DNA of 60,553 nt, filler included, from Malassezia furfur (GCA_052055015.1; 3 parts of 3 records of this genome joined end to end with filler, not necessarily neighbours in it), one strand, 5' to 3'; shown: positions 1 to 60,553, counted from the first letter of the whole stretch. Program-made: numbers and translations. Notes: a model not told the origin generated them from the letters alone.

Positions 1-384
1 CAGCCAGGCGCGCAGGCGCCGCGCGCCGCTTCCGCGCTCGCTGTCCACGCTGCGTGTGTCGGCGTCCGGGCGTGAGGACGACGATGCGCGAAAGGGGCGC
101 CACCTGCGCTCGCCGCCATCGCTATCGCCGGCGCCAGGCGCCCTGCTGCGCCGCAGCGAGGGCGTGCGAAAGAGGTGCAGCGGGTTGAGCAGGCGGGCCC
201 TGCTGCCGCTGCCGCCTGCGTCCCGCACAGGCGTGTCGGGCGACGCAGGCGCATCGGACGCCGGCACCTGCCAGGGCGTGATGTCCTGCAGCGACTGCCC
301 GTCATCCATAGTACGCGCGACGCGCTGCTCTATGATGCCCGCATCCCCGCGCGGCGCCGCGGAGGACCGCGGCGGCTCGTCCAT
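1..384 (-). CDS. 5' part of an unidentified protein running off the window start (MDEPPRSSAAPRGDAGIIEQRVARTMDDGQSLQDITPWQVP...)
   Basis: ATG at 384-382, then 128 stop-free codons to position 1; divergent from the NIPA gene across 83 bp. No recognisable domain. Confidence 0.55.
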   Translation of the reverse strand, partial: MDEPPRSSAAPRGDAGIIEQRVARTMDDGQSLQDITPWQVPASDAPASPDTPVRDAGGSGSRARLLNPLHLFRTPSLRRSRAPGAGDSDGGERRWRPFRASSSSRPDADTRSVDSERGSGARRLRAWL

Positions 385-467
385 GGGGCCAGGGCAAGTG
401 TCGCCCCCGCGCACGTGGCTAGGGCGCGGCGCGTGCACCCCCACCACAACACACTGGGACGGGGGGC

Positions 468-2409
468 ATGTCGCTGACGGATCCCGAGAGCAACCCCCCA
501 GGGTTCAAGTATGTGGGACTGGTACGTTGCGCCGCTTACGCAGGGGCTCGCCGTGCTGAGTGGCGTGTTCATCGGCTCGTCGTTCGTGTTCAAAAAAAAG
601 GGGCTGCTGTCGGCGCAGCGCAAGTACGAGACGACCGCGGGCGAGTCGCATGCGTACCTCAAGAGCCCGATGTGGTGGACGGGGATGATCATCATGGTGC
701 TCGGTGAGGTGCTCAACTTTGTGGCGTACGCGTTCGCCGACGCCGTGCTCGTCACGCCGATGGGCGCGCTGTCGGTGGTCGTGTGCGCCATCCTCTCGTC
801 CATCTTCCTGAAAGAGTGCCTGACGCTCTTTGGCAAGGTCGGGTGTTTTTTGTGCATCGTCGGCTCGGTGATCATCGCCGTGAACGCGCCCGAGCAAAAG
901 ACGAGCGGCAACATCCGCGAGTACGAGAAGCTGTTCATCGCGCCGGGCTTCCTCGTCTGGCTCGGGATCTGCATCGTGACGGCGCTCGCACTCATCTTCT
1001 TCGTCGCACCGCGCTACGGCAAGAAGAGCATGCTTGTCTACATCACCGTGTGCTCCGTGATCGGCGGGCTGAGCGTGAGCGTCACGAGCGGGCTCGGCGC
1101 GGCCATCATCCTGTCGATCCGCGGGCGCAACCAGTTCACCTACTGGTTCACCTACTTCCTCCTCGCGTTCATCATCGTCACCCTCCTCGTCGAGATCAAC
1201 TACCTGAACAAGGCGCTCGAGCTGTTCAACACCGCCGCGGTCACGCCAACCTACTACGTGATGTTCACCGCCGCGACCATCATCACCTCCATCATCCTGT
1301 CGAAGGGCATGCGCGCGAGCGCCGCGACGATCGTCACCATCGTGTTTGGCTTCTTTGTGATCTGCTCGGGCATCGTCCTCCTGCAACTCAGCAAGATGGA
1401 CCCGCAGGAGCTCAAGGAGCAGCCGGGCGTCGACCGCAAGTCGTCCATGCTCGTGCGCATGACCCAACTCCCGCACGAGCCGGAAAAGAGCGAGGAGGTC
1501 ACGCACATCGAGGACCCGGGCATGGACACGGTGCGCGGCGGCATGGGCGTCATCGGCAGCATCCTGCGCGCCAACAGCACACGCCGTGTGCACTCGCGCC
1601 GCCGCTGCGACGACGAAGAGGACGGGATCGGCGGCGAGGTGCAGCGCTACCAGCTCTACGACCGGCCCGTGTCGTACACACCGACGGGTAGTGCGCCGAC
1701 CTCGCCCACGACGCACCCCTCGATCAAGTTCGCACCGGGCGCCGACGAGCCACACGGCCACCACGACGCGCACGCGGCATCGCACCGCGCCCACCACCAC
1801 CACGACCACCAGCACGACACGGCGCTGCCTCTCGCAGGTGCGATCGACATCGGCCACGCGCTCGCGCCCATCCTCGAGCACAAAAAGCGCTCGACGAGCG
1901 GAAGCCAGCGCTCGACAAGCACGCGCCGCCGTGCCTCGGAGAAGCGCCCAGGACACCATATCATCGGGAGCGACATCACCTTTGACGACGAGGACGACGT
2001 CGACCTCGGCGAGCAGACCGCCGCCGACACGCACGGCGTGGACGTCGACTTGCCGCCCATCTGGAAGGACGTGTCGGACGACGAGACGTACGGCATCGCG
2101 TCGCCCACCATGATCGTGGACGAGTACTGCCGCGAGCCGTTCACGCCCTCGTCGCCCACCTCGCAAGGTCGGCGCACGCCGAGCCTCGGCCTGCGCAGCT
2201 TCTCGCGCAGCCGGCGGCAGGACACGCAAAGCAACGACGACGGGCCACTGCGCGACGCGCTTGGCCTCTTCAAGCTGCGCAAGACCTCGCGCCGCGGCGG
2301 CGGCGGCGGTGCATCGTCGGGCCGTGAGTCGTCGTCGCCGCCGCCGGTGCCATTCCTGCGGCCGGAGCGGCGCACGACGGCACCCGAAGAAACCCATCTT
2401 TTGCCCTGA
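468..2409 (+). CDS. NIPA-family magnesium transporter (DMT superfamily) with long disordered C-tail
   Basis: Motifs [57 protein letters not shown]. Exon 1 468-521 ([18 protein letters not shown]), 22-nt intron 522-543 (gtacgt...cttacgcag), exon 2 544-2409. Confidence 0.92.
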
Positions 2410-2453
2410 TATGTAAATGAATCATTGCATAGTTCTTCTGTACTATCACACGC

Positions 2454-2835
2454 CTATGCGGGATGCGGCACGACGTCGCTGCGTGTTTCACTTTTGTAGC
2501 GCTGGGGGTAAGGGATAGGCGACGTACCAGCAGACGCACGATCTGCGCGCCCTGCGCGGTCGCATTCGTCAGGTGGCACACAAACAGCAGCATGTTGCGC
2601 GGCTGCACACGCAACGCGAAGCGCATAAACACACAGCTGTACAGGCACAGCGTCGGCGTCATCGTCGGCGAAATCAGCGCAGGGTCCTTCTTCAAGTCCG
2701 ACAGCGCGGCGATCGGCAGCGTCCAGTTCGCCACCGGGCCCCAGAAGTGGGTCGACTGCGTGAGCGTGGGCAACGCACCATGAAATAGTCGCGCGTCGCG
2801 GGCGACCGCAGCCAGGCCATAAACGACGACGCCAT
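2454..2835 (-). CDS. MPC1: Mitochondrial pyruvate carrier subunit 1
   Basis: [49 protein letters not shown]; introns 2756-2778 (23 nt) and 2502-2527 (26 nt) restore the frame. Confidence 0.92.
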
Positions 2836-3056
2836 GGTGGATGGGGTTTGGGCGCGGCCGACGGGCGCGCTCGCCGCATATTTCCCCGGGCCGACAGGTG
2901 GAGGTCGCTGCCCCGGCGTCAGGCAAGTGCTGCCTCTCCCCCACCCAGCGCCCCAGGTAGGTAGGAGTTGGAAAGAGAGATGACGGTGTAGTGGTACACG
3001 GGCTGTTTGCGAAATGGCTACAGCAGGGTCACTATATGGCAAAGGAGACAACGCCT

Positions 3057-4730
3057 CTAGGCGCGCTGCGAGCTCGGGCCCGCCTTGAGCACCTCGGGCT
3101 TGACGTCCTTCTCGTACTTGACAAAGGCCTCCGAGAACATGCCCGCGAGCTTCTTGAGCTCGGCCTCAAAGCCGGCCTTGTCGGGCCACGCCTTGGAGGG
3201 CTCGAGGATCTCGTCAGGGACGTTGTTCACCTGCTTGGGCACCTGCAGGTCAAAGACACCCGGCGCAAACGTCTCAAACTCGGCCTTGGCGAGGCTGCCG
3301 TCGTGGATCGCGTCGAGGATCGCACGCGTGTACTTGAGCGGGCAGCGGCGGCCGACACCAAACTTGCCGCCGGTCCAGCCGGTGTTGATGAGCCACGCGT
3401 TGCAGTTGACGCGCGACATGCGGTCGGCAAGCATGGTCGCGTAGCGCTGCGGCTTAAGCACAATGAAGGGCTGGCCGTAGCACGTCGAGAAGGTCGGCGA
3501 GGGCTCCACCACACCGTCCTCGGTACCGGGCGTCTTCGAGGTGTAGCCGGCAATGAAGTGGTACTGCGCCTGCTCCGAGGTGAGCTTCGACACGGGCGGC
3601 AGCACACCGTAGGCGTCGCACGTGAGCATGATCACGTTCGACGGCTGCGCATCCGAAATGCAGGGAATCTTGGCGTTGGGAATAAAGTTGATCGGGTAGG
3701 CGCAGCGCGTGTTCTCCGTGAGGCTCGCGTCGTCATAGTCGGGCACGCGGGTCACGGGGTCGTAGGTGACGTTCTCGAGGATCGAGCCAAAGCGGATCGC
3801 GTTGAAGATCTCGGGCTCCTTCTCCGCCGAGAGGCCAATGCACTTGGCGTAGCAGCCACCCTCAATGTTGAACACACCCGTGTCCGACCACACGTGCTCG
3901 TCGTCACCAATGAGCATACGGTTGGGGTCCGCCGACAGCGTCGTCTTGCCCGTGCCCGACAGACCAAAGAAGAGCGACACGTCCTTGTTCTTACCCTCGT
4001 TGCACGACGAGTGCAGCGAGAGCTGGCCGAACTTGACCGGCTGCAGGTAGTGCATCACCGAGAAAATACCCTTCTTCATCTCACCGGCGTACTCGGTACC
4101 GAGAATCACCATCTCGCGGCGCTTGAAGTTAATCTCAACCGAGGTCGACGAGGTCATGCCGGCCGTGAAACGGTTCGCGGGGAACTGGCCAGCGTTGTAG
4201 ATGGTAAAGTCGGGCTCGCCAAAGTTCTCCAGCTCTTCCTGCGTGGGGCGGATGAGCATGTTGTGCATGAACAGCGCGTGGTAGGCACGGGCGCAGATCA
4301 CGCGCACCTTGATGCGGTACTTGGGGTCCCAGCCCGCAAAGCCGTCAAACACGTAAATGTCATCGCGGGTGTTGAGGTAGTCAATCGCACGCTCACGGTT
4401 GATCTCGAAGGTGTGCTCGTCGAGCTTGATGTTCACAGGGCCCCACCAAATGTCGTCCTTGGAGGAATCCTCGTACACGATACGCTTGTCCTTGGGCGAA
4501 CGGCCCGTCTTCTTGCCCGAGAAGTTGATCAGGGCACCGTTCGAGGAGATCACCGCACCCTCCTTCGCAATCGCCTCCTCGTAGAGCTTGGAGACGGCGC
4601 TGTTGCGCTTAATCTGGATGCGGTCCATGTCGAAACCGGCCTCGGAGAACATGGTAATGTCCAGCGACAGAAGCGGGTTCGCCACCTGCTGGTTAGGGAG
4701 CTCGTCGTGGTGGTTGCCGGGGGAAGTCAT
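3057..4730 (-). CDS. PCK1: Phosphoenolpyruvate carboxykinase (ATP)
   Basis: [55 protein letters not shown] at 4730 with TATA-like TATATAAA about 40-50 bp upstream. Confidence 0.97.
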
Positions 4731-4852
4731 GATGTACTGAGAAGATCGCACGGCACCCCACTACCCGGCATTTATATAATGTTGGTCATTCCCATCCGCC
4801 TGCGCCTTAATGCACAGGACAACGTTTCCCCACGGCGTATGCGCCGGGGTAG

Positions 4853-4866
4853 CCGGCCTCTACCGG
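4853..4866. promoter_or_regulatory. CCG-N7-CCG (CCGG-N6-CCGG) candidate AcuK/AcuM-type Zn2Cys6 binding site upstream of PCK1
   Basis: ccgGCCTCTAccgg at 4853-4866, flanked by further CCG triplets at 4844 and 4871. Confidence 0.4.
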
Positions 4867-5109
4867 TAACCCGCAGCAAAAGGACGCGCGGCTGCAGGTC
4901 GCGATCTCTTCCCCACCACTCAATTTGTCATTTGACGTAATGGAACGGAGCATTTCGGAACACACAATTTAGCTCGGCCCCCCCACACGGCCTACGCGTC
5001 CCCGCATGGCCCTGGCGCTCGGGTCCACACGGAGAACTCGGCCGATTTTCCACGTGGCAAGATTTTCTCGTCCGCCGACGCCGTCGTGCAGCATCCCAAC
5101 GCGTCGGCC

Positions 5110-5558
5110 ATGCGCTTGCTGACGCACAATTTGCTGGCGTGCCACGCCAAAGGCTGTGGAAATTCGTCCAAGAACTTTCCCTTGCAGCTTCGCAATGTCC
5201 AGCTGGAAATGATTGAGGCAGAGTACAACGAAACCTTCCTCAAGGGGTTCTTGCCCAAGCTCCACTGGCCAGCGCTCGTCGGCGCCGCGCGCCAGCTCGG
5301 CCAGACGTCGCTCCCAGACCAGGAGCCGGATTTCACGCAGCAGGAGCCGAGCGACGAGCTGCTCCAAGCGCTGCACCACATCCTGCTCGAGGTACGTCGC
5401 TCGCCGCGCTCACACGCAGCTGCATATCGCTGAGGGCGAAATGGTTTGTCCCAACTGCGGGCATGTCTACACGATTCGCAGCGGGATTCCCAACATGGTA
5501 GGTTCCTCGGTACCGTGCTTACACCTAGCTGCTGGCCGAACACGAAATACCCAAGTAA
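5110..5558 (+). CDS. TRM112: Multifunctional methyltransferase activator subunit Trm112
   Basis: MRLLTHNLLAC..GC...FPL...LHHILLE|LHIAEGEMVCPNCGHVYTIRSGIPNM|LLAEHE; introns 5392-5419 (28 nt) and 5498-5528 (31 nt). Confidence 0.95.
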
Positions 5559-5693
5559 CCCTTGTGCCGCCTCCATACCCCACATTGTGCCTTGGGCATA
5601 AGCTGATAAAAAATATATTATCCGGCGTCGCAGTGGTCCCCCGCGACCGTGCGTGTTAGGCTGTATGCAGCGATAAACTATAGTACAACGTGT

Positions 5694-7373
5694 CTAAGAG
5701 AGGATGGGAAGGAACTGCGTAAGTTGTGTCAACATACATTGCCAACCACGTATGCAGGCAAATCGAACGGGTCGCGCTTGATCGTGAAGCACCACGTGCA
5801 GGGGATGCGTTTTCCAGAGGGGTTGAGCAGAACACAGGTGGTCATGACAGAGGGCGTCGTGTTCTCAAAGGCGTGACTGGCAAACTGCTCCCTGCGGTCA
5901 GTATACCCCCGGTGCGCACACGTACCAGTAATTCAGCACCGAGTCCTTGTCCATAAATTGGTACATGTACTTCCCCAGCAGATCTTCCTTGGTCCATTGG
6001 GTAAGCATGCAGAACTCTGCGCCCACCACGCAGATTTCGCATGTCCGGCGCCACACGACTGTCGGCGTGCCCGAGAACGAGATGAGCTTCTCAAACTCGA
6101 GCATGGTGCGCTGGAACGCGCGCTCCACAAACTTTTCGTCCTCCTCGCTGAGCGCCATTTGCAGCGCAATCAGCGACGGACGGAAAATGGCGAGCGCACG
6201 CACGATCCGCAGCACATCGCTCTTTTCGTACTTTTGCGTGACGTACTTGAGCAAGATATGGTAGCCCTCCGTGTAGCGAAACGGCTTTGTGTCGCCTCGA
6301 TAGACATCGGCCACGCGCTGCTTCCACAAGTTATCATTGTGGCTCTCATGTTCCACCGCGCCTGACGGCTCATCAGGGCGCTTGTGTGCGTTGGCTTTGT
6401 CCATCGAAGATGGTGTATCCGTCTCCCCGCCATGCGGGGCATTTAATGAGCCAGTTGTAGGGCCCATCAGACGCCGGGCGTTGTTCGACTCGTCCATGCT
6501 CTGTTCTGGGTACACGGACATATCGCCAAACTCGGAGGCAACGGGTTTTTGTAGCATGGGCTGCATGGGTGGGTGCTGTGCATTCCAGGAAAGATGGGGG
6601 GCAAGCGTATCGTCGTTTCGGAGCTCGTGGGGCAGAACATTGTTCACATGGGTATAACTGTCCATAAGCTCCATGGCAGGGACCGTTGGCACGTCAGGCG
6701 AGTCGCTGTTGATTAGCCCCGAATCAGCATCGTGCAGCATCGAGGACAGAATCGAGCATTCGAGCCACGTTGGATCAAATCCGGATCCAGCGCCCGAGTC
6801 CATCGTGACGGGTTTGGCGTCCATCCGTGTGAGTTGGCTGGTCGGCTTGAACAGGGCAGATGCTGTGGTCAGACGCGGCAACGTACGTGGTGCAAATGCG
6901 GGAGCCGGGTTCGCCATGGGCATCGTCTCCGGCACATTGTTCGCAAACATGTCCCCAGGATGCGACGCGTCGGAGGAAATAGAGTGGTGCATTTTGGAAG
7001 CTGTGTGAGCCGACGCGCACGCACGTATTTCGTCCTCTTCCAGAAGGTACTTGGCCTTTTTCCGGTACCCATCGACACACTGGTCGGCAAGACCCTTGCG
7101 GATGCAGCGCTGGCATGGCCGCGCTGTGTGTTAGTCGCGCGCGAAAAAGGCACACGTACAATCGTCGCAAGTCAGATGGGCTTTTTGGCAATGGTAGCAT
7201 GCACGACTGGCCTTTTTCCGACGAGACGTGCGTGGCGCACTCTTGTCCGTGTTGCCACGCTCCTGCTTGGGTTGCGGCGCATCTTGCATCTGAGACGGTG
7301 TCAATGTGTGGGTGTTGGCATGCGTCGACACCTTGTCGTCGGGCGGCGACGGCCCTGCATTGTCGACGTGCAT
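5694..7373 (-). CDS. ERT1: Zn(II)2Cys6 + PAS-domain transcription activator of gluconeogenesis (ERT1/AcuK family)
   Basis: RACYHCQKAHLTCDD|SRPCQRCIRKGL..C; PFRYTEGYH.L, FRPSLIA, SGTPTVVWRRT.EI, C-terminal IKRD.FDLP..VVGN|FLPILS; introns 7124-7159, 7001-7024 (in-frame, uncertain), 5892-5925, 5715-5737. Confidence 0.88.
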
Positions 7374-7726
7374 GGCCAGCTATGTATTCTCCAGGATGCG
7401 CTTCGTCACTAAATGCTCAGCAATAGACAATGCTCGCACTTCTCCTGCCGCGCATGCGCCGTCACGCCGGCTCTGACAAAAATGAGGGCGCGAGTCGATG
7501 TCGTGGAAGTCGGGGCCAGATTGGTTACGCGAAAAATTGCACATGTGCCCCTCTCGTTAAGGCCGCGCTCGCGCCAAGCAAGCCGGTTCGCGACGGCGAC
7601 ACGGTGCGGTAAGGCATCGTATGGCACACTACAAGGGACGGCGAGTGTCCTATATCCTACAGCAGCTCGGGAAGGTGACCCTCATGCGGGTCTCTGGGTG
7701 CAGATGGTGTCAAAGTCAGCCACTGC

Positions 7727-7912
7727 TCAGTGGTGCGCCGCCTTCTTCAGCTGGTCGCCCCGGAACTTGTCGTAGACAAGGTAGAGCACGAACGCCGAGG
7801 TGCCAAGGCCCAGGCCAGGGAACATGTTGCGCATGTAGAAGCGGGTCGAGAACAAGGGGTGCTTGCGCCATGCCTCGCGCTTCGCCCAGGGGTCACGGTA
7901 GAGATCCGACAT
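7727..7912 (-). CDS. NADH:ubiquinone oxidoreductase B12 subunit (NDUFB3-like)
   Basis: RDPWAKREAWRKHPLFS...NMFPGLG followed by a single TM helix; probable 28-nt 5'UTR intron 7922-7949 (GTACGT...CTGACAACAG). Confidence 0.9.
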   Translation of the reverse strand: MSDLYRDPWAKREAWRKHPLFSTRFYMRNMFPGLGLGTSAFVLYLVYDKFRGDQLKKAAHH

Positions 7913-8115
7913 CTTGGTAGACTGTTGTCAGAACGCTGTGCATACGTACGGGTAAGATGAGAGACAACGATTTGGAAGCAAAGAGACGCTGGCAAGAGGA
8001 CCGCTCGTCGACCGCGTTGCACTAAGGAAAGAGCGGTGCGACCGCCCGAGCGAAACGTCACGTGACGTACCACGCTCCCACGCGACCGACGTGCACGGTT
8101 GAGAGGGCAGCCAGC

Positions 8116-8369
8116 ATGCCGGGCCCGGCCAAGGTAGGTGGCATACGCTAACCTGCAAAGAGAGCGCGCACGGTAGTGTACAAAGAGGAGTCCTCGGATG
8201 ACGAGGTGCCCCTCCGCGTGCAGGTGAAGAAGGAGGAGTCCGCTTCGGACTCCGATTCGGACGTGCCGATGGCATCGCAGCAGAACGGCAACGACTCCGA
8301 CACGCCGCTACAGAACGGCGTGAAAGAGGAGAGCGAGGACGATGGCGAAGATGATGAGGACGAGGACGA

Positions 8370-8411
<42 letters not shown>

Positions 8412-10771
8412 CCCGAAGCGTAAGCGCAGCGGCCGTCAGAGCCAGTCCAAGTCGGACATCGAGGGCGGCGGCGAGCAGCGGTGGACGACCCTGATCCACA
8501 AGGGTCCGCGGTTTCCGGAGCCGTACAAGCCGCTGCCCGATGACGTGAAGCTCAAGTACGACGGCCGGCCGGTGAGTCTGCCGCCCGAGTCGGAGGAGGT
8601 CGCGATGTTTTACGCGGTGAAGCTCGAGACGCAGCACGCGCAGAACCCCATCTTTAACAAGAACTTTTTTGAGGACTTTTGCGTGAGTCTCAAAAAGTTC
8701 CCGCCGGTACGTGGCCTTGCACTGACCGCAGCGCGACGGCACCAAGATCAAAAAGTTTGACAAGCTCGACTTCCGCGACATGTACAACTACTGGAAGTCG
8801 CTCAAGGACGCCGAGGCCGAGCGGAAAAAGAGCATGGCGCCGTCGGCACGCAAGGCAGAGACGGCGGCGCGCAAGGCGGTCGAGAACGAGTACAAGACGT
8901 GCATTGTCGACGGCATCGAGCAAAAGGCAGGCAACGTCACCGTCGAGCCGCCCGGCCTGTTCTTGGGCCGCGGCGCCCATCCCAAGGCTGGGCGTGTCAA
9001 GGCACGCATCATGCCCGAGCAGATCACCATCAACCACAGCGCGGACCACCCTGCGCCTGCGCCGCCGGCCGGCCACAAGTGGGGCGAGGTGGTGGAGAAG
9101 AAGGACGTGACGTGGCTTGCGCTGTGGCGCGAGAACATCAACGGCGGCTTCAAATACGTCTTCCTGGACGCCTCGAGCAACTTCAAGACGGAGTCGGACC
9201 GCGAGAAGTTTGAAAAGGCGCGGCGCCTGGACGAGTGTGTGAAGCGCGTGCGGGCGGATGTGCTCAAGAACCTCACGTCGAAGAACCGGCTAGACCGCAT
9301 GGTCGCGACGATTGTGTGGCTCATCGACAACTTTTCGCTGCGTGCCGGCAACGAAAAGGGCGAGGACGAGGCCGAGACGTACGGTGTGTGTTCGCTGCGG
9401 TGTGGCCATGCGACGCTCATCATGCCGAACCAAATCAAGCTGTCCTTCCTCGGCAAGGACTCAATGAAGTTTGAGGAGACGCTGACGATCGGCAACAAGG
9501 ACGTGTTCAAGAACATGACCATGTTCCTCAAGACGGACGGCACCAAGGTGAACGGCGAATACGTCCGCAAGGGCCCCGACGACCCCATCTTTGCGGCGCC
9601 CAAGGCAAAGAGCAGCAAGATGACGCCGCTGTCGCCGGACGCGGTCAACCAGTTCCTGGGCAAGTACATGAAGGGGCTGAGTGCCAAAGTCTTCCGTACC
9701 TACAACGCCTCGGCGACCTTCCAGGGCCTCCTGGACCAGACGGAGCAGTGGCTCAACGCGCGGCCCACGCCGCAGGAGCGCGAGATTACGCCGGCGAATC
9801 TGCGCATCGCGTACAACGAGGCGAACCGGCAGGTGGCCATCCTGTGCAACCACCAAAAGACGGTGAACCACGTGCTGCTCAGCAAGGCGCTCGACCGCTC
9901 CAAGGATAAGATCTTTGCGCTGCGCTACCAAATCTTCAAGGAGCGCCAGAAGCTGCTCACGCACTACAAGGCCGCCGAACTCAAGAAGGAGTACCTGCCC
10001 AAGGACTACGACTTCGCCAAGAAGTGGAACCTGATCCTCGAGGAGCCCGACCTGGACAAGTCGCGCATCCAAGAGCACGAGGAGCAGTTTATCGCCGACA
10101 AGAAGGCGCGCATGATCACGGCGTTTGAACGGCAAGAGTCGGAGCGCAAGTACCAGGAAGAGCTGCGCAAGAACAACCAGATCAAGGACGAGGACACCGA
10201 CACCAAGCCGGTCAAGATCGCCACGCGCGAGCAGCTCGACGCCGAGTTGAAGAACCTCGACGAGCAGCTCAAGCTCCTCGCGCGCGAGCGCAAGGCAAAC
10301 AAGAGCGAGTCGGCCACGTGCAACGTGCCGTCCACCGCGCGGCGCATCCTGAGCAAGTACGAGGCGATCAAGAAGCAGGAGGCCGAGATGCTCAACAAGA
10401 ACAACACGAGCGACGTCTCGCTGGGGACGTCGAAGATCAACTACATCGACCCGCGTATCACGGTCGCATGGCTCAAAAAGTGGGACGACCGCCTGCGGAA
10501 AGAAGCGCCGCAGAAGAAGACCAAGGTCAAGACGGAGACCAAGGAGGAACAGGCTGCACAGACCGCCACGAGCGAGAAGATGGAGCTACACCTGCACGTC
10601 ATGAACATTGGCCAGTTCTTCCCGATGACCCTCCAAAAGAAGTTCCGGTGGGCGGCGCTCGATGACAACGGCAAGGACATCTCGCCCCAGTGGACGTTTG
10701 TCAAGGACGCCCAAAAGAAAATGCGCACGCTCGAAAGCGGCTGGCGCAAGAACGACGCGGCCGACGCCTAG
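8116..10771 (+). CDS. TOP1: DNA topoisomerase I (type IB)
   Basis: WTTL.H.GP.F, EPPGLFLGRG.HPK.G, LRAGNEK, FLGKDS, AKVFRTYNAS, ILCNHQ, catalytic SKINYIDPR; introns 8134-8160 (27 nt, AAG acceptor) and 8707-8731 (25 nt). Confidence 0.96.
8374..8409 (+). repeat. (GAC)12 trinucleotide repeat encoding poly-Asp in the TOP1 N-terminus
   Basis: Directly visible perfect repeat. Confidence 0.9.
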
Positions 10772-10823
10772 CGGTTTCGTTCACACTTATGTACCCAATA
10801 GCTCCTCCAAAAAGCAGTCCTAA

Positions 10824-10928
10824 GGCAAGATGGCCGAGTGGTCTAAGGCGCAACGTTAAGGTTTCCTTAATATAAGAGCTTCTAGCTTCCGTTGTCTTCG
10901 GGCGTGGGTTCGAATCCCACTCTTGTCA
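10824..10928 (+). tRNA. tRNA-Leu(AAG) with a 27-nt intron (10862-10888)
   Basis: Acceptor GGCAAGA/TCTTGTC, A-box TGGCCGAGTGG, anticodon stem CAACG/CGTTG with AAG at 10858-10860, B-box GGTTCGAATCC, T6 Pol III terminator 10932-10937; the intron carries CCTTAA, complementary to the anticodon loop. Confidence 0.93.
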
Positions 10929-11055
10929 CACTTTTTTGCCGCGCCTACGGCACCTCCACTTTTTGGAGAATCGATCTCTCGCTGTACGCCGAAATCTTTT
11001 GGTATACAATGGAAAGGGCAGCGCTATGTCGGTGTATGTCTTTCCGGCAGGAGAA

Positions 11056-12401
11056 TTATGCCTCGTCCGCATTAACGACTACGCCGCCATCTTCGGGAGG
11101 CAGTTGCGTAGTTGCCTCTTGGTTGGTTTGGAAGAAGAGCTCCGCACTGTCGGCCATCTCGCCAAATTGGTCGACCGTCTCGGGCGTTTGCAGCCAGCTT
11201 GCCGAGAGTGGCACATAGCTCGACGTATGACCGCCGTGCGGCGACAGCATACGCTTGACAGCGCGATACACATACGGCACATGCGTCAAGTTGGCCGTCA
11301 GCTCCTCGGCGCTCTCTTCGTCGCTCGAGATCTCCATCGCCTGTTCCTTGCGTTTCTGACGCTTACGCCGCCCGGTCTCTTCCTGTGCAACCGACGAGTC
11401 CGAGCCACTCGCACTGTCGTCGCTGTCGTCCGCCGAGTCGCTGTCGCGCCGGCGACGGCGCAGGTGCTTGCGGTGCCTGCTGCTTCCCCGCTGGGTGCTG
11501 CTGTGCACCACCGACGCGTCCGAGTCGTCTGAGTCGGACGCATTGTCACGGCGCTCGGCCGCGCGGCTGCCGCGCCGCACCGTCTGCGTGGGCAAAACAG
11601 GAATCTTCTCAATTTCGTTGTCATAGATGAGCAGGTCGAGAAGGGCCACGACATGCTCCGGCTCCAGCTCGGTATCCGTGAGCTTGGCCGCTTTCAAGTA
11701 GCGGTGCACGCTCGAGGCCGTCGGCAGCTCTGCCGTGTGAGAAGAGGGGTATAGAGCCGAGGAGCGCCCATCCTTGGGCCACGATTTCGACTGGATGAAA
11801 CGCAAGCAGGCCATGGACAGCTCGTGGATGAATCCCGTGTCCAGCTCGTTGTCGGTGTACCAAGGCCCGCCAGACAGCTCGATCGAGGGAGTGAGGTCAT
11901 ACAGCATGTAGATTTTGCGCGTCGGAAACTTGACCGACTTGACCGCCTTGACCAGCTGCTTCTGTTCAAGCAGCTTGAGACAGCGATTCATGATGGTCTG
12001 GTGCAGGTTGGTGCGCGCCTTGATCATTTTGGTCCAGATGCCTGGGGTTCAGTCGAGAAACGTACCTTCGTTCTTGGCATCTTTGATGTGGTTGTAGATG
12101 ATGAGCTCGTTGGCATCCATTGTCCCGAGCCTGGGTCATTAGGGGGCGCAACGTACAAGCTCGCTTCGTCCTTGGACACGGCGACATACTGGATGCCGTT
12201 CGGGCCTTTTTGCGCGTTGAACAAGCTCTTTTTGAGCAGGCCATTGATGGCCAACAGCTGCTCTTCAATCGGTACGTCGCTGAGCCGCAACGCCAAGTCT
12301 TCACCTGTGAGCGTATGCTCTGGCGCAGCAAGCGCGGCGGCATGTGCGCGTTTTTCCAGCGGCGTGAGCCCACCGGCATCGGGCGTCTTTCGCGGCGGCA
12401 T
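11056..12401 (-). CDS. RPC34: RNA polymerase III subunit C34/RPC6
   Basis: E.IIYNHIKDA.NEG|IWTK.IKARTNLHQT..NRCLK.LE, KSVKFPTRKIYML..LTPS.E.SGGPWY; introns 12131-12156 (26 nt) and 12042-12065 (24 nt). Confidence 0.92.
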
Positions 12402-12517
12402 CGGACTAGGAACGTAAGTGGGTGCCCACGCGGTAAAGGAAAAATGCTGCACGGGCGAATTGGTCCAATTTCTCCACATCCAGCTTCGGTCTTTGACAGC
12501 TTCGTGCGCGCCAAAGG

Positions 12518-15213
12518 ATGGTGGGGGGTGCGGCGACGCAGTTGGACCCGGTGCGCGGACCGACGCCCGAGACAACTGAAGTGGACCTCTCGTTCTTCGC
12601 AGAGAAAACGTCGCAGCCTTCGCACACGATTACATTCAATGATACCTCGGTCCTGGCCGTCGCTGTCGACCAGGAGCGCGGCCTCTTGTTTGCCGGCACG
12701 CAATCGGGCACGATTTTCGTGTGGAATCTGGTCACGCAGCAACCGTATGCCCAGCTCGTGGGACACACACGCAGCGTACTTGCGCTGACGTTTGCGCAGA
12801 ACGAGGGATGGCTGTTCAGTGCGTCGTCCGATAGCACCGTTCGTCTATGGGACGTGCGCCATCTGCGGCCCATTGCGCTCATTTACCCTGCCTCGGACAA
12901 CACCGGTGACATCCTGGCGATGGCCTGGTGCCCATCTGTGCATACGCTCTTTTTGGGATGCCAAGATACCTCGATTCAATGGATCTCGATCACACCCGAG
13001 AAGCTGCAAGAGCCTCTGCACAACGTGCCCAACTCGCGTCCGCACAAGTTCTTCGACTCCATGTCGCGCGCGATGGAGGGCATGTCGGACGCACTGCCAC
13101 TGGCCGTCCGCACCGCCGAACAGCTTATCCGACGCACCGCCGTGCACCGAATGGACCCGGCAACGAACCAGGTCGACTTGGTGGACGATGCGCCTACGGT
13201 CCATGCACCCAAGCAAATGTCGGTACTGGCTGTGAGCAAAACGTGCGCCATCCCGTCGGCACATTTTGGCTACGTGTACAGCCTCGCGGTGGTCTCCAAC
13301 CACGACGGGCCCCTGCTGGCCAGCGGGGCAGGCGACGAGACCATCCGGCTGTGGTCGCCGTGTGAAGGCGGGATTGAGCCGCGGTGCACGCTGCAGCTGC
13401 CTTCGCCCTCGGGCGACGCGATCCTCACGCTTGCGGCCTGGGAAAATACGCTGCTGGTCGGGAAACAGGGCGGTGCGATCGACGTATGGGACATTGAGAG
13501 CCGCACGTTGATTCGCTCGCTGCGGGGCCATACGGATGATGTGCTGTGTCTCCAGCTCGTAGAGCCCGGCAAAGAGCGCATGTTCTTCTCCGGGAGTGCC
13601 GACGGGCACGTCTGCCGTTGGGACGGCTACTTCCGGTGCACCGCACGCTGGCTTGCGCACGACGACATCGTGCAGACCTGTGCCGTGTTCCAAGGGCGCC
13701 GGCAGGGCGAGGGGCAGTTTGCGTGGCTCGCGAGCGACGCTGAGCTCATCACGGGCTCGTCGGACGCGAGCGTGCGCCTGTGGCCCTTTACGCCGCCGGC
13801 AGCGGCACCGACGTCGCCGCAGCCGCCCGTGCAGCAGCCCACGCTGGTACAGCGCCTCGCGCGCTTCATCCGCTACAAGAGTGTCTCGCAGGGCCCAACG
13901 GGTCTGGCGGACGAGGAGAGCATGGAGGACTCCCGGCAGGCGGCGCACTTCCTCAAGACCACGCTCATGGAGCTCGGCGCGAGCGATGTGCAGCTGGTGT
14001 CTGGCGGCGCGCGCGCCAATCCTATGGTGTTGGCGACGTTCCGTGCCGTGCGTCCAGCGCGGCGGCGGTGCCTGTTTTACGGGCACTACGACTGCATCCC
14101 TGTGAGCGGCGGCTGGGAGAGCCACCCGTGGACGCTGACGGGGCGCAACGGATACCTCTACGGGCGCGGTGTGAGCGACAACAAGGGCCCGGTGCTGGCA
14201 GTCGCCTGTGCGGCCAGCGACCTGCTGCAATCGAAGCAGCTGGACGTCGACATAGTGATGCTGGTCGAGGGCGAGCAAGAGACCGGCTCCAAAGGCTTTG
14301 AGAGCTGCCTGCGTGTCTACAAGCACCTGATTGGCCCCATTGTACGTGTGCGAGGACGCTGACCCCAGGACACGATTCTCGTGTGCAACTCGTACTGGCT
14401 CGGCGAGCAGCGCCCGTGCCTGACCGTCGGCCTGCGTGGCGTCATCCAGGCGACGGTGCGCATCTCGGGCCGCCACGCCGACCGGCACTCGGGTGTGGAC
14501 GGCGGCGCAGACCGCGAGCCAATGATGGATGTAGGTACTACGACTGACGCCAGATGATCAAGCTGCTTGCCACGCTTACGGATCCCGCCGGCCGCGTGAC
14601 ACTTCCCGGCTTCTACGACGATGTGCGCCCGGTGAGCCCAGAGGAGCGCATGTACTACGAAAGTATCGTGCACGAGGCCCACGGCGCTTCGTCCACGGCC
14701 GAGAACCTCGTGGCCCTCTGGCGCATGCCCTCGTTCACCGTGCACCGCGTGTCGACCAGCGGCCCAGGGCATGCGACCGTAATCCCCAACTCGGTCGAGG
14801 CGTCGCTGAGCATCCGCATCGTGCCCGACCAGGACCTGGCGGGCATCGAAGCATTGCTGCGCGCCGAGATCGAGCGCAACTTTGCCGCACTGCAGTCTAC
14901 CAACCGCATCGAAATGCACGTCGTACACCGCGCCGACTGGTGGCAGCGCTCCGTCGGACTGCCCTACTGGGATGCGCTCGCGGACGCCGTCGAGGCCGAG
15001 TGGGGCGAAAAGCCCATCGATATCCGCGAAGGCGGCTCCATTCCCGGGATTGCCATCCTCGAAAAGGAACTGGGCGCACAGGCCGTGCACCTTCCCATGG
15101 GCCAGGCCTCCGACCATGCGCACCTCCCCAACGAGCGCATCCGCCTCGTGAACCTGAGTCGCGGGCAGTCGGTCGTACGTCGCTTCTTCCAGGCGCTTGG
15201 CAACATGCCCTAG
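12518..15213 (+). CDS. DUG2: WD40 + M20 peptidase fusion, glutathione degradosome subunit Dug2-like
   Basis: N-terminal WD40 repeats; FYGHYD, GRGVSDNKGP, EGEQE, HSGVDGG, IREGGSIP, AHLPNER; introns 14342-14368 (27 nt) and 14531-14553 (23 nt). Confidence 0.88.
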
Positions 15214-16031
15214 AGGGGGTCGTAGCCACCCTGCGTCTCGCGTGCGCCTGAACCATGCATGACGTGCCGGAACATGTCCTGCACCATGTATGGCGTCTCG
15301 CGCCAAAAGTCGCGATTGGGCAGTAGGTCCCAACCGCGTGCACCGTAGTAGGTGTAGTTGGACCAAATGCCGCCCAGCAGGTACAGCACAAACGCAGCGA
15401 CGCCCACCCAGAAAAAGAAGGAGAAGACGTGCTTGACGCTCGTCAGGAAGCTGCGCGCCGCCGACGGCGGGCCGTACCGTCCGCGACACACGGCCGCCGA
15501 GCGCAGGTTGAACGTAAGCTGAAACTCGTCAGTCGTGTCGGCAAACTCGAGCGCGGACTTGGTGTGTTCCGGATCGCACAGCACATGGACCTCGATTGTA
15601 TGGTTCTTGCCGGCATAACTGGGGCCCACAAAGTACAGCATGTACCGTTCCGGGCTGCGGTTGTGTCCCCGCTGGATGTCGTAGAGGCCCTCTTCGCGCG
15701 TCGCGACCGGGATCACTTGCGTGACCCGCTTGTCGCCGTGTTTTTCGTTGATGACCTTCTTGCATATGGTGGTGCCTTCGGCACATGCATCGTTGGCATC
15801 CGTGTTCGGGTCCCGCGGCAGCGGCGCACACAAATCCATCTGGATTTGAGTGTGTGTGATGCTCGGCGGCGTGTCGATCGTGTGCGTAGCGGTGAGCGGC
15901 CCGTCCTGGAACAGCGGCGCGACATCTACACTCGACTGTGCGGCGCCCTTCCGGTGCACCTGCAGTACACACGTTTCAGCGTATACGCCAAGCACCCCGC
16001 ACGCGGCCCATGCGGCCCAGCGTAGACGCAT
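15210..16031 (-). CDS. ATG27: Autophagy-related protein 27 / M6P-receptor-homology type I membrane protein
   Basis: Signal peptide, Cys-rich MRH domain (DLCAPL, C.EGT.IC), TM helix, NYTYYGARGWDLLPNRDFWRE.PY and a C-terminal GGY motif. Confidence 0.88.
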   Translation of the reverse strand: MRLRWAAWAACGVLGVYAETCVLQVHRKGAAQSSVDVAPLFQDGPLTATHTIDTPPSITHTQIQMDLCAPLPRDPNTDANDACAEGTTICKKVINEKHGDKRVTQVIPVATREEGLYDIQRGHNRSPERYMLYFVGPSYAGKNHTIEVHVLCDPEHTKSALEFADTTDEFQLTFNLRSAAVCRGRYGPPSAARSFLTSVKHVFSFFFWVGVAAFVLYLLGGIWSNYTYYGARGWDLLPNRDFWRETPYMVQDMFRHVMHGSGARETQGGYDPL

Positions 16032-16071
16032 GATGGTGGGATCGGGCAACGATCGGGCGGTATCTACAGCG

Positions 16072-16993
16072 CTAGTTCTCGGGGATGCGGAAGAAGGTGA
16101 TCTCTTGCTGCTTGAAGTAGCGGCGGTTCTCCTCATCAATTAGGACCAAATTCAAGTAGTAGCGAGTGCTGAACTTTTTGTTCACGTCGCGGAACGTCGG
16201 CGTCAGGTCAAAGCCGCCCAGGAACAGCCGGATCGGAATGGTTTCGCCACGCACGGGCGCACCGTCCATGATCTCAAACTTGGTGATCGTCTCGGACTCA
16301 TTGTATTGGTTGGGAACGGCCCCCGTCGTCTCTCGCCGGATGATGGACAGCTCCATGTGCTTGATTTTGATGCGCACGAGTAGGAAGTAAATCTTTCCCA
16401 CAATCACGTCCTTCAGGTGGTATTTTGACTTGTTGTACTCGAACTCGATGTGCAGACAGTCCTCGATGCCCACCTCCATCTTGATTGCGTTGTTCGAGTC
16501 GGGCGGCAGCCGGAACGAGTGGACCCAAATCTCGCGCTCCTTGACCACATCGGACATGCGCCGACCGATCGTCACACGCAAGAAGTAGCGCAGCTTGACG
16601 TTGATCCCATTGTAGCTCTCGTGGATCTTTTCCACGTTTTTGAACTCAAAGGGGATCGTCTCCGAGTTGCGAATCTCCCCCGGCGCAGCAAGCTCTTGGA
16701 CGAGTGAGAGGAACTCGTAGTGGTTTCCGCGGTCGAAGAAGAGCTCTGCGGTCAGATATTGCACACGTACCAATGCATCCGATCAACTCAATCTTGATCC
16801 CGTCGTGCTGCAGGCGCTTCGCATTACGCGGCTGCACCACGACGGTGCCCCGGACACTCTCGCCATCAAAGTACACGGGCAGTGTCTCCTTGGCGGGGTT
16901 CTTCAGTTTTACATCCACCTGTTTCCGATCATGCTCATCCTCTAGCCGCACGTCAATGTCCACGGGTGCGGAAAAGCTGAACAGCGAGGTCAT
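16072..16993 (-). CDS. VPS26: Retromer subunit Vps26
   Basis: [60 protein letters not shown]; 25-nt intron 16746-16770. Confidence 0.96.
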
Positions 16994-17264
16994 GTCGTTC
17001 ACCCCGTGCGCTGTGTCGACCTACCGCGGTCGGATCCAATGGCGTAGCACGTGGTGGGTTGATTTACATCCCAGGTCGCTTACGCGTAATTCATTTACGG
17101 CCCCACGCGGCGCGTGTGGGGGCCTGAGGTCGCTCGTTCTTACCATCGAGCGGTGCAGTCACGCGCGATGCAGACAAACAGAGTCTTTTGGGTTTATTAG
17201 CTGCTTATAGAATGAATTATGGTTACTAGACAAACAGTGGGTCAAACGAGCGAGCCCAGGTCCA

Positions 17265-19289
17265 TTACGCGTCCTTCTTGCCAAAGTGGATCATGCCGTT
17301 GAAGACGACGGCCAATTCGGCCCGTGCTTCCCAGAGCGGCAAGACGCCCACCACCAGAATACTCCAAATCAACCAAAGGAAACCGAGCCATACCCAGGCG
17401 CCCAGGCCCGCAGGCTTCCAAATACGTGCCGATGTCGCAATGGCCGGAATAACAATTACGAGCAAGAGCGACGCCGTGACCGAAATGGCAATCACGCGCT
17501 TCGCGGTCGCATTCACCTCGGCTGGATCCAAACCCGCGGCGCGCACGTACTCAATGTTGTTCTCGCCCGGGTCGCGGTAGTAGGTCGGGGTAGTGACGTA
17601 CGCCTTGCCCATGCTGTCGAGGTCGGAGGCCTCTTCGTCGACCGGCTTCTCCTTTGCCTCCTGCGACAAATCCGGAACGAGCAGCGCATCCGGCGGCGCG
17701 TTGTAGGCGCGCGTCTCGGCAAACGTGTAGTTCTGCGGACGCAGCAGACTCCACACGACCGTGATGATGGTCGAGGTGCAAATCGCAACGAGGTTGCCGG
17801 CCAGCGTGGGGTATTGCTCGTTGGTCGTGGCAACGGTCACCTCGTCGTACAGGCCATACGCCGTGACAAGCCACGAGAGGATGCCGAGGCACAGTCCGGT
17901 GATCATGCCCACGACGCAGCCCATCGGGTTCGTCTTCTTCCACGTGAGCGTACCAAAGATGGGGAAAACGGCGGGCGACACGATGATGCCCATCATCAGA
18001 TACAGCCAGCCGAGCGAGATGCCTGCGTAATGCCAAATCAGGCCAAACACGGACATAATCAGCGCCCACACACACACCGCACCGTGCGACACGAGCTGGA
18101 TGTGCTTGCCTTCCGCATCGCGCTTCAGGTACACCTTGTAGATATCGTACGTGAACACGGACGAGACGGCAATCTGCTGCGCGGACGTCGCCGAGGTGAC
18201 AGCCAAGAAGAGCAGAATCAACACCGCCACGGCGCCGCTCTTGCCGCACAGCGCCACGGCCACCGACGGCGCAGGAAGACCCGCCGTGACTTGGTCGCTC
18301 GTGAGGTTCGCCATGCTCGCGTCGACACCAATCAGCGCGCGTGCCGCCAGACCCATAGTCGTGGCGAACAAAAAGGGAATCGGGAACCACGCACTACCAC
18401 CCAGCAGGAAGCCGCGCGCCGCGGTGGTGGGCAGCGACGCAATGGAGCGCTGGTGGTACGATTGGTCGCAGAACACCGTGGCCAGGTTGCCGCAAATGTT
18501 GATCACACCAAAGATGAGGCCACCCCTGGAGCGCATCGTGAGGTACGAGCCACCGGCATTGCCGTCCACGCCTTGGCCGCGGTCCACGGCGTTGGTCAGT
18601 AGCTCGGTCATGCGGTCGAGACTGCCAATCTTGCCATTGCCGGTCCACACATTGAAGAAGAAGTAGAGGATCACGACAAACAGGCCGACAGTGTGCGAGT
18701 AATCGGCAATGAACGTCGCGCGCAGACCACCCGTCACCGTGTACACCGCGACACTGGTCGGAATCAAAAAGAGACCCGCGAGCACATGGAGGCCCGTGAG
18801 CTCCGTGACGACCGCGGCGCCGCCGAGCACGAGCTGCGACGAGACCAGCAGGTTGGTGACGAGCGCAAAGGCGATAAACAGGACGTGCACCTTTTTGCCG
18901 TAGCGGATGCGGACGACCTCCAGGAAAGTGGACACGAAAGGGGCGCACGTCTTGATCTTACATGCCATGATGGCACACAGCATGATCTGCACCATGGCGC
19001 CGGCCGCGTACCAGTACGCGCCCGATACACCGTATGTATAGGTCATCACCGAGCTTTGCAGCAGCGTAGCCGCCCACGTCCACGCAGACACAATCCCCGC
19101 GGCAATCAGGCCGGGCTTGACCGAGCGACTCGCACTGTTGAATTCTTCCAGCGACTTGGTACTGTGGTCCGTGAAGCGGTTTTGCAGGTAGGTGATCACC
19201 ATCATAAAGGCAGCAAACGCGAAACCAAGGCCGACAACGACGGCCCAGCCGACGCCCACACCCAGCACTTGCGCTGGAGAATCTGACAT
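17265..19289 (-). CDS. DUR3: Urea/polyamine transporter, sodium:solute symporter family
   Basis: EEFNSASRSVKPGLIAAGIVSAWTWAATLLQSS, GGLRATFIADYSHT, N..GSYLTMRS, many TM helices. Confidence 0.92.
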   Translation of the reverse strand: MSDSPAQVLGVGVGWAVVVGLGFAFAAFMMVITYLQNRFTDHSTKSLEEFNSASRSVKPGLIAAGIVSAWTWAATLLQSSVMTYTYGVSGAYWYAAGAMVQIMLCAIMACKIKTCAPFVSTFLEVVRIRYGKKVHVLFIAFALVTNLLVSSQLVLGGAAVVTELTGLHVLAGLFLIPTSVAVYTVTGGLRATFIADYSHTVGLFVVILYFFFNVWTGNGKIGSLDRMTELLTNAVDRGQGVDGNAGGSYLTMRSRGGLIFGVINICGNLATVFCDQSYHQRSIASLPTTAARGFLLGGSAWFPIPFLFATTMGLAARALIGVDASMANLTSDQVTAGLPAPSVAVALCGKSGAVAVLILLFLAVTSATSAQQIAVSSVFTYDIYKVYLKRDAEGKHIQLVSHGAVCVWALIMSVFGLIWHYAGISLGWLYLMMGIIVSPAVFPIFGTLTWKKTNPMGCVVGMITGLCLGILSWLVTAYGLYDEVTVATTNEQYPTLAGNLVAICTSTIITVVWSLLRPQNYTFAETRAYNAPPDALLVPDLSQEAKEKPVDEEASDLDSMGKAYVTTPTYYRDPGENNIEYVRAAGLDPAEVNATAKRVIAISVTASLLLVIVIPAIATSARIWKPAGLGAWVWLGFLWLIWSILVVGVLPLWEARAELAVVFNGMIHFGKKDA

Positions 19290-19357
19290 GATTGCAAGAT
19301 GAGGGCACCGGGAAGGAGATAGACGCAAACGTTAACGCGTCTTCGGCGGTGTCCTTT

Positions 19358-19709
19358 TTATCTACAGTGTGCTGCCCATTTTGCTCGACCAACCTGCGTT
19401 ATCGCATTCACTTGTTCTCGGTTATCAGGCGGCGCGCAGCGAGATAATTTCCGTTCATAAACGTGAGGCACATGATTGGCTCGATTTCGTCAGCTACGAC
19501 GCATTACATAAAGTGTCGACTTGATCGAGCAGTGCGTAGGCGATAAGAGGACCGGTGCGCGAGTATGACTGGCGTGCATGGGATGCGGGTAGTGACAACG
19601 GGTGACTCGTTGCGGGGCAGGTACCTTGACGTAGCGGGAAGCAAGCGCATGTCCAATCATGACCTACAAGATGATCCCTGCCTCCACACGCGTCCATTTG
19701 TCCGATAAG
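19358..19709. promoter_or_regulatory. Cluster of six GATAA elements upstream of DUR3 (nitrogen-catabolite GATA-factor sites)
   Basis: TTATC at 19358, 19399, 19422; GATAA at 19443, 19542, 19704. Confidence 0.6.
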
Positions 19710-20185
19710 CACAGGGAGCGTGACCGCCTTTGGCGTCTCCGCTGCAGGCGTGTGCATTTGCCAAGCCGCACGTCCAGCCCACAGTGCGACGGTGTGCAGT
19801 GACGGCATGTGTTCAAGTACGCCATTTCGTAGGTGGTCACGTGCGAAGTTGGGCGATCCTGGGGTCGTCTGTGCGCCGGTATACGTCCATACGAATGCAC
19901 CTTGCGCCCCGTAATGCCCCCTGTCCAGCCGCAGATGGGTAGACAGCACATTCTCAGACGTGCATTCAGCACTCCATTGCAAGCAGAATCCCCCCAAAGC
20001 GGCTGGTGCCGACACAGGCCGCCCCTATTGAGGTACATCTCGTCTAGGCGCACCTCCTCAACGCACACATAGTCCCGCCGCGTATGCTAGCAAACATTTT
20101 TCGAGTCTATCACGGTATCCGCGATCCAGGTATTGTACACGACGTTGCGATTCGATCGCCGATGACCGAAAACCGCTGCTCCGTT

Positions 20186-20300
20186 TTATTGCCGGCCACC
20201 ACGGAATCCACCGCGTCCGCCGCGGAATCCGCCGCCGCCGCCACGGCCACCGAAGCCACCGCCGCGACCGCCAAAGCCGCCGCCACGGCCGCCAAAGCCG
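20186..20300 (-). CDS. C-terminal RGG/GAR fragment of a gene mostly hidden in the gap (probably H/ACA snoRNP protein Gar1)
   Basis: Translates as GFGGRGGGFGGRGGGFGGRGGGGGFRGGRGGFRGGRQ*; the Gar1 identity is inference. Confidence 0.55.
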
Positions 20301-20400
20301 NNNNNNNNNNNNNNNNNNNNNNNNNNNNNNNNNNNNNNNNNNNNTTAATTAATTAANNNNNNNNNNNNNNNNNNNNNNNNNNNNNNNNNNNNNNNNNNNN
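20301..20400. other. Assembly gap with artificial TTAATTAATTAA spacer (stops in all six frames)
   Basis: N44-TTAATTAATTAA-N44; the same construct recurs at 40530-40629. Confidence 0.97.
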
Positions 20401-20431
20401 GGCGGGTGGAGGTCTACCTGCTCGCGACTAG

Positions 20432-23400
20432 CTAGGCACGTGAAGCGGCGCCGAGGCGGCGCAGCGCCCAGGCACGCGGCGCATAGGTGCGTGCGTGCCG
20501 CGCAAAGTCGAGGTGCCGCGCAAACAGCGCCACGAGCGCGCGGTCGTGTGGTGCGGGCGTGAGCTGCGCCGCGTATAGCACACACTGCGCGAGCGTCTCG
20601 GCGTGCGAAGCGCCGTGGGCGTGCGGCGCGAGCGCCTGCAGCAGGCGCGTCGCGACGCGGGCCTCTTGTGCGCCAAACGACGCAGACCCACGCAGTGTCG
20701 CGTACTCAAGGAGTGCGTGGGCAAGTGCGAGTGCGGCCTCGGTCGCCTCCGCGTCTGGCGTATCGTTGGGCCATGCGTGGGCGGCGACGTCGAGTGCGAT
20801 GAGCACGAGCGTGCCCTGCAGCGCCGTATCGAGGTAGTCGAGGTGCGCGATGCGTGCGCCGCGGTCGAGGTGCGTGCCAGCGATGCTTGCGACGAGCTGC
20901 AGCCAGTAGGTGCCGCGGTCGCCGCGCGTGACACGCATCGATGCCCAGTGAAGGAGGCCGCGGCGTGCGACGAGCGTCGTGGCGAGGTAGGGCAGCGCCG
21001 CGGCGCGTGCGATGATGGACGCGAGGCGCGCGCAGTCGCGTGCATCGGCAGCGGCATTCGCATGGTGCGCCGCCGCGGCATTGTCGGCGAGCGCGTCGTA
21101 CAGGCTCAGTACGAGGTCCCATACGTGGCGCCGCTGGAAGACGCGCCAGTCGGTGCGCGTGCGGCGGTGCGCGTCGGGCGTGCGCGCGTCGGCGAGGTGC
21201 GCGTGGGCCGCAAACGCGTCGTCCAAGAAGCGCAGGAGCCAGCTGCGCTCGTGGTGCAAGTGGTCGGACGCGGAATACAGCAGGTTGTAGAGCAGCGGCA
21301 CGTCGTGCACGTCGAGGCGCGGGCGCTGCAACAGGAAGCGGCACAGTGTCGGGAAGAGCACGAGGTGTGACAGCGCCACGGCACGCAAACAATGCGCCAT
21401 GAACAGCGTCGCGGTCGTCGGCAGCCAGGGGACCTCGTCGTAGGCACCCGTGACCGACGTCGGCGGCGGTGGGGGTACCGCATCGCGCACGCGCACCAGC
21501 ACCAACACGAGCAGGTCGCGCTCGCGGAAGTCGGCGCGCTGCACGCTCGCGAGCACCTTGCCGAGCAGGCGCAGCGCGGCCAGGCGCAACGGGGCGTGCG
21601 GCGACGACAGCGCACACACCACAACGCCGAGCGCGCCGGTGCGCACGATCGCGAGCCACTCGAGGCCCGTGAGGTGCGCGGGTGCGTCGTCCTCCGTACG
21701 TGTACCTTGCGCCGCACGCTCGAGCATCGCACCACCCACGAGGTTCAGCACGAACCATGGGTCGTACGCGTCCGGCGAGTCGAGGCGCGCAGCCGGCAGC
21801 GCCACACACGTCGCATGTGCGCGCTGTGCATCGAGCGTGCCCAGCGCAGTGAGCAGCGTGTCGCGCGACAGCGTGCTCGGCACGAGCTTTGCGTCGGCCG
21901 CCCAGCCGCGCAGCGCGTCAAGTACCGCCGCGCGGCGCCCACGCTCGTCGCGGCGCAGCGCCCGCAGCAGCGCGCGGTCTGCGGCGCTGCAGGTGCCGGT
22001 ATACAGGAACACGACGCGCGCATGCGTCGTGGGCGTCGCGAGCGCATCGGGTGGCGAAGCAGCGAGCAATGCAGCGACGAGCGGCACGAGCGCCGCGCGC
22101 CGCGCGTCGCCTTCGTTGCGGGCGGCGCCGACGAGCTCGGTGTGTGCGAGGAGCGTGTGCAGGACGCGCGTCGCACACGCCGCACGCACAGGCGCGGCAC
22201 GTAGGACGACGCGCGCGAGACGCAGCGCATCCACATCCAGCGCGCGGTACTGGGCCACAGCCTCGAGCACGGGCTCGGCAAGCGCCGCGTCTGCCGGCGC
22301 GCCGCGCACGAGCAGCGCCGTGTATGCACGCATGGCCGCACGGACCGTCGGGCGCGTGTCGTCGTCGGCCAGCTGCTGCACAATGCACCGCAGCGCCAGC
22401 GACGACAGCCGTGCCGTGAGCGCTGCATCGTCCACCGCGCTGATGACCCACACGAGCGCCGCGGAAAAGACACGGGCGCCCGCGTCGCGCAGCAACGCGT
22501 CAAGCGCAGCAATCAGTGCGGCGCGATGCGCCGGCGCGCGGCGCGCAACGCCAGCACAGGCAATGCACCGCGCAGCGAGTGCCGTCGGCGTGGCGTCGCG
22601 CCACGTCGGCACCGCTTGCACGACGCCCGTGGCAACGCCGTTGGGCACAGGCGCCTCGGCGGCCTCGACGGCGTCGAGGAGCGCGAGCGGCGTGTACACA
22701 AGCGTCGCGATGCGCGCGGCCACGTCGGAGCCCCACGCAGCGACGAGCGCGGGCGCGACGTGCGGCACCGCATACACGCAGCGCATCAGCACCACGTCGC
22801 GCGCGGCATCCGGTGCATCGGCAAGCGCCGCAAGGGGCGCATCCGCAAGGTGGGCGCGCACACGGTGCAGCGCGCTGAGCGTCCCGCACGTCGGCGGATG
22901 CGTTGCATCGAGGCCGGGCGGCATCGCAGAGCGCAGCACCGTGGCCACGACGCGCACGCCGCTCGGCGTCGCGGCGTGCGGCAGCAGGCGCGGGAGTGCG
23001 TCATGCAGCGCCGCGAGCGCCTCGCGTGCACCGAGCCGCATGCTCGCCGCCGCACACGATGCGAGGCACGCAAGCACCGGCGCGGCGTCGCTGGCACCCG
23101 CCGTCGGCACGTGCGCCAGCAGCGCCTGGACGATCGGTGCGGCGTCCGGCGTCGCATGCGCCAGGCGCGCGGCGCTACGCAGGAGCGCCGCATCGTGCAC
23201 ATCGGCGTGGAGGCCCTGCGCGATGTTGTCCACGAGCGGCGCCAGACCAGGCGCATACGCGGGCCTTGCAGCACCCAGGCGGCACACGAGCTCGACGAGC
23301 CGCTCGCGAAAGACGCCAGGCGCACCCTGCATACCGCGTGTGAGCCACGCACGCACCACGGCACGTTGCAGCACATAGCGCTCGAGGTCCGACACACTCA

Positions 23401-26038
23401 GCTCGTACGTTGCGCTCCACGCGCACAGCACGTCGAACGTCGCATGGACCTCTTTGGACGTCGCTGCATCGTCGAGGCGCTCGAGAAGCGCGACAAACAG
23501 CATCGGCCACGCCGTGACCCCGGCCGTCTCGGCGAGATGTTCGTACGCCTGCGCGTTGCACGTCACGACCGCAAGTGTCGCACGCCACGCGGCATCCTCG
23601 GCTGCGGCGGGCGCATCCACCACCGCATCCCATACGTCGGCGGGTACATGCGTACGTGCCGGTGCCGCGACGCTTGCGATGAGGGCCGCACCGGCACGCG
23701 CCGCGGGGTGCGTCGGGTCCGCCGCGGCCAGCTCGTCGACGAGTGCACGCAGCGGTGCGTAGGGCTTGGCGCATGCCACGAGGCGCAGCACGACGCGCGC
23801 AATGTACGCGACGATCGGCGCGCTCGCATTCACATCCACGCCCTCGGCCGTATCAAATAGATGTTTGGCGAGACGAATCTGCGCCTGCTCGACAACGACC
23901 ATCAGCAGCGGGCTGGGGCACGCGTCTTCGGCGACCGGCCCCCCGGCGCCAAGGGCCATGTGCGCCCGCGCGCGCTCCGCGTAACGGTGCGGCGTCTTGA
24001 GACACCGCTGCATGCACTCATCCACAAAGTTGAGCACGCTCACGCGGTGCACGTCGGCGTGTGGCAGCGCGGCGAGCCACACGTGCACCTCGGCGGGGTC
24101 GTGCGCAAAGAGCGCCGTGCGCTCGAGCTGCGTGCACAGCAGCGCCGCGGCGCGTCGCTGCACGGCACCCCGCGTCGCAGCGTGCAGCGCCAGCAAAAAG
24201 TGCACGTTGGAGCGCTGGGCACACCCCGGCCACGCCGCGGGCGCCCGTGCCGTGAGGTCGTACGCGGCCTCGGTGGTGCGCGCAACGAGCTGCAGCGCGT
24301 GCAGCTGGCACAGGCGCTCGAGGTGCAGTGGACCTTGGGCATCGGTGGCAAGGAACGCGCTGGTAAGCAGCTTGCCGGCGTCGTAGCGCGTATCAAACGT
24401 CATGCTCGGCAGTACGGTGTGGTACAGCGCGAGAACACGCAGCGCCGCCTCCTGCCGCATGCTGCCAGTCGCATGCACGAGCGTCGCGACCGCGTCCACG
24501 GGCGGAAAACGTTTTCGCCAAACGAGTTCGTAGGTGCGCAGCGCCGCGCGCCACGCACCGTTCGGCGGCTCGTCGAGCCGCGCCGCGGCGCGCAGTGCGC
24601 CGGCCTGCACGGCCTCGACGCGCTGCAGGGCACGCGCCACAACGAGGCACGCATAGTACTGGACGAGCGCATCGGTGTGCCGCAGGCCGCGTCCCAATGC
24701 GCGCAGTAGCGACTCGGGCGCCGTGTTCGCCAGGACGACGCCGGCGCGCGGCGGCGCAGGTTCGTCAGTCGGTGGCACAGGCAACGCGAGCAGACGCCCG
24801 AGAAATGCCATGCTCCCCAGCCACGCACTGTCCGCGCGCGGCTCGAGGGTGAGCGTGCGGTGCGCGCTTTGCAGGTACGATGCGACCAGCTCGGGGCACG
24901 CACCGAGGATGCGCAGCGCAAGCTCCTGCTGCCGCAGGTCGTCAATGGGCGACAGCTGGCGCACGAGGTGCGCGAGCACTTTGTTGTACACGCCGCCTTC
25001 GGCCGGCGCGGCGCGTGCGCCGTCGTCCAGTTTGGGGTACCACCCGCGGTCCTGGTAGCACAGCCCAAAGCCGGGGTGCGTGCCGATGCTCAGCAGGAAG
25101 TGATGCACGAGGTCGGCGACAGAGGTGGATGCACCGACCGTGTCGTGCTCGCGGGTATACAGGCGCAGAAGCGACGCGGTGGCCTGCTCGGTAAACAGCT
25201 TGACCTTGGTGCCGCGCGGCACATGGGTATCCTTGAACACTTCCTCGTGCAGCACGAGCAGCACATATTGCACCACCTCGGCAGGATCCGACGCAAGCCC
25301 ACGCAGCACGAGCGGCACACCTTCCGCGCCCAACTCAAGCACCGCGACCTTGAGGGGTGTGTGGAACGACTGGGTGAGCATGGCGTGCAGGAACAGGATG
25401 TACTGCGTGCGGATATCCGCGTCGTACAGCGACACGACGGAGCCTGCGCGTGCGCGCCGGCGCATCGAAAGCAATCGCGCATGCACATCGGCGGTCCAAT
25501 GGAAGCGCTCCCACACAGCCAACGCATGCTTTCCTCGCGCAAAATTGGCCATCGCCGTGAACAGTTTGAGGGCGACCAGCGCGGCGACTGCATCATTTCC
25601 TGCGTCGCGCTTATCGCGCCGCGACTGCACGGCCGCGGCGATGTACGTATGCATGCGCGTGGCCCATGGTGCGTCGGGCGCGAGCAGCCGATCGAGGATG
25701 CGCTCGCCTAGTGCATGATAGGTCTGGTGCGCGGACAGCAGGTCGAGCAGCTGCGCCAGTACCTGCATCGGCACAGGGCGCAGCGTCGGCAGCGAGCGCT
25801 GCTCAGCCAAGTCCCAAGCATCGAACAGCAGCGGAAGCACGGGCGGCGCGGCCTCAACGACCTCGCGCGCTAGCAGCAGGCGCTCATCGGTCACTGCGAT
25901 GTGCGCGACCGCATACTCGCCGAGATCCGCGGAGTGAAGACGAAGCGCACCTCGCAACCGGTGCAGCGCGGCGGATGACGCATCTGCCGAGCTGCTCGCG
26001 AGCTCCGCATGCAGCGCGCCCACCGACGGCCGCGGCAT
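20432..26038 (-). CDS. URB1: Nucleolar pre-ribosomal-associated protein 1 (Urb1/Npa1)
   Basis: About 1870-aa ARM-like ORF with DIRTQYILF, GL..DP...V..VL, YNKVL, ELALRILGACPELVA.Y, YDPWF.L, FLLQRP.LD..DVPLLYNLLYS, ERSWLLRFL. Start uncertain: 26038, or upstream in-frame ATG at 26134. Confidence 0.85.
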   Translation of the reverse strand: MPRPSVGALHAELASSSADASSAALHRLRGALRLHSADLGEYAVAHIAVTDERLLLAREVVEAAPPVLPLLFDAWDLAEQRSLPTLRPVPMQVLAQLLDLLSAHQTYHALGERILDRLLAPDAPWATRMHTYIAAAVQSRRDKRDAGNDAVAALVALKLFTAMANFARGKHALAVWERFHWTADVHARLLSMRRRARAGSVVSLYDADIRTQYILFLHAMLTQSFHTPLKVAVLELGAEGVPLVLRGLASDPAEVVQYVLLVLHEEVFKDTHVPRGTKVKLFTEQATASLLRLYTREHDTVGASTSVADLVHHFLLSIGTHPGFGLCYQDRGWYPKLDDGARAAPAEGGVYNKVLAHLVRQLSPIDDLRQQELALRILGACPELVASYLQSAHRTLTLEPRADSAWLGSMAFLGRLLALPVPPTDEPAPPRAGVVLANTAPESLLRALGRGLRHTDALVQYYACLVVARALQRVEAVQAGALRAAARLDEPPNGAWRAALRTYELVWRKRFPPVDAVATLVHATGSMRQEAALRVLALYHTVLPSMTFDTRYDAGKLLTSAFLATDAQGPLHLERLCQLHALQLVARTTEAAYDLTARAPAAWPGCAQRSNVHFLLALHAATRGAVQRRAAALLCTQLERTALFAHDPAEVHVWLAALPHADVHRVSVLNFVDECMQRCLKTPHRYAERARAHMALGAGGPVAEDACPSPLLMVVVEQAQIRLAKHLFDTAEGVDVNASAPIVAYIARVVLRLVACAKPYAPLRALVDELAAADPTHPAARAGAALIASVAAPARTHVPADVWDAVVDAPAAAEDAAWRATLAVVTCNAQAYEHLAETAGVTAWPMLFVALLERLDDAATSKEVHATFDVLCAWSATYELSVSDLERYVLQRAVVRAWLTRGMQGAPGVFRERLVELVCRLGAARPAYAPGLAPLVDNIAQGLHADVHDAALLRSAARLAHATPDAAPIVQALLAHVPTAGASDAAPVLACLASCAAASMRLGAREALAALHDALPRLLPHAATPSGVRVVATVLRSAMPPGLDATHPPTCGTLSALHRVRAHLADAPLAALADAPDAARDVVLMRCVYAVPHVAPALVAAWGSDVAARIATLVYTPLALLDAVEAAEAPVPNGVATGVVQAVPTWRDATPTALAARCIACAGVARRAPAHRAALIAALDALLRDAGARVFSAALVWVISAVDDAALTARLSSLALRCIVQQLADDDTRPTVRAAMRAYTALLVRGAPADAALAEPVLEAVAQYRALDVDALRLARVVLRAAPVRAACATRVLHTLLAHTELVGAARNEGDARRAALVPLVAALLAASPPDALATPTTHARVVFLYTGTCSAADRALLRALRRDERGRRAAVLDALRGWAADAKLVPSTLSRDTLLTALGTLDAQRAHATCVALPAARLDSPDAYDPWFVLNLVGGAMLERAAQGTRTEDDAPAHLTGLEWLAIVRTGALGVVVCALSSPHAPLRLAALRLLGKVLASVQRADFRERDLLVLVLVRVRDAVPPPPPTSVTGAYDEVPWLPTTATLFMAHCLRAVALSHLVLFPTLCRFLLQRPRLDVHDVPLLYNLLYSASDHLHHERSWLLRFLDDAFAAHAHLADARTPDAHRRTRTDWRVFQRRHVWDLVLSLYDALADNAAAAHHANAAADARDCARLASIIARAAALPYLATTLVARRGLLHWASMRVTRGDRGTYWLQLVASIAGTHLDRGARIAHLDYLDTALQGTLVLIALDVAAHAWPNDTPDAEATEAALALAHALLEYATLRGSASFGAQEARVATRLLQALAPHAHGASHAETLAQCVLYAAQLTPAPHDRALVALFARHLDFARHARTYAPRAWALRRLGAASRA

Positions 26039-26132
26039 CGAAGGAAGCGGCGCCGACCCAAAAACGGCTGACGTCAGCACGGCGCGCACGCCCTCCACCG
26101 CACACGCGCAGCCTCCGCATAGGCCCTGGACC

Positions 26133-27841
26133 ATGGCGACGGCGCGCCCGGACCGGCACACACAGCGGTACGACCGCCAGCTGCGTCTGTGGAACACGTC
26201 AGGTCAGGCGGCGCTCGAGCATGCACGCATTCTCATCGTAGGCGCCTCGGCGCTCTCGGGCCAGATTCTCAAGAACCTTGTTCTCCCCGGCCTCGGCGGG
26301 TTTACGGTGCTCGACGATGCGCTCGTCACTGCGGGCGATATCGGCACCAACTTTTTCCTCCAGGCGGGCGAGAGTGAGGGAAAGCCCTATGCTACTGAGC
26401 TTGCACGCCTCGTTGCCGAGCTCAACCCGAGTGTCGCACACGCGGGCCATGTCGAGGTGCGTTGCCGGCGCTGACGCAGTCGCCGTCTGCACTTCTCACA
26501 CGCGACCCTGCCTTTTTTACGCAGTTCTCGCTGATCTTGTGCGTGCGGCAACCGCGCGACGTGCAGGAGCGCGTCGCAGACCTCGGCTGGTACCACACGC
26601 CGCCCATCCCCGTGTTCTGCGCACAGACCTCGGGGTTTCAGGGCGTGTTCCACGTGAGTGTTCGCGAGCTCGGCAGTACGTCACCTGCTCACCCAGTCAC
26701 CGAGACACACCCCGACTCGCTTGTGGACTTGCGGCTCACGCGGCCCTTTCCGGAACTGGCGGCGTTTGCGGCCAAGTTTGACCTTGAAACAGCGGACTCG
26801 TTGCAGCGCAGCCACATCCCCTACGTCGTGCTACTGCTCCGCGCCCTCCATGATTGGAAAGAGACACACGGCACGCTACCGACGACCGCGTCGCGTGCGG
26901 ATTTTCTCGCATTTCTCCGCGCGCGCCGTCCGGAAGGCGACAGCGAAAACTTTGACGAGGCGCATGCGGCGCTGGCCCAGCACGTCTGGCGCCCACTGCA
27001 GTCGCCTGCGGTCCCGCCGAACGTTGCAGGGATGCTCGACGACGTACAGGCCAAGGAGGTGTCGGAGAAGGTACGCCACCGCCTCACACAGACCCCGCCA
27101 TTCTGGCTGCTCGTCGCAGCGCTCCGTGCGTACGTCGCGCAGGAGCACACGCTGCCCCTTTCTGGCGCGCTGCCCGACATGAAGGCGACGAGCGAGACGT
27201 ACGTCGCGCTGCAGCACCTGTATGTCGTCAAGGCACGACAAGACTTGGACACGTTCCAGACGTGCCTCGACGCAGTGCTTGCCAAGGCGCATCTCTCGCG
27301 GGACGCGGCCGGTCTGGGCGACGGCCAGGTGCGCACGTTTGTAAAGCACGCCGCACACCTGCGCCTTGTGCGTGGGCGCCGTCTTGCGCAGCAACGCACC
27401 GACCCAGACACGGGCGCCATGGGTACGTTGCACCCCTGACGCAGCAATGGCGTTTGCCGACCCCGTGAATCCGGTCACGGTACAGTACCTGATCGCCTTC
27501 TTTGCGGCCGACTCATTCTACGAAGAGCACGCGCGGTACCCCACCGAGTGGACAGACGAGGCGGCACTGGTGCAGCTTGCCTACCGCTATGCCGACGACA
27601 CGCACCTCGAGCTAGGCGACGACGATCGCGATAAGCTGCGTGCGGCCTGTGTGGAGCTGTACGTCTTTTTCTCTTACCCAGCATCCGTGGCGCGCGCCTC
27701 GACCTGGCATCCACGGCGGCATACCTCGGCGGCGTTGTGGCACAGGAGGTGATCAAAGTGATTACCGTGCAATACCTCCCGTTGGACAATACGTGCATCT
27801 ACGATGGGATCGCCGAGGCGATCGGGAGCATCCGTCTCTAG
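26133..27841 (+). CDS. ULA1: NEDD8-activating enzyme E1 regulatory subunit (Ula1/APP-BP1/NAE1)
   Basis: RYDRQLRLW...GQ..LE, ILKNLVLPG.G.F, ETHPD..DLRL, HIPYVVLL, LPLSG.LPDMKA, GG.VAQEVIK.IT.QY.P; five introns 26457-26479, 26676-26696, 27071-27091, 27423-27444, 27659-27681 (21-23 nt). Confidence 0.92.
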
Positions 27842-29294
27842 TGCGCCGTCGCCTCCGTAGGATCGGGCTTGACCTGGCTGTAGACCTCGCCAACAATCCC
27901 CAGTGCCTCGGCACGCAGCCGTTGTGTCTGCTTTGACACAGCCGCGTCGTACAGCGTGCGGTCCGACACCTCGCGGATGACGCTCTCCACCTCGAGCTTG
28001 GCGCCCTTGAACAGGGCGCGCATGCTGCGTCAGTCGTATAGGCACGTACCCCTTCTCGGCGGCCTGCTCTTCGAGCTGCCGCTTACGCTCCTCGGTGATG
28101 CCCTGCTCCTCGGCCTTCTCCAGCTCCTCAAACACGGATTTGAGCTTGAGCGCCGCACGCACCGTCGACACCGTCTCGCGCACCGTGTGGAACGACGAGC
28201 TGGCCGCGTGAAACATGCCACCAAGCGTGCCAAATAGGCCGTTGGCCGCAAGGTAGTGCCGCGACTTGGCCGCGTACACGAAGCCCACGGCGTGCAGCAG
28301 TTCCACACCAAAGCTCTCCGCTTTGAGCTCCTCGGCCTCGAGGCGCACAATCTCGCGGAACCCGGCGCGTGCCTCGTCCGCCTGCGTCTCGTCGCTGGCC
28401 GTCGCGATGCTCTCGGTGTAGATGCTCAGCTTGCGCGTAAGCTTCTCGACGAGCGCCGAGACACGTTCCTCGCGCTCTTTCTCCTTTTCCTTCTCCTTGC
28501 GCTCCTCCTCGGCCTCCTTGGCGGCCTTCTGCTCGGGCGTCAGTGTATCGTTCTTGGCATCGGTGTCTTTGCCATTGGCCTCTTTTTCAAGCTCGCCCGA
28601 GTCTTTTTGGAGCGCTTCTTTCATGTCGCGTCCGATGCTGATCGTACCAATCTGCGTTAGCGCACGGTACACACAATATCCTGGAAGCGCTCGCCGCCAA
28701 AGATCCCACCGAATACCTCTTCGGGGTCCACAATTCCATCCTCGGATGGCAGTCCGGGCGTAGCTGGGCCAAACTCGTTGTATTTGTGCCGCAACGCAGG
28801 GTCCGACAGCACTTGGTATGCCGCAGCAAGCTGCTTAAACTTTTCCTCGCCCTCGGGGTCGTTAGGATTCTTGTCAGGATGCAGCTTAATGGCTAGCTTG
28901 CGATAAGCACGCTTGACTTCCTCCGTCGTTGCCGATGCGGGGATCTGCAGCACATCATAGCTAAGGGGTGTGAGCACACGACGTACTAAGTCATATCGAG
29001 CGGCCGCTCGTCCGTGCCGATGCGACGCTTGTTTGCCACCTCCTTCTTGCCGCCCTTGGCCTCAGATCGGATCTCGCGCAGGAGACGCGGCGCACCTGGC
29101 GGGTCAAAGTTGCGTTTGCACTCGACGCACGTCACCGAGAAGGACGTGACCGAACTTGGCAGTGCCGCAACATCCTCGGCTTTGGGGGGCTTGTACTCGA
29201 TCTGTGCACGACAATCCGTGTACGGACAGGCCACCGCAATATATGCCTCCTTGCGTCGCGACTTGACCACAAGCCGAGCTGTGTCGTCAACCAT
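27838..29294 (-). CDS. DnaJ + DnaJ-X domain co-chaperone (Djp1/Caj1-like) with N-terminal Cys motif
   Basis: Y|YDVL...[56 protein letters not shown]; introns 28961-28986, 28652-28674, 28025-28049. Confidence 0.88.
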
Positions 29295-29372
29295 ATCGCC
29301 CAGTGGACGCGCGAGCCAACACTGGGCGCCTTCGCAGCGCGGGGGAGCCGTAATTCCCCAACTGTGACCACC

Positions 29373-29726
29373 ATGGAGGCCCTGAGCCAATCGGGCAAAA
29401 TTGTACGTCGCGCTGCGCGCGCTCACCCAGGACCATTGTGGGCAGCGGCTCGCCGAGAGACTCTACCAATATGTGCTCATTACGGGCGCGGTACGTATGC
29501 GCCACGCGCAATTTTCGCGCTGTGACGCGCCTGAGCAAATGGTGCTGACCTTAGGTGGTTGCGTTTGTCGCGGGCTACCTGCGCCAGGACCTTGCCCTCA
29601 CCCTGTACATATTCTTGACGTCTGCCATCGTGAGCCTCGTCGTATGTCGTGCGCCTCACCCAGCTCTGCGTGCCTCCGTGGCCCATGTACAACCGCTACC
29701 ACGTCGTTTGGCGGCCGTCCTCGTAG
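29373..29726 (+). CDS. SPC1: Signal peptidase complex subunit 1 (SPC12)
   Basis: GKI|DHCGQRLAE...|two TM segments|VPPWPMYNR; introns 29403-29430 (28 nt), 29491-29554 (64 nt), 29642-29663 (22 nt). Confidence 0.88.
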
Positions 29727-29771
29727 ATCTGCTTAATTCCCCGGCTCGACGCGCTCGTTTTCTCGCCTGCC

Positions 29772-30710
29772 ATGACGTCTCGTGTGGAAGAGACCAAAAA
29801 GCTGAACAAGCAGCTCTCGAAAGCCGCAAGTGACGGCAAGACAGAGGATGTGCTGGCGCTCCTCAAGCAGCTCAAGCAGGTGGTCGAGCCGACGGAGGAG
29901 CTGATTCGGGTATGTCGCGCGACTCACACAGGCAACCAAGATTGGCGTCGCCGTTGGTAAACTGCGCACACATGCCGACGCGCGCGTCTCGGACCTGGCC
30001 AAGGAGCTGGTCAAGACATGGAAAGCACAGGTGGAAAAGCAACGTCGTGAGAGCAGCGCGAAAGATAAGCCCAAAGCCGAGCCGGCCGCGGCGGCGGAGC
30101 CGGTGGCGCCTGCCAAGGCGCCTGTCAAGTCGGACAAGCCGGTGAACATCGACTTTGAGGTGCTGAACGACAAGACGCGCAATGCGTGCCTGAAGCTGCT
30201 GTACTCGAGCTTGGAGCTCGCGCCCGACGCCGATGCGCAGGTCGTGTACAGCGTCGCGATGCGGATTGAGCAGGCGGCGCTCGATACGATCGGCCATGGC
30301 GCGGTGAATGGTGACTATCGTGCCAAGATTCGCAGCTTGAGCCTGAACCTAAAGGACAAAAACAACCCCGAGCTCCGTGAGCAGGTACTGTTGGGCGAAA
30401 TTTCGCCCGAAAAGCTCGTGGTGATGCGCTCGGAGGTACGTATGACCCCAATGACGTCAGGATATGGCCTCGAGTGCACGCAAGGCTGAGCGCGAGCGGC
30501 TGCAGGAGCAAAACTTGCACAACGCCAAGGGCGCTGAGGCGCAGGAAGCCGAGACCGATGCGTTCCAGTGCGGCAAGTGCAAGCAGCGCAAGACTCGCTA
30601 CTACCAGATGCAGACACGCAGTGCCGATGAGCCTATGTATGTGCGCAACTAACGCCAGGACCACGTTCGTGACGTGCGTCAATTGTAACAACAAGTGGAA
30701 GTTTTGCTAG
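29772..30710 (+). CDS. DST1: Transcription elongation factor TFIIS
   Basis: TKIGVAVGKLR, YRAKIRSL.LNLKDKNNP.LR, FQCGKCKQRK..YYQMQTRSADEPM|TTFVTC.NC.NKWKFC; introns 29910-29931, 30436-30460, 30637-30658. Confidence 0.96.
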
Positions 30711-30801
30711 TCTGTACTGTAGTCCTGTAATCCAAGCCTCGTGGCAAATCCACAAAAAAAAATTCCAACGCACAAGCCGCGCCGGTTTTAGCCTTGCGAC
30801 G

Positions 30802-33800
30802 ATGGGACGCGACTTCCGCCCGAAGGGGAAAGGCGGCGCACCGCGTGCGCGTCCGAAGCACGCAGACACGGACGATGAGGACGTGCCAGAAGAAGAATTG
30901 CTGCGCCAGGTGCAGGCGCTGGGCGGCGATGCGGACGACGTCGCACTGATGCGCAGCAAAGGCAGCGGCACGCAGCTGAATGACGCACAGCTTTCCTCGG
31001 AGCTCGCCGAGTTTATGAAGAAGGAGCACATGCAGCTGACTGCGCTGAGCGCCGCGTCACCTCAAGCACGCGCGCCGGCAAAGCCGGCGAAGGGCAAGGC
31101 TGCTGCGCCAGACCCCCAGATCAAGGACACGGCACGCCCTGAGGCCAAGAAGGAGGCTGCGCGCGCCGAGGCGTCCAAGAAAGGTGTTGCGCGCGATGAG
31201 CGCAATGCAGAGCTACCCAAGAAAGGTGCAGCGCGCAAGCCCGACGCCAAGCCCGCGGCTGAGGCGCGGCCCAATGGCGATCAACAACGTCCGCGCGACG
31301 GTTCACAGGTGGCATCTGCGCGCCCCGCCGGTAAGCACATGGTGTTTGAAGGCGACACGCCGCGCGTCGTCACGCCGTCGTCGCTCAAGCTGCTGATCGA
31401 GCCCGTATCGGAGTGGACGTCGCTACCACTGCCGACGCTGCCGGCGGCGCCTGCCAAGACGCCCAAGACGGTGCCCGACGCGACGGTGGATGCGTTGCAC
31501 GCACTTGGCGACCAGGTGCTACGTGACGAGGGCGAGACGTACACGCGCCTCGGCAACGGCGAGGGCGGCCGCAACGTGACGCTCGGCACACTCACGCAGT
31601 CCGATTTGCAATTTGCGCGCACGCTGCTCACCTCGAACAAGGCCGGTACACTTTCCGACCGGATCTCGGCGGTGACACTCTTGCTGCAAAACAGCCCGCT
31701 GCACAACACCAAGGCGCTCGAGACGCTGATGCACATGGCGGGCAAGCCCGGGCGCGAGGAGGCCAGCCGAGCGACGCGCGCGCTGGCCGACTGGTTCGCT
31801 AGCGGCGGCGGACTGGGCCCGAGCAAGCTGCACTACTTCCGCGACCAGCCGGCGCTGCGCGATGCCGCAGGTGTGTACGCGAGCGGCACGACGCAGGCGC
31901 TGCGTCTGTGCGTGTGTGTATGGGCATACGAGGATTTGCTGAAGAAGACTTACTTTGCGTTTGTGCAGCTGCTCGAGCGGCAGTCGCATGACACGCTGCT
32001 CTTCATGCGGAAGCAGGCGGTGACGCAGATCTTTATGTTGCTGCGCGACAAGCCCGAGCAGGAGCACAACCTGCTGCGCCTACTTACCAACAAACTCGGT
32101 GACCCTGATCGGAGCGTCGCATCCAAGGCGAGCACGCATCTGATGGAGCTGCTGCATGCGCACCCCGCGATGAAGGGCATTGTCCTGCGCGAGGTCAGCG
32201 AGACGGTGTTACGCTCGCAGGTGGTCGGCGCCGATGCCAAGGATGGCAAGGCGCGCGGTAACCAGCATGCGACGTATTACGGCGTACTGACGCTCAACCA
32301 GACGCTCTTCACGACGCAGGACGCCGAGTTGGCCAACGAAGTCTTCTCCGTGTACTTCCAGCTGTTTGACGTGTGCCTTGCACAGGAAGCCGCGGCCGAG
32401 AAGCGCGCGCCGGCATCGGAGGGCGACGCGCGTGACAAGAAACGATGGCGCGACAAAAAGGCGCCAACGAGCCGCGAGCAGGTGAACAAGGCGGCGTCCG
32501 ACGTCGACAGTCGGTTGCTCGCCGCGATCCTCACGGGCATTCGCCGCGTGTTCCCCTTTACCACGCTGAGCTCCGCAGCGCTCGACAAGCACCTCGACAC
32601 GCTCTTCCGCATCACGCACACGCACTCGTTCAACATCGCGATCCAGGCTCTCCAGCTCGTGTTCCAGGTGGCGATCGGCACGTCGCGTGACGCCGATGCG
32701 CCGCAGTTCTCATCGCAGGTCGCTGACCGCTACTACCGCACACTGTACGACTCGCTGCTCGACACGCGTCTTGCGACGACGAGCAAGCAGGCCATGTACC
32801 TCAACCTGCTGTACAAGTCGCTCAAGGCGGACCTCGATGGCGAGCGCGTCAAGGCGTTTGTGAAGCGGCTGTGCCAGATCCTTGCGCTGCAGGAGCCACC
32901 GTTTATTTGTGGCGCGCTTGTGCTGCTCAGCCAACTGTTTGCCACGTCGCCCGGCCTGCGTGCTATGCTCACCGAGCCCGAGGAAGAGGGCGTGGAGCAC
33001 TTTGCTGACCAGACCGAGGAGACCGCCCCCCGTGCCCAGCCCACGCAGGCCACGTCGCTGTACGACGGGCGCAAGCGCGATCCTCGCTTTGCGCGTGCGG
33101 GCGACACCGCCTTGTGGGACATCTTGCCGCTCGTGCACCACTTCCACCCGTCGGTCAGCCTGAATGCCAAGCAGCTGATCGCCGGCGAAAAGGTGACGTC
33201 GAACCCCGACCTGACGCTCAACACGCTCATGCACTTCCTCGACCGCTTCGTGTTCCGCAACCCCAAGAAGGTTTCGGCGGTGAAGGGCTCGAGCATCATG
33301 CAGCCCGCGCTCAGCGGCGACCTGGATGCCGACGTGGTGGTGCGCCGCACCCAAGTGCCGCTTGACTATGTCAACTCGGCGGCGTTCTGGAACCAGCGCC
33401 CCGGGAACGTGCCGGCCGACCAGCAATTCTTCCTGCAGTACTTCCAGACGAAGCAGAAGCGCGCGGGCCAAGCGCCTGCGCCAACCGAGACCCACGACGA
33501 GGCGGCCAGTGCCGACGAGGGCAGCGACGCAGAGCTCAGCACCGACGACGAGGAGGAGAAGGAGATCTGGAAGGCGATGAAGCGCTCGATTCCCCAGGAG
33601 CGCGAGGATGACGTGGATCTCGACGATGATGACGACATGCTCGAGGCGCTCGAGGGCGCCGAGGACGAGGAGTCGGAGTCGGAGGAGGACGAGGGCGAGG
33701 ATGCGGAAGAAGACGAGGACGAGGGCGAGGACGCGGAGGACGACGAGGGCGAAGCGTCTCTCGTTGACGAGGACCAGTCGCATCTTGCGGGCTCCGACTC

Positions 33801-34050
33801 GGACGACGAGCCGGCCATGTTCCTTGAGGACGAGGACGACCTTGTGCCGTTTGCGCGCTTCGAGGACGACTCCGTCGAGGAGACGGCGACGGCGGGCAAG
33901 AAGCGCCCCGCGGAGGATACCGATGCGGCGCCTACGAGCAAGAACCGTAAGCGCACCGAGCAGCGCCGCAAGCGCCGCGAGGCGCCCGCATTCGCGAGCG
34001 CCGAAGATTATGCCCACATGCTCGCGTCCGACGACGAGGGCAACCTGTAA
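30802..34050 (+). CDS. MAK21: Ribosome biogenesis protein Mak21/Noc1 (CEBPZ, CBF domain)
   Basis: GTLSDRISA, KPEQEHNLL.LL.NKLGD, LTGIRR.FPF, DRYYRTLY.SL.D, YDGRKRDP, HFHPSV, HFLDRFVFRNPK, acidic tail, FASAEDY. Confidence 0.93.
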   Translation: MGRDFRPKGKGGAPRARPKHADTDDEDVPEEELLRQVQALGGDADDVALMRSKGSGTQLNDAQLSSELAEFMKKEHMQLTALSAASPQARAPAKPAKGKAAAPDPQIKDTARPEAKKEAARAEASKKGVARDERNAELPKKGAARKPDAKPAAEARPNGDQQRPRDGSQVASARPAGKHMVFEGDTPRVVTPSSLKLLIEPVSEWTSLPLPTLPAAPAKTPKTVPDATVDALHALGDQVLRDEGETYTRLGNGEGGRNVTLGTLTQSDLQFARTLLTSNKAGTLSDRISAVTLLLQNSPLHNTKALETLMHMAGKPGREEASRATRALADWFASGGGLGPSKLHYFRDQPALRDAAGVYASGTTQALRLCVCVWAYEDLLKKTYFAFVQLLERQSHDTLLFMRKQAVTQIFMLLRDKPEQEHNLLRLLTNKLGDPDRSVASKASTHLMELLHAHPAMKGIVLREVSETVLRSQVVGADAKDGKARGNQHATYYGVLTLNQTLFTTQDAELANEVFSVYFQLFDVCLAQEAAAEKRAPASEGDARDKKRWRDKKAPTSREQVNKAASDVDSRLLAAILTGIRRVFPFTTLSSAALDKHLDTLFRITHTHSFNIAIQALQLVFQVAIGTSRDADAPQFSSQVADRYYRTLYDSLLDTRLATTSKQAMYLNLLYKSLKADLDGERVKAFVKRLCQILALQEPPFICGALVLLSQLFATSPGLRAMLTEPEEEGVEHFADQTEETAPRAQPTQATSLYDGRKRDPRFARAGDTALWDILPLVHHFHPSVSLNAKQLIAGEKVTSNPDLTLNTLMHFLDRFVFRNPKKVSAVKGSSIMQPALSGDLDADVVVRRTQVPLDYVNSAAFWNQRPGNVPADQQFFLQYFQTKQKRAGQAPAPTETHDEAASADEGSDAELSTDDEEEKEIWKAMKRSIPQEREDDVDLDDDDDMLEALEGAEDEESESEEDEGEDAEEDEDEGEDAEDDEGEASLVDEDQSHLAGSDSDDEPAMFLEDEDDLVPFARFEDDSVEETATAGKKRPAEDTDAAPTSKNRKRTEQRRKRREAPAFASAEDYAHMLASDDEGNL

Positions 34051-34086
34051 TGCCATAGCCTCCACATCTTTTTTCCACACGCCAAG

Positions 34087-35424
34087 ATGGCCGCGCGGCG
34101 AACGATCGCGGCGGGGGACGTGGTGATTGTGTTTGTGGTACGTCGCCCCTCTTACGCAGTCGCGCGATCGGACACCGACTGCCGTATGCGTGGAACCTGG
34201 ACAGCAGCTCGTTAACCTGTATGGGACGTTTCCGCACGACGACATGATCGGCAAGCCGTATGGCTGCAAGGTACGCTGCGCCGACTCACGCAGCTCCACG
34301 CCCGCAACCGCAAGGGATTCGTGTACTTGCTCCGCCCTACGCCGGAACTGTGGACCGTGTCGCTCCTGCATCGGACGCAGATCCTGTATGCGCCCGACAT
34401 GTCATTCATCGTCATGAAACTCAACGTCACGCCCGGTGCGGCGGTGATTGAGGCTGGCACCGGCAGCGGTAGCTTTACGCATACGCTCGCGCGTGCCGTT
34501 GCACGCGGTGCACCGGCCGGAAGCGGAGCCGGGCAGCTTCCACCGGCGTGGAATGCCGGTGCGATGCCGGCGTCGGACGCGTTTGGCCCCCTGGACGGCC
34601 GTGTGTACTCCTTCGAGTTTCACGGCGAGCGCGTCGAGCGTGCGCGCGCCGAGTTTGCCGCACACAACCTCGATCGAACCGTGCAGCTGGCGCACCGCAA
34701 CGTGTGCAAGGACGGCTTTGGGCTGGACCACGTCGCGGACGCCGTCTTCCTCGACCTGCCGGCGCCGTGGGAAGCCGTGCCGCATGTTGCCCAGGCAGTG
34801 CGCCGCGACGTGGCGACGCCCATCTGCTGCTTTTCGCCGTGCATTGAGCAGGTGTTGCGGACCGTCGCAGCACTGTCGGAGCACGGCTTCCACGACATCT
34901 CGACGTACGAAAGTCTGATTCGCACGCACGAATCGCTGACGAACGTCGCGCCACTTGAGACGGTCAGTGACGTCGTCGACCGCATTCGTGCGAGTGAGCG
35001 GCGGCGTGAGACCCGGCGCGAGATGCAAATCGCCAACTCGCGGCAGGAGCGCGAGCGCAAGCAGGCAGAGAAGGCGAAGAAAGAGGCTGAGGCCGCCGGC
35101 GAGCCGATGGACGAGGGGACTGCCACACCAAAGGCAAAAGAAAGCGGCACTGCCAGTCAGACCGACGCGCGCGATGCGTCTGACGCGCTGTCTACCAAGC
35201 GCAAGCTCGACGACGCTGACGATGACCTGGAACACAAGCGGCTTAGCGCGCCGGCGGACGACGCCCCCAGCGAGCCACCTGCCGAAATGCTGTACAGTGC
35301 TGGCTTCCGCCAAAAGACCGAGATCCGGCCGATGGTCGCGACGAATGTGTACTCGCGCCCCTTCCCCCAGATGCGGGGACACACGAGCTATTTGACGTTT
35401 GCAACGCTACAGCCGCAGGTCTAG
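34087..35424 (+). CDS. TRM61: tRNA (adenine58-N1)-methyltransferase catalytic subunit
   Basis: PTPELWT.SL.HRTQILY..D, EAGTGSGS, FEFH..R, DAVFLDLPAPW, FSPCIEQV, HTSYLTFA; introns 34138-34159 (22 nt) and 34271-34293 (23 nt). Confidence 0.93.
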
Positions 35425-36230
35425 TGGACATTATACCCCTGCAAGTCTCCTAAGAACGCCGCCTGTGTTGTCGCGATCGGGGTATCGGTAGGCGTATAGT
35501 GGATGCACACGACAAAGTGCTCGGCGCTCGATGCACGGCTGCTGCTCGGCTTGACGAGCTCGACGTGTGCAAAAAGGCGGCGAAGCTGCGCGACAAGCAT
35601 ACGCGATCCCTCGTCGGGCGGATGCGCAAACACCTTGGCGAGGAAGGTGCCGCCCGGGCGCAGCATGCGCAGCGCCATCGTCAGCGCCGCCGTCAGCAGC
35701 TGTGCCTGGGCGTATTCGTCGAGGGCTTGGATGCCCGTCACGTCCGGCGCACCATCGCATACAATCAGATCTGCTTGGTGCGTCATCGCACCATGCTGAG
35801 CATCACGAAAGGCGCGTTCCACGGCCTGCGCGGTCGCCTCAGTGGTGATGTCGCCGACGACCTGCACGACACCGTCCAAAGGTGCCATGGCCTGCAGGTC
35901 GACGGCGACGATAAATGCGCCGCTGCTGCTCAGTGAGCGTCTCAGCACCTGACTCCAGGAGCCTGGCGCTGCACACAGGTCCACGACGTAGCCTGGTTGT
36001 GCTGCAGGCGCTGCAATGGCGCGGTACACCGTCGACCCGAGCGGCCCTAGCAGGTCGACGAGCGCCTTTTCGCTTGGTGCGAGCTGTGCAGCAAGCGCAT
36101 GCGACTTGCCTCCAAACAGCCCAAACTCCTCGTCGAGCTGCAGCAACTTGAAGGCAGACCGCGCGCGGTAGCCCTCCTGCTTGCCCTGCCGGTAGAACGG
36201 GTCGCGCTGGTCCTTGGTCGACTTTCCCAT
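35421..36230 (-). CDS. TRM7: tRNA (C32/N34-2'-O)-methyltransferase, FtsJ family
   Basis: MGKSTKDQRD.FYR..K.EGYRARSAFKLLQLDE, VDLCAAPGSWSQV, CDGAPDVTG, KP.SSR.SS.E. Confidence 0.93.
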   Translation of the reverse strand: MGKSTKDQRDPFYRQGKQEGYRARSAFKLLQLDEEFGLFGGKSHALAAQLAPSEKALVDLLGPLGSTVYRAIAAPAAQPGYVVDLCAAPGSWSQVLRRSLSSSGAFIVAVDLQAMAPLDGVVQVVGDITTEATAQAVERAFRDAQHGAMTHQADLIVCDGAPDVTGIQALDEYAQAQLLTAALTMALRMLRPGGTFLAKVFAHPPDEGSRMLVAQLRRLFAHVELVKPSSSRASSAEHFVVCIHYTPTDTPIATTQAAFLGDLQGYNVH

Positions 36231-36253
36231 CCGCCGTGGAGGTGTGGAGGGGT

Positions 36254-37769
36254 ATGGACGCCGACGCGATTGCGAAAAAGCGTGCGGAGCGTGCGGCGCG
36301 CAAGCAGCAAGGCGCTCAGACGAACGAGCCGCCGCCGCTGCCTCTCGAGCAACTGATCCGTGTGCGTGAGTGGGTGCCGGTGCGCGATGCACCAGAGGGC
36401 AAGCGTCTCCGCGTCGTGAGCTGGAACATGCTCGCTCAGTCGCTCGTGCGCCGTGAGCTGTTCCCTGGCAGCGACTGTTTGAAAAACAAAGACCGTTTCC
36501 CGGGTCTCGAGGCGGAACTGGTGGCCTACGACTGGGACATTGGGTGCTTTCAGGAGGTAGACTGCATCCAAGAACATGCGGCGACGCTCAAGCGGCACGG
36601 CTACGGTCATGTATTCGAGCGAGGCTATGATAACAAGCAGCATGGTCTGATGATTGCGTGGCGCGCAGATCCCAATGCACGCGTGTCGTTTGATGCGCCG
36701 ATATACAAGCGCGTCGTGTACTATGACGACGCGCGGCCCAGGGAGCTGTATGCGCGCACGCATCCGGACGCGGAGCCTGTCGGCGACGACGAGACCGACG
36801 ATGGGGCATCGTATGCGCCCGACGCTGCGATGGGCTCCGCGGATGCTGCATCGGCCACAAGCGTCTCGCGACTGACGCGCAACATTGCGTTGATTGTCGC
36901 ATTGGCCGACAGTTCGTACAAGAGCGGCGTGATTGTCGCAACGACGCACCTGTTCTGGCACCCCAAGTACGCATATGAGCGCGTGCGACAGGCTGCAATC
37001 CTGGTGCAGGAAATCGAGGCGTTCCGAACGGACCCCGCGCACGCCGATATTGCACAGTGGCCGGTGGTGCTGGCCGGCGACTTTAACGATCAGCCGCATT
37101 CGCCGACCTATACGCTGCTCACCGGTCAGGGCCGCTCGTACGAGCACGAGCTACGTACGGCGCTACGTGAGTCGTGTATTGTGCACTCGTCGGTGGATGA
37201 CGTGCGTGACATGCGCACGGCGAACTATGCTCACACGTCGACCGAGTCGGGCGACTCGGACCGCGTGTTGGGCCGCTTCCGCCCGCCGGCGCGGCAGGAG
37301 CTGCTGTCATTGGAAGAGATTCAGCGCATGTTTGCACTGCCGGCGCACGAGGGCGTAGGGTACCTACAGAGCGTGTATGGCGCGGCGCTCCCCCGCCTCG
37401 TCACGGACGAGTCCGGAACGTATTTCCGCGTACGTCGTACCTACTGACCTCAGGATCGCGGCACCAAGCCCGAACGTTACGACGAAACCGAGCGTGCGCC
37501 GCCCACCGACCCGCGGCAGTGCATGAGCACTGAGCCGATGTGGACAATGTACTCGTCGCTCTTCCATCTGACACTCGGTACGCTGCGCGCGCACTTACAC
37601 AGACTACATCATGCTCTTCCCCCGGCCATCAACGGCGCGCGACTACCCGCCGATCACGGCGCTGCTGCGCCCGCACCCCGACGCGGTGCTTGCGCCCGGT
37701 GTGCCGCGCAAAGGCGTGTGCAGCTCTGATCATGTGATGCTCGGCGTAGAATTCCTCGTAGGTCCCTGA
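36254..37769 (+). CDS. CCR4/Ngl-family EEP exonuclease (Ngl2-like)
   Basis: SWNMLAQSLVRRELFPGS, FQEVD, TTHLFWHP.Y.YER.RQ, AGDFN, TL|DYI, SSDH; introns 37430-37453 (24 nt) and 37578-37602 (25 nt). Confidence 0.88.
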
Positions 37770-37782
37770 GTCCGTGCGCGCG

Positions 37783-39312
37783 ATGCCGTCGTGGACGCGG
37801 GCGGTGTCCGTGGCCCTGCAGGCGCCGCGGCCGGTGCAGGTGCTGCGTGGGTTATGGTGCGCGCTGGTTGTCTATGTCGAACGCGTCGCGTTCGTGCTTG
37901 CGACGGCCTCGTGCCGCCTCCCGGCCTCGGCGTCGGCGCAACGTGTGCTGATTGTGAGCGATCCACAGGTGGTGGGACGCGGCACGTACGCCGATACCCC
38001 CGCGCCACTCTTCCACATCCTGCGCTTCTTCTCGGATCAGTATGTACGCAAAGCATGGCGCGCGTTGCGCTCCGTCGCGGCGCCGCGCGCCGATCTTGTC
38101 GTGCTCCTTGGCGACCTGTCCGACCGCGGGCGATGGTACACGGCGCACGACGCATGGTACGCGCTGCAGAGACGCTGGGAGCGCCTCTTCCGTGGGATTG
38201 CGATTGTGCGCTCGGCGCGGTCGCCCGCACGCGCTCTCCCGGCGCTTGTCGTGCCCGGCAACCACGACATTGGTCTGCCCGACGCTCGCACCGGGCAGCC
38301 GACGCCCGCGAACGCCGCGGCCGCTGCATGGTTCCGCGAGACATTTGCACCGCACGTCGACGCTACGTATACCCTGGCCAATACGTCGAACGCGTCTTGG
38401 AACGCGCGTGTTCCCCTTGCGGTACGCGGCAGCGAACCAACGCATGAATTGGTGCTGGTCGACGCGCTGGATCTCGTGAGCATGCAGCCACTTCTGGCGC
38501 TGCCGTTTGACTCGGGGGGCTCCCATCTTGCGGCAGCCAAGGCGCGTGCGCCGCAGACCGCCGCGATGATCGACGCCCTCGGCGCGGAGCTGGCGCAGCC
38601 CGGTCCGCATCCCGTTCGCGTGCTCTTTTCGCACGTCCCGCTTGCTCGCAGTGCAACGGAGCGCTCGTGCGATGTGCCGTGGCGCACGGCGCAGCACGGC
38701 GTACGGCGCGAGTCGCACCGTGCGCGCGTCCCGGGCGGAGCCATCCTCCAAGGCGGCGACCTCGCACGGACCTACCAGAACCTCGTGCAGCCGGACGTCT
38801 CGGCGTGGGTGCTGGGTGCCGTGCAGCCTGCAGCTGTGTTCTCAGGCGACGACCACGACCATTGCGAAATCGTGCATCGCGCACGGCGCCCGCAGGCCGC
38901 TGGTGACGGTGGCGTACCCGGGTTTGCGCGTGACGACGTCCCTGAGCTAACGGTCAAGGCGGTATCGATGCTCGAAGGCGTGCGTCGCCCGGGTTATGCG
39001 TGGCTTGCACTCGATGTGCAGCCAGACGGCACGCCGTACGTGGCCTACACGCCGTGCCTACTGCCGGATCAGGTACAGCTGTGGCTGCTTGTATATGTCC
39101 CCTTCTTGGTCATGACGCTGGCGTACGTCGCGTGGTGGCGCACGAAACACTCCTATACCATCTTGCCCCAGCATACGGACGACGTGCCGATGCACGCGCT
39201 CGGCACGCCGCGTCCTCGGGCGCCGCAGCAACGCACGCCGCGGCGCTTTCTTCGTACCGTTGGCGCGATTGCGGTACCCCCCGTGGTCGTATGGCTTGCG
39301 CTACAGCACTAA
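37783..39312 (+). CDS. Calcineurin-like metallophosphoesterase, Cdc1/MPPE1 (GPI remodelling) family
   Basis: SDPQ, LGDL.D.GR, PGNHDIG, FSHVPL, FSGDDHDHC, C.LPDQ, with N- and C-terminal TM segments. Confidence 0.82.
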   Translation: MPSWTRAVSVALQAPRPVQVLRGLWCALVVYVERVAFVLATASCRLPASASAQRVLIVSDPQVVGRGTYADTPAPLFHILRFFSDQYVRKAWRALRSVAAPRADLVVLLGDLSDRGRWYTAHDAWYALQRRWERLFRGIAIVRSARSPARALPALVVPGNHDIGLPDARTGQPTPANAAAAAWFRETFAPHVDATYTLANTSNASWNARVPLAVRGSEPTHELVLVDALDLVSMQPLLALPFDSGGSHLAAAKARAPQTAAMIDALGAELAQPGPHPVRVLFSHVPLARSATERSCDVPWRTAQHGVRRESHRARVPGGAILQGGDLARTYQNLVQPDVSAWVLGAVQPAAVFSGDDHDHCEIVHRARRPQAAGDGGVPGFARDDVPELTVKAVSMLEGVRRPGYAWLALDVQPDGTPYVAYTPCLLPDQVQLWLLVYVPFLVMTLAYVAWWRTKHSYTILPQHTDDVPMHALGTPRPRAPQQRTPRRFLRTVGAIAVPPVVVWLALQH

Positions 39313-40350
39313 GGTGCGGCACTCGCCTCGAGCGCCGCGTTCGGCACGAGGCCGAGGTCTTTGAGCGACGCACTGCGCTCGCCGGCGGTAAAGGTGCGCC
39401 GCGGGAACGTCGTCGAGAACTGCAGCATCGATGCACCGCCGCCATGCCCGGCTTTGAGGACGGCGGACTCGAGGTCGGCGAGCGTCGCTGTCGCCGGCAA
39501 CACGCCCATCCACTGTCCACCCGGCGCACGCACGCGCAACCGCGACTCGGTTGCGGTGCTCGCCTTGGGCACGGGCGGTGCGGCGGGGGCGTTGCCTGCG
39601 GGCGCTGCACCGGGCAGCGGTGCGCCCTCGCGTGCGGCCTTTTCGCGCGCGGCCTTTTCTGCCCGGCGGCGCTTGTCTTCCTCGATCTGCGCCTTGACGC
39701 GCGCTTTGGCGGCGGCATCCTCGAGCTTTTCGCGGCGCTTGCGTTCAGCATCCTTGAGGCGTTCTGGGTAAGGTGGGCTGCCTACCTTTGCGTTCGAGCT
39801 CCTCGCGTGCCTGCCCTGCGTCCTGCCCCGCCTTACGCCGGATCAGCTCGTTAGCGCGACGCTCCTCGGCGTCCTGCGTGGCCTGCTTGGCGCGCTTCTC
39901 CTGCATCTTGGCACGCACTGGAGTGAGTGGGCACGACGTACGTTCGGCAAGGCGCTGCTTCTTCTCCTCCTCGGTGAGCGGCTTGATTTCCTCGGTGCTC
40001 TCCTCAAAGTCGTCGTGGCCCGACTTGTCTGCATGGTACATAGCAAGGTCCATGTCGCGGAACACCTTGCCACATGTGCCGCACCGGATGGACTGCGTGA
40101 GTAAGTACCACGTACTTTGGCCATCGTGTCGTTTGTGCCTGCCGCATCGCCGTTGGTGCCGGCGCCCGCGGGGGTGTCCTTCCAGTTCTCCGGCATCGGC
40201 TCGTCCTGGTGCGCCTCGAGATGATCAAGTGCCGCCTGGAGTCCGCCAGCGTTGGTCGCATGTAGTGCCCAGTCGACACGTTCAGGCGCAAAGCCCATCT
40301 CCAGCACTGCGTCAGTGCCGGCGCCACCTACGCGTCTCTCGGTCCCCCAT
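39309..40350 (-). CDS. UBA + C2H2 zinc finger + coiled-coil + UBX protein (UBXN1/SAKS1-like Cdc48 cofactor)
   Basis: LLEMGF (UBA), SIRCGTCGKVF.....YHA.KSGH.DFEESTEEIKPLTEEEK, TTFPRR..SLKDLGLVPNA (UBX); introns 40307-40331, 40093-40115, 39918-39941, 39764-39785. Confidence 0.88.
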
Positions 40351-40396
40351 GGTGTCGTGTGCGAAGGTCAGTGCGCAGCACGTGATGCTATGGACG

Positions 40397-40529
40397 CTAG
40401 CCGGGGAGCGGCCCCTCGAACGTGAGGGCCACGCGCCGTTTTTTCTTGGGCGCGCCGGCGCCATCGGGCGCGGCGGGCGCGGCGGGCGCGGCAGGGTCGC
40501 CAGACGTAGCTGGAGCAGCAGGCGCGGCG
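40397..40529 (-). CDS. C-terminal fragment of a gene hidden in the gap; resembles the CAF-1 subunit Cac2/p60 tail
   Basis: Translates as AAPAAPATSGDPAAPAAPAAPDGAGAPKKKRRVALTFEGPLPG*; KKRRV resembles the Asf1-binding B-domain or an NLS. Identity is inference. Confidence 0.45.
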
Positions 40530-40629
40530 NNNNNNNNNNNNNNNNNNNNNNNNNNNNNNNNNNNNNNNNNNNNTTAATTAATTAANNNNNNNNNNNNNNN
40601 NNNNNNNNNNNNNNNNNNNNNNNNNNNNN
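40530..40629. other. Assembly gap with artificial TTAATTAATTAA spacer
   Basis: N run with the central spacer, same as 20301-20400. Confidence 0.97.
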
Positions 40630-42442
<1,813 letters not shown>

Positions 42443-42633
42443 TCATTCCACTTTCAGAACTGTACCGACGGCCGCGCGTGCCTTTTCCCCGCCGCCGCCA
42501 CCACGTCGGACCAATCAGCACGTGCGCACTACACGCGCCGCTCGAAATTAAGACGCGCGGCGGCGCAACCGGCCGCACCGGCCAGGGATGTCGAGCACAG
42601 TTTGTACAATCTACACGTCATAACATAGCACCA

Positions 42634-44358
42634 CTACAAACACAAATCATACTCACTGCCACTGTCATGCAGATCAATGGCAGGACTTTCGTAGGGACAA
42701 CCCATAGGGTCCTGCGGGTAGGGGAAATCGCACCGCCGCGGTTCGTCCGGCAACGAGGCAAGCGAATCGGTCGACGCGCTCGGCGACGAGGTCGCCGCAC
42801 TCACATTTGTGCCAGGCAGCGGGGGAGGCGGCGCATTCAGACCAAAGCGTGCTGCAAGCACCGAGCCCAGCTCCGACGTCGACGACGACCGGCCGAGCTT
42901 CGATCGCTGCTGCTGCGACGCACGTGGCACCATCTGCTTGCGCTGGTACCGCAGCCGGCGCAAATCCCGCAACGGGTCAGCCGGCTCGTGCTGCGGTGTG
43001 GACGACATGGACGCAGGCGCACTGCATGTTGCATTCACATCGGCACGTGCATCGGCCATGGGGAGCGGCGGCATGCTGGGGGCGGTCCGCACCGACTCTG
43101 CGTCGTCACGCTCGGGCGAGGCAGGCGCTTCTTCCGACGCGATCTGCACCTTGGCACCCCGCAGCGATGAGCATCGCGATTTAAGCAGGTCCAACGACAT
43201 ACTCAGCTCGCGGAGCTCCTTCAAGTCCTTATCGCACAGGCGATTGTTAATCGGGCACGACTTGCGGTCGTAGTCCACAGGACTGTGCGTGCGCACCTCG
43301 ATGGGCGCATCGCTACTGAAGCGCACGCAACTGCGGCCACCCGTGCGGCAACGGCGGCTGTTGCGCTTGTCGTCCTTGGACACCAGCGAGGACTTAAGCG
43401 TCGGCGTACTCGCACTTGCGCCCGTGCGACGGAGCGCCGACGGCGCTCGACGGCGCGGGCGCGGCGTCGTCGACCGGGCTCTCATCTTCCGCGCCGAGTC
43501 CGGGTCGTGTGCGTTCAGTGTCGATACGCTTGACGAAAGACTGCTGCCCCCCTCCTCGTCATCAGAGGGAGCGTCGTTCGCAGGCTCAGCGGGATCGGTG
43601 ACCACATGGCACAACGGCGAGGGAACGGGCGGTACGGTATCCTTGATGGCGGCAGCTGTCGCAGGTATCGGCGGACCCGAAGGGAGCTGGCGCTCCCAGT
43701 CGTAGCTAGGGCCCGCGTCGGCAACGTGGTTTGTGGAGGGCGAGGGCGGCGTCGGCACGTCGTCACTGTCCGCAATGAGCTGAAACACGCGCCCTTTGCG
43801 GTGCAGGTTGGAGTATGGCCCGGGCGACGGGTCGCGTGCAATGTCTTTTTCACCTGGCATCGGTGTGTCCGAGGTGTCGTCCGGTTCAAGGCCATGACGA
43901 GCCATAACCTGACGGGGCGTCCGGGGTGTGGACGCCATTTCGGTATCTTGGTCAGCGTCCTTCGACGCGTCCGACGAGAGAGTGAGTGCGTCTTTGGCAG
44001 TACACGCCAGCTCGTCTTCTTCCGATACCGGCTCCAACTCGGGCTCAAGCTCAAATTCGTCCAGGTCCAGGTAGTCACCGTGATACAGTGAAGAGTTCAA
44101 GCTTGATAAGCTGCTGGAGCTGCCAAACGTGGACTCGGTGAGTGGACTGGTGCCGAGGTGCGGTGTGGCCGCCTCAGAACTCGGCGAGAAATGGTCGATA
44201 GGGACAGGTACAGCACGCACCTCCGCACGGCCACCGACATTTTCGAAATGCGAGGGACGGTCTTGAGACTTGTACAGTCCCAAGACCTTGCCTGTATCTG
44301 GTGGTTCATCGGTGGCAGTGGTGAGTGCTTCTTCCGTTCCATGCATAATCAGGGGCAT
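42634..44358 (-). CDS. Largely disordered protein with a PP1-docking-like motif (Bni4/neurabin-type)
   Basis: 574-aa ORF; SCVRFSSDAPIEVRTHSPVDYDRKS resembles RVxF plus the S..xYDR PP1-binding module. Confidence 0.6.
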   Translation of the reverse strand: MPLIMHGTEEALTTATDEPPDTGKVLGLYKSQDRPSHFENVGGRAEVRAVPVPIDHFSPSSEAATPHLGTSPLTESTFGSSSSLSSLNSSLYHGDYLDLDEFELEPELEPVSEEDELACTAKDALTLSSDASKDADQDTEMASTPRTPRQVMARHGLEPDDTSDTPMPGEKDIARDPSPGPYSNLHRKGRVFQLIADSDDVPTPPSPSTNHVADAGPSYDWERQLPSGPPIPATAAAIKDTVPPVPSPLCHVVTDPAEPANDAPSDDEEGGSSLSSSVSTLNAHDPDSARKMRARSTTPRPRRRAPSALRRTGASASTPTLKSSLVSKDDKRNSRRCRTGGRSCVRFSSDAPIEVRTHSPVDYDRKSCPINNRLCDKDLKELRELSMSLDLLKSRCSSLRGAKVQIASEEAPASPERDDAESVRTAPSMPPLPMADARADVNATCSAPASMSSTPQHEPADPLRDLRRLRYQRKQMVPRASQQQRSKLGRSSSTSELGSVLAARFGLNAPPPPLPGTNVSAATSSPSASTDSLASLPDEPRRCDFPYPQDPMGCPYESPAIDLHDSGSEYDLCL

Positions 44359-44915
44359 AATGGAACAAAAGTGAGAATCGCGGGGTAGGCAGTACGCGAG
44401 GCGTCAATCCGGTAGAGGCTATAACGGCACGCTAGGCATACCGTGTCCTTTTTTTTGGAGCACACGCGGATCAACAGGGTAGAAGCGTGTTACCGTAGAA
44501 GAAGCGGAACGCGGGGACGGCACGGCCGCGTTACCACCAACAAAGGCTGGAAGGGGAGCACGGAAGGAACGCACAGCTGCCACTGCCCCATGTAACTGAG
44601 GCGCACCAAATGGCTCGAACCACCTTGTGTTGTCCGGCATGACCACCCTGCGCGTGGGCTATGCAAACGTAAGCAACAGCCAATATGCGGGCCCAACGCG
44701 TAAAGCGGGGCTGCGCGATTTTGGATTCGATTGCACCTACATGCATGAGGGGACCAATCCCCGCACGCGTTCATTATCCAATGAGGGACCTCGGTGTGTC
44801 CCTGGTGACATGAAGAACTATATGTTCTCACATGACTGTTATCACGTGATACAGACGAACCAAGACACCAGGGTGGTCGAGCGCTTCTTCACGTCGACAG
44901 CAGTCTACATTCAAG

Positions 44916-45732
44916 ATGGCGGAATCGAGCAAGGCGATGTGAGTAATGCGTGTGTGCATGGTATACTAACCGGCAGCAACCCCATGAAGGTGTGTAACGG
45001 ATATGCTGTGGATTCGCGCGCGGCGGCGGGCACCACTCACAGCGCGAGCAGGACGGCACAGGATGATTGCGTTGGCTTGTTGCTCACGTCCGTTTGGTGT
45101 CGCGCCATGTGCACAGGGACGACACGACGGTGTGCATAGCGGCGCAACATCCCTTGTGTCCTTGTCAGCGTCGATTGGGGCCTTCGTGTGCCTGCGCGAA
45201 ATCCAGCTGGCAAACGTGGAACAGACGACTAACCATACAGGAGCTTAAGGTTGACAAGCTCGTCATCAACATCTCGGTGGGTGAGTCGGGTGACCGTCTC
45301 ACTCGTGCCACCAAGGTGCTTGAGCAGCTCACCGGTCAGACCCCGGTGACCAGCAAGGCCCGCTACACGCTGCGTGGCTTCGGTATCCGCCGTAACGAGA
45401 AGATCGCGTGCCACGTCACCATCCGCGGTGCCAAGGCCGAGGAGATCCTCGAGCGTGGCCTGAAGGTCAAGGAGTACGAGCTGCGCAAGCGCAACTTCTC
45501 CGAGACGGGCAACTTCGGTTTCGGTATCACCGAGCACATTGACCTTGGTCTCAAGTACGACCCCGGTATCGGTATCTTCGGTATGGACTTCTACGTCTGC
45601 ATGACCCGCCCTGGTGCGCGTGTCGCTCGCCGCAAGAGCCGCACCTCGCGCGTGGGCTACTCGCACCGCGTCAAGAAGGAGGAGACGGCTGCCTGGTACA
45701 AGCAGCGGTTCGACGGTATCATCCTCAAGTAA
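44916..45732 (+). CDS. RPL11: 60S ribosomal protein L11 (uL5)
   Basis: [42 protein letters not shown]; introns 44939-44976 (38 nt) and 44990-45240 (251 nt); 13-nt micro-exon 44977-44989. Confidence 0.96.
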
Positions 45733-46023
45733 ATTTGTGTACGCTTGTTGTACACATCATGATGCTATTTCATACCTTGCGGTTCGTTGCCATAGCGTGC
45801 GCCTCCGTACACCTGGCTTCATGCCATGAAAATTGACAGCGCCCCTGTTTCGCTACCTGGCCGACTCGGTGTGGAAGGCGTTTTGTTCTCGGCCGAGATA
45901 CGTGGAGGCAGCCTCCACGGTGCCTGCGGGGCGTGGGCGCGCCTGGGCGGTCACACGTGGCGGCGGTGCGCGGTGGGCGTCCTTTCCTGACCGGTGTGCA
46001 TTGACGTCGACCGACACGCGCAG

Positions 46024-48300
46024 ATGATCCGTGGGCTCGAAGGATTCCTCCAGGACGCTCAGCTGCTCCAAGATGCCCAGCTCTCGTTGCTGAAGAATAC
46101 GCGTCTTGGCATCGACCTGTCGTATTACCTGCGCCAGCTGCTCTCGTCTGCCGAAACGGCGGAGCCGTTGGTCGCGGCGATCGGCGGGCAGCCGCTGGCC
46201 GTCATGGCCAAGATCGAGAGTGATCTGCGGGTCTTGGAACAGAACCGCATCAAGCCTGTATTTGTGCTGAACGGCTTGTCGCCTGCCAAGCGGACGCGCC
46301 CGTTTAGCTACGAGGACCGGCGCCCTGGCCTCCGCAAGCGTGCGTGGGAGGCATACGAGGCCGGGAATGTGGACCTGGCCGTCCAGCACCTGCGCGCGAG
46401 CAACAGTATCCACTTCCCTGATTTGTACAGGAATGTTCTGCGTATGCTCCGCCACAAGCACGTCGATTTCCTCGTGGCTCCCTATCTGGCGACCGGGCAG
46501 CTGGTGCTGTTGGAGACGCACAGCAAGCAATACGTGCACGCAATGTACGGCCCCTCAGAGCTGCTTGCGTTCGACAACGTGGACAAGGTGATTGTGCACA
46601 TGGACTTTGCGCAGGGCAAGTTCCAGTATGTGAGCAAACAGGCGATTTTGCGGGAGCTGCAGTGCAGCGAGAGCGAATTTCTGGATGCGGCGCTGCTGGT
46701 GGGCATGGAGTATTGCTCGACGTTCCCTGCACTGCAGGACGAGTCGACGGGCCTGCTGCAAACCTCGGGTCCGCCCGGCCTGCGAGCGGTGAGCCAGCTG
46801 GTGCGGCAGTACCGCAGCGGCTTTGCGCTGTGCAGCCAGTTTGCGCAGCACCCCATGGTGGTCAAGTCGGCGTATTTGGACCAGTTCTGCCACGCGCGCA
46901 CCATGATCAAATACTCGCTCGTGCTCGCACCCGTGTCGGCGACGGTGGTGCCGCTGCCGCTGGCGCTTGGCAAGGGCGACAAGAACGCGGCCGATGTCCC
47001 GTCGGACTTGCAGGAGATCTTTTCTTTCCGGCTGCCCGACGAGGTCTTTTTGTGTCTGTCGCGCGGGCTGACAAGCGCGAATGTGCTGGGCAGTCTGCTG
47101 AGTGGCTACGTGATTGAGCCTGCGCCGCTCGACAATGGCGAGACGAGTGAATACCAACGATTTGTGCGCGAATACCTCACCGAGTCGCCACAGAGCCCGC
47201 GGTGCATCGCGATTGCGCTCGCGTGTGCGGCGCTGCATCCCTTCTGGCGTGCGCGCAAAGTCTCGGCTGTGTTCTACTTCCAGCCGCACGCCGACTGCCC
47301 CGTGCCGCACGAGGCGCCTGCGACGCAGCAGCTGCTGCAGCGCATGGAGCTGTGGTACGTCCCTGCCGCGTTCTTGGACGAGGAGCTCAAGCGGCAAAAC
47401 TCGGCGACGATTGATCTGCCCCTGTGCCTCAACACCACCGCCGATGCGGCGCGCGCCAAGCGCACGATCGGCACGCGCGATGCGAGCGCGCGCCTCACGA
47501 AAAAGGACGAGCTGGTGGCCAACTCGCTGTGGCGTCTGCTTGAGCTGCGTGGCTTCTTGAACGAGCAGCACACGCACACAGCGTATGGACGCGCGCTGCA
47601 CGGTGCACTGCAAAAAGTCAAGGTGAACGACCGCGTGCAGGAGCCGCTGTACCTCGCGCTCGAGCTGGTGCGCGCCGGGGTTTTGCACGGCGACGCGTAC
47701 AGCCACACGTCCTACAGCGGTGGCCCATCGTTTGGCTCCGACGACGAGATGCAGCACATGCGGCTGGTGATGCGTGCGCTGAGTCTTGTGCCGATCACCT
47801 TCAAGCCGCAGGCCTGGGACGCGCCGCTCTCGCGCGAGCTGCTCGTGTTCAACTCGTTCGTCAAGTCGCTCTCGCGCTCGCTGCGCTCGCTTGTCGAGAT
47901 GATCACGCTGACGATGCTGCTCAAGAGCGAGAACCGCGTGCCGCGTGACGACTACCTCGACCTGAGCCTCTCGCTGCTCTTCCAGTCGGACACCAACACG
48001 GGCCTGGGCATCGTTGTCAAGTGCTACCTCGATGCGCTCTATACGCTGCACGGCGGCACAGTGACGGCAAGCGAGGCGGCGCAGGCCAACACCCAGGAGG
48101 AAAAGAGCTCCGTGGTCGAGATGCTGGTCGAGACCTTTGAAAACGTCCGCGATGTCGGCGTGGAGCTGCGCCGCGGCTTCCGCTTCTGGACGGCGCTCGT
48201 GAGTGCCGTTGAGATTCTCGCCGAAGAGCACACCGTCTCGGCGTCCGTCGCGCAACAGTTCCGTGCCGCCGACGCCTGGTTGCAGCCGATGATGCTCTAG
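46024..48300 (+). CDS. MKT1: Post-transcriptional regulator Mkt1 (XPG/PIN-like)
   Basis: LGID.SYYL, EPL..A.GG.P, PVFVLNGL, FLVAPY.A.GQL, RLPDE.F..LSRGL, LSRELL.FNSFV; a possible upstream micro-intron at 45994-46023 leaves the start uncertain. Confidence 0.82.
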   Translation: MIRGLEGFLQDAQLLQDAQLSLLKNTRLGIDLSYYLRQLLSSAETAEPLVAAIGGQPLAVMAKIESDLRVLEQNRIKPVFVLNGLSPAKRTRPFSYEDRRPGLRKRAWEAYEAGNVDLAVQHLRASNSIHFPDLYRNVLRMLRHKHVDFLVAPYLATGQLVLLETHSKQYVHAMYGPSELLAFDNVDKVIVHMDFAQGKFQYVSKQAILRELQCSESEFLDAALLVGMEYCSTFPALQDESTGLLQTSGPPGLRAVSQLVRQYRSGFALCSQFAQHPMVVKSAYLDQFCHARTMIKYSLVLAPVSATVVPLPLALGKGDKNAADVPSDLQEIFSFRLPDEVFLCLSRGLTSANVLGSLLSGYVIEPAPLDNGETSEYQRFVREYLTESPQSPRCIAIALACAALHPFWRARKVSAVFYFQPHADCPVPHEAPATQQLLQRMELWYVPAAFLDEELKRQNSATIDLPLCLNTTADAARAKRTIGTRDASARLTKKDELVANSLWRLLELRGFLNEQHTHTAYGRALHGALQKVKVNDRVQEPLYLALELVRAGVLHGDAYSHTSYSGGPSFGSDDEMQHMRLVMRALSLVPITFKPQAWDAPLSRELLVFNSFVKSLSRSLRSLVEMITLTMLLKSENRVPRDDYLDLSLSLLFQSDTNTGLGIVVKCYLDALYTLHGGTVTASEAAQANTQEEKSSVVEMLVETFENVRDVGVELRRGFRFWTALVSAVEILAEEHTVSASVAQQFRAADAWLQPMML

Positions 48301-48334
48301 CGTGTACAATAAGTAGGTCCGATGTAGCACCGTT

Positions 48335-50097
48335 CTACGGGGTATCGTTCGCGGAGCACGTCCCGGTACCGCCGGCATCAGAGCGCCGTGACCCGGAAGA
48401 GCGCGACTCGAGGTCCTCGTCCAAGTCGTCGTCCTCCGACCAGTCCTGTGCGCCGTCGTCCGCGTCCAGGCGCAGCCGCTCGAGCCGCGGCGCATACATC
48501 ACCGCTGACGGTAGCACACCGGGGGTCGGCGGCAACGACGCCGATGCCAGCGCGTCGGGCATCGCTGCTCCGGCCCCGGGCGCCGCTGCCCCAGCCCGCG
48601 CATCGTCCGTCCCAGGCGCGAGCCAGAGTGAGCCAGAGGACGCGGCACGCCCCACGGGCTGCGTCTCGCTCTGGGAGCGCGCAGGCATCTTGGGCCGCGA
48701 CGGGAGCGTCGTGGCGCGCCCCAGCGCGCCACCGCCGCGCAGGAGGCGCACGAGCGACTGCTTCGACGAGGTGCTGCTCGGCGACGTCGCGCCGCTCTCG
48801 TCGCTCGGTGTGCTTGGCGCACGCCGCGGGCCACTGAGTGTCTCGGTGAGACGACGGCGCAGCTGCTTCATCTGCCTGCGCAGCCGCGGCAGGCCCGTCA
48901 GTGCGCCATGCACCTCTTCACGCGAGACCTGAACGGACGGCATCTGCGTGGGGTCCGTCTGCTGCAGCCAGTGGTCCGCATTGTCCAGGTTGGCGACAAT
49001 CCATGGGTGGTGGCGCACCTCTTCGAGCGTGATGCGTTCGTTGGGGTTTTTCTCTAGCAGGCGGTCGAGCAGGTCACGCACCAGCCGCGCCTCGCGCGAC
49101 ATGGGCAGCGGCGGCGCGTCCTGCTCGGGCACCGCGTGCGGACCAAACCGCGGAGCGCGCGGGCCGACGGCAATCGCATCGGAACCCATCGTGGCAGGCA
49201 GTGCATAATCCTCAAAGGGGATCACGTTGAACAACGCATACTCGGTGTCGGCCGTGAACGGAGGATGCCCAAACAAGAGACAGTACAGCGTCACGCCGAG
49301 TGCCCACACATCGATGGCCTTGTTGATGGGCCAGCCCTTTTTTCCCTGGCCACACAGGCACAGTTCGGGCGCAAAGAACGCGGGACTGCCTGCCGTCTTG
49401 GCAAGCGCCGCCTCGTCGTTTTCGGTGGAGACGGAGCTGAGATGCGACACGCCAAAGTCACTGATTTTCACATGGTACTCCTCATCCCACAGCAGGTTTG
49501 CGGGCTTGATATCGCGGTGCACGATGCCCTGGTGGTGCAGGAATTCGAGGCCCAGCACGACGTCGCGGATGATGCGCCGCGTCTCCTCGACGGTGAGCGT
49601 CGGACGGCCCGCGGCGTCTTTCCAGTGTACCTCGCCGCGCGCCATGTACTCGAGAATGAGAAAGATCTTCCGGCTTTGCGGGTCATCGATCACCTCTTTC
49701 AGCTGCACCACGTTGGGGTGCTGGCACTTTTTGAGGATCGCAATTTCGCGCAGCACCTTCTCGTCCGTGACCGGCGCGAGCGGTGTGAGCGGGTCGGCGC
49801 TCCGCTCACCGAGCTTGCGTCGCATCTCACGCTGCACGATCTTTACGGCGACGCGCTCGCCCGTCTCGGCGTGCCGCGCAAGGCGCACACGACCATGCAC
49901 GCCGTGCCCAATTTCGTCCTCGCTGCGGTCAGTGCGTCAGGTGCAACCTACATGATGTACTCGTTCACCATACGACGCCCACTCGGCGCATGGGTCTGCA
50001 GCTGTAGTCGATTCGTCTCGAGCACGGGTGCAGGCGTCGTGCCGCCCGACGGGGCCGGTGCCGTGCGCGCCGGCCGCGCCCCCCCACGATCCTCCAT
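48335..50097 (-). CDS. CaMKK-family Ser/Thr kinase (Sak1/Ssp1-like, Snf1-activating)
   Basis: VNEYI|IEDEIGHGVHGRV, REIAILKKC.HPNVV.L.EVIDDP, HRDIKPANLL, DFGVS, TAGSPAFFAPE; 29-nt intron 49923-49951. Confidence 0.88.
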
Positions 50098-50187
50098 GCT
50101 GCCGCGTGGTCGCACAGGCCACGTGGTCTCGCGTGCGCGAGGGGCACCCTTCGGACCGGTAGTGCGGGGTTTGCCGCTTTGCGAGTA

Positions 50188-52299
50188 ATGGCCGTGTTTG
50201 CTGCCGTGCGCACTCTGTCTCGCTCCTCGATCCTTCCTCGTCGTTCTTTGACCACAAGTGCGATCGCGTCCATGTCCTCCTCGAAGCTGCTCCTGAACGA
50301 GATGCCGCCCATGCTCGCGAACCAGGCGACGCTGCCGCGGTTGCCGGTTCCCCCGCTCGAGCAATCGCTCGAGCGCTACCTGCGCAGTCTTGAGCCGATC
50401 CTGCAGCAGAAGGAGGACTTGGGTGAGCTTCCGGCGGGCGCCACAGCCGCCTCGGAGCTTGCACAGCGCCGCAAGTGGGCCGATGAGCTGCTGAGCGGCA
50501 TTGGGCCTCTGCTCAACCAGCGCCTGCTCGATGTCGACCAGACGACGGACAGCAACTGGTTCGACGACCGCTTCTGGCTGCAGAAGGCGTACCACGAGTG
50601 GCGTGCGCCGCTTCTCGTCAACTCGAACTGGTGGCTTATGTTCCGCGCGGACGACGGCACGCCCGAGGACGTCGCCGAGTACCTCGGCGATGTGCCAGCC
50701 TACACGCCCGACGCGGTCACTGCGCAGCCCTGGACGTACTCCGAGTGGGGTATCCGCCGTGCGACCTGGCTCACGTACCGCATGGCGCTGTACAAGCTCG
50801 CGCTCGACAAGGAGACGATCAAGCCCGACGCGTCGCGCGCCGGTGCGTTCTGCATGTACCAGTACCAGCGCGTATTCAATGTGACCCGTATTCCGGCGCG
50901 TCCGCACGACTGGAACACGGCATCGCGTGAGCAGGACGCGAAGCACGTCACCGTCATGGTCGACGACAACCTGTACGAGCTGCCCGTGTTCAACGAGCAG
51001 AACGACATTGTGCCTCTGCCCGAGCTCGAGAAGGCGCTGCGTGCGATCATCGCCGACGCCTCCAAGCAGCGGGGCACTGCGGTCGGCGTGCTCACCTCGG
51101 AGCAGCGCGACACGTGGGCGCTCGCGCGCGAGCACCTCCTCACGCTCTCGCCCAAGAACCGCGCGAGCCTCGACTCGGTGCAGAGCAGTCTGTTTGTGCT
51201 GGCGCTCGACAGCAACGTGCTGAGCACCCCGACCGAGCACCGCGGCACGCAGGTCGGCTGCGAGCCGGCCACTGCGGACGTGCACGCGATCACCACGTCG
51301 GGCGGCGGCCGCTGGGCGCACAACCGCTGGTTCGACAAGTCGGTCAACCTGAGCATTGAGCCGAACGGGCGCGCGGGTTTCCTGGGCGAGCACTCGCCCG
51401 TGGATGCGCTGATCCCGTCGATCATCGGCGAGTACCTCATTGCGCACGCGGCGCCGCGGCCCGACACGCCGTACCCCGAGGAGCTCGAGGGGGTGTCGCT
51501 CATCGATGCGCCCGTCGAGTGGAAGAAGCTCGAGTTCGTCGTGGATGACAAGACGAAGCAGGCGATCGCCCAGGCCGAGGAGCACGCCAAAGAGATCGTG
51601 GCCGGCTCCGACATCGGCGTGCTGTGGTACAACGAGTACGGCGCGGACTGGATCAAGAAGGTGGCGCGCCAGGCGCCTGATGCGTACCTGCAGATGGCGC
51701 TGCAGATCGCCTACGCCTCGGTGCACGACCGCCAGACGGCTACGTACGAGACGGCGAGCACGCGCCTGTTTAAGCACGGGCGTACCGACGTCATCCGCTC
51801 CTTCTCGAACGAGGCATACGCGCTCGTCAAGGCGATCCGTGCGAACAAGCCGGCCAGCGAGCTCTACGCGCTGCTCACGGCCGCGACGGGCGCCCACACG
51901 CGCCAGACGCGCGACCACTCGTTCGGCAAGGGCTTTGACCGCCACATGGCCGGTCTGCAGCTCGTGTACCGCGCCGAGGACGATGGTGAGTTCCCGAAGC
52001 TCTTCTCCGACCCGCTCTTTGCGGAGTCGAGCGGCTGGAAGCTCAGCACGTCGGGCCTGAGCGCCGGCGACCGGTTCGTCGGTACGGGCTTCGGCTCCGG
52101 CTTCCCTGACGGCTTCGGTGTGAACTACCTGGCGGGCGGCAAGGTGCTCAAGTTCGGCCTGGAGTCCAAGCGGAACAACCCCAAGGGCGACGGCAACCCG
52201 GTCGCGATGTACAAGCAGGCGATCGTCGAGGCGCTCCGCAAGCTGCGCTCGATCGTCGAGCAGGGCCGCCCGGAGGAGCCGGAGAAGGCCAAGCTGTAG
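50188..52299 (+). CDS. CAT2: Carnitine O-acetyltransferase, probably mitochondrial and peroxisomal
   Basis: LPRLPVPPLE, NRWFDKS, GEHSPVDA, PDAYLQMALQ.AY, TYETASTRLFKHGRT, LSTS; Arg/Ser-rich N-terminus and C-terminal AKL (PTS1). Confidence 0.9.
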   Translation: MAVFAAVRTLSRSSILPRRSLTTSAIASMSSSKLLLNEMPPMLANQATLPRLPVPPLEQSLERYLRSLEPILQQKEDLGELPAGATAASELAQRRKWADELLSGIGPLLNQRLLDVDQTTDSNWFDDRFWLQKAYHEWRAPLLVNSNWWLMFRADDGTPEDVAEYLGDVPAYTPDAVTAQPWTYSEWGIRRATWLTYRMALYKLALDKETIKPDASRAGAFCMYQYQRVFNVTRIPARPHDWNTASREQDAKHVTVMVDDNLYELPVFNEQNDIVPLPELEKALRAIIADASKQRGTAVGVLTSEQRDTWALAREHLLTLSPKNRASLDSVQSSLFVLALDSNVLSTPTEHRGTQVGCEPATADVHAITTSGGGRWAHNRWFDKSVNLSIEPNGRAGFLGEHSPVDALIPSIIGEYLIAHAAPRPDTPYPEELEGVSLIDAPVEWKKLEFVVDDKTKQAIAQAEEHAKEIVAGSDIGVLWYNEYGADWIKKVARQAPDAYLQMALQIAYASVHDRQTATYETASTRLFKHGRTDVIRSFSNEAYALVKAIRANKPASELYALLTAATGAHTRQTRDHSFGKGFDRHMAGLQLVYRAEDDGEFPKLFSDPLFAESSGWKLSTSGLSAGDRFVGTGFGSGFPDGFGVNYLAGGKVLKFGLESKRNNPKGDGNPVAMYKQAIVEALRKLRSIVEQGRPEEPEKAKL

Positions 52300-52402
52300 G
52301 CGCGCGGTACTCTCGTCCATAGCAATTCGGGCCCCTTTGGGACAGACCTACTCCCTCTGCGCTACGAGTCGGCGGAGCCGGGGTGGCACGCGCGCCACCC
52401 TT

Positions 52403-53216
52403 CTAAGGAAGCACGGTGGCGACGATGCGGCGCGAGTGCTTCGCACGGCGGAACTCGCACAGGTACTGCGGTCAGCCATAGGCAAGATACGCACCACGCC
52501 CTGCCACGTCCCGAGGTTCAGGCGGCCGTCCGTGATCGGAATGGTGAGCGACGGGCCGATGATCGACGCCTTAGTGTGCGACGCCGAATCGTCGGGGCCC
52601 TCGTCCGTGTGCCGCCACGGGAGCGACTCGGGGACGACGTGGTCAAGCGCCTGCGTAAGTGGGCACCACGTACCATGTCCATGTCGGTGCGCACGTCGCG
52701 GTCAAAGTTTTCGTTGAGCGACAGCGCCGCGCTCGTGTGCTGGATGAACAGCGTGAGGATTCCAGCCTTGACGGGGCGCAGGATGTCGCGCAGCTCGCTC
52801 TCGACCTCGCTCTGCACGAGATGGCAGCCCTTCGTGCGTGCGTTGAGGGTAAACGTTTTTTGCGCCGGCATGGTGGTGGGGGGAGAAACGCCCCCACCTG
52901 CGCGCGGGCCACGCGGCATGGCAGGAACGAGGCCCCGAAGTGTCGACAGCGGGACAAACACGTACGCAAGGCCGAGCAGCACGATAAACAGCGTGAGCAC
53001 GTTGGGATTGCGGATCTTGCGCGCGGTGCCGAAAAAGAGCGGGTGCCGCTCGCCGTACCGCCGGCGGCGTGCGTCGGCATCGGCACGCCGCTTGCGCCGC
53101 ACGGCGTCCGCCTCGGCGTAGGGCGAGTTGGCGTACAGCGTGGCACTCGCCTCGAGCGGGGACTCGTCGGCGGCGTGCGGCGCACGATCGGGCGGCGCAG
53201 GCGGGTAGGCGGACAT
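52403..53216 (-). CDS. UPF0047/YjbQ-family protein with a possible N-terminal TM extension
   Basis: GCHLV, FIQHTSAALSLNEN.D.DVR.DM, H.DEGPDD..SH.K, LNLGTWQG.|YLCEFR; introns 52651-52673 (23 nt) and 52466-52494 (29 nt); alternative ATG at 52871. Confidence 0.85.
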
Positions 53217-53265
53217 GGTGGGGGATACAAGCCAAGCGTGCGTCCACATGGGGCTACGCGGAGAT

Positions 53266-55935
53266 CTATGAGCGGTTCGCGAGGTGCTGCAGACGCACAC
53301 GCACCGCATTCGCGTGGGCTTCGAGACCCTCGCACTCGGCGAGCGCCACGACGTGCGGGCCGAGCTTTTGGAGGCCGGGCGCGTCGAGCATCTGCGCCGT
53401 GATGTGCTTCTGGAAGGTGGACGTCGAGACGCCCGAGTACTGCCGCGCATACCCGTACGTCGGCAGCGTATGGTTGGTGCCGGAGGCATAGTCGCCGCAG
53501 CTCTCGGGGCTCCACGCGCCCACAAACACACTTCCCGCGTTGTCGACGAGCGGCACGAGCGCCTCGGGCTCGGCGGTGTGCAGGATAAGGTGCTCGGGCG
53601 CATACCGGTTGCTCCACTGCATCGCCTCCTCGCGGCTCGCGACCAGCACCGTAACGCTCTTGTCGATCGCCTGGCGCACCACGTCGACGCGCGGCAGCGC
53701 GCGCGCCTGTGTGTCGACCGCCTCCTCGATTGCCGCGAGCTTCTCAGAAGACAGCGCAATGCCGACCAGCACCACCTGCGAGTCCGGGCCGTGCTCGGCC
53801 TGCGACAAGAGGTCGGAGGCGACAAACGCGGGCTCCGCCTGGTCGTCGGCCACCACCAGCACCTCGGACGGGCCCGCTGGCATGTCGATGGACACCAGCG
53901 CATCCACCTCGTTCTGCACCACCATCTTGGCCGCCGTGACGTACTGGTTACCCGGGCCGGCGATCTTGTCCACCTTGGGCACGGACTCGGTGCCGTACGC
54001 CATCGCGGCCACCGCCTGAGCACCGCCGGCGCACACGATGCACGACACACCCACCTTGTCCGCAACGTACAGCACCTCGGGCGCGATGCTGCCGTCCGCA
54101 CGCGGCGGCGTCGCCAGCACAATTGTCTTGCACCCGGCCACCTGCGCAGGCACACCGAGCATCAGCGCCGTGCTCGGCAGCACAGCGCTCCCACCGGGCA
54201 CGTATACACCCACGCGCTCGATCGGCCGGGGGAAGCGCGTGCACACCACACCGGGCATCGTCTCGACCTCCATCACCTCGCGCAGCCCGGCGTGCGGCAC
54301 CCACTGCGCGCTCAGTGCATTGGCGGGCGGCGCAACCTCGGGCGCGACGTGACCCTGCGCCTGGTGGAAACGCAGAATGTTGCCGTACGCCACGTCGATC
54401 GCCTCGCGCACCGCCGGGTCCATCGCCGCGCGGTCTGCGTCCGTCTGGAACGGCGGCAGGCGCACGTTCGACTCCAGCTGCACACGGTCGAGCTTGGCCG
54501 TGTACTCGGCGAGCGCTGCATCGCCGCGCTCCTTGACCGCGGCAAGGATGGGGCGCACACGCTCCAGCACCTCGTTGGTGCGGATGCCGGGGCGCTTCAG
54601 CAGCTCGCTCTGCTTTGCCGCATTCGTCTCGCTCAGGCGGTACACGGGCAGCTTGATGGGTGCCGAGGGGTCGACCGGCGCGGCCTGCTTGGGCGCGGGC
54701 GCCGAGGCAGGTGCCGCAGCCGGCGCCGCAGCAGGTGCGGCCGTGTACGCCGGCTTAGCGTCGCCCTTGCGGCGCGTCACCTTGAGGCTCTTGCTATCCA
54801 GGCTGTGCTCAATCTCGGCGAGGCCGATGCCAGACTGCACGCACTTTGCGAGCGCAAAGTAGAGCAGGTCCGCGGCCTCGAATGCGACGTGCTCTGGTTC
54901 GGTGGCCTCGACGAGCTCCTGCGCCTCCTCGCAGATCTTGGCGCCAAGCAGCGACGCGTCGCTAAACAGGCGTGCAGTGTACGAGCCCTGCGGCGCATTC
55001 GCCTTGCGCGCACGAAGCGTCTGCTCGAGCTTGGCCAGACCACGCAGCGAGCCGAAGCAAGACGCGCGGTCGGTCAGGTGGCAGAAGCCGGCGGCCTCGG
55101 TGCCTGCGTGCTGCTCCACCTGGAACTCGACGGCGTCTTCGTCGCAGTCCAGCACGACGCGCACCACGTTCTGGGTCGCGCCGCTCGTCGCGCCCTTGTG
55201 CCAGAGTCCGCGCTTGCGCGACTCGTAGTGCGCCGAGCCGGTGAGCAGCGACGCACGGATGCTCCGCGGCGAAGAGTACACAAGCCCCAGCGAGGTCGAC
55301 AGTGGCTCCGACACCACGACGGTCGGAAACAGGCCGTCCTCGCGGTCCGACTTGATCGCGCACAGAAGCGCGTCGACGTAGTCGACCTTGCTACCGTCCA
55401 CCGACAGTTGCGTCGTGGGCACGACAAGCGTCGCACCCGAGGCGTGCACGGCCTTGATCTCTTCGGGGGTCACGGGCGCAGACGACTGGATGTATACAGG
55501 CTTGCCACACACTGAGGTCTGCATCGCATCGAGGAAACGCTGCGCGGTGCCCTCGTGCGGCGTGCCTGCGCAGCGCACGAGCGCACCGGCGGCCTGCTTG
55601 TGACTCGGCGGCATGCCGTCCTCGGTGACGGCGAGGATGATGCGCGACGTGCGCACGCTCTCCTCGAGCTCACCGAGCACGCTGCTGGACTCAGGGATGA
55701 CCAGCGCATCCACGCCGGCGTTGAGCAGATCGATCACCTGGTCGTACGTCGGCTGGTCCACCTGCACGAGGATCGGCGTGCGCGAAAAGTCTTTCCATCC
55801 GAGCTGCTGGAGCGCGTCATAGGGAACTAGCAGCGGAGCGGAGCGCGAAATGGCCTGTGCAAGCTGGCTTTGGTCCCAACCGGCCACTGACTCTTGCGTC
55901 AGGGCCGGCAGAAGCGGCGACGACTGCTGCAGCAT
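53266..55935 (-). CDS. HIS4: Trifunctional histidine biosynthesis protein (PR-AMP cyclohydrolase, PR-ATP pyrophosphatase, histidinol dehydrogenase)
   Basis: LWHKGATSG, DCDED, GSYTARLF, EAADLLYF, VGVYVPGGSA.LPST, PGNQYV, DMPAGPSE, SQAEHG, YAPEHL, GDYASGTNHTLPT. Confidence 0.96.
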   Translation of the reverse strand: MLQQSSPLLPALTQESVAGWDQSQLAQAISRSAPLLVPYDALQQLGWKDFSRTPILVQVDQPTYDQVIDLLNAGVDALVIPESSSVLGELEESVRTSRIILAVTEDGMPPSHKQAAGALVRCAGTPHEGTAQRFLDAMQTSVCGKPVYIQSSAPVTPEEIKAVHASGATLVVPTTQLSVDGSKVDYVDALLCAIKSDREDGLFPTVVVSEPLSTSLGLVYSSPRSIRASLLTGSAHYESRKRGLWHKGATSGATQNVVRVVLDCDEDAVEFQVEQHAGTEAAGFCHLTDRASCFGSLRGLAKLEQTLRARKANAPQGSYTARLFSDASLLGAKICEEAQELVEATEPEHVAFEAADLLYFALAKCVQSGIGLAEIEHSLDSKSLKVTRRKGDAKPAYTAAPAAAPAAAPASAPAPKQAAPVDPSAPIKLPVYRLSETNAAKQSELLKRPGIRTNEVLERVRPILAAVKERGDAALAEYTAKLDRVQLESNVRLPPFQTDADRAAMDPAVREAIDVAYGNILRFHQAQGHVAPEVAPPANALSAQWVPHAGLREVMEVETMPGVVCTRFPRPIERVGVYVPGGSAVLPSTALMLGVPAQVAGCKTIVLATPPRADGSIAPEVLYVADKVGVSCIVCAGGAQAVAAMAYGTESVPKVDKIAGPGNQYVTAAKMVVQNEVDALVSIDMPAGPSEVLVVADDQAEPAFVASDLLSQAEHGPDSQVVLVGIALSSEKLAAIEEAVDTQARALPRVDVVRQAIDKSVTVLVASREEAMQWSNRYAPEHLILHTAEPEALVPLVDNAGSVFVGAWSPESCGDYASGTNHTLPTYGYARQYSGVSTSTFQKHITAQMLDAPGLQKLGPHVVALAECEGLEAHANAVRVRLQHLANRS

Positions 55936-55953
55936 GAAGAAGAATGCCCAGCG

Positions 55954-55970
55954 TGACTCGTGCGCACGTG
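55954..55970. promoter_or_regulatory. TGACTC (Gcn4/Cpc1-type) site plus CACGTG E-box in the HIS4/carboxypeptidase bidirectional promoter
   Basis: TGACTC 55954-55959 and CACGTG 55965-55970, 19-35 bp upstream of the HIS4 ATG. Confidence 0.45.
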
Positions 55971-56050
55971 ACGCAAGATAAGCGCGGCGCCCGCTGGGTC
56001 CACCGGTGCGGCGCCCGCCCGGCGTCTTGCTTCCATCCCGTGCACCGACG

Positions 56051-57676
56051 ATGCTGGGACGCACAGGAGTACTTGCGCTGTTGGCGCTCGCCGGCACTGC
56101 GTGCGCGACTCAGGCGCCGTTTGAGCTGTCCATCAACACGCCCGTGGAGACGGGCGACTTCCGCGTGCTGTCGCATCCCTCGCTGCCGGCGCACACGCTG
56201 CGTCTGCGCAGTGTGCCCGACGGCCTGTGCGAGCGCAACGGCACCAAGTCGTGGTCCGGATACCTGGATGTCGACCTCGATGTACTGTACGACCGCGAGG
56301 ATAAGATGTACGGCACGCAGTCGACGACGCGGCCTCCGCCGGGCATCATCGAGCACTTCTACTTCTGGGCGTTTGAGTCGCGCAACAACAAGCTGACCGA
56401 CCCGGTGACGCTCTGGCTGAATGGCGGTCCCGGCTGCTCGTCGTTCACCGGTCTGCTCATGGAGCTGGGCCCGTGCAATGCGGCGCCGCCCAAGGACGGT
56501 GTGCCCCGCACCGAATGGAACCCGCACGCGTGGAATGCCAACTCGTCGATGATCTTCTTGGACCAGCCCACGGGCACGGGCTTCTCGTACGCGTCGTGGA
56601 AGAACACGTCGCGTGAGGACGCGCCGCCGTCGCGCATCTTTGACACGGCGCACGCCGCGCGCGACGTGTCGGCCTTCCTGCACCTGCTCGGCACCGACAG
56701 CGCGAACGAGGTCGTGTCGATCGAGACGCTGCCTGGCAGCCCGCTCCCGCAGTTCACCGAGTTCCACATGGCCGGCGAGTCGTACGCGGGCCGCTACCTG
56801 CCGCTGATCGCTAGCCAGCTGCTCAAGGACAACGAGCGGCTCGTCGCGCAGCCCGAGAGCGGCCTGCTCCCGATCCCGCTGGCCTCGGTGCTGATCGGCA
56901 ACGGTATCACCTCGCCGCATCACCAGAACAAGGCGTTTGTGCAGTACGCGTGCACGAACGCCACGGGCCACGGCCCGTTCCTGAGCAAGCGCACGTGCGA
57001 CAAGATGTGGAAGCAGCTGCCCGTGTGCCGCAAGATGCTCGAGAAGTGCAACAAGCACGTCGGCAATGTGCCCTACTCGCGTGAGGCGTGTGTGAATGCC
57101 AACTCGTTCTGCTCGGGTGCGCTGTCGTCGCCGTGGGACGCGACCAACTCGTCGTTCTTCGACTACGACCACAAGCCCGACTACGACGAGGAGGAGTATG
57201 TCGCCGCGCTGCTCAACCACAAGGAGACGCGCGCGAAGCTCGGCATCGACAAGCGCGGTGCAGGCGACAACCACGACGGCAAGTTTGTCGGGTGCTCAGA
57301 CCGCGTGTACAACGACTTTGAGTCGACCGGCGACGGCGCGCGGGAGAGCACGTGGGCGGTGCGCGACGTGCTCTCCAAGGGCGTGCGTGTGCTGAGCTAC
57401 TCGGGCACGCGTGACTTTATCTGCAACTACATCGGAAACGACCACTGGACGCGCGACCTTGACTGGGCGGGCGGCGACGACTTCCGCAAGGCGCCGCTCG
57501 AGCCGTGGTACGTCGACGGTATCGAGGGCCCCGCGGGTCACTTCCGCAACTTTGGCAACCTGACGTTTGCCACGGTCAACGATGCCGGCCACTTTGTCCC
57601 GCACGACCAGCCGGCCGTGGCCCAGCAGCTGTTCCGCCGCTGGGAGCACGGCGCGGTCAAGGGCCGTTTGGACTAA
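56051..57676 (+). CDS. Serine carboxypeptidase, S10 family (CPY-like), secreted or vacuolar
   Basis: Signal peptide; WLNGGPGCSS, FLDQP.GTGFSY, GESYAG, IGNG, DFICN, AGHFVP.DQP. Confidence 0.93.
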   Translation: MLGRTGVLALLALAGTACATQAPFELSINTPVETGDFRVLSHPSLPAHTLRLRSVPDGLCERNGTKSWSGYLDVDLDVLYDREDKMYGTQSTTRPPPGIIEHFYFWAFESRNNKLTDPVTLWLNGGPGCSSFTGLLMELGPCNAAPPKDGVPRTEWNPHAWNANSSMIFLDQPTGTGFSYASWKNTSREDAPPSRIFDTAHAARDVSAFLHLLGTDSANEVVSIETLPGSPLPQFTEFHMAGESYAGRYLPLIASQLLKDNERLVAQPESGLLPIPLASVLIGNGITSPHHQNKAFVQYACTNATGHGPFLSKRTCDKMWKQLPVCRKMLEKCNKHVGNVPYSREACVNANSFCSGALSSPWDATNSSFFDYDHKPDYDEEEYVAALLNHKETRAKLGIDKRGAGDNHDGKFVGCSDRVYNDFESTGDGARESTWAVRDVLSKGVRVLSYSGTRDFICNYIGNDHWTRDLDWAGGDDFRKAPLEPWYVDGIEGPAGHFRNFGNLTFATVNDAGHFVPHDQPAVAQQLFRRWEHGAVKGRLD

Positions 57677-57751
57677 ATAGACCCAATTTCTCCACATGGT
57701 CCCTATGTACACTGAGCTGAGCTGGACCTCCACAGCGAGCGCCCGGCCGAA

Positions 57752-59326
57752 CTACACACGCGTCCTCTTCGTGTGACTAGGCACTGGCGGCGGCCGCGAG
57801 CTATTTCGCGCGCCACTCGTGCGCTTCACCACGGGCGGCGAGCCGGCCAGCTGCTGTGACGGCGGCCGCCCTATCGCTGGCGCACTCGCACTGAGCACCG
57901 TCGCGTCCAGCGACGCAAAGGACGACGAGGGCTCCGCGCCAGACGGCGCGCGCAGCCCGAGCGCCGGTGGCATCGGCTGCTGTGCATGAGGGAAGGGGGA
58001 GAGTGCCGACGGCGCAGGGCTGTTGGACGCAGACCGGCTGCGTCCCATGCGCCGGTGCCGCCGGATCTGCGGCGAGGCGGGGTATGGCCCGACGTCGACG
58101 GCGCGCCGCGCGCCGGCGTGCGGGCGCAGCCGCGCGGCTGTCTTGGCCGGCGACGCGGTCGGCGTAAGCAGGTGCTCGCCACGCCGCTCATGCGGCAGCG
58201 CGCGTGACACCTGGGCTGGCAGGTGGCCGACGTCCAGCGACCACGCCGGCGGTGCCGCCGGGCGCACGGCCGCGAGTGACGGGCTGCTCCACGTCGTGGG
58301 CGCCACGGGCGTGTTCTTGCGGCTCCACACGCTGACAAAGAGGATGCGCTTCATGCGCCGGTTATAGAAGAAGCTGAACGTCGACCACAGCAGACCGGCG
58401 CCCGCGCCGCCCAAATCGTCTTCGTCGAGCGCGGCGTCGTCGTTGCTGTGTGTACTGCTGAACGAGGAAGAGTGTGTGTGATGTGGTGCACTGCCTGTGC
58501 CGCTCTCTCGGCGCGGGGCAAAGCCGCCGTCCATGAGATCCTCGTCAAAGACGGGCGCGTCCGTCATCTCGACGTCGTGGTCCGTGGGCGTCCCGCCGCG
58601 TGACACGACACCCCCGGCGTCGACCGAGTAGCCCTCGTCGTATGGATCACCCTCGTCCATCTCGAAGCCCTCCTCGTCGGGCTCGGCGCTGGCATGTGGG
58701 TCCGAGTCCATATCCGGGTGGAAGGAGTACACCTCGCAGTCGGCGATGTTGATGATGTCGTCCAGTACGGTTGACAACGAAGCATTTGCAGAGCGCGTGT
58801 TGCTGCCACTCGCTGAGAGCGGATGGCTGGACGATGCGGCGTGCGGTCGTGTGTCACTGCCCATCGGCGAGCGTGCCGGGAGCACCGGGTCGTCGAGCGA
58901 GTGCGACAAACTGCCGAGCGAGTTGGGCGACACGATCCCGCTCTTGAGGCTCTGGAGAGTGGATGTGAGACTGTTGAGCACCATCGTAGGGCTCGCTTCG
59001 CGGATAAAGTCGCCGGGGTTCACGTCGCTAAAGTCGTGGTCCGGAAACGCGCCGTTCAGCGTCGCGATCAGCAGGAACAGCGTCTTGCGTGCGCTGGGTT
59101 GATCGAGTCGTCCGAACGGCGATGCGAGCGCCTCGTCAAGGTAGCCCGGCGGCGAGCTCGAGGCTGATAACAGATAGGACGATTCGAGCGTCTTGAACAG
59201 GCGTTTTTCCTTGTTGACCGCCTTGCACGAGTACGCCTCGAGGCGTGTAAACACCTTGCACTCGCTCATCTCAAATGTGAGCGCGCGCGAGAGCACCTCG
59301 AGCTCGGGATACTCCAGGTACTTCAT
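57752..59326 (-). CDS. MAF1: RNA polymerase III repressor Maf1
   Basis: MKYLE, RLEAYSCK, LIATLN.AFPDHDFS, CEVYSF.PD...DP, LWS..FFYNRRMKRILF. Confidence 0.93.
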   Translation of the reverse strand: MKYLEYPELEVLSRALTFEMSECKVFTRLEAYSCKAVNKEKRLFKTLESSYLLSASSSPPGYLDEALASPFGRLDQPSARKTLFLLIATLNGAFPDHDFSDVNPGDFIREASPTMVLNSLTSTLQSLKSGIVSPNSLGSLSHSLDDPVLPARSPMGSDTRPHAASSSHPLSASGSNTRSANASLSTVLDDIINIADCEVYSFHPDMDSDPHASAEPDEEGFEMDEGDPYDEGYSVDAGGVVSRGGTPTDHDVEMTDAPVFDEDLMDGGFAPRRESGTGSAPHHTHSSSFSSTHSNDDAALDEDDLGGAGAGLLWSTFSFFYNRRMKRILFVSVWSRKNTPVAPTTWSSPSLAAVRPAAPPAWSLDVGHLPAQVSRALPHERRGEHLLTPTASPAKTAARLRPHAGARRAVDVGPYPASPQIRRHRRMGRSRSASNSPAPSALSPFPHAQQPMPPALGLRAPSGAEPSSSFASLDATVLSASAPAIGRPPSQQLAGSPPVVKRTSGARNSSRPPPVPSHTKRTRV

Positions 59327-59460
59327 CGTGCCCCGCGGTCGTCGCCACGCCGCGTGCGACGCGCCCGGGGGCCCCACGACGCATCGGGCAAGCCACGTGC
59401 ACTGCCACGTGATCATGGCGCGTGCGCGACGCGAGCATCAACACCCCTCCTGCCTCCTCG

Positions 59461-60553
59461 ATGCCTCCACCACGTCGCAGCACACCCCGCAAAAGCCGCG
59501 CGGAGAACGCGGAGAGTGCGACGAGCAGCCCGGCCAAGTCAGCCGCCGCGTCTCCGCTGAGCACTCCGGCTGACACGCCGCGCCGGGCGGCGCGTGGTCG
59601 CCGCGCAACGGCCAAAGCCGCGGCTGCGGCCGACACCCCCAAGACGCAGTCGTCGACGCCTTCGCGCTCGCGCGGCTCGCGCACCACCAAGGCTGCCGCG
59701 GCTGCTGCAGCCGCCGCAGAGGAGGCTGTACCCGAGGTGCCCGCGTCCCCTGCGCCCAAAGCCGCCCCGTTGTCGGAGCGCGTGCATGCGCTGCCGACGC
59801 GTTCGAACCCGCGTCTGGCCGAGGTCAAATCGCGCCAGGTGAAGCTGCAGGTGATTCGCCGCGAAGACAAGGAGATCATCATTGGCCGTATCAAACTGCC
59901 CACCGTCAATGGTGCCGAGCACGGCTTCCTGCTGAAGCGTTTCGACACGAACGCGATTGCCGGCTCCTCCATGTTCCGCCTCGCCTTCCCGTACGCAGAC
60001 GGCGAGGAAGAAAGTGCCGAGATGGCGTACCTCGAGTCGCGCTTCGACACGAATGTGGCCAACGGCGGCACCCTCGCTCCTGCTACTCCTCGCCGTGGCC
60101 GCAAGCCGGACTCGACTAATGCCAAAAGCAGCAGCGGCGGTGTACTGCCGCCCGGCTCGACGGGCGTGCGCCTGCAGGGCGTCTGGATTCCGTGCGAGCA
60201 AGCGGCCCCCATCGCCGAGGACTACGGTCTACTGGAGCTTGCGCAGCCGCTGCTCGATGCAACTGCGGTGCTGCTGCCGAATGACGACGTCCCGCTGCTG
60301 AACCCCGACGCAGAGACGCTGGCGCTCGCAGCGGAGAGCGAGCGTGTGCCGCTCAGCACGCCGCAGCGCCAGGCCAAGCGTGCGCGCACCGCCGAGTCGA
60401 TGGCCGCAGATGCCGCCTCTGCGGCGCTGGCCTCGCCGAGTTCCTCAACGCCTATGCAGGCCGCGCAGCAGCTGCTCGGTACATCGGCGCCCGAGACGCC
60501 CACGTCGCCGAGCAAGCGCCGCGCCGCGCCGCGCCGGACGCGCGCTGCGATGG
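59461..60553 (+). CDS. APSES/KilA-N domain protein, Bqt4-like (3' partial)
   Basis: ORF from ATG 59461 open to the window end; FLLKRFDTNAIAGSSMFRLAFPYA...E..EM.YL and G.WIP.E.A..IAEDYGL match the Bqt4-type APSES fold. Confidence 0.75.
   Translation, partial: MPPPRRSTPRKSRAENAESATSSPAKSAAASPLSTPADTPRRAARGRRATAKAAAAADTPKTQSSTPSRSRGSRTTKAAAAAAAAAEEAVPEVPASPAPKAAPLSERVHALPTRSNPRLAEVKSRQVKLQVIRREDKEIIIGRIKLPTVNGAEHGFLLKRFDTNAIAGSSMFRLAFPYADGEEESAEMAYLESRFDTNVANGGTLAPATPRRGRKPDSTNAKSSSGGVLPPGSTGVRLQGVWIPCEQAAPIAEDYGLLELAQPLLDATAVLLPNDDVPLLNPDAETLALAAESERVPLSTPQRQAKRARTAESMAADAASAALASPSSSTPMQAAQQLLGTSAPETPTSPSKRRAAPRRTRAAM

Follow-up and report, generated by a model that had tools for sequence, protein, structure and literature searches.

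The short elements that interrupt the genes of this Malassezia DNA (furfur clade) are, very probably, ordinary U2-type spliceosomal introns of the GT-AG kind, reduced to near the lower limit of workable size. The elements exist, have a stereotyped anatomy and are placed on the sense strand; taking them out restores conserved proteins, and orthologues either lack them precisely or have them at another length.

Census of the introns

Gene models in the window, by which we mean the whole stretch of DNA analysed (60,553 nucleotides, filler included), were rebuilt independently of an earlier list using a codon-usage model trained on 13 long ORFs, a dynamic-programming exon chainer and hand curation. 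The rebuilt models contain 42 curated introns between positions 522 and 52673, in about 34 genes, and all 42 start with GT and end with AG. There are two introns of 21 nt, seven of 22, nine of 23, four of 24, five of 25, three of 26, one of 27, four of 28 and two of 29 nt, and single introns of 31, 36, 38, 64 and 251 nt. The median is 24 nt, the mode 23 nt and the mean 31.4 nt (n = 42). With mode and median both below 30 nt, the introns of this one 60-kb window, as distinct from the whole genome, belong to the ultra-short class. A sequence-only reading of the same DNA had claimed pervasive introns of 21-29 nt (38 of 44); the rebuild places 37 of 42 in that range with an almost identical length histogram, and the four introns given as examples (522-543, 26676-26696, 29910-29931 and 34138-34159) were recovered to the nucleotide.

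Two further minus-strand sites with a perfect motif are unconfirmed and stand outside the 42; with both, the total is 44. One is a probable 24-nt intron in the Zn2Cys6 gene (6863-6886), with a length divisible by three and the frame open either way, and the other a possible 22-nt 5'UTR intron upstream of a large URB1-like ORF (26068-26089). Ten joins offered by the gene finder were discarded on inspection. It also overlooked introns 12042-12065 and 27071-27091, both recovered by hand, placed one 5' site wrongly and overlooked SPC12, a whole intron-bearing gene; motif and coding score alone are therefore fallible.

Splice signals and reading frames

In the 40 introns of up to 40 nt, positions 1, 2 and 5 are invariably G, T and G (40/40 each). 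The third position has A (33) or G (7); the fourth has mostly C (30), an unusual base at +4, with T (5), G (4) and A (1) making up the rest; and at the sixth, T (35) outnumbers C (5). The 5' splice site fits GTRYGY in 35 of the 40 and conforms to an extended consensus of the GTRNGT type. At the other end, the base at -3 is C (38) or T (2), and A is found at -6 in 24/40 and at -7 in 14/40. The motif YTNAY is present in 39 of the 41 introns shorter than 70 nt, the exceptions being 12042-12065 and 30436-30460, and 37 introns have the A of this motif 5-7 nt from the 3' end (20 introns at 5 nt, 12 at 6 nt and 5 at 7 nt). Between motif and AG there are 1-3 nt, most commonly 2 nt. The layout is GTRYGY, a short spacer, YTNAY and YAG, which leaves no space for a pyrimidine tract and anchors the putative branch point at a fixed, short distance from the 3' splice site. 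We presume from the motif that the YTNAY A is the branch nucleotide; in the 21-23-nt introns it lies 15-17 nt from the 5' end. The G+C content of the introns is 60%. Minor (U12-type) introns were considered and rejected, as no intron has the rigid RTATCCTT 5' site that, together with a TCCTTAAC branch site, marks this class; positions 3-6 read RYGY.

A strict form of the motif (GTRYGY ... YTNAY N0-3 YAG, at most 32 nt) gave 40 matches at 32 loci, all 32 of them on the sense strand of a gene. In 200 dinucleotide-preserving shuffles the mean number of matches was 5.35 (sd 2.45, maximum 13), and the reversed sequence contained four. At eight loci another GT site, 2-7 nt off, overlaps the first, and there the exact 5' site therefore rests on the frame argument. 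The coding frame was scored independently on 75-nt flanks, the expected shift being L mod 3 for an intron of length L. The shift was exactly L mod 3 at 29 of the 34 introns whose length is not a multiple of three, and the five misses all adjoin terminal or mini-exons shorter than the flank. Eight introns have a length that is a multiple of three (3n introns), of which five lack an internal in-frame stop. The signals, the frame test and the homology described below agree with the earlier claim of real introns with a GTRYGY 5' site, a branch-like motif beside the YAG and no pyrimidine tract.

Orthologues and individual genes

Two related, syntenic metagenome contigs, L001 and L002, cover 18 of the window introns. 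Twelve of the 18 are exactly missing from uninterrupted orthologous ORFs. At the remaining six (SPC12 introns 1-3, TFIIS intron 1 and the two TRM61/GCD14 introns) L001 has an intron at the same codon position with the same signals and another length: 30, 42, 27, 32, 24 and 25 nt, compared with 28, 64, 22, 22, 22 and 23 nt in the window. Junction alignments to the two contigs are gapless with a single exception: L001 lacks 3 residues in ULA1, three residues upstream of junction 3. Ten junctions in the spliced ULA1, UBX and NGL models are gapless against non-Malassezia orthologues. When exons were submitted to Pfam one by one, neighbours abutted on a single model in Topoisom_I_N, Vps26, DnaJ-X, TFIIS_M, UPF0047, Trm112p, SPC12 (twice) and Rpc34. 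Restoration of a continuous conserved protein is thus backed by homology for 27 of the 42 introns: 12 precise absences, six orthologous micro-introns, three gapless alignments outside Malassezia and six sets of abutting Pfam coordinates. For the other 15 the evidence consists of a restored frame, stops in frame, the motif and partial Pfam coordinates.

The NIPA-type Mg transporter gene (468-2409) has a 22-nt plus-strand intron (522-543) with the strict motif and a frame shift of L mod 3; residue 2 of the downstream exon opens the Mg_trans_NIPA match, at model position 9. The mitochondrial pyruvate carrier gene, on the minus strand, has a 23-nt intron (2756-2778) with the strict motif and the expected frame shift, and residue 1 of the exon that follows is where the MPC match begins, at model position 14. 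Its 26-nt intron 2502-2527 precedes a 16-aa last exon; upstream the MPC model ends at 88/110, the remaining evidence is the motif, and the frame test is uninformative because the last exon is short. In the plus-strand TRM112 gene a 28-nt intron (5392-5419, frame as expected) separates Trm112p model positions 2-18 from 19-40/40, and a hand-read 31-nt intron (5498-5528; 5' site GTAGGT) with a branch-like CTTAC, its A 7 nt from the 3' end, precedes a 10-aa last exon.

Four minus-strand introns lie in the Zn2Cys6/PAS transcription factor gene. The 36-nt intron 7124-7159 unites the halves of the zinc-cluster motif, with Zn_clus model positions 17-37 in the downstream exon, and replaces a false 117-nt gene-finder join. 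The 24-nt intron 7001-7024 has the strict motif as its evidence; since it is 3n and has no in-frame stop, it could be retained and translated unnoticed. The 28-nt intron 5892-5919, with the expected frame shift and an internal in-frame stop, lies within PAS_13 (model 1-50 upstream, the remainder downstream), and the frame is incompatible with the overlapping GT sites at 5921 and 5925. The 23-nt intron 5715-5737, before a 7-aa last exon, has the strict motif and an in-frame stop 6 nt in. A 28-nt presumed 5'UTR intron (7922-7949, minus strand), 10 nt upstream of the ATG at 7912, is placed by the strict motif on the sense strand.

The DNA topoisomerase I gene (plus strand) has a 25-nt intron (8707-8731, frame as expected) between Topoisom_I_N model positions 1-74 and 76-213. 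In the minus-strand RNA polymerase III Rpc34 gene, a 26-nt intron (12131-12156) and a 24-nt 3n intron (12042-12065) bound a 21-aa exon 2 that, with two split codons, arithmetically fills the gap from 76 to 101 between the Rpc34 matches of exon 1 (8-76) and exon 3 (101-285). The second of these has an internal in-frame stop and a CTGAAC-like branch motif in place of YTNAY, and was missed by the strict motif. Peptidase_M20 flanks the two plus-strand introns of the WD40/M20 peptidase gene, a 27-nt 3n intron with an internal in-frame stop (14342-14368) and a 23-nt intron with 5' site GTAGGT (14531-14553) that passes the frame test; model positions 1-78 lie upstream and 112-205 downstream of the latter, in different frames. 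The VPS26 gene (minus strand) has a 25-nt intron (16746-16770) between Vps26 model positions 1-68 and 71-274.

ULA1, the NEDD8 E1 regulatory subunit gene, contains five plus-strand introns: 26457-26479 (23 nt), 26676-26696 (21 nt, 3n, no in-frame stop), 27071-27091 (21 nt, 3n), 27423-27444 (22 nt) and 27659-27681 (23 nt). All five are absent from both contigs, in each of which ULA1 has 532 codons and no stops, and all five junctions are gapless against Ustilago bromivora P0021, the third also in L002. ULA1 exon 3 matches a protein of Malassezia furfur best (91% identity), which supports the assignment to Malassezia. The DnaJ/DnaJ-X gene (minus strand) has a 26-nt intron 1 (28961-28986) and a 25-nt intron 3 (28025-28049), both absent in L001 and each represented by a 22-nt intron at the same place in L002, and a 23-nt intron 2 (28652-28674) absent from both contigs with a gapless junction. 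Residue 1 of the exon after intron 1 opens the Pfam DnaJ match, at model position 3, and intron 3 separates DnaJ-X positions 1-133 from 136-193.

The signal peptidase SPC12 gene (29373-29726, plus strand) has a hand-read 28-nt intron (29403-29430), a 64-nt intron (29491-29554) between SPC12 model positions 2-21 and 23-49, and a 22-nt intron (29642-29663) between 23-49 and 51-69. In the TFIIS gene (plus strand), the 22-nt intron 1 (29910-29931, frame as expected) also has a 27-nt counterpart in L002. The 25-nt intron 2 (30436-30460), with ATGAC in place of YTNAY, divides TFIIS_M at 2-92 and 93-114 and is absent in L001, as is the 22-nt intron 3 within the zinc ribbon (30637-30658), where the Zn_ribbon_TFIIS match (1-24) stops at the exon end and the junction is gapless. 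The TRM61/GCD14 gene (plus strand) has introns of 22 nt (34138-34159) and 23 nt (34271-34293, frame as expected). The NGL-type exonuclease gene (plus strand; 14 orthologues aligned) has a 24-nt 3n intron with an internal in-frame stop (37430-37453) that is absent from the uninterrupted L001 ORF, and a 25-nt intron (37578-37602), also absent in L001, with a junction gapless in 12/14 orthologues.

The minus-strand UBA/UBX gene was aligned with 17 orthologues, including those of non-Malassezia fungi and insects; it has introns of 23 nt (40093-40115), 24 nt (39918-39941, 3n; gapless in 14/17) and 22 nt (39764-39785, 5' site GTAGGC; gapless in 15/17). The ribosomal protein L11 gene (plus strand) has a hand-read 38-nt intron (44939-44976), for which an alternative GT at 44950 was rejected because an in-frame stop would remain, and then, after a 13-nt micro-exon, the sole long intron of 251 nt (44990-45240). 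The Ribosomal_L5 match begins at model position 6 at residue 2 of the exon downstream, and no Rfam match was found inside the 251-nt intron. In the protein kinase gene (minus strand) a 29-nt intron with 5' site GTAGGT (49923-49951) follows a first exon of six codons; the frame shift is as expected, there is a stop at the intron start, and residue 2 of the next exon is where the Pkinase match begins, at model position 5. The UPF0047 (YjbQ-like) gene, also on the minus strand, has a 23-nt intron (52651-52673) between model positions 4-46 and 49-99 and a 29-nt intron (52466-52494, frame as expected) whose upstream exon stops at model position 99/117.

Recognition of the introns and relation to known systems

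We infer the splicing chemistry, the identity of the branch A and the protein factors that take part. Each intron would consist of little beyond its 5' splice site, some 5-10 nt of spacer and its branch site. U1 and then U6 would pair with the 5' splice site (GUACGU or a near variant), and YUNAY would serve as the branch site for U2, the presumed branch A lying 15-22 nt from the 5' end. Its position 5-7 nt from the 3' end would make the first YAG past the branch the acceptor, chosen by proximity with no pyrimidine tract. The introns would have to be recognized as whole units (intron definition). Most introns very probably occupy old positions; relatives either hold a micro-intron of other length there or have lost the intron precisely.

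The sequence-only reading proposed a spliceosome adapted to micro-introns, with altered U1/U2 spacing and probably less reliance on U2AF65. It is possible, though we rather doubt it, that the spliceosome has been specifically remodelled in Malassezia, with a changed U1-U2 bridging geometry and U2AF65/Mud2 lost or dispensable, instead of the standard machinery tolerating micro-introns. The tight spacing on both sides of the presumed branch A points in that direction, as do the 15-16-bp introns of Stentor, for which PMC9505925 reports branching-factor parts inferred from sequence to be different and SR proteins undetected. However, myxozoans, with a median intron of 22 bp, are reported in PMC13644364 to retain the U2 branch-interacting region, U2AF1 and U2AF2; the pyrimidine tract is reportedly absent in most fungi anyway, where its absence is called usual (PMC2483917); and the 64-nt and 251-nt introns coexist in the window with the same signals. 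No splicing factor or snRNA genes were found in the window.

That some of the 3n elements (21, 24, 27 and 36 nt) are non-obligatory introns, either coding insertions or alternatively retained segments adding 7-12 residues, seems improbable. The five without an in-frame stop would allow it, homology gives no decision for 7001-7024 and the uncounted 6863-6886, both of which fall in low-complexity stretches of protein, and such segments are translated in public annotations of other Malassezia species. However, 12042-12065, 14342-14368 and 37430-37453 contain in-frame stops, and 26676-26696, 27071-27091, 37430-37453 and 39918-39941 bear the full set of splice signals, and orthologues that are intron-less or from outside Malassezia lack the extra residues. 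Assembly indels, pseudogene lesions or longer introns with other sites can practically be dismissed as the source of the frame breaks, despite the eight loci with overlapping GT sites and the longer joins (82-186 nt) offered by the gene finder, since indels would not bear sense-strand splice signals at 32 loci or reappear in L001 and L002 at identical codon positions but with different lengths, and every longer join merged neighbouring genes or cut conserved motifs and was rejected.

For ordinary U2-type introns of this size there is precedent within the genus, and the sequence-only reading overstated their novelty. Very short Malassezia introns are already in print, with RNA-seq support, for congeners. 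Table 2 of PMC5389616 credits the curated annotation of M. sympodialis ATCC 42132 with 4493 genes and 5350 introns averaging 30 bp, and RNA-seq is reported there to back 5271 of the 5350 (99%). For M. restricta KCTC 27527, annotated with a minimum intron length of 15-20, an average of 37.2 bp and a median of 30 bp are reported (PMC9241646 and PMC6473144), and a review mentions 'very short introns' in the genus (PMC7426719). One fungal intron survey classes M. sympodialis as intron-poor (PMC8476143). The phenomenon is the same in the same genus, the window mean of 31.4 nt standing beside the 30-bp mean of M. sympodialis; the window species differs in being GC-richer and of the furfur clade, and what these papers present on introns, in the sections that bear on them, is summary statistics. 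The running text of the papers that we searched contains no account of the architecture of the splice signals, of the anchored branch site or of the length mode in Malassezia; intron sizes are plotted in Fig. S8 of PMC5389616.

Anchored branch points are likewise known: in Yarrowia lipolytica, Trichomonas vaginalis and Giardia lamblia the branch point sits beside the AG (Irimia and Roy 2008, PMC2483917), also with no pyrimidine tract and at a fixed, very short distance. The distance from the CTRAY-type motif to the AG is 2 nt in Yarrowia and 4 nt in Trichomonas and Giardia, compared with a commonest value of 2 nt here. These three species, however, are intron-poor with much longer introns (medians 204 nt in Yarrowia and 104 nt in Trichomonas; PMC2483917), and their motif is a strict CTAAC, whereas the middle base is free (C, G, T or A) in Malassezia. 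In length the introns resemble those of ciliates (Paramecium, Stentor), the chlorarachniophyte nucleomorph, Microsporidia, dicyemids and myxozoans, in which the modal length is in the low twenties or below and signals fill most of the intron. The introns of those lineages are described in PMC13644364 as mostly AT-rich with weak or A-run branch signals, in contrast to the explicit YTNAY of the GC-rich Malassezia introns; unlike them, Malassezia is a culturable, transformable yeast. The 2026 list of lineages with introns <30 bp in PMC13644364 omits it.

The earlier warning that such genes would be mis-annotated is borne out by public proteins. The M. obtusa ULA1 protein has insertions of 11, 7 and 8 residues exactly at three junctions, the 7-residue one at 26676-26696; the M. 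yamatoensis NGL protein has a 7-residue insertion at each of its two junctions; the M. furfur ULA1 protein stops right after the last ULA1 junction; and an annotated Ceraceosorus UBX protein has a long insertion exactly at the 39918-39941 junction. Standard gene finders and default spliced aligners overlook or read through such introns, and public Malassezia proteins show insertions of 7-11 residues, deletions or truncations exactly at these junctions; protein sets used for comparative genomics are therefore corrupted.

The genus offers a convenient, little-cited case of near-minimal introns with explicit branch signals. We suggest, tentatively and at less than even confidence, that Malassezia is an overlooked ultra-short-intron lineage that is culturable and tractable, in which the 15-17-nt spacing from 5' site to branch would force a compacted or stepwise U1/U2 assembly, possibly with changed branch-site factors or changed snRNA regions facing the +4 C, and in which sister lineages would have lost introns precisely at differing rates (12/18 absent in one relative). 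If this is true, the minimal geometry of intron recognition would be directly testable in a yeast by editing the length of the spacer.

Intron set and gene models

Gene models of the window (60.5 kb, about 64% G+C) were rebuilt independently, with a codon-usage score trained on 13 long ORFs and a dynamic-programming exon chainer that used two classes of splice signal, strict and relaxed, and doubtful places were curated by hand. The evidence on the window introns is drawn from sequence, homology and the literature. Both strands are dense with eukaryotic genes, among which Pfam identifies a NIPA-type transporter, PEPCK, TOP1, VPS26, ULA1, TFIIS, DED1, HIS4 and others. The largest exon of ULA1 shows 91% identity with a Malassezia furfur protein and 81% with one from M. 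obtusa, which places the organism in the furfur clade of Malassezia.

The chainer returned 29 models with 44 introns, from which ten joins were discarded on inspection. The join 2908-3092 fuses PEPCK with a pyruvate carrier gene, 17201-17351 and 16977-17162 fuse DUR3 with VPS26, and 53254-53335 fuses HIS4 with UPF0047. Three joins (45071-45240, 45729-45839 and 45973-46137) mis-join the L11/MKT1 region, 7124-7240 replaces a true 36-nt intron at 7124-7159, and 57851-57891 is without support. The last, 35923-35976, would split the SAM-binding motif in an FtsJ-type gene; the gene is a continuous ORF both in the window and in L001, a syntenic Malassezia-like metagenome contig. This FtsJ/TRM7-type methyltransferase (35421-36230, minus strand) carries an in-frame insertion of about 40 residues ahead of the SAM-binding motif, which is coding rather than intronic, since L001 has the insertion too, and longer still. 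Introns at 12042-12065 and 27071-27091, missed by the chainer, were added by hand, as were the three introns of SPC12 (29373-29726), a signal-peptidase gene that the chainer had left without a model. For the ribosomal protein L11 gene the 5' site of intron 1 was corrected from 44950 to 44939, and intron 2 was added.

The curated set comprises 42 GT-AG introns in about 34 genes, with a median length of 24 nt and a mean of 31.4 nt. Their lengths are 21 nt (two), 22 (seven), 23 (nine), 24 (four), 25 (five), 26 (three), 27 (one), 28 (four), 29 (two), and one each of 31, 36, 38, 64 and 251 nt, so that 37 of 42 fall between 21 and 29 nt. The sequence-only reading had placed 44 GT-AG introns, 38 of them of 21–29 nt; the rebuilt set departs from its length histogram by no more than one or two entries, and all four of the introns cited there as examples recur at exactly the same coordinates. 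Two minus-strand sites with perfect motifs, 6863-6886 and 26068-26089, are candidate introns that would raise our total to 44. The only long intron is that of 251 nt (44990-45240, plus strand) in the L11 gene, which lies downstream of a 13-nt micro-exon; Rfam finds no known RNA in it (E up to 1). Lengths divisible by three (3n) occur in 8 of 42 introns, a suggestive depletion that is confounded by the greater difficulty of detecting stop-free 3n introns.

Some further features of the window were recorded. Rfam places a tRNA at 10824-10928 (plus strand), missed by ARAGORN; its length of 105 nt points to an insert of about 30 nt. The tRNA-Ala called by ARAGORN at 33925-34003 (minus strand) falls within a large coding ORF, in antisense orientation, and is probably false since Rfam gives it no support. 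Four runs of N (20301-20344, 20357-20400, 40530-40573 and 40586-40629) form two pairs with 12 bases between the members, near the 3' ends of a URB1-like gene and of DED1; they coincide with the fillers between the joined records.

Splice signals and reading frame

The introns share a stereotyped anatomy. Among the 40 introns of up to 40 nt, the first two positions are always G and T; position +3 is A in 33 and G in 7, +4 is C in 30, T in 5, G in 4 and A in 1, +5 is G in all 40, and +6 is T in 35 and C in 5. The preference for C at +4 (GTACGT), found in 30 of 40, is unusual. At the 3' end, position -3 is C in 38 and T in 2. YTNAY occurs in 39 of 41 introns shorter than 70 nt, and the distance from its A to the 3' end is 5 nt in 20 introns, 6 nt in 12 and 7 nt in 5. 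These distances leave only 1–3 nt between the motif and the AG, with no space for a pyrimidine tract. The A never occurs before intron position 16, and in introns of 21–23 nt it is found at positions 16–18. The layout described from the sequence, including the frequent placement of the branch A 6 nt before the 3' end, is thus correct (A at -6 in 24 of 40). Intron G+C is 60%. The 64-nt and 251-nt introns bear the same signals, which implies that the machinery is not confined to the micro-introns. At eight loci (5892-5925, 7001-7024, 7124-7159, 7922-7949, 14342-14368, 16746-16770, 28961-28986 and 30637-30658) a second GTRYGY overlaps the first, lying 2–7 nt inside it and often reading GTACGTGTGC; the inner site, if used, would shift the frame.

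These signals are more frequent in the window than chance would give. A strict pattern (GTRYGY, spacer, YTNAY, 0–3 nt, YAG, total up to 32 nt) gives 40 matches at 32 distinct loci, all 32 on the sense strand of a gene, compared with 5.35 ± 2.45 matches (maximum 13) in 200 dinucleotide-preserving shuffles and four in the reversed sequence. When the coding frame is scored separately on the 75-nt flanks of each intron, it jumps by exactly the intron length modulo three in 29 of 34 non-3n introns. Segments that were not introns would show no shift. The five misses all adjoin terminal or mini-exons shorter than the flank.

Homology across the junctions

Homology of four classes backs 27 of the 42 introns, and the other 15 are called from frame restoration, in-frame stops, motif and partial Pfam coordinates. 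The first class comes from a metagenome scan with the ULA1 alignment, which gave 53 loci, two of them syntenic Malassezia-like contigs, L001 (60% identity) and L002 (55%). The regions orthologous to window positions 26133-27841 (L001:9485-11080 and L002:9488-11095) each hold ULA1 as a single uninterrupted ORF of 532 codons with no stops, in which all five window introns are absent. The junctions align without gaps, with a single exception in L001, where 3 residues are deleted at a point three residues upstream of junction 3. L001 further lacks both introns of NGL, all three of DnaJ, and introns 2 and 3 of TFIIS, which brings to 12 the number absent there among the 18 window introns that the two contigs cover. 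For the remaining six, L001 has an intron at the same codon position with the same signals and a different length (30 vs 28, 42 vs 64, 27 vs 22, 32 vs 22, 24 vs 22 and 25 vs 23 nt, L001 given first). Lengths that vary at a fixed position by amounts not divisible by three argue for introns, and against inserted coding sequence or errors of assembly. In L002, introns of 22 nt occupy two DnaJ positions, and L001 has a 26-nt DnaJ intron where the window has none.

More distant proteins agree with the spliced models. The UBX model, with three junctions, aligns without gaps at its junctions in 14 to 15 of 17 orthologues, which include non-Malassezia Ustilaginomycotina, ascomycetes and insects, the second NGL junction does so in 12 of 14 orthologues, and ULA1 of Ustilago bromivora crosses all five junctions without a gap. 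When exons were submitted to Pfam separately, as contiguous window segments, the matches of neighboring exons abut in profile coordinates: Topoisom_I_N 74/76, Vps26 68/71, DnaJ-X 133/136, TFIIS_M 92/93, UPF0047 46/49, Trm112p 18/19, and SPC12 21/23 and 49/51. The Rpc34 match ends at 76 and resumes at 101 after a 21-aa exon. Most scans of exons of 20–65 aa gave no Pfam match.

The same junctions are visible as defects in public records, bearing out the earlier warning that gene finders would mis-annotate such genes: database proteins are altered at ULA1, NGL and UBX junctions. The M. obtusa ULA1 protein has insertions of 11, 7 and 8 residues at junctions 1–3, that of M. furfur ends shortly past junction 5, and residues following junction 5 are missing from those of M. 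psittaci and M. yamatoensis. In the NGL protein of M. yamatoensis both junctions bear a 7-residue insertion, and two UBX junctions bear insertions in another database protein. The Malassezia protein records P0003, P0001, P0005, P0006, P0071 and P0026 contain 7–11-residue insertions, deletions or truncations exactly at micro-intron junctions. These defects are the work of annotation pipelines that read through or mis-call the introns. The introns and their anatomy are real.

Splicing, origin and known cases

Judged from their sequence, the window introns are most likely standard U2-type introns recognized across the intron. From established knowledge of the spliceosome applied to this anatomy, U1 and then U6 would pair with the 5' site, U2 would pair with the YUNAY site, and the acceptor would be the nearest downstream YAG, simply the first after the branch. 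The sequence-only reading had further proposed a putative adapted spliceosome, with altered U1/U2 spacing and less dependence on U2AF65. We regard this as rather doubtful. Sequence analysis in Stentor did suggest altered regions in branching factors (PMC9505925), but myxozoans, with 22-bp median introns, are reported to retain a conserved branch-interacting region of U2 and both U2AF subunits (PMC13644364), which speaks against adaptation being necessary, as does the pyrimidine tract being said to be missing in most fungi (PMC2483917). The latter paper also describes branch points that lie at a fixed distance from the AG, 2 nt in Yarrowia and 4 nt in Trichomonas and Giardia, in introns that lack a pyrimidine tract.

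The introns of the window appear to occupy old positions. In an annotated protein of Ceraceosorus, two UBX junctions are the exact sites of long insertions, and ULA1 junctions bear insertions in proteins of M. obtusa and M. cuniculi. In light of these insertions the micro-introns seem to be ancestral introns that have shrunk, and that some lineages have lost precisely, and not to have been gained recently; the direction is itself inferred.

Ultra-short introns are already known for the genus Malassezia. The curated annotation of M. sympodialis reports 5350 introns in 4493 genes with a mean of 30 bp and RNA-seq support for 5271 (99%), following a homology-only annotation with 3462 introns and a mean of 65 bp (PMC5389616). 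In M. restricta, introns are given an average of 37.2 bp and a median of 30 bp (PMC9241646), and annotation used a minimum intron length of 20, then 15 (PMC6473144); a review credits the genus with "very short introns" (PMC7426719). The density and mean length in the window agree with the figures for these congeners, so the window displays a known genus trait. A full-text literature search found no explicit Malassezia splice-signal architecture or length mode (the intron-size plot in Fig. S8 of PMC5389616 is an image whose contents this search did not cover), and nothing on Malassezia branch points, lariats, U2AF or ultrashort or tiny introns beyond the cited genome papers. In a 2021 survey of fungal introns M. 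sympodialis is classed as intron-poor, and the introns cited as short are those of Cryptococcus (63 bp; PMC8476143). Malassezia is missing from a 2026 list of lineages with introns below 30 bp (PMC13644364). The trait is familiar to Malassezia genomicists and largely missing from the comparative intron literature. What the present analysis contributes is an explicit account of the splice signals, the unusual +4 C, a minimum distance of about 15 nt from the 5' splice site to the branch, and precise differences in intron presence and absence between Malassezia lineages.
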